Assembly: GCA_030603385.1 (NCBI GenBank)
Contig: JAUVXW010000002.1
Span: 64,001 to 128,000, forward strand
Source of the DNA: Promethearchaeota archaeon
GTDB taxonomy: Archaea > Asgardarchaeota > Lokiarchaeia > Sigyniarchaeales > SOKP01
DNA: 64,000 nucleotides
Direction of reading: 5' to 3'
Part shown: positions 1-64,000 of the stretch, piece after piece
Position numbering within the stretch: the first letter of the stretch is position 1
How the letters are laid out: each line of letters starts with the position of its first letter
Translations under genes and position numbers: made by a program
Notes under the pieces: generated by a model
Told to the model about the DNA's origin: nothing
Databases searched by the model: none
The model's input: only the letters and a program-made list of their open reading frames with translations

Positions 1-2
1 TA

Positions 3-227
3 TGCATGTTTGATGAGGCAGGTATGTTTTTAGATGAAAAAAATTCAGAAGTGGCTTATCAATTGATTAAATCAACGTTAGAACAGAATCCTATCCAATT
101 GTTCATGTTTTTGCCTAAATCTTCATCTTCATTGTTTTTGCTTGCTGAAAAAATAATTGGAATTGCTAGAGCTGGTAAAAATGAAATCTCCTCGGTTTTT
201 AGACCAAAAATAATAAAAAAGAAATAA
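3..227 (+). CDS. C-terminal end of an SMC-family ATPase, Smc5/6-like (5' part outside the window)
   Basis: Walker B/D-loop CMFDEAGMFLDEKN. The H-loop region reads QLFMFLPK, with Pro as in Smc5/6 rather than His. Followed by kleisin-like and KITE-like genes. Confidence 0.7.
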   Translation, partial: CMFDEAGMFLDEKNSEVAYQLIKSTLEQNPIQLFMFLPKSSSSLFLLAEKIIGIARAGKNEISSVFRPKIIKKK

Positions 228-237
228 AAATATAAAA

Positions 238-888
238 ATGGGAGAATATAAAGATTTTTCTGAAGAGATAAATAGAAAAATAGAGGAAATTCAAACAAAA
301 GTTATTACAGGGGAAGTGACTCTATTAGATGTAGAATTGTTTCCTATTTTTGAAAATTTAAAGGATTCACTTAATACTGGCAATCTTAATAGATATTCTA
401 TCACATATAAGAATGCTTTTCAGCTTCTAATTCAAAAATTTGAAGAATTAAAAATTTTAATTAATAATATTGATAGAAAGGAAGGATTTTTAAAATTTCT
501 AAAATCAAATCCAGAAGATTCAGAAATTTATCAATTGCTTAACGAATGTTGGATAAAACCTTTCAATATTGAATCTCTTTCTTTGGATTTTCTTGAATAT
601 TCCAGAGATAAGCTAAGTATTAAGAGAGGTTATCCAACAAGTATAGAACATATAGAAAAAGTGGAAGTGAAAGGTACTTTTTTATTAGAAGTTCCTGAAC
701 AAAAATTTACTGAAAAAATGTTAAATTTCTACAACAATATTAAAAATAAACTTCCTTGCTCATTTGATGAGATATTTGAAGACGATCAAAATCAAATTAG
801 AATTTATGAAAATTTTGTATATCTTTTACATTTACTCCAATTAGGGAAAATAAAATACCAAAAGGAGACGAATTTTTTATTTATATAA
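238..888 (+). CDS. Kleisin-like SMC partner (ScpA/Nse4-like)
   Basis: C-terminal winged-helix motif FVYLLHLLQLGKIKYQKE, like ScpA FLALLELxxxGxI; 10 nt downstream of the SMC gene. Confidence 0.65.
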   Translation: MGEYKDFSEEINRKIEEIQTKVITGEVTLLDVELFPIFENLKDSLNTGNLNRYSITYKNAFQLLIQKFEELKILINNIDRKEGFLKFLKSNPEDSEIYQLLNECWIKPFNIESLSLDFLEYSRDKLSIKRGYPTSIEHIEKVEVKGTFLLEVPEQKFTEKMLNFYNNIKNKLPCSFDEIFEDDQNQIRIYENFVYLLHLLQLGKIKYQKETNFLFI

Positions 889-892
889 TGAG

Positions 893-1429
893 TTGTTAAA
901 AATTATGAATGAATTCACAATTTTAATGCATTTATTAAGTAATAAAACAAATAAAATTCACATAGGTGCTTCTAAAGAAGAAATTCTAAAAGCATTAAAT
1001 ATTCATGGAAAAAATGAATCTATATATTTTCAAGATTTAATTACGCACTTATCAAGTTACATTGAACCATTAGGGCTTCAAATTCGATTTAATCCCCTAA
1101 GTACTCGTTGGTATATTGCATTTGATATATTCACATCTGATTTTGTATCTGCCAATCCTTTTGAGGGTAGACCAAGGTTAGCTGCAACATTATTTTGCAC
1201 TTTAATTTACTGTCTTAAAAATTTGGGTATTGCTAAAATTCAAGATATAAAAGAAATTAGAAAGAAGAAACATATTATCGAAGATTTGAAGGAATTGCGG
1301 AACATGGGGTATTTACAACTTGATGAAAAACTAGGAAAGGTAAATCTAACTCCTCTTATTGGATATCAACTAGATCTGAATAAACTCTTTATAAAATTAG
1401 CTTTAAAAGTAAAAGATCAAAAAAGTTGA
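893..1429 (+). CDS. KITE-like tandem winged-helix SMC subunit (ScpB/Nse1-like)
   Basis: Two WH-like halves (LITHLSSYIEPLGLQIRF; LKELRNMGYLQLDE); third gene of the SMC operon. Confidence 0.55.
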   Translation: MLKIMNEFTILMHLLSNKTNKIHIGASKEEILKALNIHGKNESIYFQDLITHLSSYIEPLGLQIRFNPLSTRWYIAFDIFTSDFVSANPFEGRPRLAATLFCTLIYCLKNLGIAKIQDIKEIRKKKHIIEDLKELRNMGYLQLDEKLGKVNLTPLIGYQLDLNKLFIKLALKVKDQKS

Positions 1430-1445
1430 ATTTTTAACTAAAAAA

Positions 1446-1547
1446 TTAGAAATTTGAAAAGACAGCTACTATTTGCGTTGTTATTCGGGAAATTGTAATT
1501 ATACCCTTTTCCTTTTCCTTTGCCCTTTTCCTATCACCGCCAGGAGT
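1446..1547 (-). pseudogene. Short paralogous remnant of the adjacent small GTPase
   Basis: Translates to TPGGDRKRAKEKEKGIITISRITTQIVAVFSNF*, versus APGGDRARAVVKMGIITISRIATQIVAVFSLD in the neighbouring gene; no canonical start. Confidence 0.7.
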
Positions 1548-1691
1548 AAGATTGATTTGATTGATAAATTATTATTAAATTATTGAAGAAAAACAATATT
1601 TCTTCAACATTTTATGAACAATTATAAAAAGAGAATTTTACTAATGATAAATTTTTAAATCTTGAATTTTTAACTTAGAAAATTGAAAATT

Positions 1692-2330
1692 TCATTGTTT
1701 TGTAGTAATTTCTAGTATCATTTCAGCTACTCTATTGTTGAATTTTTCAACATCCGCGAAGTCTTCAACAGTTTCTCCACATGTTATAAAAAATTCATTT
1801 ATGGCTATTTTTCGAGTATCAAAAAATTCTTGAATTTGGGTTTTCATTTCATCAATTTTTTTATCCCTATTTCCTTCGAGCAAGTCGACCTTATTAATAC
1901 ACACATTTATTTTATCCGGGAAAAATCTTACATCGTTGAAGAATTCAAATTGACGGTCTAAATCCCTGTCAAGTGAAAAAACAGCCACTATTTGCGTAGC
2001 GATACGAGAGATTGTTATGATTCCCATCTTGACAACAGCGCGAGCTCTATCACCACCAGGAGCGAAGATCGTATGAGCTCTGTTGCTCGAGTCTTCTCGA
2101 AACACAATTCGGTTAGGATGGATTGTTTTTGTCTCTTTTTGATTAAGAGCATCTTCCTTATCTCCTCCAGGTACTGTTGCTTCACCTGAAAAATCAGCTT
2201 TAACTACAGAGCATTTTACTCCACCTTCAACTTTTTCAATATCACCCTTTTTCAAATACCGTACAAATAACCGAAGAATACTAGTTTTTCCAACACTAAC
2301 ATCACCTAACAATCCAATGTTTACGATTAT
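1692..2330 (-). CDS. Small Ras-superfamily GTPase with atypical G3 (MglA-like); probable ATA/ATC start
   Basis: G1 GDVSVGKT, G4 NKVD, G3 FAPGG lacking Asp. The beta-1 strand IIVNIGL lies upstream of the first TTG; GAAGGTGA SD at 2334-2341. Confidence 0.8.
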   Translation of the reverse strand: MIVNIGLLGDVSVGKTSILRLFVRYLKKGDIEKVEGGVKCSVVKADFSGEATVPGGDKEDALNQKETKTIHPNRIVFREDSSNRAHTIFAPGGDRARAVVKMGIITISRIATQIVAVFSLDRDLDRQFEFFNDVRFFPDKINVCINKVDLLEGNRDKKIDEMKTQIQEFFDTRKIAINEFFITCGETVEDFADVEKFNNRVAEMILEITTKQ

Positions 2331-3145
2331 ACTTCACCTTCTAATAGCTTATTTAATAATAATTCATAGTCTGGTATTAGAAATTGTTCGAGTAGAGCAT
2401 TATTATGAGCGTGAATAAGAGCAATTAACACTTCTTTCATATTTTTTGCTTTTTTTGAATATTTTACTAAATTGTCTGAAGTAGGCTCTTCATTAAAATC
2501 TCTTGCGTGTTCTTCAAATCCAAATCTTGATAGATCAGGTAATGCATTAAAAAATCCAAAAGCAGAATAGCCCTGATATTGATAAAACACGAAGAATCTT
2601 GTTTTGATATTTTTAATTACACTAGATAAATAAGTTGATGGATAAATTTCTCCCAAGGTTAATTCTTCATCTTGTTTTATCACGAAATAAGGAGAAATTG
2701 GAGAAACTTGCGAACCGTACATTTCTTTAGGAGGAATAGAAATGAATGGAAGTTTTTCTGATACTATTGTCCAGAGGTCTTCTCTTCTTTTCTCTAACAA
2801 AATATCTTTAATCTCATCATAAGCAAAGTAGAAGTCTGATTGCAACGCTAATAGAGAACTTAAATAAACTGATATTGAAGCAAACGTAGCTTCTAATATA
2901 GGTCGTCTCCCGCCATTTGACTCTGAGGGTTTAACAGCACCTTTCCATGCCCTTAATCCTGAATACGCAAATGATTTAACATCAAAAAAGGCTCCTGAAA
3001 GAAATAAAAAAGATGGAGCATCCCCTTTATCACCAGTTAATAAATCCATAGATCTTTCAATTAAAATGCTTTCTAATTTAGCATCATGAAATCTAGAGTG
3101 AACTATGGGCATTTGTAACCAAGATTTTTTCTTTGCCAAAATCAC
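2327..3145 (-). CDS. Hypothetical protein coupled to the GTPase; possibly a divergent roadblock/MglB-like fold with insertion
   Basis: 272-aa ORF whose stop overlaps the GTPase start (ATAA); fold is inferred only from the helix/strand pattern. Confidence 0.6.
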   Translation of the reverse strand: MILAKKKSWLQMPIVHSRFHDAKLESILIERSMDLLTGDKGDAPSFLFLSGAFFDVKSFAYSGLRAWKGAVKPSESNGGRRPILEATFASISVYLSSLLALQSDFYFAYDEIKDILLEKRREDLWTIVSEKLPFISIPPKEMYGSQVSPISPYFVIKQDEELTLGEIYPSTYLSSVIKNIKTRFFVFYQYQGYSAFGFFNALPDLSRFGFEEHARDFNEEPTSDNLVKYSKKAKNMKEVLIALIHAHNNALLEQFLIPDYELLLNKLLEGEV

Positions 3146-3293
3146 TACACTCTTTTTATTAATTTCGATAAAATTATAAAGGACTGCTGAATAATTAATT
3201 TTTCCTATTTTAATTAAACAATATATTATCTCAATATAATTATTTGCAATTAATAAGAACAGATCAAGATAGAATCTTAAAAACTGAACTTCT

Positions 3294-3917
3294 TTAGCTA
3301 CCTATTTCTTTGGCTAAAAGCTCTCTCATTTTTGAAGTGATCAAATCAAATTCTTGAATTGTTTTTAAATTAGAGATTTTTATACGCTCTATCAATTTAG
3401 AATTCTTAAAATAATCATAATTCAAATCTAAATCGGGATTAATATCTTTGATTTTCAAAAGTGCTCCTCTTAAAAAAATGCCTATGAAATCTTCGGATGT
3501 TTCTCTTATTTCTCTATCCATAGGATCAAGAAGTTTTATCTCAACTTTATTAAAATCTAAGAAATTTAACACGCATAATAATTTTGATTCTTTTTCTTTT
3601 CTCTTAGAAAAAATCTTTCTTTTAATATTTGTACCTTTTACTCTTTCCTTAGGTATTTCTTCTACGAAATATTGTTCCTCAGTTGGCTTTTTTTCGACTT
3701 CCTGTAAAGATCTTGAGTAAATTTTATCTGCACTCTGAAAAGATTTATCAGATACAAGCGAATTAAGGAAATTTAAGACTTCCCTTAATTCAGAAATCTC
3801 TATTTGTAACTCTTCAAGTTGTTCTTTCTTTTTATAATAGAGATTTTGAATTTTACTTAGCATCTGTGATAATTTTTCAATCTCAGTTTCATTATCTCCA
3901 AGATCCATTGATTTCAT
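3294..3917 (-). CDS. Hypothetical protein with N-terminal coiled coil
   Basis: 207-aa ORF; heptad-rich N-terminus. Confidence 0.6.
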   Translation of the reverse strand: MKSMDLGDNETEIEKLSQMLSKIQNLYYKKKEQLEELQIEISELREVLNFLNSLVSDKSFQSADKIYSRSLQEVEKKPTEEQYFVEEIPKERVKGTNIKRKIFSKRKEKESKLLCVLNFLDFNKVEIKLLDPMDREIRETSEDFIGIFLRGALLKIKDINPDLDLNYDYFKNSKLIERIKISNLKTIQEFDLITSKMRELLAKEIGS

Positions 3918-3997
3918 ATATGTTTTATAAGAAATTAAATTTATTTAAAAATTAATGCTATTGTTAAATTAAGTAATTTTTTTAAAGTGAGATTAAA

Positions 3998-4870
3998 ATG
4001 CAATCCATGATAATAACTCCCAATCCTTCAGATCCTGAAGTTCGAATATTATGTAATGAATTCGAGAAAAAAGGCTATAATGTGGAATTTTTTATCCCCT
4101 CAACAATGAAAGTAATGGTTTCATTCAAGGAGAAGTTTAAAGAAAAATTTGAAAACCTTGAACCTAGAGCAGCTTTGGTGAGAGGTTTTGGTGCTGCTGC
4201 TACTCAAAAAATTTTTTTTAGGCTTGATATCTTAAGAGCAATTGAAGAATATGATGTTAAATTAATAAATTCAAGGGAATCTTTAGAAATCGCGAGTGAT
4301 AAATTTTTAACTTCAATATTTCTTGAGAAACATAAAATTCCAACACCTAAAACAATCATATGTGAAGACCCTAATAAAGCGTTAGAAGCTTTTGAAGATT
4401 TAGGAGGAGACTGTGTCTTTAAACCTCTTTTTGGATCAAAAGGTATAGGAATCACTCGTTTGAATGACAAAGCGTTTGCTGAAAATGTTTTATATTCTTT
4501 AGGTCGGCTAAATGAAGTATTTTATCTGCAAAAATTTATCGAACATAATAAGAGAGATATCAGAATTCTAGTTTTGGGTGATAGGGTTGTCGCTGGGATG
4601 TATCGAGTAGGCGATAGCTGGAAAACAAATATCTATGCTGGTGCAAAAGCGGAGCCTTTAGAAATTTCAGAAGAATTAGAAAACCTAGCAATCAAAGCAG
4701 CTCAAGTGACCAAAACTGAAATTGCTGGAGTAGATCTAATTGAAGGAAAAAAGGGTTTTCTTGTATTGGAAGTCAATTCAATTCCGGGTTTTACAGCCTT
4801 ACAAAAAGTTACTTCTGTTAATATAGCAGAAGAAATAGTTGAATATTTTTTAAAAGAAAGCAAGGGATAA
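3998..4870 (+). CDS. RimK-family ATP-grasp alpha-L-glutamate ligase (MptN/CofF/RimK-like)
   Basis: KPLFGSKGIG, RDIRILV, WKTNIYAGA, GVDL..EVNSIPGF motifs. Confidence 0.9.
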   Translation: MQSMIITPNPSDPEVRILCNEFEKKGYNVEFFIPSTMKVMVSFKEKFKEKFENLEPRAALVRGFGAAATQKIFFRLDILRAIEEYDVKLINSRESLEIASDKFLTSIFLEKHKIPTPKTIICEDPNKALEAFEDLGGDCVFKPLFGSKGIGITRLNDKAFAENVLYSLGRLNEVFYLQKFIEHNKRDIRILVLGDRVVAGMYRVGDSWKTNIYAGAKAEPLEISEELENLAIKAAQVTKTEIAGVDLIEGKKGFLVLEVNSIPGFTALQKVTSVNIAEEIVEYFLKESKG

Positions 4871-4937
4871 AAGGAACTTATTTAAAAAAAAGAAAAAAAA
4901 TAATAAGATTATAAAGAGCCAAATTATCAATCTCAAT

Positions 4938-5273
4938 TTAAAGATCTTCAATTAATCCTATTAAGAAAGCAATTAATACTAATACTCCTGCGATTATGTC
5001 GACAAAAACAAATAATAATATTGCTAAAATCAAAAGAACAAACCAATGAAATGGGATCGGATTATTAGGTTTTAATGCAACCCAGAATGTAAAAATTACC
5101 ACTACTAATCCAATAATAAAGTTAACAACAATATGTACTCCAACATCAATTGGTAAAACTTGATATTGATCACCGATATCTGTAAGCCTAAGTATTAAAT
5201 ATACTAACCCTACAATAGCACCTAAAATCGTCAATAATTTCATTAATTGTCCATTTTTGTATTTTTTAGTCAA
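4938..5273 (-). CDS. Small membrane protein
   Basis: Three to four hydrophobic segments. Confidence 0.65.
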   Translation of the reverse strand: MTKKYKNGQLMKLLTILGAIVGLVYLILRLTDIGDQYQVLPIDVGVHIVVNFIIGLVVVIFTFWVALKPNNPIPFHWFVLLILAILLFVFVDIIAGVLVLIAFLIGLIEDL

Positions 5274-5429
5274 TTTGTATCAACTCATTTGAAATAATAG
5301 TTTCTATTAAGTCATTAAGTTATAAAAGCATTTATATTTCAATTTAGAAATACCAAAAAAGTTTGTTTAGCTTTATTTAAAACGACTTTACAAGAGGTTA
5401 AAATCAAAATTCGTGGCTGTTAGGATCAA

Positions 5430-5657
5430 TTGTATAATATCACGATATTTTTCTATTTTAAATACGATTTGTTTTGTAAAAACCATGTGATTGACGAAAA
5501 AATAAATCGATATAAGCATGAAATTAACCTTGCAAAAAAAATATCTAGTATGATACATGCTGATGGAGATTACTATGAAAATTTGATAATCAAATTTCAA
5601 AAAATCATAAGGTTTTATGAAGATTTAAAAATTTGGAGAAAAATTTCAGAAAGTTAG
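5430..5657 (+). CDS. Small hypothetical protein or degraded gene
   Basis: 75-aa ORF; the upstream frame looks coding but has in-frame TAG stops. Confidence 0.3.
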   Translation: MYNITIFFYFKYDLFCKNHVIDEKINRYKHEINLAKKISSMIHADGDYYENLIIKFQKIIRFYEDLKIWRKISES

Positions 5658-5668
5658 GACTTATAATC

Positions 5669-6283
5669 TTACACGAGAAACAAATTTATTCCAAATTCGT
5701 TTTTTAGGGTTTCATATAATTTATGCATAGGGAATCCGATTACATTTGAAGAAGATCCATTTATTTTTTTAATGAATAGACTTGCTTTATCACTTATTGA
5801 GTATGCTCCAGCACGTCCTTTCCATTCATTAATTTTAACATAACCACGTATTTCTTCATCTGAAAGGTTTAAAAATTCGACCGATGTTGTATCATAGTCT
5901 ATAAAAATTTTTGGATTGTTAGTCTCGGTAATTGCCATTCCTGTAATAAGATTATGAGACTTACCCATTAATTTTTTTAGAATAACAATTGCTTCCTTTT
6001 TGTTTTTAGCCTTACCTATAATTTCACCATTTAATTCTACAATAGTATCCGCTGCGATAATAATAGCTTGCGAATTTTTCTTTAATAACTCTTTTTTAGC
6101 ATATAACGCTTTAGCTTTTGCTAATTCTTTTACCAATAAAATTGGATCGGAAAATTTCTCCTTAAATTCTCTTTCATCAATATTAGATGCTAAAACTTCA
6201 AAAGGAATGCCAGAATGTTTGAAGATATTTCCACGATCTACGGATTTTGAAGCTAATATAATTTTTTTCAATACTATTACCAA
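5669..6283 (-). CDS. maf: Maf-family nucleoside triphosphate pyrophosphatase
   Basis: IILASKSVDR, ADTIV..IIGK, EWKGRAGAYSI, NVIGFP. Confidence 0.92.
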   Translation of the reverse strand: MVIVLKKIILASKSVDRGNIFKHSGIPFEVLASNIDEREFKEKFSDPILLVKELAKAKALYAKKELLKKNSQAIIIAADTIVELNGEIIGKAKNKKEAIVILKKLMGKSHNLITGMAITETNNPKIFIDYDTTSVEFLNLSDEEIRGYVKINEWKGRAGAYSISDKASLFIKKINGSSSNVIGFPMHKLYETLKNEFGINLFLV

Positions 6284-6448
6284 TGGATTGGAATTTTAGG
6301 ATTAACTAGCTATAAGAAGAATTTTCTTGTAAATTTTATTAGTTAGTTTATTTTGAATTTAATAACTCTGGATAAGTGAAGAAATACATATAATTAAATA
6401 GCTATTAAGTACAAATATAGAATAAATATTAAAAATATCCGGTTCGAT

Positions 6449-7552
6449 ATGGAATATTTCAATGTATGGTTTATTCTTATTGTCTTCTTTTATTTCCTTA
6501 TTCTTTTTAATTTCATGTATTTATCACACAAACCAGATTTTTTAAATAACATAACTGGATTTGGGACTCTATTCTTTGTTTTTACTCATATCCTTTTATT
6601 TATAGTATTAATGAATCAAGAAAGCTCATTACGAACAGTAATAGTACCATTGTGGTTATTAACTCTCAGTATCCCCTTACTATTACCTGTTATTTTAATT
6701 TTACTTTCTACGTTATTGATGTATGGGTTCAAAAAAATTACTAAAAAGGATCTAACTTCTGCTGGAAAAAAATTAGAAGAAAAACAAAAAATTTGGAGTA
6801 AAGCTAAAAAAGACTCACTCAGAAAATTAAATCATGTCTTAATTTTTATTGGTCTTGTAGTTATATGGTATGCTGGGTTATATATTGTTATAGATTATAC
6901 AGGTTCCTCAACAGGTATGGTTCCTGAAGAAAATAACATGCTTTCACTATATTTAAAGTTAATTGATGAACCAAATTCGATTACTGAAGTTCTATTTTCA
7001 TTAGGTTGGTTTTATTATCTATTATTTTTCTTTTTTTATGTTTTTAGTCTATTCATTCTAGCGAATGAATTTGCACGAAAATCAAGACGAATCTCGTTTC
7101 CTTTTACTTTTTTTACTAAAATATATCTTGATGAGAAAGAGCAACAAAATTATGGTACATATTTATATTTTGCGATTGGTCAGATGTTTGCTGCTTTTGT
7201 CTGTCCTCCGATGGTCTTTTTTACAATATTAGGAATTAGTTCAATTAGTGATTTAATGACAAGTCAAATTGGTATAAGATTTGGAAAAACACATATTCCA
7301 TGGAATGGAAATAAAACCTGGGAAGGAACAATTGCAGGTACATTAGCCACTTTAGTAATATGTTTTTTGTTTGTTGGAATTTTCTGGTCATTAATTTTTA
7401 CTTTAGCATTTTTAATTTTCGATATTTTTACTAATAAACCAATTAATCTATCAGATAATTTACTAATACCAATTGGTTGTAGTCTTATCTATTTATTTAT
7501 ACGGTTCTTCTTTAATTTAGATTATAATACAATTATACTATCTTGGATTTAA
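6449..7552 (+). CDS. CTP-dependent dolichol/phytol/diacylglycerol kinase family (Sec59/Dgk1-like) membrane protein
   Basis: RKLNH motif, DLMTSQIGIRFG..KTWEGTIAG, SDNLLIP; many TM helices. Confidence 0.85.
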   Translation: MEYFNVWFILIVFFYFLILFNFMYLSHKPDFLNNITGFGTLFFVFTHILLFIVLMNQESSLRTVIVPLWLLTLSIPLLLPVILILLSTLLMYGFKKITKKDLTSAGKKLEEKQKIWSKAKKDSLRKLNHVLIFIGLVVIWYAGLYIVIDYTGSSTGMVPEENNMLSLYLKLIDEPNSITEVLFSLGWFYYLLFFFFYVFSLFILANEFARKSRRISFPFTFFTKIYLDEKEQQNYGTYLYFAIGQMFAAFVCPPMVFFTILGISSISDLMTSQIGIRFGKTHIPWNGNKTWEGTIAGTLATLVICFLFVGIFWSLIFTLAFLIFDIFTNKPINLSDNLLIPIGCSLIYLFIRFFFNLDYNTIILSWI

Positions 7553-7600
7553 AAGGATCTGTAAAAATTTTTAAATTATTCAACGTTAAGAGTTAACAAC

Positions 7601-8632
7601 ATGTATTTCTTAGCTAGCAGCATAATTTTAATTGGATATTCAATTTTAACATTAACTTACACTATTAAAAATAGAAAAATAAAGATAGAAAACAATATTT
7701 TTACAAATGAGATTTTAATTGCGGTTTTGTTTTTAATAGCAGGGGTTCTTTTTCCTTTTATGTATCAGTTTCATTCTCCCAAATTAAGCCAAAATTCATT
7801 AAATTGTATGTGGTTATTTACCTCAACCTTTTTTATAGTAGAAATGGGAATATGGGTAATTATGTTTCTTTATAATGGGATTATTGCAAAAAGGGATCCC
7901 GAAATCATGGCAGAAAGGGATTACAATAAGTACTGCAAAGAATTTAATAAGAATGGGGTAAATAATTTGAGGAGCGAGGTAGGTAGAAAATTTTTGCATC
8001 TATTTGCATGTTTTGTAATCTTTTTCTTTTGGACATTAGGACTTATTCTTGAGGATCTGGGAATCTTAACCCAATGGGATCTAGATAATTATAGTTTCTC
8101 ATATTGGTTGATTATTACTTTAGGTTTTGGATTTGTAATTATGTTTCAAATGGGAGATCTGGCACGACTGAACAAATTCTACTTACTTCCTAAATGGAGT
8201 AAGCGATGGTATATGTCTATGCGACAGGAAGAGCAATATACCTTTATTGCTTCTATTCCATTAGTATTATCATTTACACCCTTTTTATTTGCTCCATTTC
8301 CTATTTTTGGAGCGGTTGTTTTAATAACAACGGGGGCTGACGCAGTTGCTTGCATAATTGGAATAAAATATGGAAGACATAGTCTTAGAAAAAATTCAAA
8401 TAAGACAATTGAAGGATTTTTTGCTGGTGGTGTATCAACATTTTTAATCGTTATTAGTATTTTGGCTCTATATCATCCATGGATGCCCATAAGCATCTTA
8501 AAAATATTTTTAATGGCTTCCATTGCCACTGTTTTATTCTTATTAATTGATAGATTTGCTAGGAATATCTCTGATAACATTTTAAATCCAATACTCACAG
8601 GATTTGGCATCTGGATTATTTTTCTTCTTTAA
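7601..8632 (+). CDS. Second Sec59/Dgk1-family CTP-dependent lipid kinase
   Basis: RKFLH, DAVACIIGIKYG..KTIEGFFAG, SDNILNP. Confidence 0.85.
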   Translation: MYFLASSIILIGYSILTLTYTIKNRKIKIENNIFTNEILIAVLFLIAGVLFPFMYQFHSPKLSQNSLNCMWLFTSTFFIVEMGIWVIMFLYNGIIAKRDPEIMAERDYNKYCKEFNKNGVNNLRSEVGRKFLHLFACFVIFFFWTLGLILEDLGILTQWDLDNYSFSYWLIITLGFGFVIMFQMGDLARLNKFYLLPKWSKRWYMSMRQEEQYTFIASIPLVLSFTPFLFAPFPIFGAVVLITTGADAVACIIGIKYGRHSLRKNSNKTIEGFFAGGVSTFLIVISILALYHPWMPISILKIFLMASIATVLFLLIDRFARNISDNILNPILTGFGIWIIFLL

Positions 8633-8643
8633 AATATTGGAAT

Positions 8644-8934
8644 TTATCCACCAAAATAAATGTAGATAAAAACTATTTGATCTCCATCTTTTAATCTTGT
8701 TTCTAAGAACTTATCATGCTGATAACTCCTTCCATTTATAATAATAGATAAAAGTTTACTAAAGACTCCTATATTTCCTTTTTCCCAAACTAAATCAGTA
8801 AATTTTTCCCCAAAATTCTGTCCAAAATACTCAATTAAATCAGCTAGAGATATTTCTTTTTCAAATTCAAATATTTCGTTTAAACTTTTAGTGACTTCGT
8901 TAAACGGAGGAGAAAATTCAAGGTGTAATTTCAT
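8644..8934 (-). CDS. MoaD/ThiS/SAMP-type ubiquitin-like protein
   Basis: IIINGR..LKDGDQIVF and C-terminal GG. Confidence 0.85.
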   Translation of the reverse strand: MKLHLEFSPPFNEVTKSLNEIFEFEKEISLADLIEYFGQNFGEKFTDLVWEKGNIGVFSKLLSIIINGRSYQHDKFLETRLKDGDQIVFIYIYFGG

Positions 8935-9046
8935 ATTCTAATTAAACCCATTAGTTTAATTCCATTATGATTTTAAAGTAAAAGGTTTATTAAAAATTTA
9001 ATGTTAATAAAAAATAAAAAAAAGAAATCTAATTCAATTACAAAAT

Positions 9047-9223
9047 TTAATCATCATCTTCAGTAGCTTCTTCCATAGCCTTCTTAAATCCTTTTTTAAC
9101 GCTACCTTTCTTTATTCCTTTTTTAACACCTTTTCCTAAAGCCTCTGAACCAGTTACGCTTTCAACAAGCCCACCGGTAGCTTTAGCAAAGCCCTTCTTA
9201 AGCTTCTTACCAAACCCACCCAT
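9047..9223 (-). CDS. Small Gly/Lys-rich protein with acidic tail
   Basis: ATG at 9223 after a GAGTGTGA SD-like sequence; codon pattern looks coding. Confidence 0.6.
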   Translation of the reverse strand: MGGFGKKLKKGFAKATGGLVESVTGSEALGKGVKKGIKKGSVKKGFKKAMEEATEDDD

Positions 9224-9488
9224 AAAAATCACACTCTTTTGTTATCTTTTTTCTTGATTAAATTGTGGTAAATTGTTACAATATTCTTATATTAACATAA
9301 TGTAAATTTGGGTATTATAAATGTTATGGAAGTCTTTAAGTAAATATCAATTAAGATAATCTGATTTAGTAGAATTAAAAATTTATTATACTCAACAGAA
9401 TTTTATTAAATTTTTAACAAATAGATTCTAATAATGTTGTTAGTAAATATCCATATCAATTCTATTAATTAATATTTTATCAAATTGT

Positions 9489-10496
9489 TTGAAAATGGCA
9501 AAAGTTATTTTTATTTCTAAAAGTGATGTTCGAGATGCTTGGTTATCTGCTATTGGTCAAGTTTTATACCGCGGTGATGATATAAAAACAGAATATGACA
9601 AGGCAGAGGATCTTCCTTCCAAAGATGCTACTGTGTTAATTGAAATTAAAGAACCGTTAAGTAATCCTATAATGCGTAAGGATAAAGTCATGAAGATAAG
9701 ATCAAAGTTCGGAAATTCTTATGAGGTTTATGGTAGTATGGCAGATACTTATTTAATTGGTTCTATTCAGAGCGGTTATATCGAAGAAATTATGGAAGGC
9801 GTTAATGATCATTTTTTATTTGAATCTGGTGTAAGCTTTCCATATTCTTATCATGACAGAATATTTAATTATGCTCCTTTTTCTCTTGAGGATTCTATCC
9901 ATAGAAATTATAATTTAGGATTTGTAGATAATGAGTTTGTTAAAAAACACAAAAAGTTGTTAAAAGCAGAGAAAATTAAAAGCACTGCTGAATCTGTTAT
10001 TTGGAAATTAAACAATGGAATTGAATTTGATTTAGATAAAACAATCTCAGAGCAAATAACAATCGATAAAGTTCCTATAGCTACTTTGAATTTTCCAAGA
10101 ATTAACCAAATGGAATATATAGTTCAAAAATTAAAGGAATCGCCATATTCCCGCAGAGCACAGGCTATTACTTGGCGTCCGCTAGTAGATCCTTATCACG
10201 TTGATCCTCCTTGTCTTCAGAGAATTTTTATGCGAATAAAAGATGGAAAATTAATTATGCAAACAACTTGGAGAAGTCGAGATCTATTCCGAGCATGGGA
10301 AGCAAACGTAAACGGTATGATAAGAATTCAAAAAGATATAGCAGATAAACTAGGGGTTGAAATGGGACATTATTTAGATTTCAGCAATTCTCTTCATATT
10401 TATGGCAGCACAATATCTGAAGTAAAGGATATGTTATATCGTATGAAAGTTAAAGGGGAACAATTTCCTGAAGAAATTGCCGATTTAATACAATAG
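9489..10496 (+). CDS. thyA: Archaeal-type thymidylate synthase with insertion
   Basis: SRRA, DPPCL (catalytic Cys), RSRD, ANV, SLHIY. Confidence 0.88.
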   Translation: MKMAKVIFISKSDVRDAWLSAIGQVLYRGDDIKTEYDKAEDLPSKDATVLIEIKEPLSNPIMRKDKVMKIRSKFGNSYEVYGSMADTYLIGSIQSGYIEEIMEGVNDHFLFESGVSFPYSYHDRIFNYAPFSLEDSIHRNYNLGFVDNEFVKKHKKLLKAEKIKSTAESVIWKLNNGIEFDLDKTISEQITIDKVPIATLNFPRINQMEYIVQKLKESPYSRRAQAITWRPLVDPYHVDPPCLQRIFMRIKDGKLIMQTTWRSRDLFRAWEANVNGMIRIQKDIADKLGVEMGHYLDFSNSLHIYGSTISEVKDMLYRMKVKGEQFPEEIADLIQ

Positions 10497-10507
10497 AACC
10501 TTCTTTT

Positions 10508-11272
10508 TTAAAATATTTTTGGAAAGATTAATTTAGTATTTTCATAGATTTGATTTTCCAAATCATCAGGGGGAATGTCTTTAAATTTTGAAATTGTGTT
10601 TAAAACATCTCTAATCATTGCAGGAGTTCCATCTTTTCCTGAATATTTAACAGGTCCATCGCTTTCAAGCAAGAGATGTTCTACATCAACTCTTAAAACT
10701 GTTTTTTTCACTGCAGGAGAATAACTAATTGCTGGAGTAATTGAGAAAAAGTATCCTCTATCTATTCCTAAATTTAAAAATTCTTCTGGTCCTGAATACC
10801 AATGAATATTAACATAAGGTATATTAAATGAAGGGAGCATATCAAATACTAATTTTTCAGCTCCCTTTGTGTGGAGATTCACAGGTAATTCTAACTCTTG
10901 AGCTAACGATAACATTTTTTCAAAAATATTTGTTTGAAGTGGATAAAACACCTTTTCTTTTATAAAATGATGATCTAATCCTATTTCACCAATAGAACAT
11001 ATATTTTCTTTATTTTCTCTAATTGTTTTAATGACAGAATCTAGTTGATTTTCAATATCCTTATTCATTCTTACTTCTTCAGGGTGAATACCTAAAGCAG
11101 GATAAATTTCTTTATGTCTCTCTGAAATTTCTAATACTCTTTCAATGCTAACAGCACTCATTCCAACAGCAATAATCTTTTCTACCCCTACACTTTTAGC
11201 GTCCTTAATTACTTGTTCTAACGCTAAGTAAAGATTCGCATGACAATGAACATCAATTAGGATATTTAGCAC
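10508..11272 (-). CDS. tatD: TatD-family DNase
   Basis: DVHCH, GIHP, GEIGLD, LHT, IHWYSG, LLESDGP. Confidence 0.93.
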   Translation of the reverse strand: MLNILIDVHCHANLYLALEQVIKDAKSVGVEKIIAVGMSAVSIERVLEISERHKEIYPALGIHPEEVRMNKDIENQLDSVIKTIRENKENICSIGEIGLDHHFIKEKVFYPLQTNIFEKMLSLAQELELPVNLHTKGAEKLVFDMLPSFNIPYVNIHWYSGPEEFLNLGIDRGYFFSITPAISYSPAVKKTVLRVDVEHLLLESDGPVKYSGKDGTPAMIRDVLNTISKFKDIPPDDLENQIYENTKLIFPKIF

Positions 11273-11313
11273 CTCTAAATATATGATATAATTAATTTAA
11301 AAAGTAGCATAAT

Positions 11314-11652
11314 TTACATTGAATTTATCGCTTCTCGTACTAGAGCGATTTTTTTTACTAATTCAAATTTTTTTCTCCGATTATAATCTGAAGAGTCTAA
11401 ATGGTCTTGAAGAGTTTCTAACTCCTTTAATAAATAGTTCTTAAGATCTTTTTTAGTAAAATGTCCTATATGTTCAGGAAGAGGTTCAATTTTAGCTGCT
11501 CTCTTTAGCCTTAAATCAGAAATAGCTTTTGCTAGTTGGGCTTGAAAACCTCTAGCCTTGTTTGGATCAACATCTCCTAATGTATCAAGAGAAGTTGTTA
11601 AACCATCAATAAATGCTTCTAAATCTTCTATTTCAATTGTATCACTGGGCAT
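11314..11652 (-). CDS. Hypothetical helical protein
   Basis: 112-aa ORF with ATG start. Confidence 0.6.
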   Translation of the reverse strand: MPSDTIEIEDLEAFIDGLTTSLDTLGDVDPNKARGFQAQLAKAISDLRLKRAAKIEPLPEHIGHFTKKDLKNYLLKELETLQDHLDSSDYNRRKKFELVKKIALVREAINSM

Positions 11653-11783
11653 TTGAAAACTTAGAATTTGTAAATGTCTTTTTTTTATAAATTCTAGAAG
11701 GAACTTTGATATTTATTATTGTTTATTCTACTTTAACCTAAATGTAAAATGATAAATTTAATTTAATTTTCATTTTCAATTCT

Positions 11784-11978
11784 TTATTTTGGGATTAACA
11801 TTGGAACAGATTTTTTGTAATCTTCATAATCTTTACCGAATTCTCTTATTAATTCCTTTTCTTCTTTCCATGACATTAAATAAATTAAGAAAATAATGAG
11901 TGGGGTAGTTAACAGAGAATAGAAAGAGGAGAGCAGAAATGAAATACTAAATTGCTTTATAAATGTATTAGTATACAG
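11784..11978 (-). pseudogene. 3' remnant of an isoprenylcysteine carboxyl methyltransferase/PEMT-family gene
   Basis: ...LMSWKEEKELIREFGKDYEDYKKSVPMLIPK* is the family's EExxLxxxFGxxYxxYxxxVP C-terminus; N-terminal part missing. Confidence 0.75.
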
Positions 11979-12120
11979 TTATTAACTAAAATTGATAAAA
12001 CCACATTTTAAGTTTGAGTTAATATGCAAAACTCTTTAGTTCAATCATTTTTTTTATAATTATATTTAAAATGAGTTAAGAACTAACTTAAGTATTATTA
12101 GAAGATTAAAAGGTGAAATA

Positions 12121-14028
12121 TTGCCAATAATTCCGAATAAGGATATCTACAATTTACTAAAAAAATATAATAAAAAGCAAGTTACTGTTGATAAGGCTAT
12201 AAAAGACTATATTAAACCAGGAAATCGAATTTTCATTGATTCTGGATGTGCAGAACCAATAGATCTTACTAAAAAATTAATTGAACTAGGACCACAGCTT
12301 CCTGATGTGGAGATTTTACATTTTCTTAGTTTGAGTGATCTTGATTATTATGAAACGGCAGGAGGGATAGAGGATTTATTTAGGCATAATGCGTTTTTTA
12401 TTGGAAAATCGCTTCGCAAATATGTAAGCGCAGGTCAAGCAGATTATACTCCTATGTTATTATCTGAGATTCCAAAGTTATTCAAATCGGGTAAAATTCA
12501 TTTAGATACAGCTCTTTTACAGTTTAGTCCTCCAGATAGATATGGTTTTTGTAGTTATGGTATTAATGTAGATATTGCCAAACCAATTGCAGAATCTACT
12601 GAAATTATCGTAGCTGAAATAAATCCCAAGATGCCACGCACATTAGGAGATTCTTTTATTCATATGAATGATATTGACGCTTTTATTGTCTCAAATCACG
12701 ATATAATTGAATATAATTATGGTGAACTTGATGAAACGGCAATTAAGATTGCTAAATTTGTTTCTTCATTAATCGAAGATGAATCAACTATTCAAATGGG
12801 CATTGGTGTAATTCCTAACGCTGTTACTAACGAGTTAAAGGAAAAAAAAGATTTAGGTGTTCACAGTGAGGTGTTTTCAGATGGAATAGTAGATCTGGTT
12901 GAAGAAGGTGTAGTAACCTGTAAAAAAAAGACTCTACATAAAGACAAAATTATTTGCTCTTTCGTAATGGGCTCAAAAAAGGTATATGATTTTGTAGATG
13001 ATAATCCCATGGTTGAATTCCATCCATGCGATTATACCAATGATCCTTTCATCATCAGTCAGAATAAAAAACAAGTGGCTATAAATGCTGCTCTAAGTGT
13101 TGACTTAACTGGGCAAGTGAACTCTGATTCATTAGGGCATCGATTTTATAGCGGAATTGGGGGTCAAGTCGATTTTGTCAGAGGTGCGGGGAGAGCTGAA
13201 GATGGTAAACCAATCATGACTTTACCATCAACAGCCACTTTAAAAGATGGAACTGTAATATCTCGTATTATGCCTTTCCTACGACCTGGTTCGGGTGTAG
13301 TAATAACAAGGGGTGATATTCATTATGTAGTTACAGAGTGGGGGATCGCTTATCTTTATGGAAAAAGTATAAGAGAAAGAGTTCTTGAGATGATTAACAT
13401 TGCTCATCCAGATTTTCGAGAAGAATTATTAGAACATGCCAAAAAATGGAAATATATCTATTCAGATCAGAAATTGCCTATTTCTATTGATGGAAGGGTA
13501 AGTGTTTATCCAGATAAATATGAAGCGTTTTTACAACTTCAAGATGGAAGAACAATAAAAATCCGTCCAGTTAAACCAACTGATGAAAGAATGATACAAG
13601 AACTTCATTATTCTTTAGATAAGAAAGATAGATATCTAAGATTTTTTACACCCATGAAAGATTTTCGACATAGAAGAATCCAACCAATGGTTAATATCGA
13701 TTATTCAACAGATATGATTTTAATAGGGGAGTACACAGAAAAAGGAGAAGAAAAAATTGTTGCGATGGGAGCATTTCTCAAAGCATACCAACCTTCTGTA
13801 GCTGAATTAGCATTTGTTGTTCACGAGGATTGGAGAGGATTAGGAATAACAAAATACTTACTGAATTACCTTGTTACAATTGGTAAAGAACTTAATTACA
13901 AAACCTTTGGGGGCTCAATTATGTTAGAAAATAAACCTATGCTTCACATTATTAACAGCTCAGGATACTCTCTTAAACTTAAAAAAATTGAGCAAGGAAT
14001 TACTGTGTTCGCATTTGATCTTTCTTAA
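12121..14028 (+). CDS. Acetyl-CoA hydrolase/CoA-transferase fused to a C-terminal GNAT domain
   Basis: QMGIG, GVHSE, SGIGGQVDF, VVTEWG; C-terminal IRPVKPTD..RYLRFF..AELAFVVHEDWRGLG. Confidence 0.9.
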   Translation: MPIIPNKDIYNLLKKYNKKQVTVDKAIKDYIKPGNRIFIDSGCAEPIDLTKKLIELGPQLPDVEILHFLSLSDLDYYETAGGIEDLFRHNAFFIGKSLRKYVSAGQADYTPMLLSEIPKLFKSGKIHLDTALLQFSPPDRYGFCSYGINVDIAKPIAESTEIIVAEINPKMPRTLGDSFIHMNDIDAFIVSNHDIIEYNYGELDETAIKIAKFVSSLIEDESTIQMGIGVIPNAVTNELKEKKDLGVHSEVFSDGIVDLVEEGVVTCKKKTLHKDKIICSFVMGSKKVYDFVDDNPMVEFHPCDYTNDPFIISQNKKQVAINAALSVDLTGQVNSDSLGHRFYSGIGGQVDFVRGAGRAEDGKPIMTLPSTATLKDGTVISRIMPFLRPGSGVVITRGDIHYVVTEWGIAYLYGKSIRERVLEMINIAHPDFREELLEHAKKWKYIYSDQKLPISIDGRVSVYPDKYEAFLQLQDGRTIKIRPVKPTDERMIQELHYSLDKKDRYLRFFTPMKDFRHRRIQPMVNIDYSTDMILIGEYTEKGEEKIVAMGAFLKAYQPSVAELAFVVHEDWRGLGITKYLLNYLVTIGKELNYKTFGGSIMLENKPMLHIINSSGYSLKLKKIEQGITVFAFDLS

Positions 14029-14079
14029 CAGAATCAATTTTATATTTTAAAATCTAGAAATTCATTTCTATAAACGTAT

Positions 14080-14181
14080 GCTCCACTAGAAGAAGTTCTA
14101 AAAATTTTGCAGGGTTTAGGATATAATCGAAAGGCTATAGCATTAAAGAAAATTGCCGATACTGTAAAACCTTTAGTTTAA
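14080..14181 (+). pseudogene. Internal remnant of a MutY-like A/G adenine glycosylase
   Basis: APLEEVLKILQGLGYNRKAIALKKIA matches the MutY EVLxxWxGLGYxxRAxxL motif; isolated fragment. Confidence 0.7.
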
Positions 14182-15495
14182 TTTTTTGTCTTTAAGAATC
14201 TTGGTGATTTTAGCTGCTAATCTTTCTTGTGTTCCCCAATTCCCAAAGGCTAGCCCCTTTGCGATTAAATTTTCAATTTCTTTCTTATAAACTCGACTTA
14301 TCTTCTTAGCAGGTTCTCGTGAAAAAGGTGTTTGGGGCAAGGGGATAAATGAATGGGCATGAATTCTAGCACCTTTTTTTGATAAATTTTTCATCATTTC
14401 AATCGTAAGCTCAATATCCTTATCATCTTCTCCAGGCAATCCAAAAATGAAATCTACATTAATTTTTAGGTTATTTTTTAGTGTAAGATCTACAGCTCTA
14501 TAGATATCTTCAACTGTGTGTCCTCTATGACATAAATCCAGAATTTTTTGGCTACCTGATTGTGCTCCAGTAGTAATATTATCATTATTCCCATATTTTA
14601 AAACCAAATTTAAACTATCTTGATTCACATGTTCTGGCCTTACTTCCGATGGAAAAGTCCCTACAAAGATCCTAGCTTTTTCACCAATAATTTCTCTAAT
14701 GCTGAATAGCAATTTTTCAAGTTTATCTAAGTTTAATGTTTTACCGTCCTCAGATCCATAACTAAATGCATTAGGGGTTATAAATCGTATATCTGTAAGA
14801 TCTCCATAATGATCTTTCAATATTTGAACATATTTGCATATTGTTTCGATACTTCTATGTCTAGGGATAGTGCCTAAAATATAAGGCGTCTGACAAAAGT
14901 AACATACATAGGGACACCCTCTAGTTATTTCAATTGCCCCAAATCGAGTATTTTTAATCGGGAAAGGAGGATATTTGTTTAAGTCAATTAAGCCACGTTT
15001 TCCTGTAGATATATATTCATTATCTTCACTCGTATAGGCAATTCCTCTTATATCACTAATTTTTTCATTAATAATTAGCCCATTCATAAGTTCAATGATT
15101 GTTTCCTCTCCTTCTCCAATTACAACTATATCAAAGCCAATTTTAAGGGTTCCAGAAGGATCTCCCGTTGGATGAGACCCTCCTGCTATAAGTATACACT
15201 TCTTTTGAAACTTACATCTTAGTTTATCTACCAATTCTCGGGTTTCGAAAAATTGAGTTGTGAAGAAAGAAAATGCTACTAGTACTTTATTATAAGATTT
15301 TACTATATCTTTGAGTGTTTCTACAAGTTCATCTTGTGAGCTTAAAAAATAGAAATCCATGCTTTCAAATATCTTATCTGTTTCGAGCGCACCAGCTATA
15401 GCATTTAAACTGTAAAAATTGTGTTTATGATAATAAATTACAAATGCGATTTTTTTCAAGTAGATTTTACCTAGAGCAATCCAATCAATAATCAA
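14173..15495 (-). CDS. B12-binding radical SAM protein (TIGR04013-like)
   Basis: AGGSHPT B12-binding domain, RGCPYVCYFC, FPSEVRPE; real start probably the TTG near 15459. Confidence 0.88.
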   Translation of the reverse strand: MIIDWIALGKIYLKKIAFVIYYHKHNFYSLNAIAGALETDKIFESMDFYFLSSQDELVETLKDIVKSYNKVLVAFSFFTTQFFETRELVDKLRCKFQKKCILIAGGSHPTGDPSGTLKIGFDIVVIGEGEETIIELMNGLIINEKISDIRGIAYTSEDNEYISTGKRGLIDLNKYPPFPIKNTRFGAIEITRGCPYVCYFCQTPYILGTIPRHRSIETICKYVQILKDHYGDLTDIRFITPNAFSYGSEDGKTLNLDKLEKLLFSIREIIGEKARIFVGTFPSEVRPEHVNQDSLNLVLKYGNNDNITTGAQSGSQKILDLCHRGHTVEDIYRAVDLTLKNNLKINVDFIFGLPGEDDKDIELTIEMMKNLSKKGARIHAHSFIPLPQTPFSREPAKKISRVYKKEIENLIAKGLAFGNWGTQERLAAKITKILKDKKLN

Positions 15496-15640
15496 ATATT
15501 ATATAATACAATATTTTTCAAATTAAATTATTCTTTGTGATCTGTTTATGGCTTGAATTTTAAATTCCTATGAATATATATTTTCATTTTTGTATTATTA
15601 TTTTAATAAGCAAAATAAGAATTGAAAAAGTGAGTAATTA

Positions 15641-16108
15641 ATGTTATTGAATGAATTTATTGCCACAGATATAACTGAAATTGGTATTTCTTGGTTTGAT
15701 TTCTATTCTATTGGTCACATCTGCCTTGGAATCGGCCTATTTTTATTCTTTTCATTATTTTACACTATTCCAAAAAGAAAATATGGGACAATTCCAATTT
15801 TTTCTTTACTGTTTGTTTTTATACTCACTATGATTTGTTCTGTAGTTTGGGAAATCGTTGAAAATCTAGTTTTTCTTGATTTAGGATGGAAGTTTGAAGA
15901 TCGAGCTGATAGTTGGCAAAACATCACTACTGATATCTTATTATGTGCTATTGGAGGCCTTGGTACTTGGTTATTTGCCTATATCACGTTTGAAAAGGAA
16001 AAAGGTGCTTTTGCTTATTATACTTTTGGATTAATTGGATTTGGAGTTTGGATTAGCGTTTTCATAGTACTCAGATATTTAACTTTTCAGAATTCTCCAA
16101 TGATTTAA
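15641..16108 (+). CDS. Membrane protein, DUF2585-like
   Basis: DxYSxGH...WExxEN...DSxxNxxxD pattern in TM helices. Confidence 0.6.
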   Translation: MLLNEFIATDITEIGISWFDFYSIGHICLGIGLFLFFSLFYTIPKRKYGTIPIFSLLFVFILTMICSVVWEIVENLVFLDLGWKFEDRADSWQNITTDILLCAIGGLGTWLFAYITFEKEKGAFAYYTFGLIGFGVWISVFIVLRYLTFQNSPMI

Positions 16109-16148
16109 TTAAATTTAACTTATTATTATTTACTATAACCTAGAAAAA

Positions 16149-16916
16149 ATGTTAGATCTTTCCGACTACATAGAATTTCAACAAGGCAACATTCCTCTAA
16201 TACTATCTGTACCACATGGAGGATCATTAGAATGTGAGAACATTCCGAAAAGATCATCGGGAATTTTAGGAATTGATGGTAAAACCATCGAGATTGCTAA
16301 GAAAATAATTGCCTTAATTCAAAATATCTTTAAGAAACAAAATTCTGAAGATAAAATACCATCCTATGTAATTTCTAAAGTCCGTCGAAGTAAAATTGAT
16401 TTAAACCGAGAAGAAACTGAAGCGTATGAGCAGGGATCTTATATTGCTAAGCAAATTTATAAATTTTATCATAAAAAAATTGAAGAAATTGTACGATACA
16501 ACTTGAAAGTATATGAACGTTCGTTGCTTATTGATTTACATGGTTTTGAAAAAGCTAATAGACCACCTGGCTTCCGAGATGTAGACGTGGTTTTAGGAAC
16601 AAATAATTTAGAATCCTTTTACTCTAAAAAAATACCAAAAAAAGATTGGGGAAAGAATATTCGGGGTAAGATTGTTCAAAAATTTCTCGAATTAAATATC
16701 CCTATAGCTCCAAGCCACCCTAAAAGAGGTGAATATGTCTTAACTGGGGGTTATATAACAAAAAAATATGGTGCGTCTCAAATCCCGAAGAGTCAAGCAT
16801 TACAAATTGAATTTTCAGATAGGATAAGAATACAAGAGGAAGAAATAAGGGAAATGGTACTAAATGCACTAGCCAAGATTTTATTTGAGGATTTAAAAGA
16901 TATTAAGAAAGTTTAA
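16149..16916 (+). CDS. N-formylglutamate amidohydrolase family
   Basis: ILSVPHGG, RSKIDLNR, LIDLHG, GGYIT, ALQIE. Confidence 0.85.
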   Translation: MLDLSDYIEFQQGNIPLILSVPHGGSLECENIPKRSSGILGIDGKTIEIAKKIIALIQNIFKKQNSEDKIPSYVISKVRRSKIDLNREETEAYEQGSYIAKQIYKFYHKKIEEIVRYNLKVYERSLLIDLHGFEKANRPPGFRDVDVVLGTNNLESFYSKKIPKKDWGKNIRGKIVQKFLELNIPIAPSHPKRGEYVLTGGYITKKYGASQIPKSQALQIEFSDRIRIQEEEIREMVLNALAKILFEDLKDIKKV

Positions 16917-16929
16917 GGAGAAATAGTTT

Positions 16930-17547
16930 CTAATTGTTTATATCTAAAATTATATTTACAATTCGGTTAATATATTTACTCTTTTGAATCTTACAAATGT
17001 GAGCAACCTTTCTATAATTAAAAGACTCTGCTAATGTATCTAGATAGGAAAGATTATATAAAATTGAGACGTTGTCATTATTCTTCATGAAAAGCATATC
17101 TAATTCTCGCTGAATTTTGTTGTCGCTAATCTTCTTCTTTTTTTTTACCCTTTTATTAATCTCAGTAAGAGCATCATCAAAGTCAATATCCCGTATACTT
17201 GAGATAAGAGAATTCAGCACTATAGCATATAAAACAACGATATCAATGTTATCCGTGTCCTTTAAATTGTGGAATTTGAGTTGTAGATCTTGGTAAATTT
17301 CATTGATATAATTCTCATCTATACCCTTAATTTTTTTGAAGAGATTTAAGAATTGTAGATATTTACCATCGAGAAATAAGTGCAGATTACGATTAAACAG
17401 ATCTTTAAATTTTCTTATAATTTGCCCCGAATTACTTATTTTTACAGAAACTTCAGGTGTTCTGCCAATAATTATATCCTGACCATCTTTGTAAAACTGT
17501 TGATTAATTAAATTATTCGTCGCATCATATAGCTGTTCCAAAATCAT
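16930..17547 (-). CDS. Hypothetical protein
   Basis: 205-aa ORF with ATG start. Confidence 0.6.
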   Translation of the reverse strand: MILEQLYDATNNLINQQFYKDGQDIIIGRTPEVSVKISNSGQIIRKFKDLFNRNLHLFLDGKYLQFLNLFKKIKGIDENYINEIYQDLQLKFHNLKDTDNIDIVVLYAIVLNSLISSIRDIDFDDALTEINKRVKKKKKISDNKIQRELDMLFMKNNDNVSILYNLSYLDTLAESFNYRKVAHICKIQKSKYINRIVNIILDINN

Positions 17548-17991
17548 TCCGATCGCAAATCACCGATAAATAAAATTTTATGTCTGTTCTTAATACAGTT
17601 AGTAAAAATACAATGATTTAATTTTTTGCACTTTTACCTAATTCTTTTCTATTAGTGCTATTAAGGCTTAATAATATAAGAATAATATATTAATGAACTC
17701 CAATTTTTACTAATCGTATCCATAATTTCTAGCAGAAAATGGAAAATGAAATAATGAATCTGTTTATTCAATTTTTTAATCTTGTATAAATGGCTATAGA
17801 TAATTTTTTTTAAAGATGTGCTTTAATATGTTCTAAAAAACATGGAAAAAGAAATATAACCTTTTTATATCATTGTAACCTTTTAATATTGTTATTTTAA
17901 GAAAATATTCAATAAATAACATAATAAAATTATTTACTTTAATAATTTTCAAAATAAAAGAGTAAAATTATATAAAAAGGTTGAAAATAAA

Positions 17992-18423
17992 ATGGTTGAC
18001 GAATCATTATTAAAAGAAATAAAGGCTGCTCAGGATGGAGGCGCGTCCGCGGCTACACCTGATGTTATTGCGAAAATGTTGCAGTTTATGAAAGAAATCT
18101 CGGGGGAAAATGAAGATCTTAAAGAAGAACTTGAGGACATGGAAATTGCCATACAATTAGTCTTCACAGATGCAGACAAAAAGTTCTGGCTCACAGTTAA
18201 AGAAGGTGCTTTAGATTTTGGTGAAGGAGACGTTGAAAATCCTTCATTCACATTATCTTCCACGCTCGAAGTTGGAGCGGGCATTGTGATGGGTGAGGTA
18301 GATGCGACCTCCGCTTATATGGCAGGAGATATCACAGTTGAGGGAAATCTTCAGGATGCGATGGCCTTTCAAGAGATAATTGAACTCTCGCTTGAAGCTT
18401 ACGAAGACCTCATAGAAGATTAG
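17992..18423 (+). CDS. SCP2 sterol/lipid carrier protein
   Basis: GEVDATSAYMAGDITVEGNLQDAMAF. Confidence 0.9.
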   Translation: MVDESLLKEIKAAQDGGASAATPDVIAKMLQFMKEISGENEDLKEELEDMEIAIQLVFTDADKKFWLTVKEGALDFGEGDVENPSFTLSSTLEVGAGIVMGEVDATSAYMAGDITVEGNLQDAMAFQEIIELSLEAYEDLIED

Positions 18424-18579
18424 AGCAAAGAAAAAGACCATCGTAGCAAATTTTTCTTTTTTTTTAAAATTTTAAATTTTAATTTTTTTATAAATAATAG
18501 TCTTAATGTTAAATCTCAAAGTATAATACAATCTAACAAAAAGAATTTATACTAAAACTTTAGTAAGTTTAATTTAGTA

Positions 18580-18689
18580 TGGCGCGGCTAGCGGGATTTG
18601 AACCCGCGTCGCAGGAGTGACAGTCCCGAATGCTTTCCGATAAATAAACAGAATTGTTATACTTAAAGACCGGGCTACACTATAGCCGC
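18580..18689 (-). tRNA. tRNA-Asp(GTC) with a ~33-nt intron in the D-loop; CCA encoded
   Basis: Acceptor GCGGCTA/TAGCCGC, anticodon arm CGGGA-CTGTCAC-TCCTG, T-arm GCGGG-TTCAAAT-CCCGC; intron ~18635-18667 with relaxed BHB. Confidence 0.92.
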
Positions 18690-18846
18690 TAAAAATTTTA
18701 GTTATTTAACTAAAGGAATAAATGAGAATATAAAAATTTTATTCTGAATAGCTTGTTATTACATTGAATAGGAAGATTTATATTTCTTAAAGACGATGTG
18801 GATAATAAGGAATATTTAGGTATAACAGTATAATTTATTTAATATA

Positions 18847-19293
18847 TTGCCACAAGTATATATGCTTGATTCAAAGGGTTTTAGATCGGTTGTACACGAT
18901 TTAGAAAACAATACTGAGGAATTTATTACAGCGTTAGATAGGATTATAAGACATGGGGTAAGTATCATCAAGAATACTGGAGAACTCAGGGAAGAAATCA
19001 TAGATTACGATGATATCTATCAAATTTTAATAACTGATATAAATTTTAACTTTTGGTTTAAAGTATCTAATGGTACAATAATGTACAAAAAGGGGATTAA
19101 TAGAGGGGCTTCATTTAGAGTTAGATATAGAAAAGATATATTTATTAAAATTCTTAAACGGGAAATATATGGAACGGATGCTTATATGAAAGGAAAAATC
19201 AAAGTAGATGGAGATCTGACTCAGGGTTTAAGATTTATTAAGTTATTTAGGATGTTTATAAAATATATTAATAATGGGATAAAAAAGCTTTAG
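18847..19293 (+). CDS. SCP2 sterol-binding domain protein
   Basis: DAYMKGKIKVDGDL. Confidence 0.8.
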   Translation: MPQVYMLDSKGFRSVVHDLENNTEEFITALDRIIRHGVSIIKNTGELREEIIDYDDIYQILITDINFNFWFKVSNGTIMYKKGINRGASFRVRYRKDIFIKILKREIYGTDAYMKGKIKVDGDLTQGLRFIKLFRMFIKYINNGIKKL

Positions 19294-19411
19294 AGCCCGA
19301 CTTTTTCTTTAAACAATTTATTTCTTGCTTATAGCAAACATTTTTTTGAAATAAAGTATGAAAATATTATAAGCTAGTAATTTTATTTTAAAGCATATTC
19401 TCCTAAAACTA

Positions 19412-19513
19412 GGGCCTGTAATCTAGCCTGGATAGGGTGCCCGGCTTCGGATTTCTCTGAAAGAAGAAAAAGAAGAAACTGGGATGTCGCAGGTTCGAAT
19501 CCTGCCTGGCCCA
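19412..19513 (+). tRNA. tRNA-Arg(TCG) with a 27-nt canonical (37/38) intron
   Basis: Anticodon stem CCCGG/CTGGG, loop CT-TCG-G|A; BHB helix CTTC/GAAG; intron 19451-19477; T-arm GCAGG-TTCGAAT-CCTGC. Confidence 0.9.
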
Positions 19514-19534
19514 ATCATAAAATAATTAAATTTT

Positions 19535-20968
19535 TTAATATAACCTAATAGTGAAGGTAGAGCCTTTATTTCTTCCTTCAGACTCTACAAGTATTTGACC
19601 TCCATGTAGTTCTACAATTTCTTTTGAAATGTATAACCCTAGACCTGATCCTTCAATATCTACGCCTAAATCCATCCCGTATCTTTCCATTTTTCCAAAT
19701 TTCTCAAATAAAAGCTCTTTTTCTTTTTCGGTTATTCCAACACCTTTATCTTTTATTTGTATATCTATGTAATCATGATTTTCGACGAGGTTGACATAAA
19801 TTTTTCCGCTTATTGGTGTATTTTTCATAGCATTTGATAGAAGATTGGTAATTACTTGTTGAAGACGAATTTTATCTACATTAAATTCCAACTCATCCGG
19901 GAGATTTAAGTTCACAATAAGTTTACGACTATCCAATAAGTAACTCATTTCTTCAACACACTCTTTAGTAATTTTAACGAGATCATCCATCTTAATATTT
20001 AGTTCTAATTTACCAGATTCGATCCTTGAAGCATCTATTAAGTTTTCGACTAACTTTTTTAACCTTAAAGCACCCCTATGAAAAATCTCAATAAATTTTA
20101 ACACATCTTCATCAATTTTTCCATCAAAATGCTTTAAAAGAATTTGAGAAGCACCATATATGGAAGTTAATGGTGTTTTCAACTCATGGGATACTCTAGT
20201 AATAATGTCTTTTCTCATTTTATTAAGCTCTACTAATTTACGATTTTCTTCGAGGACGAGTCTTTCTACTTCTTTTTTTTCAGTGATGTCTAATGTAGCA
20301 ATCAAATTTGCTATTTTATCCTCAAAAGGAATAGTCTTAGAAATAATCTCCAGCCAAATAACTTCCCCTGTTTTTTTAGTGGCTCTAAACTGTATATCCG
20401 CTAAAATATCATTTTTTCCATAATATATATTTTCTGCGGTCTCCATAATCCTTTCTCTATCTTCTGGATGCATGAGTTTTAAAAATTCTTTAGATTTCCA
20501 TTTTAGAATCTCTTTAGGAGTATAACCTAAAGTATCAGAAAATTGTTGGTTAACATATTTGAATTTAAAATCTTCTAAAATTGCGATACCTATGAATGAC
20601 TGTTCTGTAATAGTTCTAAATTTATCTTCAGACTCAGAAATTTTTAACGTAGCAAGTCTTTGTTTAGTAATATCGTTTCCCACAGATAATATTCCAACTA
20701 AATTTCCTTTATCATCTTTTATTGCTTTATTTGTCCATGATATCCATACTTTCTTTCCATATTTTGTAATATTTTCATTTACATTATTCTTATATATTTC
20801 AGGATCTTTACAGATATCTTCCATTAATTTTTCTAAATCACGACCAGTAGTTTCCGTTTTAGGGACGATGGTACCTATAACATGTTCATAAGTTAGGTAC
20901 TTTGGCAGAAGAATTAAAAAATTCTTTAAAGGCTGAGGAGTAAACACTAATATAAGAGCTAATACCAA
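19535..20968 (-). CDS. PAS-PAS histidine kinase (HisKA + HATPase_c); N-terminus apparently truncated
   Basis: H-box SHELKTPLT, N-box NLLSNAMK, G1 DKGVG, G2 GSGLGL; two PAS/PAC regions, the first starting mid-domain. Confidence 0.88.
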   Translation of the reverse strand: MVLALILVFTPQPLKNFLILLPKYLTYEHVIGTIVPKTETTGRDLEKLMEDICKDPEIYKNNVNENITKYGKKVWISWTNKAIKDDKGNLVGILSVGNDITKQRLATLKISESEDKFRTITEQSFIGIAILEDFKFKYVNQQFSDTLGYTPKEILKWKSKEFLKLMHPEDRERIMETAENIYYGKNDILADIQFRATKKTGEVIWLEIISKTIPFEDKIANLIATLDITEKKEVERLVLEENRKLVELNKMRKDIITRVSHELKTPLTSIYGASQILLKHFDGKIDEDVLKFIEIFHRGALRLKKLVENLIDASRIESGKLELNIKMDDLVKITKECVEEMSYLLDSRKLIVNLNLPDELEFNVDKIRLQQVITNLLSNAMKNTPISGKIYVNLVENHDYIDIQIKDKGVGITEKEKELLFEKFGKMERYGMDLGVDIEGSGLGLYISKEIVELHGGQILVESEGRNKGSTFTIRLY

Positions 20969-21208
20969 ATAATTTTATTAAATTTCTATTTTCTTTTTGT
21001 TTTTATTTTATCTTATTTTGATTTGTATCACGCAAACCCTAAACCATTCTGAATTTCTTGGGTTTATCTTTTTATAGATAAGCTCTTTTTTTTATTTAAT
21101 CTTAAGTGTAAAAAAGTATTTATATGTGTAAAATAGTATAAATATGTAAAAAATGAACAATTATTCATTAATTAATTTAATTGCACTCATTTATTGAAGG
21201 TGTAGAAC

Positions 21209-21949
21209 ATAACCGATTATAACCAGGATAAAGAAAGAATTTCTTTATATGTATCTAAAGATATTAAAGAAGAATGGCAAACTTTTGCTAAAAATAATGA
21301 TTATTCCACTTTATCGAAACTGATAAGGGAAGCTTTAAGATTCTTTATTCAATGTAGAGGATTAGATCTTTCAACTCTTTCTCATGATTTAAAAGAACCT
21401 TTAACCTCAATTAAAGGGTATTTACAATTAATTATTGAAACATATGGAAAATCAATAGAAAGTAATGTAATATCTACATTGAAAAATGTACTGAACCAAT
21501 GTTTGATCTTAGAGAATAAAATCGTAGAATATTTGGATAAATTTGAGACTGAAATGGAAGAAGAGAGTATAAATCAAAAGAGTGAATATGATATTCTTTT
21601 AGTGGAAGATGACCAGGAGACTGTTAACTTACTGACGAGTTATTTCGAGTCAATAAATATAATATGCAAGGGTGTTTTAAGTGGCTTTAAAGGGCTAAAA
21701 GAACTAAAAAGATATGCACCAAAACTGATTTTACTTGACATTATTCTTCCAGATATCAATGGATATGAGATATTAAAGAGAATAAGAGCAGAAGAAAAAT
21801 TAAAAGACATTCCTGTATTTTTTCTTACAGCTATACCAAGTGTAGAAGTAGAGAAAAAGTCATTAGATTTAGGAGCTACAGGTTCAATTTTAAAGCCTTT
21901 TAATTTAACTGATTTTGATGTGATTTATAAGTATTTGGAAAAAAAATAG
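21209..21949 (+). CDS. RHH DNA-binding + HisKA + receiver (REC) protein; ATA start
   Basis: Open frame from ATA 21209 (GAAGGTG SD at 21196-21202, in-frame TAG just upstream): KERISLYVSKDIKEEWQ..LSKLIREAL (RHH), SHDLKEPLTSIKG (H-box), then REC (VEDD, LLDIILP, LTA, KP). Confidence 0.85.
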   Translation: MTDYNQDKERISLYVSKDIKEEWQTFAKNNDYSTLSKLIREALRFFIQCRGLDLSTLSHDLKEPLTSIKGYLQLIIETYGKSIESNVISTLKNVLNQCLILENKIVEYLDKFETEMEEESINQKSEYDILLVEDDQETVNLLTSYFESINIICKGVLSGFKGLKELKRYAPKLILLDIILPDINGYEILKRIRAEEKLKDIPVFFLTAIPSVEVEKKSLDLGATGSILKPFNLTDFDVIYKYLEKK

Positions 21950-22242
21950 CAACATAATTATAACATATACTAAATTTTTTAGGTTTTTATTAGCATAACA
22001 AGCAAGAAAATAATTTTTTCTATATTAATAGAAAAATCCTTCTCGTTTCAATTCAAACAAAAGAAGAGTTTTAGGACTTTTTAATTTTGATTAATCTTTT
22101 ATCAACAACTTCGATTTGAAAGATAAAAGCATTATTTGTGGTCAAAAAAGCTAATTATTATCAAAAAAAGATTTAAATACTAGTAAAGTGATTATTTTAT
22201 TAGTACAAAAATGTAATCTAGCACAAATCTAATATAATTTAA

Positions 22243-22707
22243 ATGATAAATTCAGACGATAATTACCAAGATTTTAATTTGGAAAAGATGGTTCCAAGAG
22301 CAAAAGGGTTGATTGGGTTTCTAGTTCTAGATAAGACAGGTTTATTATATTTTTCAAAAGTTACAAAAAATAGAACAAGTTTAGCAAAAAATATTTTTCA
22401 AATTGCAGGGTTTATTTCGGCAATATTGATTTATTCACATGATCTTATTGGCGGTAAAGACGCAGGGATAAAACTTAAAGATATTAATCTTGGTGATTAC
22501 CATATGTTCTTTAAAACTAAGGGCAACTTAATTTTCACATACATAGTTGAAAAACATAAATGTACTGAAAATATTGAAAAATGCATGGAACTAGTAGTAG
22601 AGAAGTTCTTAAACACGTATTATTATTCTCATGTGGTAGAGTTTAAGGGCGATTTGAGTCCTTTCCATTGTTTTGAGATGGTAATTGATCAATATTTTGA
22701 GATGTAA
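22243..22707 (+). CDS. Longin/roadblock-like protein
   Basis: FLVLDKTGLLYF..IAGFISAI..FKGDLSPFHCFE pattern typical of Asgard longin-like proteins. Confidence 0.6.
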   Translation: MINSDDNYQDFNLEKMVPRAKGLIGFLVLDKTGLLYFSKVTKNRTSLAKNIFQIAGFISAILIYSHDLIGGKDAGIKLKDINLGDYHMFFKTKGNLIFTYIVEKHKCTENIEKCMELVVEKFLNTYYYSHVVEFKGDLSPFHCFEMVIDQYFEM

Positions 22708-22863
22708 CTTATTTTTGCAGAGATTTAGAATATTAAAATTAATAAAAAAAAATGTCTTTTAAATCATTTAACTTTAATTAAGTATAAATATTGTGAGATT
22801 TTGAATAGAAATAATAAATTTCACCAAAAATTATATATAAACAAACCAATAATTAATATCACA

Positions 22864-23220
22864 ATGACTGCAACTCTAGAAGTTGACTTAGTTCTAGATA
22901 GTTTAATTAAAGAGTTTGGTGAGAGTGGGCTATATTTCATACTGATTTGTACTGAAAATGGAGCAATAATTAAGTCGTATATTAACCAAGAATTTAATAA
23001 AACTTCAATAGGATTGAATATGTCTCAATTGTATGAATTAGCCGAAGAAATTACTTCGGAAATTGGAGTACATAATCCAGATTTTAATGTTATCCATTCT
23101 GATAACTTCTATATTCTTTCAATTAAAATTTTAGGGAAGATAATAATTACTTTGGTGGAAGACCAACTCGATTTCTCTCGAATATTTGATATTATAAATA
23201 GCTGTATCGATACAAACTAA
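22864..23220 (+). CDS. Roadblock/LC7-like protein
   Basis: Helix-ILICTENGAIIKS-helix-three strands-helix pattern; ATG at 22864. Confidence 0.55.
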   Translation: MTATLEVDLVLDSLIKEFGESGLYFILICTENGAIIKSYINQEFNKTSIGLNMSQLYELAEEITSEIGVHNPDFNVIHSDNFYILSIKILGKIIITLVEDQLDFSRIFDIINSCIDTN

Positions 23221-23360
23221 TTTTTAAGGATCTTTTAGTATTTTTATCTTATTTTAAAGAGACACCTTTATAAAATTAAATTTTATATAAAATAAAACAA
23301 ATTTTTATAAATCTTTTTACAGAATTACTAAATTAAGAAAACATTGTAGGAAGATATGAA

Positions 23361-23843
23361 ATGAAGTATGAAAAAAACCAATATTCCGAATCCTTCTCAG
23401 TATGTACTTTAATTATTGCGGGAGCATTTTTATATTGGGGGATAAGTAGTTTAATACAATGGGATGGGTGGTTATGGTGGGGTTTTATTTCAACTGGAAT
23501 TGGTACAGCTATTCTTGTTTCACAAATCTTAGCGATAACTAATAGAAGCAAGTTAAGAAGCGTAGTTTTAGCTGATTTTCAGGAAAATCCGGAAGCAACA
23601 GTAGAACTTGTGAGTAAAAGTACAGGAATTACCGCAAAAGATATACAAGCAATTATTTTAGATCTGAAGGCATCAGGTCAATTAAGAGCAAAATTCAATT
23701 CAAAAACTGGTCAGGTTAAACATCTATTAACAGAAGAAAAAGAACCAACTCCAGGAGAACGAGCCAGTTATTGTTCTAATTGCGGCACTCCTATTACTAA
23801 AGAATCAGCTCAATATTGTGCATATTGTGGTGGGAAAATTTAA
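23361..23843 (+). CDS. Membrane protein with PCI-like winged helix and C-terminal zinc ribbon
   Basis: Two TM helices, IQAIILDLKASGQLRAKFNSKTG, CSNCG..CAYCG. Confidence 0.65.
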   Translation: MKYEKNQYSESFSVCTLIIAGAFLYWGISSLIQWDGWLWWGFISTGIGTAILVSQILAITNRSKLRSVVLADFQENPEATVELVSKSTGITAKDIQAIILDLKASGQLRAKFNSKTGQVKHLLTEEKEPTPGERASYCSNCGTPITKESAQYCAYCGGKI

Positions 23844-23922
23844 ACACATTTTTTTTATTTTATCAACTATCTGAATAATTATTTGATGATGAGAAGAAAA
23901 TAAAAACTAATTTGATTTCATT

Positions 23923-24561
23923 CTATTTTATTTCAATTACTTTCTTATCTTCAGTTTCAGAAGTTTTTTTAGGGATTTTTAGTCTTAGTACCCCATTTTT
24001 AAAACTTGCATCAATCCCTTCTAAGTTAATCTCTTCCGGTAGGTGAAAGCTTCGAAAGAAGCTTGCTGATCTGAATTCTCTTCTCAAATAATCTCCTTCA
24101 ATCTTTTTTCCCTTCTCTTTTTTTTTATCCTTTTTGTCTTTATGTTTATCTTTTTTATCTTCTTTTTTTTCCTTATCTTCTTTTTTATCCTCTTTCTCCT
24201 CTTTATACTTTAGAGCTTTTTCACCAATGATTTCTAAAACACCGTCTTGAAGAGTAATATTGACATGTTTTTTGTCTAAACCTGGTAATTCAATAAGGAG
24301 ATTATAATAATTTTCATTTTCGATTATATTTGTCAAAGGAGTTCTATAAAAAGATTCAATTTCTAAAATTTCTAAAGATTCAGTAGGTCTAATTCTAAAT
24401 GAGCCCCATTCAGAAATTTCTATCATTGAATCCTTTGATTGATTTAGGGAAAAAACTTGTTTCTTTTTTAAGCCTAATTCTTGTTCCTTTTTTTCTTTTT
24501 CTATATCTAATTCAGTCTCTTTTTCTTCCTCCTCAAATGCATCTTTAACATTTTCATCCAT
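23923..24561 (-). CDS. Hsp20/alpha-crystallin small heat-shock protein with charged insertion
   Basis: ELPGLDK, FFRSFHLP, ASFKNGVLRLKIPK, C-terminal IEIK. Confidence 0.9.
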   Translation of the reverse strand: MDENVKDAFEEEEKETELDIEKEKKEQELGLKKKQVFSLNQSKDSMIEISEWGSFRIRPTESLEILEIESFYRTPLTNIIENENYYNLLIELPGLDKKHVNITLQDGVLEIIGEKALKYKEEKEDKKEDKEKKEDKKDKHKDKKDKKKEKGKKIEGDYLRREFRSASFFRSFHLPEEINLEGIDASFKNGVLRLKIPKKTSETEDKKVIEIK

Positions 24562-24753
24562 CTTAATCAGATCTCCAAAAATTTACAGAATAACAAAAAA
24601 TAAATGAAAGTTATATAAAAAGTTTTGTCTAAAAAGAGGACGTAAAAAAAAAATATGAGAGATTAAACCACCAACTACTTTTGACATCTTTTAAGAAAAA
24701 TATAACAATTCTCTTAAAAAGAATTTTAAAAAAAATTGATTTATTTTTAATAT

Positions 24754-26175
24754 TTATTTTAGAGCACTCAACTTCTTTTCATGCAATTCTGTTAATTTTC
24801 TCCTATTTTCTGCTAATTTTTCTCCTTTTATCGGATAATAATACATTCCAATCCAAGAAATTATAAGAACAATAGCAGGATAAACACCCATTAAAATTTG
24901 GAGTCCTAATATTGTATTTACTCCCGGATTCGGTGTGTAATTATACCAATCTGTTGTACTAAAAACAATCATAATTAAGAAGAAATTAATAATCATTGAT
25001 ATTCTAATAAAGAAATTAAAAATTGCGTAGTATATGCCAGAACGTCGTGTTCCGTGAGTAATTTCATCCTCATCAATGATTTCTGCGATGCATTGATCAT
25101 AAAAGTATAATCCACCACCAAGACCAATCCCATTGAAAATTTGCACAATAAAAGCCATTTCAATACTAACTGAGAATGCAAAAATTATAATGGGAAATAT
25201 CCATACCGCTATTCCTATTAATCCTGCCATACGAGCTCCTTTGGAAATTCGTATTTTTTCCCATAATGGTGTAGAGATTGCTGCCACAATGAATTCTAAC
25301 GCAAGGAGAATGCCAATAATAATCGGATCTTCAATATCTAAAGCATGTGTCATAAAGAGAGGTGCTAATGTTGGTAAAATATTTATAACAATCCATGTCC
25401 CTAAAGCTGGTATCAAAAACCATTGAAATGATTTATTTTTAAAGGTATTTTTTAGGGTTATAGTAAAAGACATTGCCGTTTCAGCATCCTTAGACATATG
25501 CTTAGGTTCTTTTACACCCCATTTCAAGAGAACAAAATATGTCACAAGGATTATTATCGCAGCAATAATCCCTGTTAATTGATATTGTCCTAATGTATTT
25601 GGATCTGATATGGGGGGGTCTGTATCTGGAATAACACCTAGGATATTTTCAATAATGAGTGTAGGAATAAGAAACGCAAAAATCAGTGCAACCATAACGA
25701 AGCTTATCCGAACTTTTCCAACTGAACTGCGAGCTTTCACTGTAACGTACATTTCAGAAAAAACAGCATTATAATTTAAGTTAAAAGCTGTATAAGTTGT
25801 ATCAAATAAGATAAGGATAAGAATAAAATATAAAAAGTTGATTGTGGGTGAGTTAAGATCAACTGGAGGTGTAAAAAGTAGTATCATTGTAATAGCTAAG
25901 GGTATAGTAGCGGCTGCCATCCAAGGTATTCTTCGTCCCCATTTAGTTTTTGTTCGATCAGAAAGATATCCTATTAGTGGATCATTAATACCATTCCATA
26001 AACTCCACAAAATAAAACCTCCGCCAATCAATAGTATAGGAACTCCTACAATTGCAAAATAGAAAGTGAAAATTAGAAATGTAAATGTTTGCATAGCTGT
26101 ATTATCTCCTATTTCTCCGAACGCAAAAGCAATTTTCTTTTTTAGTGAGATATTTCGAGATTCGTTATCACTCAT
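24754..26175 (-). CDS. GPH/MelB-family MFS sugar:cation symporter
   Basis: WNGINDPLIGYLSDRTKTKWGRRIPW; ~12 TM; likely ATG at 26175. Confidence 0.9.
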   Translation of the reverse strand: MSDNESRNISLKKKIAFAFGEIGDNTAMQTFTFLIFTFYFAIVGVPILLIGGGFILWSLWNGINDPLIGYLSDRTKTKWGRRIPWMAAATIPLAITMILLFTPPVDLNSPTINFLYFILILILFDTTYTAFNLNYNAVFSEMYVTVKARSSVGKVRISFVMVALIFAFLIPTLIIENILGVIPDTDPPISDPNTLGQYQLTGIIAAIIILVTYFVLLKWGVKEPKHMSKDAETAMSFTITLKNTFKNKSFQWFLIPALGTWIVINILPTLAPLFMTHALDIEDPIIIGILLALEFIVAAISTPLWEKIRISKGARMAGLIGIAVWIFPIIIFAFSVSIEMAFIVQIFNGIGLGGGLYFYDQCIAEIIDEDEITHGTRRSGIYYAIFNFFIRISMIINFFLIMIVFSTTDWYNYTPNPGVNTILGLQILMGVYPAIVLIISWIGMYYYPIKGEKLAENRRKLTELHEKKLSALK

Positions 26176-26330
26176 AAAATCAATCTTTTTTTTAATTAAT
26201 GAGATATGATTAAACATTTGCTCTATTTCTATAAAAATATATCTTAGAAAAAACATAAAATAGTATAATTTAGAATTTAGATCAATTATTTAGAAAAATT
26301 ACAATTATAAAGATTCATAAGTGAGATCTA

Positions 26331-27353
26331 ATGGAAAACACTTTTACTGCTGGAGTAATCGGTGCCGGCAGAATGGGAAAGATACACATTGAAAATATTA
26401 TACACAATATTCCAAATTTAAAGTTAAAATTGGTTGCTGATATTAAGATAGATGATAATTTAGAAAAATGGGCTTATGAAATAGGTGTTCCAAAACTCAC
26501 TCAAGATCCAATTGAAATTCTAAATGACTCTGAGATAAATGTAGTAATAATTGCCTCATCCACAGATACTCATACCAAATTCATACAAGAAGCTGCGCAA
26601 GCAAAAAAGGATATTTTTTGTGAGAAACCTATTGACACAGACCTGAAACGTATCAAAGAAACCCTTGAAATTGTTAAAAAGGAAGGCGTAAAACTTATGA
26701 TTGGATTTAATAGGCGATTTGACAGAAATTTCAAAAGAGTAAGGGAGATGGTTACTTCAGGTCAAATAGGGACCCCTTACATTATTAAAGTTACTGCTCG
26801 TGATCCTGCTCCCCCTTCCATTGAATATATTAAGACATCTGGAGGGATGCTTTTTGATATGACAATTCACGATTGGGATATGGCCCGTTTTCAAGTAGGA
26901 AGTGAAATTGAAGAAGTTTATACAAGCGGTGCTGTTCTTGTAGATCCTGAAATAGGTAAAGCAGGAGATATAGATACTGCTGTGGTAATTTTGAAATTTA
27001 AAAATGGTGTAATTGGAATGATTGATAATTCTCGTCAAGCAGTATATGGATATGACCAGCGTGTTGAAGTATTTGGTTCAAAAGGATGTGTAATTGCGGA
27101 CAATGAACCATCGAATACAGTACGTTTATATACCGCTGAAAAGATAAAAGAGGATAACATCCCATACTTTTTCTTACAAAGATATATGGATTCTTACGCT
27201 GCAGAATTACAAGACTTCCTCGAATGTTTGCGAAATAACAAAGAACCATCACCAAATGGAGAAGATGGCTTTCAAAATGTTGTAATAGCAATAGCTGCCC
27301 AAAAATCATATGAAGAGAATCGTCCTGTCAAGATTTCTGAAATTGTCATATAA
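26331..27353 (+). CDS. iolG: Inositol 2-dehydrogenase (Gfo/Idh/MocA family)
   Basis: GAGRMG, CEKP, GFNRRFD, DMTIHDWD, YGYDQRVEVFG. Confidence 0.88.
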   Translation: MENTFTAGVIGAGRMGKIHIENIIHNIPNLKLKLVADIKIDDNLEKWAYEIGVPKLTQDPIEILNDSEINVVIIASSTDTHTKFIQEAAQAKKDIFCEKPIDTDLKRIKETLEIVKKEGVKLMIGFNRRFDRNFKRVREMVTSGQIGTPYIIKVTARDPAPPSIEYIKTSGGMLFDMTIHDWDMARFQVGSEIEEVYTSGAVLVDPEIGKAGDIDTAVVILKFKNGVIGMIDNSRQAVYGYDQRVEVFGSKGCVIADNEPSNTVRLYTAEKIKEDNIPYFFLQRYMDSYAAELQDFLECLRNNKEPSPNGEDGFQNVVIAIAAQKSYEENRPVKISEIVI

Positions 27354-27444
27354 CATTTAAAACGAACTTATAGAATTTTAAGCAAAATTTTTAATTTCAT
27401 AATAAATAGATGATACAAGTAAAAGACTAATGGGTTGATGACAT

Positions 27445-27987
27445 ATATCATTTGATTTATCTGCATTTAAATTATTAATTAAGAAGATTTTTCCACCAAA
27501 AAAAAGCGTTTTCACTGTAGATACTACAGGAGATGGAAAAGGAGATTCTATACAAATAAAAGTAATTAATCTACTATTTCCATTCGTAGTTCCTGAGAAT
27601 ATTGAGTTAGGAGATTTTGATTTAAAGAGCTTTGATGTACAAAATTTTGATATTTCGGAATATGTAACATTGTTCATAGATGATAGACCGATTAACGTTT
27701 CAAAAGATTCTTTCAACTTTGAAACAATAAAGGATCGATTCTTAATTTATCATAAGGGAGAATCATTTAAACTAAGTGATATCCTTGAAGGTAAATTTAG
27801 TGGAAGAACTATAGCCTTAGGTGATAGTATTAGTATTTTAATTAAATTAGATACAGAAACCCTAAACACATTAACTGAAGGAAAACACATTTTCAAGATT
27901 GATAGTGAATTCGTCTCGAACCTTATAATTAATTTTGAATTGGATAAAACTAATATGAATCTAAAGTTTGATCCAAAAAACCCATAA
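27445..27987 (+). CDS. Hypothetical beta-rich protein; probable ATA start
   Basis: Frame is open 75 codons upstream of the ORF-track TTG, to ATA 27445 (GGTTGA upstream, in-frame TGA before it). Confidence 0.55.
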   Translation: MSFDLSAFKLLIKKIFPPKKSVFTVDTTGDGKGDSIQIKVINLLFPFVVPENIELGDFDLKSFDVQNFDISEYVTLFIDDRPINVSKDSFNFETIKDRFLIYHKGESFKLSDILEGKFSGRTIALGDSISILIKLDTETLNTLTEGKHIFKIDSEFVSNLIINFELDKTNMNLKFDPKNP

Positions 27988-28057
27988 AAGTATATTTTTT
28001 CTAAAGGAGACGTTTTACTTATCATTTGAGTCTCTTAAGATTTATATAGGTGTTTTT

Positions 28058-28615
28058 ATGTTTAATTTCTTAATATTAGAAGAAAGTGTTATTATGGCAA
28101 TTACTAAACTTACTCATAGTACAGATATCACTCCTTTAGATAACTCAGCGAAAATTCAGTTTATCTGTCCAGTTTGTAAGGCTGAGAAAGTTTTGCAATT
28201 TCCTAAATCTGTTATTACTCAAGCAAAAGGTTTATCTACCATGTCGATCGCAAGGGGTTTAGTATGCGAGCACCAATTTCAAGCCTTTGTCGATAAGAAT
28301 TATATGGTTCGTGGTTACCAGAGAGTAGATTTCGAATTTGAAAAAATTAGATCTGAAGAAAAAAGATTACAAAATAGAGAGAATAAAACAAATGACGATG
28401 AGCTTTTTGAAAATCTTATCTTAGAAGGAAATTATCTTGAATATAATCCCAATCAAAAACAAGAATATAAAGATAAGAAAAAACATACAGAGGAGTATAA
28501 ATCAGCAGATACCAACTTAGACCTACAAGAAATCTATAATGAGTTCTGGGAATTCATTGATAAGGATAATAATTTATTTCAAAGGTTTATAAAAAATGAT
28601 ATAAGAAGAAAGTAA
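28058..28615 (+). CDS. Zn-finger-like hypothetical protein
   Basis: CPVC...CEHQFQAFVDKNYMVRGYQRVDF; AGGTG SD before ATG 28058. Confidence 0.65.
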   Translation: MFNFLILEESVIMAITKLTHSTDITPLDNSAKIQFICPVCKAEKVLQFPKSVITQAKGLSTMSIARGLVCEHQFQAFVDKNYMVRGYQRVDFEFEKIRSEEKRLQNRENKTNDDELFENLILEGNYLEYNPNQKQEYKDKKKHTEEYKSADTNLDLQEIYNEFWEFIDKDNNLFQRFIKNDIRRK

Positions 28616-28703
28616 CTATACCTTTTTTTCTTTTATAATAATAAATGTTAGTTTCTTAGTTTAAAAAAATCGATACTACAATATTAAAAGGGGAAGAGAA
28701 CTA

Positions 28704-28867
28704 TGCCAAGGGAGGGAATTTCATACAAATGCGTTCTGCTGGTGTATTTTGAACCCTCGATACCCAGATCTTCAGTTTCACCTTTATCGGTAACTCCGAT
28801 GAATCTGGTGCGTTCTTACCCTACAATAAGGAGCTCTAACGCATGAACCGGGCTACGCCACCTTGGC
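28704..28867 (-). tRNA. tRNA-Phe(GAA) with three non-canonical introns
   Basis: Removing 28816-28847, 28777-28804 and 28718-28747 leaves the 74-nt GCCAAGGTGGCGTAGCCCGGGAACGCACCAGACTGAAGATCTGGGTATCGAGGGTTCAAATCCCTCCCTTGGCA; each junction forms a BHB or BHB-like motif. Confidence 0.9.
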
Positions 28868-28962
28868 GGATGAGAATTTAGAATTTTTAAGATTTATAAA
28901 ATATCAAAATTCGTAATTTAGAAAGGTAAAAATATCATTTAAATTTTTTTCATATACATCTT

Positions 28963-29703
28963 TTACTTTTGCAAGATTAGTGTTCTTTTTTCTTTAGGTA
29001 ATTTTTCACTAGCATATCTAAGAATTAAACGAGGAAGTTTACCTTTATTTCTCATTAAGTATTGATATATTATTTCTGGGTTATATCTTGAACAAGTTTT
29101 TAGGAGCCATCCAATTCCCTTATGGATGTAATCTTCTGGATATGTCATCATTTTTTCAGCGAATTCAAATACAAAATCCTCATCGAATTCTTTTTTTATC
29201 ATTATAAATTTAAGCAAAATTACTAAGGATGCACGTCTTATCCATAAGTTATCAAATTTTGACCAGACTGCAAGAGTTTTTTTAGTTAATTCTTCATTTC
29301 CTTTTTTTCCTAAAAACGGTCCAATACCTCTAATCATAGTTGTATCTGTTATCGCCCACGTATCGAAATTGCTAGGAATTAATTCTTGAATCATATCAAC
29401 TGTTTCTTTATTAAAATCCTTCTTAAATCTGTTTAATAAGAAAATGCCAGCTATTTTTTCATCATGCACATCTGATTTTATCAAAATTTTAAAAATTTCA
29501 GAAGCCTCATCATAGTTTAATTGAAACTTACTATTAAGTTCTCTAATAAACTTTTCAATGTCAGAATGTTTGTTCCCGTATGCTACAAAATTAGGATTAT
29601 CAGAATTTAAAATTTTATACATTCGAGACTTTTGTTCAAAGGTCAAATGAGTAGAGTTATTTTTTAAGTATGTTCTAATCTCTTGAATAACATTCTCGAT
29701 CAT
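28963..29703 (-). CDS. AlkD-like DNA alkylation repair protein
   Basis: DTWAITD, NLWIRRAS, YIHKGIGWLLK, LRYASEKL. Confidence 0.88.
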   Translation of the reverse strand: MIENVIQEIRTYLKNNSTHLTFEQKSRMYKILNSDNPNFVAYGNKHSDIEKFIRELNSKFQLNYDEASEIFKILIKSDVHDEKIAGIFLLNRFKKDFNKETVDMIQELIPSNFDTWAITDTTMIRGIGPFLGKKGNEELTKKTLAVWSKFDNLWIRRASLVILLKFIMIKKEFDEDFVFEFAEKMMTYPEDYIHKGIGWLLKTCSRYNPEIIYQYLMRNKGKLPRLILRYASEKLPKEKRTLILQK

Positions 29704-30836
29704 AAGAATCTATCAATTCCGGTTTTATGTTTTAGATCTTTACTTTTTTCTAAGTAAGGTTCAACATAATCAATAATTTGCTGATTAAAATTTTTCAATT
29801 TAGATAAATTTCCCCTTTTATAAACATCAAAAATTGATTCTTCTAAATTATTAAGGTTTAAACCGGCCCACATCATAGTTTTATTAGATTTTCCTGTCTT
29901 TAATGAATCCAAGTATTCTTTATTTAACAATAGTTCAGAGATCTTATAATTCCATTTACGATAATCTGAAGGAATCCATCTTTTTACTCTTACTGCTATA
30001 TTATATTTCTCACATAAATTCAATAATTTAGGATGTAATTCTCTGACATATTGGGCAGATGGGTACATCTCACCTTTATATAATTCGAGTAAAGGCTTGA
30101 CAACATATTTATACTTACTATTTTTTAGTTTTTTTATAAAGTAGTCAGCTTGAGAATCTCGCATCGTTAAACCAGGTGAAAATAAAACAAAGTCTGCTCC
30201 AGCTTTTTTAGATTGTTTTATTACATCCTCTAGATTTTGATTGTCATCACATAAAAATGGAATAATTGGGATAAAGTAGGTACCTACTTGAATATGTGGT
30301 GATTTCTTTTTTATAACCGATAATGCTTCTAACCTTTCAGAAGGGGATGATGAATAAGGTTCTAAAAATTTAGCAAGTTCCTCGTTAGTAGTACTTATTG
30401 AAAATCCTACAGTACACCATGTATCTTCTGCGATTTTTTTTAAAATATCAATATCTCGAGTAATTAATTTTGATTTAGTTGCAATATTTATAGGGAATTT
30501 ATGTTTCGCTATAACTTGCAAGACTTTTCTTGTATGTTCAATCTCTTGCTCAATCGGTTGATAAGCGTCGTTTACTCCTCCTGGAGCAATTATATCAGGT
30601 AATAGTGTTCGAGCTCTTTTTAACCTCAGATCTAACTTTTTATCAAAATTGGTCTTAATTATAACTTCATTTTCAAAATCTTTTAGGTAATATCGCTGAC
30701 TTCGCGCATCACAATAAATACAAGCATGGGTGCATCCTGAATATGTGTTCAGAGTATAGCGTGACCAAAACCAAGAATCAGGGTATCTTAATTTGTTTAT
30801 GACAGATTTGAACTCTTTATATTTGTAAGTAACCAT
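29700..30836 (-). CDS. Radical SAM protein (spore-photoproduct-lyase/Rv2578c-like), translationally coupled to the AlkD-like gene
   Basis: NTYSGCTHACIYCDAR, DAYQPIE, TKSKLITRD; ATGA overlap. Confidence 0.85.
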   Translation of the reverse strand: MVTYKYKEFKSVINKLRYPDSWFWSRYTLNTYSGCTHACIYCDARSQRYYLKDFENEVIIKTNFDKKLDLRLKRARTLLPDIIAPGGVNDAYQPIEQEIEHTRKVLQVIAKHKFPINIATKSKLITRDIDILKKIAEDTWCTVGFSISTTNEELAKFLEPYSSSPSERLEALSVIKKKSPHIQVGTYFIPIIPFLCDDNQNLEDVIKQSKKAGADFVLFSPGLTMRDSQADYFIKKLKNSKYKYVVKPLLELYKGEMYPSAQYVRELHPKLLNLCEKYNIAVRVKRWIPSDYRKWNYKISELLLNKEYLDSLKTGKSNKTMMWAGLNLNNLEESIFDVYKRGNLSKLKNFNQQIIDYVEPYLEKSKDLKHKTGIDRFL

Positions 30837-30929
30837 GGTTAAAAGTAATATTTTTGTATCCTCAATAATAAAATTAAAAATTTAAGATTATTAAAATAGA
30901 AGACAAATAAAATTTTATGAGTAAAATAG

Positions 30930-31002
30930 GAAAAAACGCCAGTTAAATAAAAAAGTGATCTAATATGGAAATGGAAAGAAAAAATTTAGTTGGCGTTTTT
31001 TC
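30930..31002. repeat. 19-bp imperfect inverted repeat (12 bp perfect) upstream of the radical SAM-AlkD operon
   Basis: GAAAAAACGCCAGTTAAAT ... ATTTAGTTGGCGTTTTTTC, 35-nt spacer. Confidence 0.7.
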
Positions 31003-31146
31003 AAATAGATCATACAACTTTGTAAATATATTTTTTTGCATTAAGAAATAAAAAACTACTCAAAGTTTTTTAAGAAATTTATAAATTTTGAAATATAAAT
31101 ATAATTTTATCTACAAATTAAAAATGAAAGAAGTTTTTAATTGAGA

Positions 31147-31239
31147 TGCGCCGCCCGGGAATCGAACCCGGGTTACTGGCTGACTTCAATCGGTTCTGAC
31201 TATGGAAGGCCAGAATCCTAACCCCTAGACTAGCGGCGC
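31147..31239 (-). tRNA. tRNA-Gly(TCC) with a 21-nt canonical intron
   Basis: GCGCCGC/GCGGCGC acceptor, CTGGC-CTTCCA|A-GCCAG anticodon arm, BHB CTTC/GAAG, intron 31182-31202. Confidence 0.93.
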
Positions 31240-31281
31240 TTAATATTATAAAAATCACCATTTCTTATAACTTTAGTGATT

Positions 31282-31956
31282 TTATTGAATATTATGACTT
31301 AACTCATAGTAAGTGATAATTTTATTAGTTACAATCCATGCATCTAAAGAATATTCTGAAATGGAAATTAAATTATTAGATAATCTTAAAAGTTCTTCCG
31401 AGAAGGTATTCTTTTGAAAACCCCCAATAATAGCTATTATATTTTTAGATAGAGCTTCTAAAAATAAATTCTTATAGTCATTAACTAATTTTCCTCTACT
31501 TGAAAATAAAATAATTTCTGGATTTTTAAATTTATTAATTAAATCTTGTAATTTTCCTTCAAACTGAGAGATTAAATGCTTGCCATTTACTTTGATATTA
31601 CCATCAATCAAAGTTTTTGCCATTAATCCTTTAAATCGATTATAATTTCTCGCTATCCTTATTTCTGGATTAAATTCATAAATTTTATTATTTATAGTAT
31701 GAATAAATAGGCTTAGATTACCAGTTTTGTTTAAAGTCGATCCTAAAGCATTGAGCAAACATAAATGAGTGATGTCAGGACGGCCCCTCTTTTCTGAATT
31801 TTTCAAATTTTTCATAGCACTATGATGTAGAGCATTATCTAATATTTGTGAGGCGTATATTTGTGACGACAAATTTTTTCTGACAGCAGAATGTTTTCTA
31901 ATTTCTTTGGGTATTAATTCCATACCACATTCCACTAAAATTACAATTAAAGGCAT
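31282..31956 (-). CDS. nep1: 16S rRNA pseudouridine methyltransferase Nep1/Emg1
   Basis: KRGRPDITHLCLL, RIARNYNRFKGLM, IGGF. Confidence 0.92.
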   Translation of the reverse strand: MPLIVILVECGMELIPKEIRKHSAVRKNLSSQIYASQILDNALHHSAMKNLKNSEKRGRPDITHLCLLNALGSTLNKTGNLSLFIHTINNKIYEFNPEIRIARNYNRFKGLMAKTLIDGNIKVNGKHLISQFEGKLQDLINKFKNPEIILFSSRGKLVNDYKNLFLEALSKNIIAIIGGFQKNTFSEELLRLSNNLISISEYSLDAWIVTNKIITYYELSHNIQ

Positions 31957-31972
31957 AATTTTCTTAGTTTTA

Positions 31973-32335
31973 TTAATTTAATTCAGAAATTTCTTTTTTA
32001 ACACTTAAAGTTTTAATAAAATATCTGGTTGTATTATTACATTCAAAACATGTTAAAGAAACATGAGAGCCCTTTCCCTTATGGGAGTGCATTCTAATTC
32101 TATAATTTAATCCAGGATATAAAAATTTTTTACATTTTTTACATATACGTTTATTCCATTCATAAGGGATTTTAATTCTTGCTCTTTGAGCATAGCGTCT
32201 AGCTAAGTAAGTATATCTATTTGCTAATGATTTATTATCAGGGAAGATCTCATGAGCTCTTTGAAATAAATAGATTATCCTATTATTCGCAATTTTTTTT
32301 ATTACTACCCTATAATTTCGATTTTTCTTTACCAT
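31973..32335 (-). CDS. rnp4: RNase P protein component 4 (Rpp21)
   Basis: IANNRI..LANRY..ICKKC..L.PG..TCFEC. Confidence 0.92.
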   Translation of the reverse strand: MVKKNRNYRVVIKKIANNRIIYLFQRAHEIFPDNKSLANRYTYLARRYAQRARIKIPYEWNKRICKKCKKFLYPGLNYRIRMHSHKGKGSHVSLTCFECNNTTRYFIKTLSVKKEISELN

Positions 32336-32357
32336 TTAAATTATTTTAGTTATAATT

Positions 32358-32630
32358 TTATTTACCTTTTTTAATGGGATTTAATGAGAGAATGAAAATT
32401 TTTCCTCTAACGTCCAATAAATAAGAATTTGTTAGTTTTGAAATTTCAATAGCAATATCTTTAATATTTGATTTGGATGCTATTGTTTTTAATGTCTTGA
32501 CTTTAATAATCTTATATCTTTTTAATAATTTGGTGACATGGAGTATAAACTCCTTAGTTATTCCACGCTTTCCCAAGGTACAACGTGGTTGTGATAGTAA
32601 CGCTTTTTTAAATTCTTTTTGGTAATCCAT
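32358..32630 (-). CDS. yhbY: YhbY/CRM RNA-binding protein
   Basis: LGKRGIT..KIIKVK..DVRGKIFIL; conserved position between rpp21 and rps19e. Confidence 0.85.
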   Translation of the reverse strand: MDYQKEFKKALLSQPRCTLGKRGITKEFILHVTKLLKRYKIIKVKTLKTIASKSNIKDIAIEISKLTNSYLLDVRGKIFILSLNPIKKGK

Positions 32631-32718
32631 CGTCCCAAAACTCAAAAAATACAAAAATTTTTAATTTATTCTAGCTTCAAAAACGTATTATATATTATTT
32701 ATTTAATGGTGTGAAAAA

Positions 32719-33144
32719 ATTTCAATATATGTCGTTCAACCAGAAAAACTAGTTGAAGCTATTGCAGAAAAGTTAAAGGAATTTCCCGAAATTTCACCAC
32801 CTAAGGGTTCAGAATTTTGGAAGACAGCGTTTTTTAAAGAATTAGCTCCTAGTGATTCAGAAAATTTCTGGTATATCCGATGCGCCTCTTTGCTTAGAAA
32901 ATTGAAGAAATTTGGACCTATTGGAGTTAGTAAACTTCGAAAATTTTATGGAGGAAAAAATAGAAAAGGTAAAGGTTTACATCATTCTGCTAGAGGTAGT
33001 GGAAAAATAATAAGAGTAGCACTTCAACAGCTTGAAAAAGCAAACTTAATTAAAATGAAAGAAAAAAAAGGAAGAGTTCTTTCTTCTGAAGGAACTAGTC
33101 TATTGGAACGAACGGCATATGTGATTATGAGAAGTAAAGATTAA
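32719..33144 (+). CDS. rps19e: 30S ribosomal protein eS19; ATT start
   Basis: The conserved N-half (SIYVVQPEKLVEAIAEKLK..PP..FWKTAFFKELAP..WYIRCASLLRK) lies upstream of the first TTG. In-frame TAA at 32704; GGTGTGA precedes ATT 32719. Confidence 0.93.
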   Translation: MSIYVVQPEKLVEAIAEKLKEFPEISPPKGSEFWKTAFFKELAPSDSENFWYIRCASLLRKLKKFGPIGVSKLRKFYGGKNRKGKGLHHSARGSGKIIRVALQQLEKANLIKMKEKKGRVLSSEGTSLLERTAYVIMRSKD

Positions 33145-33178
33145 TAATACCAAAAGGTGTAATTTTTAGGGGTTTAGA

Positions 33179-33520
33179 TTGAGCAACGACGAGGAATTAG
33201 AAATTATAAGAAGGAGAAAGTTGGAAGAATTAAGACAACAAGCAGCACAACAACAAATTGGAGAAGCTCAACAACAAGAATTTGAAGAAAAAAAATATTT
33301 AATAATGAGAAAAATCTTAAGTGTCGAAGGGAGACAAAGGCTAGAAAATATTCGAATTGTCAAACCACAATTTGCTGAACAAATAGAAATACAATTAATT
33401 CAATTATTTCAAAGCGGGAAGTTAAAAGGAGCAACACCTCTACCAGATAAAGCATTTAAAAAGCTCCTAGAACAGTTAACAACATTCGAAAGGAAGAAAG
33501 AATTTAAAATCAAAAAATAA
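33179..33520 (+). CDS. PDCD5-family DNA-binding protein
   Basis: ELEIIRRRKLEEL, ILSVEGRQRLENIRIVKP. Confidence 0.92.
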   Translation: MSNDEELEIIRRRKLEELRQQAAQQQIGEAQQQEFEEKKYLIMRKILSVEGRQRLENIRIVKPQFAEQIEIQLIQLFQSGKLKGATPLPDKAFKKLLEQLTTFERKKEFKIKK

Positions 33521-33541
33521 TTATAACAGAAGGAATTTAAA

Positions 33542-33703
33542 ATGGCTCGTAATAAAGATTTACCATCAAAATTGCGTAGAGCGAATAGAATGAAAAAAAA
33601 TAAGTCAGTACCTAATTGGGTAATTCAGAGAACCGCAGGAAAGGTTAGAACTAGCCCATATTCCAGAAGAACATGGAGGAATGCAAAGTTAAAGCGAGAC
33701 TAA
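33542..33703 (+). CDS. rpl39e: 50S ribosomal protein eL39 (absent from the ORF track)
   Basis: MARNKDLPSKLRRANRMKKNKSVPNWVIQRTAGKVRTSPYSRRTWRNAKLKRD*. Confidence 0.95.
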   Translation: MARNKDLPSKLRRANRMKKNKSVPNWVIQRTAGKVRTSPYSRRTWRNAKLKRD

Positions 33704-33738
33704 ATATATTAATTTAATAAAAATTAATCTGAACGAAA

Positions 33739-34188
33739 ATGGCTAAAAAAGAAAAAGAAATTAATTTAGACGATTTAGAAGAGGAATTAGGAGAATCGGA
33801 AGAAGAAATTGAAGAAAAGATCGAAGAAATTGAAGAATTTAGCTTAGATGAAATTTCTGAAGAAGAAGAAATAAGTGAAATTTTTGAAGAGGAAGTTGGG
33901 GTTATTGAAGAAGCTGAAGAAGAAGCCCCTAAAGAAGAAATTATTGATGAGAGGATTTATATTATACCTCTTGCGAAAGCAAGAAAAGGACCTAGAAACA
34001 AATGGGCTAAGAAATCAATTCGATATTTAAGAGAGTTCATGACCCGCCATTTTAAACCCGAATCATTAATAATTTCTCAAGAAGTAAATGAACGAATATG
34101 GGAACGTGGAATTCAGAAACCACCGAGGAAATTAAAAGTCAGGGTGACAAAGAATATAGATGGACTCTGTGTCGTATATTTAGCATAA
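33739..34188 (+). CDS. rpl31e: 50S ribosomal protein eL31 with long acidic N-terminal extension
   Basis: ERIYIIPL..VNERIWERGIQKPPRKLKVRV. Confidence 0.93.
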   Translation: MAKKEKEINLDDLEEELGESEEEIEEKIEEIEEFSLDEISEEEEISEIFEEEVGVIEEAEEEAPKEEIIDERIYIIPLAKARKGPRNKWAKKSIRYLREFMTRHFKPESLIISQEVNERIWERGIQKPPRKLKVRVTKNIDGLCVVYLA

Positions 34189-34270
34189 TGTTTTATTAAT
34201 TAATTTTAAGGTTTGTATTCTTTTTTTATTATAAATTACTGGAAAAGGTATAGATTTATCAAAGCTTCGA

Positions 34271-34951
34271 ATGGCAATTTTAAGATCTCAAGTTTTTGGA
34301 CGTAGTTTAATTGGAGTGTATCTCGCTGCTAATAACTCATACGTCCTTTATCCTCCTACATTACTAAAACCATTACTTAAGAAGTATAGAAACACCTTCA
34401 TTGAACCTTTTCATCCTCTTACAATCAATAGTTCTGATCTATTAGGTGTGTATACTGCTTCTAATAAATATGGAATAATAGTCCCCCACATTATAAAAGA
34501 TGACGAATTAGAAAAATTAAAAGAATTTTTAAAAGAGGGAACCAACTCTTCTCAAGTAAATGTTCTAAAATCCATAGATAATGCATTTGGAAACTTGATT
34601 CTTTGTAATGATAAAGGAGCTATTATTAGTTCATTTTTAAAAGATCATAAAGAAGATATCGAAAATACTTTGAATGTTGAGACTGTTGTTTATGAATTTG
34701 CTAATAATTATCTTCCTGGCTCAATTTCATTAGTTAATAATAATGGTTGTGTTGTACATCCTCTCTCCACCGACGATGAAATTGATTTTATATCTTCTAT
34801 TTTGAAAGTTGATGAGGTTGATGTTTCAACAGTAAATCGTGGTGTTCCATATTTAAGTTCAGGAGCAATTGTAAATGATAAGAGTGGAATTTTTGGAGTT
34901 GGTTGTACGGGACCAGAATTAATACGAATTACGACTGTTCTACAATTGTAA
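34271..34951 (+). CDS. eif6: Translation initiation factor aIF6
   Basis: GNLILCNDKGA, VHP, STVNRG, TGPEL. Confidence 0.93.
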   Translation: MAILRSQVFGRSLIGVYLAANNSYVLYPPTLLKPLLKKYRNTFIEPFHPLTINSSDLLGVYTASNKYGIIVPHIIKDDELEKLKEFLKEGTNSSQVNVLKSIDNAFGNLILCNDKGAIISSFLKDHKEDIENTLNVETVVYEFANNYLPGSISLVNNNGCVVHPLSTDDEIDFISSILKVDEVDVSTVNRGVPYLSSGAIVNDKSGIFGVGCTGPELIRITTVLQL

Positions 34952-35043
34952 AGAAATTCTATGTATTTGTAAAAAGCAAAATTTAATAATTTCTTAAATA
35001 TTATCCTTTTTTAAAAGCTTTGATTCAATGGATCTAAATAGCA

Positions 35044-35271
35044 ATGTCAGAGATTAAAATTTATAGAATCATTGGTAATTACAATAAAAATCATAAGAAA
35101 TATTTATTCCGTAAAGAAGTTCGTGCTTTGAAAGAGGAAGATGCTCTTGAAAAAGTATTAAGCCAAATAACATCTATAGGAATTTACAGACGCCAAATTA
35201 ATATTCAAGAAGTTAAAGAAATAACTTTAGATGAAACACAAGACTATCTTATAAGGGAATTATCAGAATAA
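35044..35271 (+). CDS. rpl18a: 50S ribosomal protein eL20 (L18a/LX)
   Basis: FRKEVRALKEEDALEK..RRQINIQEV; operon position. Confidence 0.88.
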   Translation: MSEIKIYRIIGNYNKNHKKYLFRKEVRALKEEDALEKVLSQITSIGIYRRQINIQEVKEITLDETQDYLIRELSE

Positions 35272-35299
35272 TTAATATTTTAAATGGATTTGATAGAAT

Positions 35300-35716
35300 T
35301 TGGAATCTTCTCAAGATTATCAGGAGCAATTACAAATATTTAGAATATTGAAGGAACAACGAGATATATTCCAAGGTCAACTTGAAATTCTTAATGTGTC
35401 TCGAGCAAATATAGTGAATACAAAGATTACTATTGAAAATTTAAAAGAAGGCGTAGAAGTAAATGATGAAATTTTAATACCTATTGGAGGAATGGCAAAT
35501 ATTAAAGCCTCTATTAAGGATCCTGAGAAAATTTTACTAGCAGTTACTCAAGATGTTATAATTGAAAAAGATTTAGATGGAGCAATTGAACTTCTTGATA
35601 TGAGAATTGAACAGCATGATAAGGAAATCCAATTCATAAGAACTCAATTGCAAAATATAGAGATTAATTTACAAAAAACTACTCAAACCATTCAGAAAGG
35701 TTATCTTCAAAAATAG
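35300..35716 (+). CDS. pfdA: Prefoldin alpha subunit
   Basis: EILIPIGG..IEKDLDGAIE flanked by coiled coils. Confidence 0.9.
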   Translation: MESSQDYQEQLQIFRILKEQRDIFQGQLEILNVSRANIVNTKITIENLKEGVEVNDEILIPIGGMANIKASIKDPEKILLAVTQDVIIEKDLDGAIELLDMRIEQHDKEIQFIRTQLQNIEINLQKTTQTIQKGYLQK

Positions 35717-35777
35717 ATCTTATTTGGGCAATATAATTAAATTTCCTTAAACAATGCTAATTTTTGTGGAGAAATAA

Positions 35778-36677
35778 ATGCTTGAAAAGCTAAAAAATGT
35801 GTTTTCTACTTTTGTTAAAAAGAGCTTGACAGAAAAAAAGATAGATGAGGCCATAAATGATTTAAGAATACTCCTTATTAGTAATGATGTTGCAATAGAC
35901 ACTGCTGATGAAATCTGTAAAAGTATTATTGAATCTTTTAAAGGTCAACAAATTACTCGATTAACATCAACTAAAAAAATGCTATTCGATACATTAAAAG
36001 AAGTTATGATTGAAATCTTAACACCTGAAAAGGAAATTGATATAATTAAAGAAATTAAAACTAAAAAGTCGTTAGGTTTACCATATGTATTTGTTTTTTT
36101 TGGAATAAACGGAACAGGAAAAACCACTACAATTGCTAAAGTAGCTAATTTCCTAAAAGAAAGTAACATCAGTTCTGTCGCAGCTGCTTCAGATACATTC
36201 CGAGCTGGAGCTATTGAACAACTAACTAAACATATGAATAATGTTGGAATTAATGTTATAAAGCATGGATATAAATCTGATCCTGCTTCAGTTGCTTATG
36301 ATGCAATTGAGCATGCTAAGGCTAAAGAAATAGATGTAGTTTTAGTAGACACATCTGGAAGGCAGACAACAAACCGAAACTTAATGCTGGAAATGCAGAA
36401 AATCTGTAGAGTTACAAATCCGGATCTTAAAATTTTCATAGGAGACAGCCTTGCGGGAAATGATGTTTTATACCAAGCTAGAGAATTTGACAGACACGTT
36501 GGAATTGACGCTAATATCTTAACTAAACTTGATGCAGATGCGAAAGGTGGCGCTGCATTATCAATTTCGTTTGAAACTAAAAAGCCGATTCTATTCATTG
36601 GAACAGGGATAGGTTATGATGATTTAGAGCCGTTTGATCGAGATATATTTCTTTCAAATATTCTTGACATCAATTAA
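35778..36677 (+). CDS. ftsY: SRP receptor GTPase FtsY
   Basis: GINGTGKTTT, DTFRAGA, DTSGR, TKLDADAKGG. Confidence 0.95.
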   Translation: MLEKLKNVFSTFVKKSLTEKKIDEAINDLRILLISNDVAIDTADEICKSIIESFKGQQITRLTSTKKMLFDTLKEVMIEILTPEKEIDIIKEIKTKKSLGLPYVFVFFGINGTGKTTTIAKVANFLKESNISSVAAASDTFRAGAIEQLTKHMNNVGINVIKHGYKSDPASVAYDAIEHAKAKEIDVVLVDTSGRQTTNRNLMLEMQKICRVTNPDLKIFIGDSLAGNDVLYQAREFDRHVGIDANILTKLDADAKGGAALSISFETKKPILFIGTGIGYDDLEPFDRDIFLSNILDIN

Positions 36678-36738
36678 GATATGAATTAATATTGTTTTAG
36701 GTAGATAAATTAAAATAGCTTTCTTAATTTAATTAGAT

Positions 36739-36984
36739 GTGTCAAGCTACCCAAAATATGAGAAGTATTCAAAACTAGATCGGAAAAAGAAACCTGGCCT
36801 TTATGAAAGATTTATAACTTTCCTTCGAAATGCCAAAAGAATTCTAAAAATAGCGAATAAACCTAATCGGAAGGATTATTTTCTGGTTTTTAAAATTTGT
36901 GGAATAGGTCTCTTACTTTTAGGTGCTCTATCATTTGTTATACAATTAATCCTCACTGTAACTTTACCTATCGCTAAGGTTTAA
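36739..36984 (+). CDS. secE: SecE/Sec61-gamma
   Basis: RILKIANKP..TM helix; follows ftsY. Confidence 0.9.
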   Translation: MSSYPKYEKYSKLDRKKKPGLYERFITFLRNAKRILKIANKPNRKDYFLVFKICGIGLLLLGALSFVIQLILTVTLPIAKV

Positions 36985-37004
36985 AATCTAACATAAAATA
37001 GATA

Positions 37005-38189
37005 CTAGATATAAAAGATATCAATATGATTAGGTATCTTTAGATCATCTTCCTTATTTTTGCATGCAATAAATTTGATTTTCATATTTACCGAGATTGA
37101 AAGAAGTCTTTTTGTTAAAATTCCATCAATTATTAAATATAGAGTATTTTTAAAGTTTTTAATCTTTTCAAAAATTTCACCAACAGGCATATCAAATAAC
37201 TTCTCAAGACTTTTATTAAAACCAATACTATGACCTGTTTTTATAGTATTAATTGCCTCTATAATTATTGATTCATCTTTTATTTTTACTTTTTTCAAAT
37301 ATTTCTGAAGCGACCCCTCTTTACGATCATATTTCTTTTCTTCTGCATAATATTTTTTATTATTTTTTAATTGTTTTGCTGGTCGCTTGTTTTGTAGTGC
37401 TTTAATCATTTGTTTTCTAGTTAATTCTTCAACCTCGTACCCATCAGGTGCTCTAGTAACATAATCTAACTTTAATACTTGCATCAATTCATTTAAAATA
37501 ATAGTACCACCACGATCTCCATCAAGAAAACATGTTACAGTTTTTTTCTTTTTTGCTAAAACTACAACTGATTTAGGTACTTGAGTTCCTTGAACAGCAA
37601 TTGTATTTTTAATTCCAATTCGTAATAAATTTAAAACATCAGCTCGTCCTTCTACAATAATGAGATCTGGGTTTTTATCTACTTCTGGACCTGCTGGAAG
37701 TTTATCAGCTCCCCATGCTATGATTTCTCCAAGTTTGATATCTTTATCTATCTTTTCTTCAATTTCACTTTGTTCTAACGATTTTTGATCCCACTCTTTT
37801 AAAAGTTCAGCAGCCCTTTCTATAATTTGCTGACGTTTTGTTTCGCGAACATCTCGAATTTCAACAAGAGAAATTTCAGCCTCACATGGACCAACTCGAG
37901 ATACAGTTTCAACAGTCGCCGCCAATAGTGCAGTCTCCTTTCTTGTTAAAGAGGATGGAATTTTAATACTCCCTTCTGATATTCCCTCTTTGGAACTATT
38001 TTCTACTTCAATCCGTCCAATTCGTCCGGATTTTTGGAGATCTCTTAAATCTAGATCCAAAAGAAGACCTTCTGTTTGCCCAAAGATAGCCCCCACGATG
38101 TCTGATTTTTCAACCACGCCTTTAATTGTAAATTTTACTTCTATAATATATTTAGTTGTGAATTCATTTTGATTTGTAATCTTAACCAC
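37005..38189 (-). CDS. dnaG: Archaeal DnaG (TOPRIM)
   Basis: GVVEKSDIVGAIFGQTEGLL, VEGRADV, DGDRGG. Confidence 0.95.
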   Translation of the reverse strand: MVKITNQNEFTTKYIIEVKFTIKGVVEKSDIVGAIFGQTEGLLLDLDLRDLQKSGRIGRIEVENSSKEGISEGSIKIPSSLTRKETALLAATVETVSRVGPCEAEISLVEIRDVRETKRQQIIERAAELLKEWDQKSLEQSEIEEKIDKDIKLGEIIAWGADKLPAGPEVDKNPDLIIVEGRADVLNLLRIGIKNTIAVQGTQVPKSVVVLAKKKKTVTCFLDGDRGGTIILNELMQVLKLDYVTRAPDGYEVEELTRKQMIKALQNKRPAKQLKNNKKYYAEEKKYDRKEGSLQKYLKKVKIKDESIIIEAINTIKTGHSIGFNKSLEKLFDMPVGEIFEKIKNFKNTLYLIIDGILTKRLLSISVNMKIKFIACKNKEDDLKIPNHIDIFYI

Positions 38190-38756
38190 ATCCTATTTTT
38201 TTTTTATTTATTTTATATTTTCAATAAATCAATATTTTAGGGTGAACTTATAAAATAGAAGTAGAATTTAGCACTTTTAATTAGAAACATTACAAAATTA
38301 ATTGTTTCCAACTAAAAGCTTGAATATTTAGTCTGTTGATAAAATATTATGATTTTTATTAAACTTGGATTATTACACTACTTCTTATATCTTATTATAA
38401 GTCTGAACAACAATTTTGATTTACTGAACTGATTATAATTTTTATTATTTGGTTGTTTGATTTATTCCATTAGTTATTTAATTTAGTTAATGATAATCTT
38501 TGATAAGTTTATACATTGATTCCTTATTTCTATTGTGAGAGTTAAATAATAACGTGGATAATTTTGATTTATATAATATTTTTTATTTTTTATTTGTAAA
38601 TTTGAACTTAAAATCATCTTGATTTTGATGATTATAATGTATTTAATTAATTAACCAATATATTTTTTGCTAATTTTTAGAATTTTTGATTAGTTTTTTA
38701 TGTCATATTTGTTTTTGCAATATAAATTTTAACTATATAAATTATTTAATTAGGTT

Positions 38757-39770
38757 ATGGAGAAAATTATAGTTCTTGGGGGGAAAGGAGGAGTAGGAAA
38801 GAGTACAATAAGCGCCGCCACTGCTGTAGTCTTATCAGATCATCTTCCTGAAAAAAAAATACTTCTTATATCCTTTGATATGGCACATAACCTTACCGAT
38901 TTATTTAATTCTGAGATTGGAAATAAACTAACACCTATAACTGATAATCTTTGGGCAATTGAACCAGATCCTAATGAATATGCCAAGAAATACACAAATA
39001 ATTTAATAACTAAGATGAAAGCTTTAATGAAAGAAATGCCAATAGTGGGGTTAATTCCACAATTAGAGAAATTTATGGATACAACATTTACAGCAGATTC
39101 TATCCCACTTGCACTGAAAAATGCTATGTTTTTTCAAGAAATTTTAGATGCTGAGGGTGGACAATCTATGCAATTTGATATAATAATCGCAGATTTCCCC
39201 CCCACGGCAAATATGATTACTCTTTTTGAGATTCCCGAAGACCAAGTAAAAGTACTACTAAAGTATTCATTAAATTTTTATAATTCTATTAAAGAGGCAG
39301 TTAGAAAATTTTCTAAAATGTTTAGAACATTAATTAAGCCATTTGATAACTATGAGAAAAGAAAAGAATTAGGGAAAGAGATTTTTCAAATGTTGGTAGA
39401 TCTTGAAGAGAGAGGAGAAAGAATAACTGAATTAATTCATACGGTAGGGTCATTAAGACTTGTTTCTATTGCAGAAAAACCAAGTTTTGAAGAAATTAAA
39501 AGAGCTAGAGACTTAACTAAGAAATATATTAAACTTGAAGGAGTTCATATTAATATGATAACACCTCAATCTAAAAAATGTGATTTTTGTAATAACATTC
39601 GATCAATTCAACTTAACTACGTTGAAAAAATAAGAAATGAATTTAGTAATTTAAAGATATGGGAGTCAAATCGGCTTGAAAAAGAACCTTTTGGTTTGAA
39701 TGGACTTAAATCCTTAGCATACGAAGTCTATGGAAAATCTATAAAGGCAGAAGATATTTTAAATCCCTAA
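38757..39770 (+). CDS. ArsA/Get3-family ATPase
   Basis: GGKGGVGKST, SFDMAHNL, DFPPT, CDFC. Confidence 0.88.
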   Translation: MEKIIVLGGKGGVGKSTISAATAVVLSDHLPEKKILLISFDMAHNLTDLFNSEIGNKLTPITDNLWAIEPDPNEYAKKYTNNLITKMKALMKEMPIVGLIPQLEKFMDTTFTADSIPLALKNAMFFQEILDAEGGQSMQFDIIIADFPPTANMITLFEIPEDQVKVLLKYSLNFYNSIKEAVRKFSKMFRTLIKPFDNYEKRKELGKEIFQMLVDLEERGERITELIHTVGSLRLVSIAEKPSFEEIKRARDLTKKYIKLEGVHINMITPQSKKCDFCNNIRSIQLNYVEKIRNEFSNLKIWESNRLEKEPFGLNGLKSLAYEVYGKSIKAEDILNP

Positions 39771-39929
39771 GGTTAATAAGTACAGAAAATTTTATTAGAA
39801 ACATGAGACTTAGGATAGAATTACTGAGGTTTAATGGGTTAATTGCACCTCACAATTCTAATAGAGCTGCATGTTTTAGACACCTCAAAATGTCTATTCA
39901 CCTAATTAAAAGAACAAGGAACGATAAAA

Positions 39930-41702
39930 ATGCCTCTTTCTTCACATAAGTTCCCGCATATTGAACATAAAGTGGATTTTTGCGTTGTTGGTGGAGGTAT
40001 GGCAGGACTTGTTGCATCTATAGCTGCTGCACGGCATGGAACTAAAGTTCTTCTTATGCATGACCGTCCCGTGCTTGGTGGTAACGCTTCAAGTGAATGT
40101 CGTATTCACATCTGCGGGGCCGACCGTCATAACCGGATTCCTAACATGCGTGAGACTGGTATTCTTGAGGAGATCCGCCTCGAGAATCTGCACTGCAACC
40201 CAAATCGCAATTATTCAGTATGGGATATGGTGCTCTATGATTTAGCCGAGAGGACATCAAACTTGACAGTATTGCTGAACTGCTCATGTATGGACGCCAC
40301 ATTGGATGATAATTATATCAAGTCTATATCGGGTTGGCAAACTACATCACAGACTCGCCACACAGTGTGGGCACAGATTTTTGCTGACTGCTCAGGAGAC
40401 TCAGTACTTGCCCCTCTCACGGGAGCAGAATATCGTATGGGGCGCGAGGGACGTGATGAAACAGGTGAGACGATCGCTCCAGAAAAAGCAGACGCAGGAA
40501 CAATGGGGATGACATGCCTCTTTCAAGCTCGTGATTTCGGTACACCACAGACCTTTAAATCCCCTAAATGGGCTAATATTTATACACGGGACGAAGACCT
40601 TCCCTACGGAACCAGAGGTCACAACCATGGGGAGTGGTGGGGACTGGGATATTGGTGGGTAGAATTAGGAGGAGTTTGTCACTCCATCCATGACACGGAG
40701 CGGATGCGTCGTGATCTTTTGAAGATTGCCCTTGGGGTATGGGATCACATCAAAAACCAAGGTGATCATGGCGCGGAAAATTGGGGACTTGAATGGCTAC
40801 AATTTCTCCCAGGTAAGCGGGAAAGTCGGCGATACATCGGTGATTATGTCCTTACGCAACAAGATATCGAGGAGGGTGGTAAGTTCGATGATATAGTGGC
40901 TTATGGGGGGTGGTCGATGGATGATCATCACCCAGCGGGTTTCGAAGCAGTGAGGTTTGGTTCTCCCCCTACGATTTACCACCCGGCGCCGTCACCCTAT
41001 GGCATTCCCTATCGCTCACTCTACTCACGCAATGTGGGTAACCTGATGTTCGCGGGACGGAATGTAAGCGTGACGCATGCAGCTCTTAGTTCAACACGTG
41101 TTATGGGTACCTGCATCAGTATGGGCCAGGCTATGGGTACGGCGGTAGCAATGGCTGTGCGTCACTCGTTGACACCACGCGAAGTGAGTGAACGTGTAAA
41201 CGAACTCCAGCAACTGCTTTTGCTTGACGATTGCTACTTACCGTGGATTCCGCAGAAGTTCTCGTCCCTAACCATAAATGCAAGACTAAAGGCATCGAAT
41301 GGTGTTGATCCTGAGCCAGTGCGGGATGGGTGGAATAGACAAATTGGTGATGATCCTCACGCATGGACAGCTCGATCAGGTGACTCGATTACTTATCTGT
41401 TTGAAACACCGTCCCATGTATCAGAGGTGAAGCTTCTTCTCGACACAGCAATGGATAGAGATCTGGCGCTCAGTTTACACTACAGGGATCATGGGATGAC
41501 ACATATTCCCGAAGAAACACCTCGTAGGTTTCGCATCGACGTGATGAAAGACGGGGAATGGCACAAGTTTAGAGTAGTGGAAGGGAACTACCAGCGACAG
41601 GTGTGTGTTGGCATAGGTGAGGTGGTAGAGGGTGTACGCTATACACTTACTGAGACCCATGGTGCAGAAACATCTCGAGTATACGGATTTTATGTTCGGT
41701 AG
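39930..41702 (+). CDS. FAD-dependent oxidoreductase (FAD_oxidored family) with C-terminal beta-sandwich; high GC, probably horizontally acquired
   Basis: VVGGGMAG, LGGNASSE, DCSGD, KRESRR, IPYRSLY, STRVMGTC; abrupt GC rise confined to the gene. Confidence 0.9.
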   Translation: MPLSSHKFPHIEHKVDFCVVGGGMAGLVASIAAARHGTKVLLMHDRPVLGGNASSECRIHICGADRHNRIPNMRETGILEEIRLENLHCNPNRNYSVWDMVLYDLAERTSNLTVLLNCSCMDATLDDNYIKSISGWQTTSQTRHTVWAQIFADCSGDSVLAPLTGAEYRMGREGRDETGETIAPEKADAGTMGMTCLFQARDFGTPQTFKSPKWANIYTRDEDLPYGTRGHNHGEWWGLGYWWVELGGVCHSIHDTERMRRDLLKIALGVWDHIKNQGDHGAENWGLEWLQFLPGKRESRRYIGDYVLTQQDIEEGGKFDDIVAYGGWSMDDHHPAGFEAVRFGSPPTIYHPAPSPYGIPYRSLYSRNVGNLMFAGRNVSVTHAALSSTRVMGTCISMGQAMGTAVAMAVRHSLTPREVSERVNELQQLLLLDDCYLPWIPQKFSSLTINARLKASNGVDPEPVRDGWNRQIGDDPHAWTARSGDSITYLFETPSHVSEVKLLLDTAMDRDLALSLHYRDHGMTHIPEETPRRFRIDVMKDGEWHKFRVVEGNYQRQVCVGIGEVVEGVRYTLTETHGAETSRVYGFYVR

Positions 41703-41776
41703 GAAGTATTAATGTATAGGAAATTAAAAAAATAAAAAACAAAAATTAGAAAAACACTTTACTCAATTTTTTTAAA

Positions 41777-43045
41777 TTATGTGCCCGCTTCATATCCGTG
41801 TATATAATTATATTGCTCTTCCGTTAAAGTATCCATCTCAACGCCCATTGATTCTAATTTGAGAAATCCAACCTTGTCGTCAATGTCAATTGGAACGTCA
41901 ACCATACCTGGCTTTAACTTAGTCTTGTTTTTAATTATATACTCAGACATTAGAGATTGTAAACCAAAGGACATATCCATTACTTCACTAGGGTGCCCCT
42001 CTGATAAGACTAAATTTGCTAGACGCCCTTTTGCTAATAAATAAACCTTTTTGCCATCGGGAAACATAAGTTCTTCCACATTACTTCTAATGGGTTTAAT
42101 TTCTTGGGCGTATTCGTAAAGTTCTTTTGTTGGAATTTCGATATCGAAATGCCCTAAATTACCCAAAATAACCCCATCTTTAAGTAAGTTAAACATTTCT
42201 GTAGTAGGTGCTATAACATGTTTACAACCTGTAGCGGTCAAAATAATGTCTGCGGTTGGAAGTGCTTTAGCAATTGGCATGACATTAAATCCAGCAAATT
42301 TAGCTTGTAGCGCCTTAATTGGATCAACTTCAGTTACAGTAACATTGGCACCCAATCCTCGTGCTCTAAGTGCCATACCACTACTACAATGACCATATCC
42401 TGCAATAACAACACTCTTGCCAGCAAAAAGAACGTGCATTCCATAAATTGCGGAGACAATACCCTGACCTGTGCCTAATTCATTATCAAAATGATTTTTA
42501 CATCGAGCATCATTGACAGGGAATAGAGGTACTTTTAAAACTCCTTTTTTCTCCATAGCTTTGAATCTTTTAACACCTGTGGTGGTTTCTTCTTGACATG
42601 CGATAATGGTTCCCAATTTTATTAGATCTTCATATTCCTGATGAGCAGTAACAATCATGTCAGCACCATCATCAATTAAGATATTTGGTTTGGCATTTAA
42701 GCACTGTCTTATACACCAATAGAATTCTTCATCTGTATTACCATGCCAAGCGAAGACATTGATCCCTTCTTGTACTAATGCTGCTGCTACATCATCTTGA
42801 GTTGATAATGGATTACTACCACAGAGATATACTTCTGCTCCACCAGCCTTAAGGGTTCTAGCAAGGATACCCGTTTCTTTTGTTATATGTAAACAACCAG
42901 CGATTATTATGCCATCTAATGGTTTTTCTTTTTGAAATCTTTCACGAATAACTTTAGCGGTCACCGGCATTTTACTTTCTGCGAGGTATAAGGCTTCTTT
43001 TCCTTTCTCTGCTAAACTTTCATCTGCTACTTTATAATTTGTCAT
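41777..43045 (-). CDS. ahcY: S-adenosylhomocysteine hydrolase
   Basis: CLH, SNPLSTQD, DDGAD, EETTTG, GRLANL..GHPSEVMDMSF. Confidence 0.95.
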   Translation of the reverse strand: MTNYKVADESLAEKGKEALYLAESKMPVTAKVIRERFQKEKPLDGIIIAGCLHITKETGILARTLKAGGAEVYLCGSNPLSTQDDVAAALVQEGINVFAWHGNTDEEFYWCIRQCLNAKPNILIDDGADMIVTAHQEYEDLIKLGTIIACQEETTTGVKRFKAMEKKGVLKVPLFPVNDARCKNHFDNELGTGQGIVSAIYGMHVLFAGKSVVIAGYGHCSSGMALRARGLGANVTVTEVDPIKALQAKFAGFNVMPIAKALPTADIILTATGCKHVIAPTTEMFNLLKDGVILGNLGHFDIEIPTKELYEYAQEIKPIRSNVEELMFPDGKKVYLLAKGRLANLVLSEGHPSEVMDMSFGLQSLMSEYIIKNKTKLKPGMVDVPIDIDDKVGFLKLESMGVEMDTLTEEQYNYIHGYEAGT

Positions 43046-43164
43046 TTAATTTCACTTTTCAATTTATAAGAATAATAATTTTAATTAATTAATAAAGCTA
43101 TTTTTGGTCAAGTGCAAATATTTATATGTAAAACCTAACATTTAATTAATATTGATTAAAAAAT

Positions 43165-44139
43165 TTGCAAAATTGTACTAATATGAGTTATATTAATGAT
43201 CAAGTAGAATCCCAACGCTATATAAAAAATTTAAGTGGAAAAACCAAATTTATTGTTTCAAAAAATTCACGTGCTATAGGACTTTCTAGACAAACGTATC
43301 AAAACAAACTTGATGGTATGAGAGATCAAAAAATAATTACAAATTTTACAATAAACATTAATCCAAACATTCGCCCAAATAACTTGAAATATGTAATGCT
43401 TGAAATTAAAACCAACCCAAAAGAACCTGAATTGGTCAAAGAATTGCTTGAGATCCCCCAATTAAGAATGCTGGATGGGATAATTGGAGATTTTTCTCTA
43501 TTCGCCTTATTTATCTTCAAATCCCCTGAAGAATATTATCAGATATTAAATACAATTGATAAAATAATGGCTAAATCATATTTTAAAAAATATCAAATTA
43601 TTGAAACTATTAAGGTTTTTAAAACAAATGGGATTAATATGAAGAAGTCAGAAATATCCTTTGACATAGACGATGTCGATTATACAATTTTGAATATATT
43701 ACGTGATGGTCAAGGAATTAAACCAATATCTACATATGATATAAGAAAAATTTTTAAAGAACGACTTAAAATGGAAATTTCACAATCAACTATTCATAAC
43801 AGAATTAAAAAGCTCGAAAGACAAGGTGTAATTTTAAATTATATTGTAAATTTTAATCCAAAAAAAATAGGTTTTAAAGGAAAATATCTGCTTCGAATTA
43901 AACCAAAAGATCCGTCAAAATACAACGAACTTGCCTTTAGGTTGAGTATGAATAGAAATATTACCGATTTATTTCGAATAGGCGAACAATATGGACTATT
44001 TACTATTGTTAGAGTAAAAGAGATTGAAGATTATGCGAATTTTATCAGGGATCTATATATTTCGGAAGAAATAGAAGATACATATACGAATTTTGTGTTA
44101 GATGAGTTAATATCCTATACAAATTTCATAATTTCGTAG
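43165..44139 (+). CDS. Tandem (double) Lrp/AsnC-family transcriptional regulator
   Basis: Two HTH + RAM repeats (IGLSRQTYQNKL; ISQSTIHNRIKKLE). Confidence 0.85.
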   Translation: MQNCTNMSYINDQVESQRYIKNLSGKTKFIVSKNSRAIGLSRQTYQNKLDGMRDQKIITNFTININPNIRPNNLKYVMLEIKTNPKEPELVKELLEIPQLRMLDGIIGDFSLFALFIFKSPEEYYQILNTIDKIMAKSYFKKYQIIETIKVFKTNGINMKKSEISFDIDDVDYTILNILRDGQGIKPISTYDIRKIFKERLKMEISQSTIHNRIKKLERQGVILNYIVNFNPKKIGFKGKYLLRIKPKDPSKYNELAFRLSMNRNITDLFRIGEQYGLFTIVRVKEIEDYANFIRDLYISEEIEDTYTNFVLDELISYTNFIIS

Positions 44140-44268
44140 AGAAATAGAGATAAGACTATGATTTTTTTAAGATTTTCTACAAATTAGTATTTACTAAATT
44201 CTTAATAATTTTGGGTTATTAGAGAACTTAAAGTGAATAAATTTAATTCTACAAATTAATCCTTCTTA

Positions 44269-46359
44269 TTGAAAAGAATGAGCAATTTTTTTGAATTATT
44301 AGAAAATAGAATTGGTTTTTCAAGAATAGGACGGATGAGTTTATCTAAAGAAAAGAAGCTCTTTATAAGAACTCCAAATGTTACTATTCCAATTAAAAAT
44401 GTTTTGATGAAACAGTTTAGTTTTATACAGGAATTTGAAGATCATGAGCTATTTATTATTTCCAAAGAGATATTCTTGAAAATAGGGTTCCTTCGAGAAA
44501 AATTTAAAGATACCGGATTTGTTTTTTCACATCAAGGAACTTTAGAAAAATTTGAAAGCATTTTGCAAAGGAATTTAGAAATTTTCACAAAAGATAATAT
44601 CTTATCAATTATTCCATTCAATATCCCTACCACTACTATTGGTAGAAATTTTGCAGAGAGAGAGATTAAAAATTACCTAAATAATGCTATTAGAATATTG
44701 GAAAAATATCCAAATATTAACTTTGGGTTGTCAATAAGACTTTTCAATTATTCAGAATTAATTGATTTGTATTTTCCTGTAATTGAGGGAAATGAAAATA
44801 TTAAAGTTCTTAACCTCATTGAAATTTTTAATAATTTTGGTAATTTTAGGAAAATTATTGGTACGATAATAAAATTAAAAAGTAATTTAGATAATAATCT
44901 TGTTATAATGGCTTCTGGTAGAATCCTTCCTAAATTTTACCCTATTCTGGTTTATCTAGGTGTAGATTTAATTGATTCCACATATTTATTATATTTATCT
45001 GCAAAAAACTTCTATGATACAATAGAACATTTACTCCCAATCTACAAAGTTAAATATTTACCTTGTTCTTGTGTTGCTTGTAAAGGAAATCTAAAAGAAT
45101 TATATGGAGTAAAACATTCATCAGAGAAAATAGACTTACTTAGCTTACATAATTTGATATCGGCGAATAATTATATGATGAAAATAAAACAGTATCTTCA
45201 ATATGAGGATTATCGTGCGTTTGTTGAAAAGTCATCTCTTGACGATACGACAATAATTTCAACATTAAAAATCTTAGATAGAGAATATTTTAATCTTATT
45301 AGATACGAGACTCCAATTACTCAAAAAGACAAAAAAATTAAATGTTTGGGTCCTACATCATATGATCGACCTGATTTTAGAGAATTTAGGGGGAGAACTA
45401 TAGAAAATTTTGAACCAGAAGCATGGACTACTTTAATCGTTTTAATTCCATGCTCTGCGAAAAAACCTTATTCTAGCTCTAAATCACATAAATTATTTTA
45501 CAAAGCGATTAGAAAATTTCCGGAATTTCCCAATTTTCAAGAAATAATTATAACTTCGCCTCTTGGAGCAATTCCTAGACAGTTGGAAAATATTTATCCA
45601 GTGAAGTCATATGATATTTCTGTTACTGGTGAATGGGACAATGAAGAAAAAGAAATCACTTCAAATATGCTTACAAACCTTTTGAAAAAATATAATAAAT
45701 CAATTCCTATTATTTGTCATCTTGAAGGTGAGTATTTTGAAATTATCAAAAACCTCGAATCCAAATTACCTCATAGCTTTTTTTTCTCAGATATTAAAGG
45801 TCAACCTACTTCAAAAGAAGCTCTTGAGTCGCTTGAAAAATTAATACAACAGCACAAGAATGACTTTAAACCAAAAAAAATTCTATCTAAAGGTGATTAT
45901 TTATTAAAAACTTGGATACGAAAATTTATAAAAATATTAGATTATCAATTTGGTATAGGATCGGGAAAGAAGATAATTACTAACGATTTAGTAATAAGAA
46001 AAATTAAATCTAATTCTCAAATTGATTTAGTAGATTTTAAGACAAAGGAAAAATTGGGAACTTATAAAGACATAACAGGTCAAATAGGTTTAACCATTAC
46101 AGGATCGAAAAAATTAGCTCAAAAACCGTTTTCCATAGATTCAAATATTATAGTTTTTGATGGACAAAGCATTCGAGGAAATACCTTATTTCGAATCGGT
46201 GTTTTAGATTATAGCATAAATTTAATCCCTAATAATCATGTTATTATCATTAATAAAGAAAAAAGCAATATAATAGGTGTTGGAAAACTAATAGTTGGAA
46301 CAAATTTTATTAAAAATTCTAAAACTGGAAGAATTGTTGAAATCTATGAAAAAAGTTAG
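44269..46359 (+). CDS. arcS: Archaeosine synthase subunit alpha (ArcS/TgtA2) with PUA domain
   Basis: TGT-like N-terminus, PCSAKKPYSSSKSH, TSPLGAIPRQLE, YDISVTGEW, DYQFG. Confidence 0.88.
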   Translation: MKRMSNFFELLENRIGFSRIGRMSLSKEKKLFIRTPNVTIPIKNVLMKQFSFIQEFEDHELFIISKEIFLKIGFLREKFKDTGFVFSHQGTLEKFESILQRNLEIFTKDNILSIIPFNIPTTTIGRNFAEREIKNYLNNAIRILEKYPNINFGLSIRLFNYSELIDLYFPVIEGNENIKVLNLIEIFNNFGNFRKIIGTIIKLKSNLDNNLVIMASGRILPKFYPILVYLGVDLIDSTYLLYLSAKNFYDTIEHLLPIYKVKYLPCSCVACKGNLKELYGVKHSSEKIDLLSLHNLISANNYMMKIKQYLQYEDYRAFVEKSSLDDTTIISTLKILDREYFNLIRYETPITQKDKKIKCLGPTSYDRPDFREFRGRTIENFEPEAWTTLIVLIPCSAKKPYSSSKSHKLFYKAIRKFPEFPNFQEIIITSPLGAIPRQLENIYPVKSYDISVTGEWDNEEKEITSNMLTNLLKKYNKSIPIICHLEGEYFEIIKNLESKLPHSFFFSDIKGQPTSKEALESLEKLIQQHKNDFKPKKILSKGDYLLKTWIRKFIKILDYQFGIGSGKKIITNDLVIRKIKSNSQIDLVDFKTKEKLGTYKDITGQIGLTITGSKKLAQKPFSIDSNIIVFDGQSIRGNTLFRIGVLDYSINLIPNNHVIIINKEKSNIIGVGKLIVGTNFIKNSKTGRIVEIYEKS

Positions 46360-47446
46360 CAATCCTATTGAACATGATTTATGGTTTTTAGGGAGAATAA
46401 AGTCTATGAGGCAAAAGGCTTTAAAAAGAAGGAAAAACTTGAGTACGTTCCAATTAGAACGACCTATTAGTTTTTGGATAAAAAAAGATAGGTTAGTCAA
46501 TGAAATAGGAAAGGAATTCACCATTATTCTAAGGACAAAAGGTTGCAGTTGGGCATTAGGCGAATCTGGTGGATGTACCATGTGTGGATATATACAAGAT
46601 GCAACTATTGAAGATGTTGATCAAGACCAAATCATAAAACAATTTGATTATGCATTTAACAACAAAATTAAAGATATAACAGATGATGAAGAGAATTATA
46701 TCTTAAAAATATTCAATTCTGGAAGTTTTTTCGATGATAATGAGATATCTGATAAAATTAGAATGCATATTTATGAAAAAGTTGCAAATATTAAAAATAT
46801 AAAGGAGTTTGTTATAGAAAGTCGATTAAAATATATAAATTTTGAAAAACTTAAAGAGTTAAAAGAGAATCTTAAAAAAAAACATATAGAGATCGCAATA
46901 GGGCTTGAAACTGTAAACGATTATATCAGGAATTATTATATCAATAAAGGAATGTTATTTAATGATTTTAAAACTGTTTTGAACATGTGTAAAGAAAATG
47001 ATATCGGTGTGAAGTCCTATCTATTATTGAAACCACCATTTCTCAATGAACAAGGAGCAATTGATGATTGCATTAACTCTATTACTAATTTAATAAATTT
47101 AAAAGTAAACACAATATCAATTAATCCAGTAAATATTCAAAAAGGAACTCTATTAGAATATCTATATCTACAAAAAAGATATAGACCTCCTTGGTACTAT
47201 TCACTCTTTAAAGTCTTAAAAAAATCTGTAAATCAAGATGATTTAAAGTATGTACGAATAGTATCAGATCCATCGGGAGCAGGGACTAAAAAGGGTATTC
47301 ATAACTGCTTAAAAAGGGAATGTGAGGTCTCTGCTAAAAAAACGCTTAGAAATTTTGTACTTTCTCAAGATTTAACTACTTTAGATCAATCAGAATTTGA
47401 ATGTGAGTGTAAAAGACAATATCCATTTGAAAAACTATTTCATTGA
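46346..47446 (+). CDS. Archaeosine biosynthesis radical SAM enzyme RaSEA
   Basis: RTKGCSW..GGCTMCG, FNSGSFFD, IESR, GLET, YLLLKPP; overlaps arcS. Confidence 0.9.
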   Translation: MKKVSNPIEHDLWFLGRIKSMRQKALKRRKNLSTFQLERPISFWIKKDRLVNEIGKEFTIILRTKGCSWALGESGGCTMCGYIQDATIEDVDQDQIIKQFDYAFNNKIKDITDDEENYILKIFNSGSFFDDNEISDKIRMHIYEKVANIKNIKEFVIESRLKYINFEKLKELKENLKKKHIEIAIGLETVNDYIRNYYINKGMLFNDFKTVLNMCKENDIGVKSYLLLKPPFLNEQGAIDDCINSITNLINLKVNTISINPVNIQKGTLLEYLYLQKRYRPPWYYSLFKVLKKSVNQDDLKYVRIVSDPSGAGTKKGIHNCLKRECEVSAKKTLRNFVLSQDLTTLDQSEFECECKRQYPFEKLFH

Positions 47447-47685
47447 ATTATAATAATGTTTGTAGAAAGCCCTATATTAAGATTTTACACCATTCTCTTT
47501 GAATTCAGCAAGATAAATTTAAGTTTTGCTTAAAAAATTCATTCTAATTTGAGCTTATTTTGATTTGAGAAGACTATTGAATTCATTTATGTCTTAATTG
47601 CCATTTTTGTAAGAAAAACCATTATGTTTAAATATTACCTACCATCTTTTATTTTAATTTTCAACCCCCAAAGTAAGGGAATCTC

Positions 47686-47937
47686 TTGAAAAAAAACTGG
47701 GTTAAATTAAATCTATTCTATATTGGAAAATCTAAAAAACATCAAATCTTTAGAGCAAAACAGTGGAATAGTAACTTTGAAAAAATACTCAAACAACCTG
47801 TTTATAATGAAAAATATGAAAAAATTGGTTATATTAAGGATATATTTGGTCCAATTAACATACCTTTCATTTCAATCAAAGCCTTGCCTAACCAACTATT
47901 TGACCGCAATGTAAAGGTTTATACTAAACTAGCCTAG
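47686..47937 (+). CDS. gar1: Gar1/Naf1-like H/ACA RNP protein
   Basis: KIGYIKDIFGPINIPF; upstream of tfb as in other archaea. Confidence 0.75.
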   Translation: MKKNWVKLNLFYIGKSKKHQIFRAKQWNSNFEKILKQPVYNEKYEKIGYIKDIFGPINIPFISIKALPNQLFDRNVKVYTKLA

Positions 47938-48035
47938 TTCTCAAAAAAGTCTTTTGAAACAAACGAATAATTTTAGAAAAGAAGGTGTAATCTATTTCAA
48001 GTTGGAGAGAATTAAAACAAGAATCCGATGAAGTT

Positions 48036-48962
48036 TTGAGTATACAGACTAATCTGTGTACAGAATGCGGGAACACTATATTTTTTGATGAAAATAGAGG
48101 TTTATTAGTTTGTGAAGAATGCGGTTTAGTACATTCTGAGAAACATATTGATAGAGGTCCGGAATGGAGGGCTTTTAATGCAGATCAAAAAAAGAAGAGA
48201 ACTAGAACTGGTGCACCTATGACATATATGATACATGATAAGGGTCTTAGTACTATGATAGACTGGAGAAATAGAGATATTTTTGGTAAGGAAATACCTG
48301 CTAAATTGAGAGGTCAAATATATAGACTTCGAAAGTGGCAAAGTCGTATCAGAGTTTCTGATGCTACTGAGAGAAACCTTACATTTGCACTAAGTGAACT
48401 TGATAGAATGGCTTCAAACTTAGAGCTTCAAAAAAATTTAAGAGAATGTGCTGCAAAAATTTACCGTGATGCTGTTGAGGCTCATCTTATTCGCGGTAGA
48501 AGCATTGAGGGGGTGGCCGCTGCTAGTTTATATGCTGCATGTAGAATGTTTAAAGTACCACGTACATTAAACGAGATTGCTGAAGTAGCTCGTGTAGATA
48601 AAAAGGAGATCAGCAGATCTTTTCGATTTATTTCGAATGAACTAGAATTAAACTTAAACCCAACTAAACCAATCGATTTTCTTACTAGATTCATTTCAGA
48701 GTTAAAACTAACATCTAACTGCCAAAAAATGGCAAAAGCGATTATTAGAATGGCAGAAAGACGAGGATTAACTTCAGGAAGAGGTCCTACAGGAGTATGT
48801 GCAGCTGCAATTTATGCTTCAAGTATTTTATCAAATGAACGTAGAACTCAGAGAAGTATTGCTCGAGTTAGTTGTGTGACCGAAGTTACAGTCCGAAATC
48901 GTTTTAGTGAACTTGTAGAGAATCTAAATCTTGGCATATCTTTAAAGAGGAATAATAAATAA
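48036..48962 (+). CDS. tfb: Transcription initiation factor IIB; start may be ATT 47994
   Basis: CTECG..CEECG Zn ribbon, GPEWRAF, HDKGLST, two cyclin folds. Confidence 0.96.
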
Positions 48963-49156
48963 AGATTAGTACTAAATAACAGTGATAGGAAAGACTTTTT
49001 CTCAAACAGTGTTTTTAATTTCTTAATTTTAAATCCAATTTATATATTAATCTTGAATTCTAAACATATTATCTTCATAATATATCATTTAATGTTATAT
49101 TATCTTCATAATTATCCTATCGATTTGATAAAATTGGTTGGTTAGGTGTTATAAAA

Positions 49157-49492
49157 TTGGGTAATATACTAAATCAAGATGAAGTTAATTACTTTTTATA
49201 TAGGGTGGAAAAAAATTTCCCTAATTTTGTAGCAGGAATTATTACAGATAAACATGGATTTCCTGTCGGTTCAAAGATTTCAAAGAAATTGTGGGTTCTA
49301 GAAAACACTCTAGCATTATCTGCTATTACAAAAAAACGCGACTTTATAGAAGATTCAAAACTGATTAAAATAAAGCGTGATTTAGATAAGAATAAAAACT
49401 ACAAGTTATTAGTTTTACTTGAGAAATCAAGAGATTACAAAAGTCGTTTAAAGCCACTGAAAAACCTAATTAAAGCACAGGAACTTTTCTAA
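49157..49492 (+). CDS. Roadblock-like protein
   Basis: AGIITDKHGFPVGS pattern. Confidence 0.55.
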   Translation: MGNILNQDEVNYFLYRVEKNFPNFVAGIITDKHGFPVGSKISKKLWVLENTLALSAITKKRDFIEDSKLIKIKRDLDKNKNYKLLVLLEKSRDYKSRLKPLKNLIKAQELF

Positions 49493-49701
49493 GGTTTAAA
49501 AATCATAGAAATTAAGAAAAACTATTTTTTATCGCGAACAGTAGAAAAACAATCAGTTTACTTAAATTTTTATACAATTAATTTCTTCTAATACTAAAAT
49601 AGGTATGAGCTAAAAATATAAAGTTAAGTTTAAATAACTATTTTTATAATCTAAAAACGACTGTTAATTAAAGATATAATAGTTAATAGGTTGACTGATA
49701 T

Positions 49702-50172
49702 TTGAGTTATTCTGAAGATGAGATTAAATTAAAGAGAATACTTAGTGCTATTATAAATAGTACTCCTGGATTAAAGTATGCGATATTAACTGATGATACA
49801 GGAATAACTATTATGAGTCAATCAAAATTTACTTTTTCTGAAAAAAATAACATTTCGGTAGAAAAAATTGGTGCGATAGGTGGAGCAGTTTTTATTGCTG
49901 GTGAGGAGCAAGGTCATATTCTAGGATATGGAAATATTTCACTACAAATTACTGAATATTTCGAAGGAATGATATTTTCAATGAAAGTTGGCAAAGGAGT
50001 ATTATGTATAAGCACTGACAAGAAAGTTCAAATAGGATTTATTATTGCTACGATGAAAAAGTGGGCTCTAAAAATCACAATGATTCTAAATCGATATTTA
50101 CAAGACGACCAAGGAGAATTGAGTAAAGAGATTAAAGAACTGTTTAGATCTGATACTGTAGGGTTATTATAA
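49702..50172 (+). CDS. Roadblock/LC7 (MglB/LAMTOR-like) protein
   Basis: PGLKYAILTDDTGITI..IGAIGGAVF..GMIFSMKVGKGVL..QIGFI. Confidence 0.8.
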   Translation: MSYSEDEIKLKRILSAIINSTPGLKYAILTDDTGITIMSQSKFTFSEKNNISVEKIGAIGGAVFIAGEEQGHILGYGNISLQITEYFEGMIFSMKVGKGVLCISTDKKVQIGFIIATMKKWALKITMILNRYLQDDQGELSKEIKELFRSDTVGLL

Positions 50173-50205
50173 CCCAATAATCTAATAAACTTATGGTGAG
50201 TCGTC

Positions 50206-50700
50206 ATTCACTTAGTAATAACTTACTTTAACCAAATATTAGGACCAAGTGTTTTGTTATCTTATCCTGATGAATTGTTAGAGGAAAATCTCATAAATAA
50301 ATTAAAAAAGTTTTTTGATTTAGAAATTGATGAGACCTTCTTCGAAATAATCCTTATTACTAAGAAAAAGAAAATTATCAATTTTCATTTCGAAATTCCG
50401 TCTAAGTGGGCACGTGGGGAAAAGGAGGATGCCATGCTCTCCCTAATAATAAAGAAAGAATATGAAAGTTCTCAATTTTATGCATTTCTAGTAGATTCAT
50501 CGTATAAAATCTTAAAAACTGAAAATGTGTACAAAGCTTTTTATAAAGATGATGAATTTCACGATAATGATATTGAAATTGATATGACGTATGAAATAAT
50601 AAGAAAAATTCTTTTTAACTGTGTATCAAGTCTTATATTACGGATAGAAGATAAAATTAAAGGAGTAGATAAAAAAGAACCGTTTCCTTTCTCTTCGTAA
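50206..50700 (+). CDS. uDENN/NPR2-type longin-like protein; ATT start
   Basis: N-terminal IHLVITYFNQILGPSVLLSYP (FxxxxGP..YP motif) lies upstream of the first TTG; GGTGAG SD at 50195-50200. Confidence 0.65.
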   Translation: MHLVITYFNQILGPSVLLSYPDELLEENLINKLKKFFDLEIDETFFEIILITKKKKIINFHFEIPSKWARGEKEDAMLSLIIKKEYESSQFYAFLVDSSYKILKTENVYKAFYKDDEFHDNDIEIDMTYEIIRKILFNCVSSLILRIEDKIKGVDKKEPFPFSS

Positions 50701-50707
50701 TGAAAAT

Positions 50708-50717
50708 CTTTATAATC
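50708..50717 (+). promoter_or_regulatory. TATA box (CTTTATAATC) preceded by a purine-rich BRE-like stretch; candidate promoter of the downstream ncRNA
   Basis: Lies ~25 nt upstream of the 5' end of the structured element. Confidence 0.4.
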
Positions 50718-50737
50718 TTATTTTCCTATTATAATAA

Positions 50738-50936
50738 TGGGAGAACAATGATGGAATAAACTGCGTTTTCGAGGACTCATACGACTAAAAAATGAGTATG
50801 CAGTGCAAAGTGACGCGAAAATTCGGAGTTAATTAGTCCGTTATAATCCTGTACAAATGGGCTCTTAGTCTAGCAAAGGTGATTACCAAAGCGATGAAGC
50901 TTGAGTCAGTACGCAGGAGACATGACTATGTTCCCA
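50738..50936 (+). ncRNA. Candidate structured non-coding RNA of unknown family
   Basis: GC-enriched convergent intergenic region with no ORF; four nested helices (TGGGAGAACA/TGTTCCCA, CTGCGT/ACGCAG, GACTCA/TGAGTC, GACTAA/TTAGTC). Confidence 0.55.
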
Positions 50937-51063
50937 ATAGCGCATAGAGATTTTTGCCTAGCACGAGAGAACATGTTTGATTTTAAAGGTATTTCCCTAA
51001 AATGAGAATATAGTGTTAGTGTCATTAGGCGAAATCTATGCCATTTTTTAATATTATCTTAAT

Positions 51064-51819
51064 TTATTTTTCTTTTTTAATTAGTGAGAGAATGTCATTG
51101 TATGAACCCAGTAATTCCCTAACATTTGAATTATTTAATCCCTCAAGAGGAGTACCTTCAAAAGCAATCCTACCATCGTTTAAAACCAATATTTTCTCTG
51201 CCCAATTTTCAACAAAAAATAGATTATGTGTAGTGAAGAAAATTGTAATGTTATTCTCTTTTCTTAACTTCTCAATAATTTTTAAATGATTATATATCGA
51301 TTTAAAATCAAGGTTAGCAAAAGGTTCGTCTAATATTAGCAAATTAGGTTTCATTACTAAAACTCCTGCTAATGCTGCTCTCTTTTTTTGACCCCATGAA
51401 AGGTTAAATGGTGAATAATTTCTAAAATCTTCTAAATCAACTGCTTTCAAAGCCCAGCTAACTCTTTCCTTTACTTCGTCATCACCTAATTTTAAGTTTC
51501 TTGCTCCAAAGCTGATATCTTCTTCAATAGTTGGCGCAAAAAGTTGATCATCTGGGTTTTGAAATAAAAAACCAACCGATTGTCTAATTTCCCATAGATC
51601 TCGTTTATTTCTTGTAACATTTTTCTCAAAAATCCTAATTGAACCAGATTTTGGTTTCAATAATCCTACTAATAATCTTAATAAAGTTGTCTTACCTGAT
51701 CCATTATTTCCTGTTAATGCATAAATTGAGTTGTCTTCAATTTTAAAAGAGAGATCGTTAATTTTAAACCGATTATCATAGCTAAAATTTAGATTTTCAA
51801 CTTCTACGGCAAAAATAAT
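51064..51819 (-). CDS. cbiO: ECF (Co/Ni) transporter ATPase CbiO/NikO; ATT start
   Basis: Walker A GNNGSGKT lies upstream of the first TTG; FQNPDDQ, LSWGQ, LDEP; AAGGTG SD 7 nt before ATT 51819. Confidence 0.9.
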   Translation of the reverse strand: MIFAVEVENLNFSYDNRFKINDLSFKIEDNSIYALTGNNGSGKTTLLRLLVGLLKPKSGSIRIFEKNVTRNKRDLWEIRQSVGFLFQNPDDQLFAPTIEEDISFGARNLKLGDDEVKERVSWALKAVDLEDFRNYSPFNLSWGQKKRAALAGVLVMKPNLLILDEPFANLDFKSIYNHLKIIEKLRKENNITIFFTTHNLFFVENWAEKILVLNDGRIAFEGTPLEGLNNSNVRELLGSYNDILSLIKKEK

Positions 51820-52607
51820 GTAATTACACCTTGATATATTGATTGCAAATTTAATATAAAAATCATAAAAACCATGATTACACTGAAAAGAGTAAAAAAA
51901 CTTAAATCAATTAATGTAAATTTTTTAGGAGCAAATGTTATTTTACCTGTAAAACCTCGCATTTTCAAACTTTCGTATAGTTTTTCACTTTTCTCCATAT
52001 TTATTACAATACTCTTTCCCATAATAAAAGCGTGTGATTTTAATTTCTGATAATATGATGCGATATTTTTACCACGCATTTCTTGTGCTTCTAGTATCTT
52101 TCTATTTGAGTTTGCTAAGATTGGAATATAATGCAACATAATTATTAAGGATCCTACAAAAATGGATGGGATTCTTAACTTTGTTAAAGCTTCTATGAAT
52201 TCAGAATAAGTTAAAGTTGAGAAAAAGGACATAAATACAAATAATGCCCCAAGAACTCTTAAAATTGTTAGAGAAGCTAAAATTAATCCTTCCTTAAAAA
52301 TTGTTATCGTAATTCCCATATTGAATTGATAAAGAACAATATCTCCAACGTATAAAGGAATGAATATCGTTAGTAGAAATATAAAGGGAATGACTATTCT
52401 TAATCTTGAGAGTATTTCTATTATGTTTAATCTAAATATTAAATCAATAATAAAAATAATTAATAGAATAGAAACTATCAGATAAATATCATCTATAATG
52501 ATAAAAGGTATTACAAAAATAAACGGTAAAATTAAACGAGTTAAAGGGTGACTTTTTTTTAAATAAATTTTCTCATCTTCAAGTCTAAAAGGTAAGTTTA
52601 TCTTCAA
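51804..52607 (-). CDS. cbiQ: ECF transmembrane component CbiQ/NikQ
   Basis: TM helices; AQEMRG and SLKMRGF coupling motifs. Confidence 0.88.
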   Translation of the reverse strand: MKINLPFRLEDEKIYLKKSHPLTRLILPFIFVIPFIIIDDIYLIVSILLIIFIIDLIFRLNIIEILSRLRIVIPFIFLLTIFIPLYVGDIVLYQFNMGITITIFKEGLILASLTILRVLGALFVFMSFFSTLTYSEFIEALTKLRIPSIFVGSLIIMLHYIPILANSNRKILEAQEMRGKNIASYYQKLKSHAFIMGKSIVINMEKSEKLYESLKMRGFTGKITFAPKKFTLIDLSFFTLFSVIMVFMIFILNLQSIYQGVITLFLP

Positions 52608-52650
52608 AATTTAATCAACTTAACAAAAAATTTAAACAATTCAATCCGTC

Positions 52651-52735
52651 TTTTTCATACTTTTTTTTAAAAAAAGTAATATTTAATAATTTTCATACTT
52701 TTTTATAATATAGTAACATTTTAATATATCATTAC
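52651..52735. promoter_or_regulatory. Tandem imperfect repeat with NikR-like half-sites in the divergent cbiQO/cbiM promoter
   Basis: TCATAC-N15-GTAATA, then TCATAC-N14-GTAACA, then CATTAC. Confidence 0.4.
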
Positions 52736-52763
52736 AAAAAAAATTAACTATTGTGTTTTAAAA

Positions 52764-53783
52764 ATGCATATACCAGATGGTTTATTAAATCCAACCACAA
52801 TTATTTTCCTTTGGGTTATTGTTATAGTGGTAATGATTCTTGGATATTTTAAAATAGGGAAAATCTTTGAGAAAGAAGATTCTGAAAAATTAGTTCCCTA
52901 TATTGGAGTATTGGCAGCAGTTATTTTTGCATTTCAATTTGTTAACTATCCTGTTCCTGGAGGAACTTCTGGTCATTTAATTGGAGGAACACTTATTGCT
53001 ATTATATTGGGACCATGGGCTTCTGTTATAATTCTCTTCTTGGTTTTAGTTGTACAGAGCTTATTTGGAGATGGAGGAATTCTTGCCATGGGAGCAAATG
53101 CTTTCAATATGGGAATAATTGGGGGAATAGTTGGATTCTATATTGTTGTATTTATTGTAAAAATCTTAAATAAAACATCTATTAGAAAAGAATTAAAAGT
53201 TTCTATTGCAACAGCGATTGGTGCGTATATTTCTATCATTTTAGCTGCGTTTATATGTGCTATTGAATTAGGTGTTTCTGGAGCAGTCCCTTATGGGATA
53301 GCAATTCCTGCAATGGTTTATTGGCACCTTTTGATTGGCATTGGTGAAGCAATTATATCTTCTTTAATAATATTCTATATTTATAGAGTGAAACCAGATC
53401 TTATTACAACAGAACCAATAATGATGAATAAAGTTATACTTATCAATATTTCTAAATATAAAAGACCTATTACTTCAACATTAGCTGTTACTGGGTTATT
53501 AATGCTGATGATAGCAGTTGGATTCACTATTGGGATATTATCTGGTGCGCCAGATGGATTAGAACGTGTATTGATCGATCAAAATGGTGAATCATGGTTA
53601 GATAATTTAGCATCTCCGTGGATACCTCTATTAAGTTGGATTACAAATGATTATGGTGCCGCAATTATAGGTATTGTTATTTCTATTCTTATAATATCTT
53701 CTACTTTCTACTTAATCATCCGATATAAAAAAAAGAATACAAATAATTCGTCTGCTTCTCACGATTTAATGAAAAATGCATGA
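52764..53783 (+). CDS. cbiM: CbiM/NikM substrate-binding component fused to a NikN-like PDGLE domain
   Basis: N-terminal MHIPDG, GTSGHLIG, HLLIGIGE, C-terminal PDGLE. Confidence 0.92.
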   Translation: MHIPDGLLNPTTIIFLWVIVIVVMILGYFKIGKIFEKEDSEKLVPYIGVLAAVIFAFQFVNYPVPGGTSGHLIGGTLIAIILGPWASVIILFLVLVVQSLFGDGGILAMGANAFNMGIIGGIVGFYIVVFIVKILNKTSIRKELKVSIATAIGAYISIILAAFICAIELGVSGAVPYGIAIPAMVYWHLLIGIGEAIISSLIIFYIYRVKPDLITTEPIMMNKVILINISKYKRPITSTLAVTGLLMLMIAVGFTIGILSGAPDGLERVLIDQNGESWLDNLASPWIPLLSWITNDYGAAIIGIVISILIISSTFYLIIRYKKKNTNNSSASHDLMKNA

Positions 53784-53957
53784 TCTTAATTTGAATTGTG
53801 GTTCTTAGGTTTCATTTCTATCTTTCTTTTTTTTATTTTTAATAATTAATAAGATATTATTGAATAATTTAGAGCCCTATATTCAACTTTAAAATATCTA
53901 AATTAATTAATAAGAAAATTCTTGTTAATATAATAAAATTTACTTTAATTTCCTTCG

Positions 53958-54554
53958 ATGAATTTAATATTTTTTATTAAATCTGGAACAGTTAATCTCG
54001 ATAACTATACTATTAAAGATATTCCAGGGTCTTCTGGCAGATTAGATGTAATTTCAAGGTGTATTCTAGCGGCTATACTAAGTACAGGAGATTTTGAAAA
54101 AAAAATTCAAATTTGGGTCTTTTTAGACAATTATGGTACATTCGTTTTTAACCCAGAATTATTAGATTATAGAAATTTTCCTAAAACTGAATTAATGTTA
54201 ACAGACCATTTTGTAACCTTCCTATTAAAATCAAATTTAGGAGAAAAACCAAATTATAATCCACTTAATTCTGTTATAACATCAAACATGAGTATTATAG
54301 AAGCTATAAAAAAATTTCAAAAAATAAATTATAGGATATTTGCTTTAAAAGAAGATGGTAATGATTTTTTCAAGGTAAAAAGCAAAATTCAAGAGAAGAG
54401 GGAGATCTTATTTATTATTGGTAGTCAGGAAGATGAATTTCTTAATTCAAAGGAATTATTAGCATTAAAAATTCCAACCATAAGTATTGGAAATCAATCA
54501 TATTTAGCTTCTTCAGTTATTAGGTTGTTGAAATTACACATATTATTATTATAA
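53958..54554 (+). CDS. trmY: tRNA (pseudouridine54-N1)-methyltransferase, SPOUT fold
   Basis: DIPGSSGRLDVISRCI, LKEDG, ISIG..YLAS. Confidence 0.82.
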   Translation: MNLIFFIKSGTVNLDNYTIKDIPGSSGRLDVISRCILAAILSTGDFEKKIQIWVFLDNYGTFVFNPELLDYRNFPKTELMLTDHFVTFLLKSNLGEKPNYNPLNSVITSNMSIIEAIKKFQKINYRIFALKEDGNDFFKVKSKIQEKREILFIIGSQEDEFLNSKELLALKIPTISIGNQSYLASSVIRLLKLHILLL

Positions 54555-54625
54555 TAAATTTTTTATTAGAGAGAAATTTTAAAAATATTAATCTAAATTA
54601 TAGGATTTTAGGATTCAAAAAGGAA

Positions 54626-55321
54626 TTGAATGAGATAGAAGATTCAAATAAAAGAGCTCGACAGAGAGAATTTTCAAGTAGATTTATTAATCGCCCAGTG
54701 GAATTTTTAATTAAACATAATATTACACCTAATAAGATTTCTTATATAGGATTCATCTGTTCAATAGTTGCATCATTATTAATTGCGATATTTGGATTGT
54801 ATTTTTCTGTATGGCTTTCTTGGATTATTCCTTCTATAATGGGAATAGGTGGTGCTATGGATTTATTTGATGGAGAAGTAGCAAGAAGAACAGATAAAGA
54901 AACTCAAACTGGTGCATTTTTAGATTCGAATTTAGATAGACTTTCTGATGCTATTTGTGTTTTGGGTTTAATTTATGGAGGTTTGCTAAACTATTTATTA
55001 GGTTATATTATTTTATTTTTAGTTATTATGATTTCTTATGTACGTTCAAGAGCTGAAAATGAGGGTGTTAATATGAAAGGAATCGGTTTTATGGAACGAG
55101 CTGAACGGGTCCTATTTTTACTTTTTGCTATAATTGGAGAACTAATATTTTATTTTGTAACATCCCTTTCATTAGGTAAACCTATAACAATTGCTATCCC
55201 TTTTATCACTAGAGTAGCAGTCACACCAGTTTTTCTTATCAGCATAATCATTTATACTTTTACCTTAATTTATACGGTCCTACAAAGATTAAGTTATACT
55301 TTTAAGAATTTAGACAGCTAA
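54626..55321 (+). CDS. CDP-alcohol phosphatidyltransferase (archaetidylinositol phosphate synthase-like)
   Basis: DLFDGEVARR..GAFLDSNLDRLSD, SYVRSRAE, ERAER. Confidence 0.9.
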   Translation: MNEIEDSNKRARQREFSSRFINRPVEFLIKHNITPNKISYIGFICSIVASLLIAIFGLYFSVWLSWIIPSIMGIGGAMDLFDGEVARRTDKETQTGAFLDSNLDRLSDAICVLGLIYGGLLNYLLGYIILFLVIMISYVRSRAENEGVNMKGIGFMERAERVLFLLFAIIGELIFYFVTSLSLGKPITIAIPFITRVAVTPVFLISIIIYTFTLIYTVLQRLSYTFKNLDS

Positions 55322-55484
55322 AATCCAAATCATACTAAGATATAGTCAAATCTATAAAATTTTTTACCTCCTATTCATTTTCGAAATTTACTATGCTTAA
55401 GGATAAATTTTTTAAGTTTTATCTAATTCAATTTCATTAGAGATATTAAAAATAATAAGATAAAATTAAAACTAGCTGATTTAT

Positions 55485-55757
55485 ATTCCGAAAAAAAGAA
55501 AAAGTGGCGGAAAAACAGGAAGCCGGAAGGGCCAGGATCATAAAGTTCAATGCTATAAATGTGGTCGATTTGTTGCTCGTAGTAAAGCTAAAGCTGTTAC
55601 AAGAAGAACATCTTTAGTTGATGGTAGAATGTATGCTGAATTAAAAAAAGCAGGTACAATAATAATGGGTTCTTCTTCGACTAAATACTACTGTATTAGC
55701 TGCGCAATTCACAGCCATCAAATAAGCCAACGAGATAAAAGTTTAAGAAAACAATAA
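55485..55757 (+). CDS. rps26e: 30S ribosomal protein eS26 (absent from the ORF track); ATT start
   Basis: (ATT)PKKRKSGGKTGSRKGQDHKVQCYKCGRFVARSKAK...YYCISCAIH...LRKQ*. Confidence 0.93.
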   Translation: MPKKRKSGGKTGSRKGQDHKVQCYKCGRFVARSKAKAVTRRTSLVDGRMYAELKKAGTIIMGSSSTKYYCISCAIHSHQISQRDKSLRKQ

Positions 55758-55809
55758 CAGTTATAAAGTTAACTTTATTTTTTATTGCTTTTTTTGACAG
55801 AAAAACTTT

Positions 55810-57801
55810 TCACAAATTCAATTGTTTAAAGAAAGTTGGAAGAGTATAGTTAATCTTAACTTGATTTTTTTGAGTAGTTTCAATAATAGCGCGGATTAAA
55901 TAATCGTTTTTCAAATCTTCATCAGGTTCATAAATTTTTACTTTTGCTGTCGGTTTTATTTTGAGAGTATAATTTTCTGCTATTCCAGTAACATTTTCAT
56001 TTGTCTTTACTATAACTCCTAATAAACCTAATTCATAATGAGACACTATAAAAAGTATTTGGTTTTGATTACTAGAGCTTTTTTCAAAATAGACTACTTC
56101 AAGGAAATCTTCTTTAAGTTCTTTAGGTAATTTTGAAAAGGGGATAACTTTCTTCTTCCCGGTGATATAAGGGAATGGTGTATAAAATAATTGATTAAAA
56201 CTTGAGATTTTTTTTATTTGTTCATTATATTTTTCCACATCTTTAATTGAATATGCCTTATCTAATAAAAGATCCAACTTATCAACCATATCTTCTGCTG
56301 AATAACCGGCTAATACGGTGGCAATATATGATCTCTTGAGTTTCTCAATTAAAATTTCGCTTTTTAATGTCAATTTATAATCAATAGAGACTTCTAATGC
56401 TTGATTATATAAATTTGCCGCAATTTGAGAATGTCCTAAAGCTAAGAAGTAATCACCGAGTTCACTAAATACTATAATAGCATCAAGAAAGTTTTCATCT
56501 AGATCCATGTTTGAAATTTCTTCCATTATTAGCATTGCTGTTTCTTTATCTTCACCTTGCATGTATAGAGCTATAGCTTTTCCTATTAAACATTTTAATT
56601 TTAATCTGTCATCTTCATAAATTTCTGCTAACTCCTCGGTAAAGTTGTATTGCATGATTGCATTTCTATACAATCCGTGAAAAATGTAGATTAAAGCTTT
56701 AACATAATTAAGAGTTAAACATGTTTTATGATTATGGATAATTGTTGAAAATAAAGCTGCTCTATCAAGTGAGCTGATAGCCGAATTAATTCTACCAAGT
56801 GATACTAATAAAAATGCTCGTAAAAACTCCATTTTGCTGATCTCTGAGCAAATAAGTTGTTCAACGACTTCATAATCTTTAGTTTTTGTTAACTGCCCTG
56901 ACGCAACTTGAAGTAACGATATTAAAAACCTATTTCCCTTTTTCAAATGTTTTACTGCTTCTTTTGATTCACTTTTTACGATAGCGTCTTTTGCTCTGTT
57001 CATGTATTCTCTAGAAATTTTTAAATTCTCAAGGAATTTTATAATACCCAGTACTTGCTCTTCTTCACTCTTGGGGAGATCTTGGTTAGTGATAAACTTT
57101 TCAGCAATATTAATCTCTTCTAAATACCTAGAGGCACCAATTTCAAATTTCATACCAACATCTGGGTTCTCTAATTCAACATCTTGCGTCAATATCGAGT
57201 CTTCGGTAACCGTAATTGCTTTTTCAATTAGCCAAGTAATCTTTTGTTCAGCAGGATAGGTTTTAGAACGTTCAATCATATAGGATAATGTATAATTTAG
57301 ACTTCTCTTCCAAATATCTTTGAAATATTTTCTCATTTGAGAATTAGTGGTTGTTCTCTGTATCTTTAGAAGGAAACTCGAAAGAGATAATATATTAATT
57401 CTTCCTTTGTAGAGTAAGCTAGTATTTTTTACAAGCTTAAAATCGTCTGTTACTAGGTGAATAGGAAAGGATTCTCCATCATCTATTAAATTTTTCGCAA
57501 TGTAAACCAATGAAAGATCTGGATCCTGGGCGGGAAATCTTATGTTATATGGAATGAGATCATTCTTTATATCATCAATTTCTATAGGTAATATCTCTTT
57601 TACATTCAACATTTGCCGTAGTTTGTCTTTATAGGTGTGCGGAGCTTTTATTTCATTAAATACTACTTCAGAGATATAATATTCATAACCTAACTCTTTC
57701 GCTGCTTTTTCTAAATTTCCTAAAATATTTCGAGCTCTAATTTGAAGCATACAAATGAAGAAATTAGCATCAAATACAACGTATTCTTTTTTGTCGGGCA
57801 T
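55810..57801 (-). CDS. PIN-domain nuclease fused to TPR-like repeats and a beta-rich C-terminal domain
   Basis: VVFDANFF, SEVVFNEI, QDPDLSL, LVTDDFKL acidic tetrad; TPR-like helices in the middle. Confidence 0.8.
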   Translation of the reverse strand: MPDKKEYVVFDANFFICMLQIRARNILGNLEKAAKELGYEYYISEVVFNEIKAPHTYKDKLRQMLNVKEILPIEIDDIKNDLIPYNIRFPAQDPDLSLVYIAKNLIDDGESFPIHLVTDDFKLVKNTSLLYKGRINILSLSSFLLKIQRTTTNSQMRKYFKDIWKRSLNYTLSYMIERSKTYPAEQKITWLIEKAITVTEDSILTQDVELENPDVGMKFEIGASRYLEEINIAEKFITNQDLPKSEEEQVLGIIKFLENLKISREYMNRAKDAIVKSESKEAVKHLKKGNRFLISLLQVASGQLTKTKDYEVVEQLICSEISKMEFLRAFLLVSLGRINSAISSLDRAALFSTIIHNHKTCLTLNYVKALIYIFHGLYRNAIMQYNFTEELAEIYEDDRLKLKCLIGKAIALYMQGEDKETAMLIMEEISNMDLDENFLDAIIVFSELGDYFLALGHSQIAANLYNQALEVSIDYKLTLKSEILIEKLKRSYIATVLAGYSAEDMVDKLDLLLDKAYSIKDVEKYNEQIKKISSFNQLFYTPFPYITGKKKVIPFSKLPKELKEDFLEVVYFEKSSSNQNQILFIVSHYELGLLGVIVKTNENVTGIAENYTLKIKPTAKVKIYEPDEDLKNDYLIRAIIETTQKNQVKINYTLPTFFKQLNL

Positions 57802-57949
57802 CTGCGCTCGATAGTATTTTGAATTCTACATAAAAATCTTAATTAAATAAATATATATTAAATAGTAAAATATTATAATGTTTTTTTATTGCTAAGAATA
57901 AAAATAATTAAGAAAACTTGAATTTTATTTGTAGATTAAATTTACAAAT

Positions 57950-58465
57950 GTGGTTATTATTAGAATTATTGATGTTATAGGATATTCTGGCACGGGGAAG
58001 ACATACTTTATTAAGAATGCGATAAAATTGTTCAAAGACAGGTTGGGTAATAACGTTACAGTAATTAAAAATATTAAACACCATCAAATTGATAAGAAAG
58101 GAAAGGATTCCCATATATTCACAGAATCTGGAGCATCTTATTCAATAATTCAAAACCTCAATAAAGAAATGGCTATTTTTTTAAATGCAGAAGAGATTAG
58201 ATTAGACGAATTTATTAATTGGTTGGATCGAGGTCCTTATGAAATTGATATAATGTTTACTGAAGGATTTAGGGATTTGAACCATCCCACAGTTCTATGT
58301 ATAAGCAACATAGATGAGATTGAACCTCAATTAACAGATAACGTGAAAATGATTTCTGGAATTATTTGTGGAAAAAATGTTATTGAAAACATAACTTTGG
58401 GTGTACCTATTATTAATATAGAAGAAGACTTTCAGAGATTTTTAGAAATTTTTAATATAACATAA
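57950..58465 (+). CDS. mobB: Molybdopterin-guanine dinucleotide biosynthesis protein B
   Basis: GYSGTGKT, DKKGKDS, TEGFR. Confidence 0.88.
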   Translation: MVIIRIIDVIGYSGTGKTYFIKNAIKLFKDRLGNNVTVIKNIKHHQIDKKGKDSHIFTESGASYSIIQNLNKEMAIFLNAEEIRLDEFINWLDRGPYEIDIMFTEGFRDLNHPTVLCISNIDEIEPQLTDNVKMISGIICGKNVIENITLGVPIINIEEDFQRFLEIFNIT

Positions 58466-58467
58466 GA

Positions 58468-60390
58468 TTATGCAAATTTTTTCCAAAAAGGAGCAATTTG
58501 TTGACAAACAAACTTAAAATCTTTTATTGTTTGCTCATCTTCAATATCTGATATGAAAAATTCACTTAATTTTTCGTATACGTCGATCTCATTTAAGGAT
58601 CTAACAGCGTTTTTAATATTTAAGATAAAATTATTTAATGGAATAATTATTTCATAAATTAGCCATTCTTCGAAAAAGGGTTGATCTGAAAATGATTGAA
58701 TATTATAAGTGATCATAATTTGCAATAGCTCTTCATCAGAGTAAAAATGTTCATCTGAAATCATAATGTTATACTTTTCCATTTCCTTCTTAAGATATTC
58801 TTTATTTAAACTAATTATATAGTCAGGCCATACATCATCTGAGTAGTTTATATCTTGGAAAACAAATAACTCTAATACTCTTAGAGCAATATTTTTACCA
58901 ATATAACGACTCCGGGGATCGATAAAGTTTGAAGAAGCATCATCTGGATTAGATCTAAGAAAAATCTTATCTATTAAAACATAAAGAATTCTACAAATAT
59001 GATCAACAATTTTATTGAATGAGAAAGGTGTATTCTCAGGATTTTCAGAAAGGATGGTATTTTCTTTATCAAGTTTCATTGAAAAATCTGTATTGAAGCT
59101 CTTTAAAAAAGTTTTAAAAAAGCCATAGTTAAGCTCTGATATATTTTTATTAAATAATTTATGAAAAAATAGATCAATGTTTTTAATATTTGATAAAGTA
59201 GAGAAGAAGTCGAGAAATTCTTTTATATTATTAATCGAATTAGCACTAATAACATCTTCAATATTCTTATTATGATTATTCAAATTAGTTTTAAACTTAT
59301 TAGGTAAGAAAAGTAAATCTCCTATTTCTAACGCTTCTAAGCCACTTCCAAAATAATATTTCATATATAGAAAGAATAAGTTTAATTGAGATTTCGGAGA
59401 TGGGAGGTTATTTGCTTGAAATGTTGAATAAAGGGTTGATTTTTTATCAAGATAATTAAAAAATTTAAGTAGAGAATTCTTTTTAGTTTCACTATAATCG
59501 TCCAGATTGGCTAAAAATCCTTTCTTTATAATATCAATTTTAGAAAAGATAGAATCTTCTACTCTAGATCCAACAAAATTAAAGAAGTCTAACAGAGGTG
59601 AAAAACTTTCTAGCAAAATGCATTTTTTGTAAAAATAATAAAGTAAATCAACCAATTTCTCCTTAGCATATATATATTCATCTAAAGCTGTTTGATATAA
59701 CTTTTCTCTTCCTTCTAGTAATATTTTATAATATTTTTCAGGAATGCCTTTAAATCGTCTTAAGAAGTAATAGAGGACCATGTTATAATATTTGTGGAAA
59801 ATTTCATCCTTACTATCCTTTATGATAATCATAAAATTTAGAGTTTCACTATTATTACCTTTCTCAACTTTAACACCATCAAGTAAAATAAAGATTTTTT
59901 CTTGAATTGTCTTTCTAATCACTATTCCTAAGATTCTAACAATGAAATAAAAGTAACCAGTAGGAAATGTAAATCCATTAAGAAGTTCCCCCTCAAAATC
60001 TTTGGAAGTCTTATCAAAATAGTCAATTTCTTCAGAGGATAGGAAATAATTATATTCTAAAAATAAAAATTTCTCAGAGATTTTCTCTTTTATGATTAAT
60101 TCTAATGAGCTCTCGTTAAATCCAAAAAAAAATTGTAGAAAATATCTAAAGAAATCATGAAAATTTTCATAGAAAAAAGTTGTAAAGGTTTTTTTTATTA
60201 CTCTTTTTTGGTTCTTTTGATTAAATTCATCCCATCTTAACCTTATATCATCTTGAAAGTCTTTAAATTTCTCTTTTTTCCTTTCTAATATTTCCAAAAA
60301 CACATTTGTCTCAAATCTTAGGCCAAAATCTTGACCTTTAATTTTTTCTTCTAGGAAATCTAAGATATCGCTTAGTTTTTTGTTAACCAA
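58468..60390 (-). CDS. Large hypothetical Phe/Tyr-rich helical protein
   Basis: 640-aa ORF; no motif recognised. Confidence 0.7.
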   Translation of the reverse strand: MVNKKLSDILDFLEEKIKGQDFGLRFETNVFLEILERKKEKFKDFQDDIRLRWDEFNQKNQKRVIKKTFTTFFYENFHDFFRYFLQFFFGFNESSLELIIKEKISEKFLFLEYNYFLSSEEIDYFDKTSKDFEGELLNGFTFPTGYFYFIVRILGIVIRKTIQEKIFILLDGVKVEKGNNSETLNFMIIIKDSKDEIFHKYYNMVLYYFLRRFKGIPEKYYKILLEGREKLYQTALDEYIYAKEKLVDLLYYFYKKCILLESFSPLLDFFNFVGSRVEDSIFSKIDIIKKGFLANLDDYSETKKNSLLKFFNYLDKKSTLYSTFQANNLPSPKSQLNLFFLYMKYYFGSGLEALEIGDLLFLPNKFKTNLNNHNKNIEDVISANSINNIKEFLDFFSTLSNIKNIDLFFHKLFNKNISELNYGFFKTFLKSFNTDFSMKLDKENTILSENPENTPFSFNKIVDHICRILYVLIDKIFLRSNPDDASSNFIDPRSRYIGKNIALRVLELFVFQDINYSDDVWPDYIISLNKEYLKKEMEKYNIMISDEHFYSDEELLQIMITYNIQSFSDQPFFEEWLIYEIIIPLNNFILNIKNAVRSLNEIDVYEKLSEFFISDIEDEQTIKDFKFVCQQIAPFWKKFA

Positions 60391-60540
60391 ATTTAATCAT
60401 TTATTTATTCAATCTCAATATATATTCGAAACTATATAACCCTAAAAAAATAAAGTTAATTATTAATAAAATAAAAATATGAAAATAAAAATATTGGTTA
60501 ATGATAGAATTGTACTAAAATAGGTCCATTTTGTTATAAT

Positions 60541-61569
60541 TTAAAAAATTTTTGTTATCTCATCAGTTTCAGAATAAAATAATGGATTTAACTTTCCATC
60601 ATTCTCTTTAATCATCAAACCTTTCTCTTTATTGATGAAATTGCCAATTTTTTCAGCATTAATTTGATTGTTTCTCAATAAATCAATTAAGTCCTGACTT
60701 AAATCATCATCTATAGCAATTAATAGTGATCCTGATGAAATGGTACCCATAGGCTCCAAATCAAAAATTTTACTTAATATTGAAGGTTCAGGGAGAATAG
60801 TAACCTTTTCTCTTTCAATTAATATTCCTGTATTTGATGCGATGGCCATTTCAGCGAGGCCCGTAGCGAGTCCCCCTTCAGTTGGATCATGAAAGGCTTT
60901 AATATTAAAGCTTTTATTAGCCAATAATGCTTCTTTAAATACACTTATTCCTGGTTCGTAAAGATATTTCTTACATTTTTCTATAAAAGTTGAATTAAGT
61001 CCCTTTTCTTTGAGCTTACTTTCTCTTTCACGACTAATTATTGAAGTCCCCTCAATAAAAATACCTTTTGTGAGAATTATTGCATCCCCTAGCTCTGCTC
61101 CAGATGTTCGAACAAGTTTTTCTTTTTCAACCTCTCCTAATAAAGAACCAATTACCATTGGCCTATCAAGTTTAGGTGTAATTTCCGTATGTCCCCCGAT
61201 TACAGCTATTCCCATAGATTTACAAGTATCATGAATATCTTTAAATATCTTCTCAATTAGGCTATTCGTTGTATTTTTTTGAGGTAATAAAATTGTTGCC
61301 TGGAACCATTTAGGTTTAGCTCCAGTGCAAACAACATCATTAACATTAACATGTACGACATAATACCCAATTTGATCAGTAGCAAAAGTAATTGGATCAG
61401 TTTTAGCAACTAAATAGTTATTACCGGGTATGTCAATAACAGCAGCATCTTCTCCAATTTTAGAGCCTAATACTACTCTATCGTCATTAATTTCTAAATT
61501 TGAAAGTAGTTTAACTAAATATTCATGTTTAAGCTTCCCAAGAGCAAATTTTTTACTATTTCTTCTCAT
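60541..61569 (-). CDS. AIR synthase/HypE-like family protein
   Basis: GEDAAVI, TDPITF, NVNDV, GGHTE, HDPTEGG. Confidence 0.88.
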   Translation of the reverse strand: MRRNSKKFALGKLKHEYLVKLLSNLEINDDRVVLGSKIGEDAAVIDIPGNNYLVAKTDPITFATDQIGYYVVHVNVNDVVCTGAKPKWFQATILLPQKNTTNSLIEKIFKDIHDTCKSMGIAVIGGHTEITPKLDRPMVIGSLLGEVEKEKLVRTSGAELGDAIILTKGIFIEGTSIISRERESKLKEKGLNSTFIEKCKKYLYEPGISVFKEALLANKSFNIKAFHDPTEGGLATGLAEMAIASNTGILIEREKVTILPEPSILSKIFDLEPMGTISSGSLLIAIDDDLSQDLIDLLRNNQINAEKIGNFINKEKGLMIKENDGKLNPLFYSETDEITKIF

Positions 61570-61942
61570 TAATTGGTCAATATAATAAGAGAAGATAAAT
61601 ATTTAAATTTTGGAGGTGTAATTTGAAATGTGATAATCGTCCATTTAATTCTCTTCTAACATTTTTAAAATATTAAAATAATTTCAATATATTTTTTTAG
61701 TGTGTTAGGGTAAAGTTGAATTTTAATACTATAAAGCCCTTATCCAAATGGATATTTAAGAATAATTTTAAATAGAAATTAATTAAATCTTTGATTTAGC
61801 AAGAAATTGAACATTGATTTCAAAAAACGTGAATTTGCCTTTTATCCTACACTAAAATTTAAAAATAAATTACATTTATATCATAATAAAATGCATTCTT
61901 AATCAAATATAATTAATAGAAAAGATCATTTAAAAAACGAGT

Positions 61943-62479
61943 TTGAAAAAAATGGGATTTGGAAAATCATTCTTATTAAGTTTAGTAGCTTTTATTGGAT
62001 TAAATTTTATAGTTTCAATATTGTATTTTGCATTAGATGTGGGATTTGATACTTTAATGGATAATATTCAAAATGCTCCTTTAATGATAATTTATTATCT
62101 TTTCGGTTCAGTTACGAGTGTGCCATCTAATAACATGGATTGGGCAATAGTTCAACCTCTTTTTAATGAAGACAATACCTTTTTGATACTCAGTTTGGGT
62201 TATCTAGTTGCACCGATAATCGCAGCTATTCTTGCTGGAAAATTTGCTGAAAGTAAATTTCAAGGTTTTGCGGGATGGCTATTAACTGTTATTGTTAGTA
62301 CAGTCGCAGTGGTTATCGGAGTGTTTTTAAGTCCAACTTTAGAATTAGAATTTGGTAAATTATTTTATAACTGGACTGGTTTTGAATTAATTCTAATATA
62401 TATTATAATTAGCTGTGTTGTAAATATTGTTTTTTACAGCTTCTTCGCATTACTAGTATCAAAAACAGAATACTATTGA
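61943..62479 (+). CDS. Membrane protein
   Basis: Four to five TM segments. Confidence 0.65.
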   Translation: MKKMGFGKSFLLSLVAFIGLNFIVSILYFALDVGFDTLMDNIQNAPLMIIYYLFGSVTSVPSNNMDWAIVQPLFNEDNTFLILSLGYLVAPIIAAILAGKFAESKFQGFAGWLLTVIVSTVAVVIGVFLSPTLELEFGKLFYNWTGFELILIYIIISCVVNIVFYSFFALLVSKTEYY

Positions 62480-62576
62480 TTTCAATCATCAAAATTCAAT
62501 TTCTTTTTTTTTTTCTTGAAAATAGAATATAATCCTAATTATTTTGCCTATTGAATTAAAAAGAGAATTTAATTTA

Positions 62577-64000
62577 TTATTTCTTATAAGAGGATTTTAG
62601 GAATTGAGAATAATCACATAATAGAGTCATACTTTGAGCAGCATCTCTTAGAGATAAGTAATATAAAGCTCGTTTTTTATGTAAAAATTTTTTGATTGTA
62701 TCAAATCTTTTAGCAAGATTTCCATTATCTGCCAAAGTGGGTAAACAAATGGCAAAAGGTTTTGAAGTTCGGTCTCGAATGTTAATCAATCGTTTAAAAA
62801 CATGGCGATATACATGTTCAGACCAAAGTGGAATAATAACAATATCAATATTAGGATCTTTAATTACAACTTCTATACATTCAGTAAAAATATTTAAAAT
62901 GAAACCTGAAGCGCCAAGATCAATTGGATTTTTAATATTTACATTCACATCTGGTAGAATATTTGCAATTTTAGATTGTGATTCTAATGTCAATTCAGGA
63001 ACGTGTAGATTTAGATTAGCAAATAAATCAGTTAGATTCACAGAAGCTCCACCACCAGGAGTTACTATTCCAATATTTCGTCCTTTAGGAAGATGATCTG
63101 GAGATAATAATTCAAAAGTTTTTATGGCATGCCAAAATTCTTCATTATCTTTTACAATAACAGTGCCTGTTTGCTTAGCCATTGATCTCCATAAGCGATT
63201 ATCTGAAAAAATTGCACCTGTATGCGAAAAGGCGGCTCTTAATCCGTCTTTTGTATATCCTCCCTTCCACAGAATTACGGGTTTAATTTTTGTAGTTCTT
63301 TTAAGTTCCAAGAATAACTGTTTACCTGTAGCCGATCCAAATGATTCTAAATATGCTGCTATTAATTTTGTTTTTGGATCCTGCCGATAAAATCTAAAAA
63401 AGTCAACACAGTTTAAGTCAATTTGATTACCAAAACTCACACCAAAATGAAATCTGATATCACGTTTAAACCCAACATCCACTAACTGAGTTAAATGACC
63501 TCCCGATTGAGACATAAATGATACTCCACCATAATTCCCTCTTTGAGAAGCAAAAGAAAAAGCCATCCCTGATTCTGCATTTATGGGTCCTAAGCAATTA
63601 GGTCCAATTATTCTTGTATTTGAACTTTTGATTATATCTAATATTTCGTTCTCTAGCTCTTTTCCCTGAGAATCACTGTTTCTGAAAACCCGGATGCGAA
63701 TATAATTACCCATTTAATACCCTTCTTTACACATTCTTTCAAAATTTTCGGAATAAATTTTGTCTTTAAAGAGATGTATGCTGTATCAATAGGATATGGC
63801 ACATCTAAAACTGATGGATAACATCTCCAATCTAAAATTTTTTCATGATTCGGATTGATTGGATAAAAATTGTTTGCCCATTTAGATTCTTTGAAGACAT
63901 TTAAATACAGCATTGAGCCTAAGGTTGAGTTCTCTGATGCCCCAATAAAAGCAATATTTTTAGGGTAAAATAATGAGGTTAGATCCTCAAAATGTTTTTG
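62577..64000 (-). pseudogene. ADP-forming acyl-CoA synthetase alpha subunit, frameshifted at ~63675 (pseudogene or sequencing error); 5' end beyond the window
   Basis: PKNIAFIGAS, YPINP, ASGFSET | GPNCLG, SQSGG, GNQIDL, YLES, SHTGA, NPIDL. One base is missing in ACA-GT-GAT, where ETGD is expected. Confidence 0.8.

Follow-up and report, generated by a model that had tools for sequence, protein, structure and literature searches.

Probable use of AUU, AUA and AUC as start codons behind Shine-Dalgarno motifs in a Loki-type Asgard family

Introduction

Rare ATT, ATA and ATC starts are allowed in NCBI translation table 11, E. coli pcnB and similar genes being examples, and the same three codons are regular starts in mitochondrial codes, which work without a Shine-Dalgarno (SD) sequence and in several of which ATA means Met. 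The bacterial infC gene (IF3) starts at AUU and is under translational autocontrol, according to Butler et al. 1987 as summarized in PMC4705826. In eukaryotes, the poor context of its own start lets eIF1 regulate itself, and initiation at near-cognate codons has been reported (PMC4705826). Archaea have been described as starting at AUG, GUG and UUG (PMC7531240; PMC4705826), and the Sulfolobus 30S subunit with aIF1A, aIF2 and Met-tRNAi was demonstrated to bind an AUU mRNA in vitro unless aIF1 was present (PMC4705826). With regard to Asgard archaea, our literature search for published precedent of such starts found only a single-gene remark, namely, a "rare ATT start codon" inferred for the tubulin AtubA in a Kariarchaeaceae (Heimdall-type Asgard) genome (PMC13394414).

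Here, we analysed a window of 64,000 nucleotides from Promethearchaeota archaeon (GCA_030603385.1), and comparison with related genomes suggests that AUU, AUA and AUC are very probably working start codons in its Loki-type Asgard family. ATT, ATA or ATC (hereafter ATH; ATG, GTG and TTG are called canonical) just behind a ribosome-binding site almost certainly opens several per cent of ordinary genes, including those for transcription factor B (TFB) and the ribosomal proteins eS19 and eS26. The codons and the SD dependence are those of the rare starts in table 11, but the latter are isolated bacterial exceptions, whereas ATH accounts for roughly one in four GGTG-led starts in this genome, TFB and ribosomal proteins included. 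As in mitochondria, ATH initiators are routine in an AT-rich genome; unlike in mitochondria, an SD is present and nothing suggests an altered codon meaning within genes. The likeness to infC lies in an AUU behind an SD, in a weak codon conserved instead of AUG, and in the counterpart factor aIF1, which also starts at AUU in this genus; the differences are the archaeal aIF1/aIF1A/aIF2 machinery, the dozens to hundreds of genes concerned versus the one or two of the infC type, and a feedback that is only hypothetical here. Compared with eIF1, the homologue of aIF1, the regulatory logic would be alike if the mRNA of the fidelity factor itself began weakly, but it is the codon and not the Kozak context that would be weak, with positioning by SD pairing instead of scanning. 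AtubA resembles our cases as an annotation-shortened Asgard gene in which an ATT at a plausible distance from the ribosome-binding site restores the first beta strand; that remark concerns a single gene of another Asgard class, in a methods section, without statistics or a lineage view.

Start codons in the window

Orthologues from 15-80 related genomes were aligned per site. ATT or ATA starts had originally been predicted for eight genes of the window, and all eight ATH sites are present as described, with an in-frame stop shortly 5' and a conserved N-terminus that no ATG, GTG or TTG precedes. At every one of these genes, the alignments place the start on ATH and not on the nearest downstream canonical codon, which lies 5-91 codons 3'; the same aligned codon in relatives is ATG, TTG, GTG or a different ATH. 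From ATH to the first canonical codon, differences fall mainly at third positions, i.e., the segment evolves as coding sequence, and the Pfam profiles of TatD, eS19, eS26 and ABC_tran align from profile position 1-3. Together with a TatD gene absent from the first list, the firm ATH-started genes in the window number 9 of about 69, which agrees with the predicted share of roughly a tenth. The ATH stands 6-7 nt past GGTG or a one-mismatch variant at all nine sites. Codon reassignment was not found inside genes, where internal ATH corresponds to Ile both in the relatives and in Pfam alignments; an altered genetic code was rejected, as only the first codon is unusual.

The TFB gene (47994..48959, plus strand) starts at ATT 47994, 6 nt past AAGGTG (GGTG at 47984-47987), with an in-frame TAA between. 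This start, at first rated only as probable, is now well founded: ATT, ATC or ATA follows AGGTG in about 77 of 80 species genomes of the family, GTG occurs in one and ATG in none, and the codons of the conserved N-terminal peptide ISSW(K/R/N)E differ by synonymous changes. TFB in the sister families f2 and f4 begins with ATG or GTG. The Zn ribbon occupies residues 22-61 (Pfam).

Two ribosomal protein genes were affected. The eS19 gene (32719..33141, plus strand) starts at ATT 32719, 7 nt past GGTG (32708-32711), and its first canonical codon lies 57 codons downstream. All 15 relatives listed have ATG at the aligned codon and no SD; the ATT and a new TGGTGTGA are confined to this genome, in which the upstream region has been rebuilt. 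The Pfam profile (2-136 of 137) matches residues 3-138, and differences by codon position 1/2/3 between the ATT and the first canonical codon number 118/77/404. The eS26 gene (55485..55754, plus strand) starts at ATT 55485, 48 codons ahead of the first canonical codon. As had been noted, this ATT is exactly at the universal MPKKR position, and ATT or ATA was found there in 14 same-genus genomes; the accompanying statement that no clear SD exists was incorrect, since a conserved SD-like GCTGAT (55475-55480) stands 4 nt upstream. The eS26 start is ATT in genera g1 and g12, and TTG, GTG or ATG in 20 other Asgard genomes. Its Pfam profile (1-93) matches residues 1-89, with differences of 85/57/166 by codon position.

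For the P-loop GTPase-like gene (1695..2327, minus strand; G1 motif GDVSVGKT), an ATH start was upheld at a different position. ATA 2330 was rejected in favour of ATC 2327-2325, because 16 same-genus relatives have ATG, GTG or TTG at the codon aligned with ATC 2327, one codon later. GGTG (2338-2335) stands 7 nt upstream, and the TGA of the SD provides the stop in frame. The start codon and the TAA of the preceding gene overlap, as TAATC here and TAATG in relatives; the 5 codons that follow show 27 nucleotide differences, every one of them at a third position, and no Pfam match was obtained at E<=0.001. The TatD-family hydrolase gene (10511..11263, minus strand) starts at ATC 11263-11261, 6 nt past GAGGTG (GGTG at 11273-11270). 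Among the relatives listed, the start is ATT in G002 and G004, ATG in 11 and ACG in one; in G004, an in-frame TAA separates the SD from the ATT. The TatD_DNase profile (1-252) matches residues 3-247. A gene for a HisKA and receiver protein with an N-terminal extension (21209..21946, plus strand) starts at ATA 21209, 6 nt past GGTG (21199-21202), which an in-frame TAG follows. G002 has ATT at the same codon and G004 has ATT one codon upstream. A start at the first canonical codon, 90 codons further on, would remove the HisKA domain (residues 54-83); differences by codon position are 17/8/47.

The remaining three genes give a similar picture. A conserved hypothetical protein gene (27445..27984, plus strand) starts at ATA 27445 behind the SD variant GGGTTGATGA (27432-27441), whose TGA is in frame, 75 codons ahead of the first canonical codon. 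Seven relatives have ATA (four), ATC (two) or ATT (one) behind GGGTGA or GGTTGA, and differences number 123/57/218 by codon position. Neither this protein nor the Longin/uDENN-like small protein has a Pfam match. The latter gene (50206..50697, plus strand) starts at ATT 50206, 7 nt past the GGTG of GGTGA (50195-50199), the TGA of which is in frame. Its relatives span 17 distinct genomes: nine of the ten with TGGTGA start at ATT, ATC, ATA, TTG or GTG and one at ATG, whereas all seven without an SD start at ATG. The CbiO/EcfA-type ABC ATPase gene (51067..51819, minus strand), which overlaps the end of the upstream gene, has tandem ATT codons at 51819 and 51816, with GGTG (51830-51827) 7 nt before the first. 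Of 14 orthologues from the same genus, 13 keep an ATT within two codons of the site, most commonly at the second ATT, behind GGTG or GGGTG. A canonical codon first occurs 52 codons downstream; the predicted loss of Walker A from a start there was borne out by the ABC_tran profile, of which 2-137 matches residues 21-168. Differences by codon position are 142/37/278.

Spacing from the Shine-Dalgarno motif

Codons at set distances after GGTG were counted across the whole genome in reading frames that stay open for 100 codons or more. At 7 nt, there were 22 ATG, 12 TTG, 2 GTG and 25 ATH codons, and the remaining 58 non-canonical sense codons together gave 17; at the control spacings of 10, 13 and 16 nt, 4 ATH stood against 111 others (Fisher p = 5e-14 against 7 nt). 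The pattern was repeated in a second species, G006 (1.2 Mb), with 13 ATH, 4 ATG and 6 TTG at 7 nt. The proposed check for SD enrichment before ATH codons thus gave a sharp and replicated peak at 7 nt past GGTG.

In the start-column sample, GGTG precedes 22% of ATH starts versus 3% of ATG starts, most ATG starts in the genome being without an SD. TTG (13%) and GTG (4.5%) starts in the same sample are frequent, as had been claimed. In the start-column matrix against G006, 484 columns have a clear ATG in one species, and the other species has ATH in 22 of them, TTG in 27, GTG in 6, ACG in 2 and CTG in 2. We estimate from these comparisons that 3-10% of genes genome-wide would be ATH-started, with a floor of about 45 genes, a share that is lower and less certain than that in the window. 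About 70% of the ATH starts inferred from the two-species alignment have no clear SD 4-mer, and a part of them probably represents promoter or leader sequence that is conserved for other reasons than being a start, so the upper estimate of 10% is soft.

Alternative explanations

Conserved sequence upstream of a gene is not always coding, and the true starts might be the next ATG, GTG or TTG, the preceding stretch being an untranslated leader or promoter that happens to stay open. Two such mimics occur in the window (an invariant element before ORF 2327-3301 and a conserved leader before cbiM, 52725-52763), and a TFB start at the TTG of codon 15 would keep the Zn ribbon. That TTG is not conserved in relatives, however; canonical starts would cost half of eS26, 40% of eS19, the CbiO Walker A and the HisKA domain, and third-position bias and synonymous changes mark the upstream stretch as coding, which makes this explanation very improbable. 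Still more remote is an error of consensus or assembly that hides ATG, even though the eS19 ATT and the GTPase ATC occur in this assembly only. Many independently assembled genomes from different studies share ATH at the same sites, namely, those of TFB, eS26, CbiO and the hypothetical protein; the habit is therefore common to the lineage and not a consensus error. Moreover, single sites alternate among ATT, ATA and ATC, and the eS19 codon change came with its rebuilt, SD-bearing upstream region.

Reading of ATH by an elongator Ile-tRNA or a special initiator, so that the proteins begin with Ile, is likewise highly improbable. Nothing direct speaks for it (22 tRNA genes were found in the assembly, none of them for an initiator), ATH exchanges freely with ATG, TTG and GTG in the same column, as expected of one initiator, and we know of no archaeal system that initiates with Ile. 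A somewhat stronger, although still unlikely, alternative is that termination-reinitiation from the upstream gene, or leaderless mRNAs, and not SD-guided de novo initiation, is the main route. The GTPase and CbiO starts overlap the upstream genes, and an SD is missing from the majority of ATG starts genome-wide and from many of the ATH starts inferred. TFB, eS19, eS26 and the HisKA gene are nevertheless the first genes behind intergenic or divergent regions and yet are SD-led at 6-7 nt; the narrow peak in spacing points to SD positioning, the conserved upstream SD at nine sites argues for a leader, and leaderless initiation leans more on the start codon itself (PMC4705826).

Mechanism and significance

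In SD-guided initiation at ATH, GGUG(A) or a near-variant would pair with the 3' end of 16S rRNA, a sequence not found in the assembly, and would set the AUH codon 6-7 nt downstream in the P site. The initiator Met-tRNA may then pair through the first two bases only, a third-base mismatch being tolerated; we infer that it is this tRNA, and hence Met, that reads the codon, and that the start-codon stringency of the cell is low enough for useful output. Low stringency may stem from aIF1 made from its own AUU start, by a negative feedback like that of bacterial infC. The in vitro behaviour of the Sulfolobus complex, which accepts AUU mRNA except in the presence of aIF1 (PMC4705826), makes such initiation biochemically plausible and would fit a repression by aIF1 of its own weak start. 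This assembly lacks the aIF1 gene, which would be expected beyond the end of contig C11. Its start was read in five genomes of the genus and is ATT in all of them, behind GGTTGTGAT and with an in-frame TTG-TGA-TAA directly upstream. Loss of aIF1 was rejected as the cause, since 16 of 18 genomes from the same genus and 8 of 12 from the same order had the SUI1 domain (PF01253); the aIF1 of the genus is colinear with the solved aIF1 4MO0.

The original prediction had spoken of relaxed start-codon selection, and this describes one part of the genes only. For eS19, the GTPase, the uDENN-like protein and TatD, the start appears to drift between ATG without an SD (or with a partial one) and ATH, TTG or GTG with a full GGTG SD. 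TFB and aIF1, in contrast, hold their ATT; retention of ATH at TFB in about 77 of 80 genomes with no ATG, and of the aIF1 ATT in all five genomes, looks as if selection favours a weak codon there, and this hints at a regulatory function. That the AUH-started genes, TFB and ribosomal proteins included, form a translational regulon set by the level of AUU-started aIF1 is conceivable but doubtful. If true, a single fidelity factor would jointly adjust transcription and the supply of ribosomes in this Asgard family, and the regulon would be an archaeal forerunner of eukaryotic eIF1-based stringency control.

Asgard archaea are among the closest known relatives of eukaryotes, and this family of them appears to use AUU, AUA and AUC for several per cent of its genes. 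It may provide a natural system for studying the joint control of start-codon stringency by SD pairing and aIF1, and it opens the question of a weak start on TFB and aIF1 as a regulatory device.

Consequences for gene annotation

Many gene finders cut ATH-started genes short. The prediction that annotation would truncate or miss such genes was confirmed in part: eS26 fragments of 53-76 aa are present in ENA, JGI and Logan, but NCBI records are partly non-canonical already, one genome having eS26 annotated from ATT and another from a CTG that lies three codons upstream. Gene sets for such genomes are partly truncated or inconsistent, which affects the counting of eukaryote-like proteins, the prediction of structures and the design of expression constructs; the tubulin AtubA exemplifies the practical cost (PMC13394414). 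A possible tenth case in the window (16933..17553, minus strand) has ATC 17553, 8 nt past GGTG, and an ATG two codons later at 17547; the two positions read ATC and GTG in G002 and ATA twice in one relative, while another relative has the ATG alone.

Non-canonical start codons in the window

The eight genes that the original prediction had singled out (GTPase, HisKA-receiver, hypothetical 27445, eS19, TFB, uDENN-like, CbiO and eS26) each carry an in-frame stop directly upstream and ATT or ATA after GGTG or a near variant, and the first ATG, GTG or TTG lies 5 to 91 codons downstream. The source assembly (GCA_030603385.1, here G000), in which the window is C34:64001-128000, comprises 3.89 Mb in 58 contigs at 31% G+C, and 18 genomes of the same genus share 70-88% DNA identity with the window and keep its gene order. 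A comparison of all open frames of the window with 170 loci in related genomes yielded one more firm ATH (ATT, ATA or ATC) start, in TatD, one candidate at 17553, and two false leads. The proposed share of about a tenth of the genes in this window thus holds, with 9 firm ATH starts among approximately 69 genes.

In TFB, ATT (in a few cases ATC or ATA) follows a conserved AAGGTG in about 77 of 80 species genomes, with GTG in one and ATG in none; TAA often stands between AAGGTG and the ATH codon, and the peptide ISSW(K/R/N)E is preserved via synonymous changes. Sister families f2 and f4 of the same order start TFB with ATG or GTG. At the universal MPKKR position of eS26, the genera g1 and g12 have ATT or ATA after a conserved Shine-Dalgarno (SD)-like GCTGAT, and 20 further Asgard genomes have TTG, GTG or ATG at the same codon. 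Nine of ten relatives with TGGTGA upstream of the uDENN-like gene have ATT, ATC, ATA, TTG or GTG (one has ATG), and all seven relatives without TGGTGA have ATG at the same codon. Hypothetical 27445 has ATA, ATC or ATT in seven relatives, after GGGTGA or GGTTGA, and 13 of 14 same-genus CbiO orthologues have ATT within two codons of the site, after GGTG or GGGTG. The HisKA-receiver gene has ATA in G000, ATT in the relative G002, and ATT one codon upstream in the relative G004. The eS19 gene has ATG and no SD in all 15 relatives listed; ATT together with a new TGGTGTGA is found only in G000, a change seen in one assembly.

One start had to be shifted: the GTPase had been placed at ATA 2330, but the canonical codon of its relatives aligns one codon later, so the homologous start is ATC 2327, known from the one assembly G000. 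This ATC lies 7 nt after GGTG and overlaps the upstream TAA as TAATC, versus TAATG in relatives. TatD starts at ATC 11263 in G000 and at ATT in the same place in G002 and G004; the column holds ATG in eleven relatives listed and ACG in one (locus L302, genome G015).

The stretch behind these codons has coding character. Pfam profiles of TatD, eS19, eS26 and the ABC ATPase match from position 1-3. With canonical starts, eS26 would shrink by half and eS19 by 40%, and both the HisKA domain and the Walker A motif would be lost. From the ATH codon to the first canonical one, the sequence differs from that of relatives mostly at third codon positions, with counts at positions 1/2/3 of 85/57/166 in eS26, 118/77/404 in eS19, 142/37/278 in CbiO, 123/57/218 in hypothetical 27445, and 0/0/27 in the GTPase. 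The exception is TFB, whose short variable linker has a weak third-position bias only.

Spacing from the Shine-Dalgarno motif

Every GGTG in the genome was scanned, and the codon opening any frame of 100 or more codons was recorded per spacing, given a stop upstream and no canonical codon in between. At 7 nt after GGTG, the opening codons were ATG (22), TTG (12), GTG (2), ATT (13), ATA (9), ATC (3) and other non-canonical codons (17), whereas 10, 13 and 16 nt, the frame of the TGA in GGTGA, gave 4 ATH codons in total against 111 other non-canonical ones. The suggested test of SD enrichment before ATH codons gives Fisher p = 5e-14 (7 nt vs 10/13/16 nt). A second species, the relative G006 (1.2 Mb), had 13 ATH, 4 ATG, 6 TTG and 8 other codons at 7 nt. 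A plain genome-wide SD count without spacing resolution was too diluted and gave no signal. These data indicate SD-positioned initiation at ATH codons.

Over spacings of 4-9 nt, the ATH excess over background amounts to about 45 genes and GGTG-led canonical starts number about 132, so that roughly one GGTG-led start in four is an ATH codon. Most genes are not SD-led: of the first canonical starts, only some 5% have GGTG upstream, in agreement with the published remark on a Loki genome in which SD motifs were not prevalent (PMC7531240). The 16S 3' end, which holds the anti-SD, is absent from the G000 assembly.

Genome-wide share and extent

Comparison of G000 with 1.2 Mb of G006 gave 543 ortholog pairs with 150 or more codons: 420 are compatible with a canonical start, 80 were ambiguous, 24 need ATH and 19 need another non-canonical start, several of these 19 being ATH or CTG directly after an in-frame SD. 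At the 484 starts with a clear ATG in one species, the other has ATG in 364 cases, TTG in 27, ATH in 22, GTG in 6, and ACG and CTG in 2 each. A start-column sample of 470 starts comprised 73% ATG, 13% TTG, 4.5% GTG and 9.8% ATH, which bears out the expectation that TTG and GTG starts are frequent; GGTG stood ahead of 22% of its ATH starts vs 3% of its ATG starts. We estimate that ATH codons may open 3-10% of genes genome-wide, a range given because 70% of the ATH calls in the sample are without a clear SD and conserved leaders can mimic coding sequence. Beyond the source organism's family, f1, the extent of the putative ATH starts was judged on three single genes, TFB, eS26 and aIF1, which start canonically in f2, f4 and further Asgard families. 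Another near-cognate start was also observed: a CTG after AAAGGTG in G000 (C20:9490-10813, plus strand) aligns with ATG in G006.

Initiation factor, decoding and selection

The start-codon fidelity factor aIF1 (SUI1 domain, PF01253) was not found in a profile search of the G000 assembly. Loss of aIF1 as the cause of ATH starts was considered and rejected: the gene is kept in relatives (PF01253 in 16 of 18 same-genus genomes), and its absence from G000 is an assembly gap, as the aIF1 neighbourhood of G002 aligns with the last stretch of contig C11, beyond which the place of the gene lies. In five same-genus genomes, aIF1 itself starts at ATT after AAAGGTTGTGAT, with TTG-TGA-TAA in frame directly upstream (L381 3115-3441, minus strand, in G002; likewise L376, L378, L379 and L382). 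The same-genus genes have no ATG, GTG or TTG ahead of the zinc knuckle, and their product is colinear with the solved aIF1 4MO0. The gene starts with TTG in Harpocratesius repetitus (f2) and with ATG in the cultured Lokiarchaeum ossiferum; of the loci retrieved with the aIF1 of the relative G026, only three were usable. The ATT start recalls infC, the bacterial IF3 gene, and eIF1 autoregulation (PMC4705826).

Initiator Met-tRNA would probably read the ATH codon, because ATH swaps freely with ATG, TTG and GTG, and because the Sulfolobus 30S subunit with aIF1A, aIF2 and Met-tRNAi binds AUU mRNA unless aIF1 is added (PMC4705826). An initiator tRNA was not found by ARAGORN with and without introns, the Rfam tRNA model (G000 and G006), or motif and acceptor/T-arm scans. 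G000 gave about 22 tRNA genes and the relative G006, whose genome is complete, gave 20; most of them contain introns. Those in the window lie at 19412-19513 (plus strand) and 31147-31239 (minus strand). Standard tools recover the tRNAs of this lineage poorly.

The weak start codon of TFB and aIF1 looks to be under selection, because it is kept, whereas ATH starts in general remain ATH between G000 and G006 in only about one case in three. The eS19, GTPase, TatD and uDENN-like genes look like cases of drift between ATG with no or a partial SD and a weak codon with a full SD.

Public annotation and precedents

Literature searches turned up no systematic description of ATH starts; the nearest precedent comes from a methods section, which mentions a "rare ATT start codon" in one Heimdall-type tubulin gene (PMC13394414). 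The concern that standard annotation truncates such genes holds for many records: eS26 appears as fragments of 53-76 aa in ENA, JGI and Logan, but one NCBI record uses ATT. The annotated NCBI starts of eS26 in two members of the source family (L383 301-303 and L384 301-303) are ATT in GCA_054389295.1 and CTG, three codons upstream, in GCA_048941385.1. Public annotation of eS26 is inconsistent. The annotated CTG falls within the conserved SD-like GCTGAT.

Rejected candidates and other observations

An ATH start for the open frame 2327-3301 was rejected, its "conserved peptide" being nearly invariant DNA. This 35-nt element, ATTATATTGAGATAATATATTGTTTAATTAAAATA (~3190-3240, minus strand), shows almost no variation across 12 same-genus genomes; since the invariance includes third positions and the frame is broken in three relatives (out of frame or stop-interrupted), the element is a putative conserved non-coding signal, about 30 codons upstream of the real start. 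An N-terminal extension of cbiM at 52725 was likewise dismissed: the conserved ATG already gives MHIPDG, which we take to be the N-terminus of the cbiM family. The 39 nt before this ATG (52725-52763, plus strand), conserved in relatives and open in frame, are a conserved leader. On the minus strand, a 58-codon gene (9051-9224) encodes a lysine/glycine-rich small protein, MGGFGKKLKK..., conserved in 16 relatives; the plus-strand frame 9051-9254, which is without any start codon, is its shadow.

The 40-44 kb segment of the window has 39% G+C versus 27-32% elsewhere. It holds a FAD-type oxidoreductase-like frame of 598 codons (39906-41699, plus strand) that is missing from the syntenic loci of the 18 same-genus genomes, and the segment is possibly acquired DNA.

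Follow-up and report, generated by a model that had tools for sequence, protein, structure and literature searches.

The RNA gene, its surroundings and its spread

The window, i.e., the whole stretch of 64,000 nucleotides analyzed here, contains a gap at 50701–51063 flanked by convergent genes: a 148-aa ORF on the forward strand, ending at 50700, and a gene coding for an ABC-transporter ATPase on the reverse strand (51064–51660). No ORF of at least 40 aa was found in 50701–51037, and the GC content across the gap amounts to 39–45% vs. 16–30% in the surroundings (100-nt windows). A TATA box (TTTATAA, 50709–50715, +) is located ~27 nt 5′ of the inferred start at the first G; it is kept in an alignment of 30 genomes, in which the stretch from the TATA box to the motif GGGA is variable. 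These findings agree with the original prediction, which had described a non-coding stretch of raised GC content, situated between convergent genes and preceded by a TATA box.

The block conserved among the relatives is bordered by GGGA (50739) on its 5′ side and by UAUGCC (~51042) together with a T-run on its 3′ side. The T-run (51044–51049, +) can be read from the sequence as a probable archaeal terminator, and T-rich ends follow the last helix in the relatives as well. With its ends placed by conservation, not by mapping, the putative transcript, a candidate three-unit box H/ACA sRNA of ~305 nt, would cover 50739–51043 (+). The interval of the original prediction (50738–50980) was too short, since both conservation and structure reach ~51043.

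The gene gar1, encoding a protein of the H/ACA RNP, resides at 47686–47937 (+; the Pfam Gar1 match at C34:111785–111925 corresponds to 47785–47925 of the window), at a distance of 2.8 kb on the upstream side of the guide RNA gene. In 13 of 16 genomes of the genus, these two genes stay within 2–3 kb of each other, in two layouts (upstream on the same strand; downstream and convergent), and the linkage is also present in a genome (G042) of another family of the order, f2. The genome encodes Cbf5 (418.6 bits), Nop10 (51 bits) and Gar1 (29.3 bits).

The RNA gene was detected by BLAST as a single copy in 33 of the 36 genomes of the genus and in 120 of the 135 genomes of the family, representing all 13 of its 13 genera, and nhmmer revealed full-length homologs in ~100 loci. 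The alignment built from them comprises 80 distinct sequences with 63–97% identity to the window. A covariance model restricted to the final 110 nt (the 3′ unit) led to homologs in the order's families f2 and f4, and the rebuilt model of the 3′ unit to homologs in ten further Asgard families; wherever the matches in other families were read, they turned out to be full-length homologs. Overall, the locus is a real, conserved and previously unannotated RNA gene.

Certain weak model matches, i.e., those in the single-contig G044 and G050 and in the f2 genome G037, were set aside as apparently spurious: their alignments contain large deletions or many mismatches, and the matched region of G050 looks coding. 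Two deviating arrangements were encountered as well. In G117, a genome of the family, unit C alone is present a second time in degenerate form (G117:C17:42368–42471, L153:169–272, −; 52.6 bits), devoid of helix P10 and situated ~600 nt downstream from the complete gene. In another Asgard family, a two-unit version lacking unit B was found (G255:C13:54100–54600, +, L183), where unit A with its kink-turn clamp is directly followed by unit C inside a long outer helix.

Fold and anatomy of the RNA

The folding energy of the single sequence was not better than that of shuffles on either strand (z −0.25 and −0.64), and Rfam gave no match on the region at the gathering score and chance-level matches only at E up to 10. 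The case for the fold is therefore made wholly by comparison with the relatives. The fold was derived from mutual information, helix scans, RNAalifold and inspection, and the result is fully nested. In the 5′ domain, 93.5% of the cells are paired vs. 85.0% after shuffling, and none of 500 shuffles reach any of the measures; 30 of the 42 pairs change on both sides, while slid controls pair at 26–36%. The 3′ domain shows 94.4% of the cells paired, with 0 of 500 shuffles as good. Whole helices (P5 and P10) are swapped for other complementary sequences in other families, and the substitution pattern is compensatory, not triplet.

The original prediction of a stand-alone structured non-coding RNA with its own promoter is upheld by this covariation-supported fold together with the conserved TATA box. 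The homolog and covariation searches it had proposed returned full-length homologs in ~100 loci (nhmmer) and strong covariation, for a fold other than the long-range one it had drawn. The helices of the latter (50761–66/50911–16, 50774–79/50902–07 and 50783–88/50865–70) are paired in 62.5% of the cells vs. a shuffled mean of 62.3%, the observed value being reached by 181 of 500 shuffles; because they score like shuffles, there is no evidence for the two mutually exclusive folds that had been built upon them. The supposed likeness of ACGACTA/TAGTCT to the P7 helix of group I ribozymes falls with these helices, since its pairing is among those failing the shuffle test, and a CGGA..UCCG hairpin proposed along with them is not conserved. 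Several smaller elements were seen correctly, namely the helix joining the 5′ and 3′ ends (GGGA/UCCC, 50739–42/50932–35), the local pairing with 50792–50803, which is a true helix (P4, 50778–81/50797–800), and the hairpin GGU-GAUU-ACC (50878–80/50885–87), which is real and covarying. No pseudoknot is supported: a pairing of GGGCUCUU with GAGAG or with GAGU (50826–29) was considered and rejected, as it lacks compensatory changes, and two sequences that alter GGGCUC keep GAGAG unaltered.

As read from the alignment, the architecture is that of one module repeated three times, each composed of an outer helix, an internal loop bearing an ANA box, a lower stem, a second internal loop and a capped upper stem. 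In each module, the ANA box occupies the 3′ side of the outer internal loop and the cap is a kink-turn or a K-loop, the bulged strand (AAU-GA) of every cap being its 3′ strand. The ANA boxes sit in internal loops, 1–2 nt past the lower stem, instead of at a free 3′ end, because an outer helix (P1/Kt-1, P5 or P10) shuts off every unit; the outer helices (the NC stem of Kt-1, P5 and P10) come after each box.

Units A and B are jointly closed by P1, in which GGGA (50739–50742, +) pairs with 50932–50935. Its GGG/CCC pairs are invariant, the fifth pair occurs as C-G, A-U or G·U, and 3–6 contiguous pairs are present in 69 of the 77 parsed sequences. Inside P1, a canonical kink-turn, Kt-1, encloses unit A. 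Its bulged strand (50743–50755, +) consists of the C-stem GAAC, the AAU loop, GA, U and GGA and contains the box-C-like AUGAUGG; the non-bulged strand (50822–50831, +) consists of the NC stem UUC, the box-D-like GGA and the C-stem GUUA. The box-C-like AAUGAUGG (50747–54) and the box-D-like NGA (50825–27) are in this way placed between two covarying stems. The pairing partner reads UUC-G-GA-GUUA in the window, and relatives carry CUGA or CAGA. The ATGATG that had been remarked upon earlier as resembling a C box is the box-C-like strand of this kink-turn.

Unit B is closed by P5 (50834–50839 with 50923–50928, +), paired in 98.9% of the cells, whose UAAUCA/UGAUUA is replaced in other families by AAACCG/CGGUUU, GAAGCUG/CGGCUUC or AUUUUC/GAAAAU. 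The 3′ strands of P5 (50923–28) and P1 (50932–35) follow each other within 50923–50935 (+). Unit C is closed by P10, in which GCAUA (50942–50946, +) pairs with UAUGC (51037–51041); its compensatory forms include GCGUGC/GCACGC (L074), GCGCC/GGCGC (G043) and GGUGCC/GGCACC (G039), and both strands are lost jointly in L027, L031, L066, L089–L094 and L100.

Unit A (50763–50821, +) comprises the lower stem H1 (50763–66/50813–16), the upper stem H2 (50775–81/50797–804) and a K-loop (50782–96). The putative 5′ guide occupies 50767–74 (UUUUCGAGG) and the 3′ guide 50805–12 (GCAAAGUG), with the box AAA at 50819–21 (+). Both stems covary, e.g., AU is exchanged with GC (38/33) and CG with UA (57/18). The cap is a K-loop of the form U-GA...AAU-GA-U; in L028 and L100, an inserted C-stem turns it into a full K-turn.

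Unit B (50847–50922, +) comprises H1 (50847–51/50914–18), H2 (50860–64/50903–07 plus 50867–69/50899–901), a kink-turn (50870–72/50893–98, +) and a cap (50873–92). Its loop strands are found at 50852–59 (5′) and 50908–13 (3′; AGUACG, shortened in the clade of the window) and the box ACA at 50920–22 (+). Compensatory changes affect all five of the five pairs of H1, e.g., UA exchanged with AU (38/26), and the kink-turn conforms to GC-AAU-GA-R / N-[U/A/G]A-GC.

Unit C (50956–51034, +) comprises H1 (50956–60/51026–30 plus 50962–64/51019–21), H2 (50970–78/51007–17), a kink-turn (50979–80/51001–06, +) and a cap (50981–51000). Its putative guides are GAGAG at 50965–69 (5′) and UAGU at 51017–20 (3′), and its box is AAA at 51032–34 (+). 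Here AAC[A/U]/[U/A]GUU covaries (35/23) and GCCU/AGGC changes to GCCC/GGGC. The cap reads UUUU-GA / AAU-GA-G and is canonical in G043 and G039; a canonical kink-turn is seen in homologs from family f4. CAC/GUG closes part of the loop; in G039, this helix persists as GCAU/AUGC, and it must open if the guide is to pair.

Archaeal H/ACA sRNAs consist of one to three hairpin units, each with a pocket, an apical K-turn or K-loop and an ANA box (PMC3726423), with the target uridine 14–15 nt from ANA (PMC2377435). In the alignment, ANA is present in 80 of the 80 sequences for each of the three boxes, the count for box B including one read across an alignment gap. Box A occurs as ACA (63), AAA (12) or AUA (5); box B as ACA (62), AUA (16) or AAA (1), apart from the one read across the gap; and box C as ACA (57), AAA (22) or AUA (1). 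The distance from the start of the 3′ guide to ANA equals 14 nt in 77 and 15 nt in 3 of the 80 sequences for unit A, and 14 or 15 nt in 76 of the 80 for unit C. In unit B, the motif NACCC(A/U) begins 14 nt 5′ of the box in the majority of the 80 sequences and is absent from the nine sequences of the window's clade. This subclade (the window and the homologs L003–L007, L040, L041 and L044) is characterized by a 4-nt deletion (CCCA) in the 3′ guide of unit B, and in the same subclade boxes 1 and 3 are AAA instead of ACA. Taken together, the three units, their caps, the ANA boxes and the spacing of 14–15 nt are the defining features of archaeal box H/ACA RNAs and therefore point to an H/ACA guide.

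The stem lengths deviate from those described elsewhere. Active motifs of Pyrococcus have an upper helix of 5–6 bp between the pocket and the K-turn (PMC2377435), whereas the upper helices here amount to ~6–7 bp (A), ~8 bp with an internal loop (B) and 7–9 bp (C), although the rule comes from one genus and the base pair count depends on where the pocket is considered to end. The lower helices, of 4–6 bp with a spacer of 1–2 nt, also differ from the search descriptor of PMC2377435, which asks for a lower helix of 7 bp or more with ACA immediately adjacent.

Predicted rRNA targets

LSU, SSU and SRP RNA were not matched in the window's assembly (G000, 94% complete), though its relatives have them; therefore, the targets were tested on the rRNA of other genera of the same family, the donors being G065 for the LSU and G063 and G095 for the SSU. 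The first scans, with the pockets drawn too small, gave nothing above shuffles. With the pocket edges redrawn by the 14-nt rule and every uridine scored, i.e., with 2146 combinations of uridine and geometry in one LSU and one SSU of the family, rank-1 sites emerged. Unit A of the window ranks first of 2146 at LSU 2717 (z 6.2; GCGGCUUGC-UU-CCUCGAUGU), where 4 + 6 pairs form around UU of the target 5′-CUUGC-UU-CCUCGAU-3′. Unit C of the window ranks first at LSU 2144 in helix 69 (z 6.0; GAGUAACUA-UAA-CUCUCUUAA), with 4 + 5 pairs around UAA of 5′-ACUA-UAA-CUCUC-3′ in the non-canonical UNN geometry. The same two sites were obtained with the rRNA donor's own RNA. By our own alignment to the E. coli sequence, LSU 2717 is presumably equivalent to E. 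coli 2496, beside the peptidyl-transferase center, and LSU 2144 to E. coli U1917 in the loop of helix 69. The UNN geometry has been reported as functional for Pab19 (PMC2377435).

In most relatives, the 3′ strand of unit B pairs with GCUGGGUU-UA, which puts U2586 at the target position; the 3′ guide forms 5–7 pairs, the 5′ strand is weak at U2586, and LSU 982 carries the same 9-mer. For unit B of the window, with its 3′ guide deleted, no convincing target is left among the scored uridines, and judging by this deletion, unit B of the window's subclade probably no longer guides U2586. Other candidate sites were discarded. The SSU site AUGGGUACUGAG, a 9-nt match to UCAGUACCC, was rejected as a target of unit B, as GUA is not conserved beyond the genus and the target position does not hold a uridine, and LSU 1221–1225 was rejected since the matching guide strands are not conserved.

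Some peculiarities of the rRNA itself were observed as well. Helix 69 in the LSU of G065 (L108:3630–3660, ~LSU 2130–2160) reads GGGAGUAACUAUAACUCUCUUAAGGUAGCC, which is matched by the invariant GAGAG of unit C; it is a stem of the eukaryotic type (yeast GGGAGUAACUAUGACUCUCUUAAGG), whereas bacteria and most archaea have GGCCG/CGGUC. The LSU of G095 (L157, G095:C16, −), a member of the same genus, ends immediately behind the loop of helix 69 (GGGAGUAACUAU|GUCGCAUG), beside the predicted target of unit C, at an insertion inside the helix, so that it gave no confirmation of the CUCUC strand. Many SSU genes of the family are cut at the model positions 496/497 and 828/829. These interruptions of the rRNA genes, in the LSU of G095 and in the SSUs, are probably rRNA introns.

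Relation to known guide RNAs and alternative readings

The sRNA Pab40 of P. abyssi contains three motifs, of which motif 1 is assigned to 23S position 2588 and motif 3 to position 2016, the latter being modified in nearly all organisms (PMC2377435). Afu4 and Pf7 share the targets of motifs 1 and 3 of Pab40, and motif 2 was reassigned to the equivalent of P. abyssi 2678 (PMC2377435). Pab40, Pf7 and Pho40 (Thermococcales) as well as Afu4 (Archaeoglobus) resemble the Asgard RNA in combining three H/ACA units in one RNA, each unit displaying an apical K-turn or K-loop and an ANA box 14–15 nt from the target. The numbering of the two species was related by an offset of 92, which we assume from the pairs P. 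abyssi 2549/2672/2697 and E. coli 2457/2580/2605, so that 2588 would correspond to 2496 and 2678 to 2586. Under this conversion, which is of our own making, the three units would therefore address the targets of Pab40, Pf7 and Afu4 in the same order, i.e., 2588 by unit 1, 2678 by unit 2 and 2016, in helix 69, by unit 3.

We regard it as highly probable that the locus codes for a ~305-nt box H/ACA guide sRNA with three units; the RNA would most likely represent the Asgard ortholog of the Pab40/Pf7/Pho40/Afu4 sRNA, as argued from its architecture and from the targets shared in the same order with Pab40, Pf7 and Afu4. In such a particle, L7Ae would bind the kink-turn or K-loop atop each unit, and Cbf5, Nop10 and Gar1 would dock on each lower stem and ANA box. 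The two strands of each internal loop would base-pair with the 23S rRNA sequences flanking a uridine, and Cbf5 would isomerize this uridine to pseudouridine. The predicted targets are the equivalent of E. coli 2496 beside the peptidyl-transferase center for unit A, U1917 of helix 69 in the UNN geometry for unit C and, in most relatives, U2586 for unit B. Rather than a new type of molecule, the RNA is a further example of the well-known three-motif H/ACA guide RNAs. The original prediction had suggested a new Asgard family and proposed a comparison with Rfam; no family match was returned, and the novelty is nonetheless removed by the anatomy and the predicted targets, which place the RNA with the three-motif box H/ACA sRNAs (PMC2377435).

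The Asgard RNA also differs from the Pab40 group. The Asgard RNA is without detectable sequence or covariance-model similarity to Pab40, Pf7 and Afu4; in particular, HgcG (RF00064, a model of 276 positions) gave no match in the window's genome at E up to 10, nor in the scan of the region. Each Asgard unit possesses an extra outer helix, with the ANA box in an internal loop; the upper helices are extended and the lower ones shortened; a box-C/D-like kink-turn clamp is added around unit A; the GAGAG of unit C faces the strand CUCUC of a helix 69 of the eukaryotic type; and the guide of unit B is lost in the window's subclade. It is conceivable, albeit rather doubtful in our opinion, that the Asgard form makes up a structurally distinct, "clamped" H/ACA particle with four L7Ae sites, units shut by outer helices and upper helices 1–3 bp over the Pyrococcus rule. 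If so, the geometry or the assembly of the RNP would differ from that of the crystallized archaeal RNP, possibly representing a step towards the K-turn-independent eukaryotic snoRNP. Comparison of the homologs also indicates that single guide units are gained and lost between lineages, with the guide of unit B deleted here and the whole unit B absent in one other family.

The only Rfam near-match was yeast snR46 (RF01253), aligned over 50760–50880 with 15 bits (E 2.7), the gathering score being 43 bits. The RNA snR46 guides Ψ2865 of 25S rRNA, equivalent to E. coli 2496, i.e., the same rRNA position as predicted for unit A, and we attribute the weak match to a similar guide sequence for this position. 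Unlike the Asgard RNA, snR46 is a eukaryotic two-hairpin H/ACA RNA without kink-turns, and with a match far under the gathering score, the RNA described here is not a member of its family.

Some structural peculiarities of the Asgard RNA lend some weight to a different reading, namely a structural or chaperone RNA bound by L7Ae, which carries H/ACA-like modules without guiding and acts as a cofactor of rRNA folding or processing, in the manner of snR30/U17, or as a scaffold of another RNP. A plain guide needs neither the extra closing helices nor the fourth kink-turn, the upper helices exceed the Pyrococcus rule, CAC/GUG largely closes the loop of unit C, and unit B is retained in the window's clade despite its deleted guide. 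Yet we deem this reading unlikely, since the spacing of 14–15 nt to ANA is kept in nearly all sequences, the invariant loops are exactly complementary to rRNA around known pseudouridine sites which came out top-ranked, and the three-motif sRNA of Pyrococcus serves the same sites. Another possibility is suggested by Kt-1, which combines consensus features of box C and box D with a closing stem: it could also recruit Nop5 and fibrillarin and guide 2′-O-methylation, making the RNA a composite of box C/D and H/ACA types similar to eukaryotic scaRNAs. A C/D box motif attached to an H/ACA sRNA has been reported for Pab21 and Pf1 (PMC2377435), and these RNAs, as well as the eukaryotic composite C/D-H/ACA scaRNAs, resemble the Asgard RNA in having a box C/D-type kink-turn joined to an H/ACA unit. 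In the Asgard RNA, by contrast, the C/D-like motif encloses the H/ACA unit and leaves no free methylation guide: the stretch of ~12 nt lying 5′ of the box-D-like element is made up of the 3′ strand of the lower stem of unit A and its ANA box and is thus unavailable to a target. Archaeal C/D sRNAs, in which the C and D boxes form a terminal K-turn and D′/C′ boxes are added, have a guide spacing of 12 nt, whereas the C-like and D-like elements are ~70 nt apart here, with the intervening sequence folded into unit A. With the C/D-like K-turn present and a free guide absent, a composite RNA seems very improbable.

We give hardly any credence to the notion that the locus holds a decayed protein-coding gene or else a divergent RNA of the RNase P/MRP-like or SRP type. 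The size of ~300 nt, the resemblance of GGGCUC/GAGUC to the P4 core GGCU/AGUC and the lack of an SRP RNA match in the own assembly would be compatible with it. On the other side, a canonical RNase P RNA is encoded elsewhere (C26:124759–125079, −; 129 bits), the relatives carrying the guide RNA have SRP RNA at separate loci, and the RNA shows no supported pseudoknot, no ORF and compensatory, not triplet, substitutions. The RNase P/MRP reading, prompted by the P4-like GGCU/AGUC, the GARAR-like GAGAG and ACAAAUGGGCUCUUA, was rejected in view of that other locus and because the ACAAAU part is not conserved; the SRP reading, prompted by the absence of an RF01857 match in the own genome, was rejected on account of the separate SRP RNA loci of the relatives. 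The locus belongs neither to RF00373 nor to RF01857, in line with the original prediction, which had found no likeness to tRNA, 5S, SRP or RNase P RNA and is here joined by the lack of any Rfam match.

Provided that the three-unit H/ACA guide is the proper reading, it closes a gap in annotation: the guide RNAs of Asgard genomes, which do encode Cbf5, Nop10 and Gar1, are absent from Rfam and missed by standard pipelines. A guide with three motifs, directed at the same three sites of 23S rRNA in the same order, appears to be common to Thermococcales, Archaeoglobus and Asgard archaea, and it can therefore be argued that the RNA and its putative pseudouridines are of ancient origin; eukaryotes, too, modify two of these sites, namely E. 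coli 2496 and helix 69. The clade-specific loss of the guide of unit B offers a natural experiment on the role of the respective pseudouridine. The alignment and the covariance model represent a ready tool for the annotation of the gene.

Two further RNA genes of the window were treated differently by the annotation programs. At 19412–19513 (+), Rfam reports a 102-nt tRNA, probably containing an intron, which ARAGORN does not list; at 31147–31239 (−), an odd 93-nt tRNA with a four-base anticodon call is reported by ARAGORN and not by Rfam.
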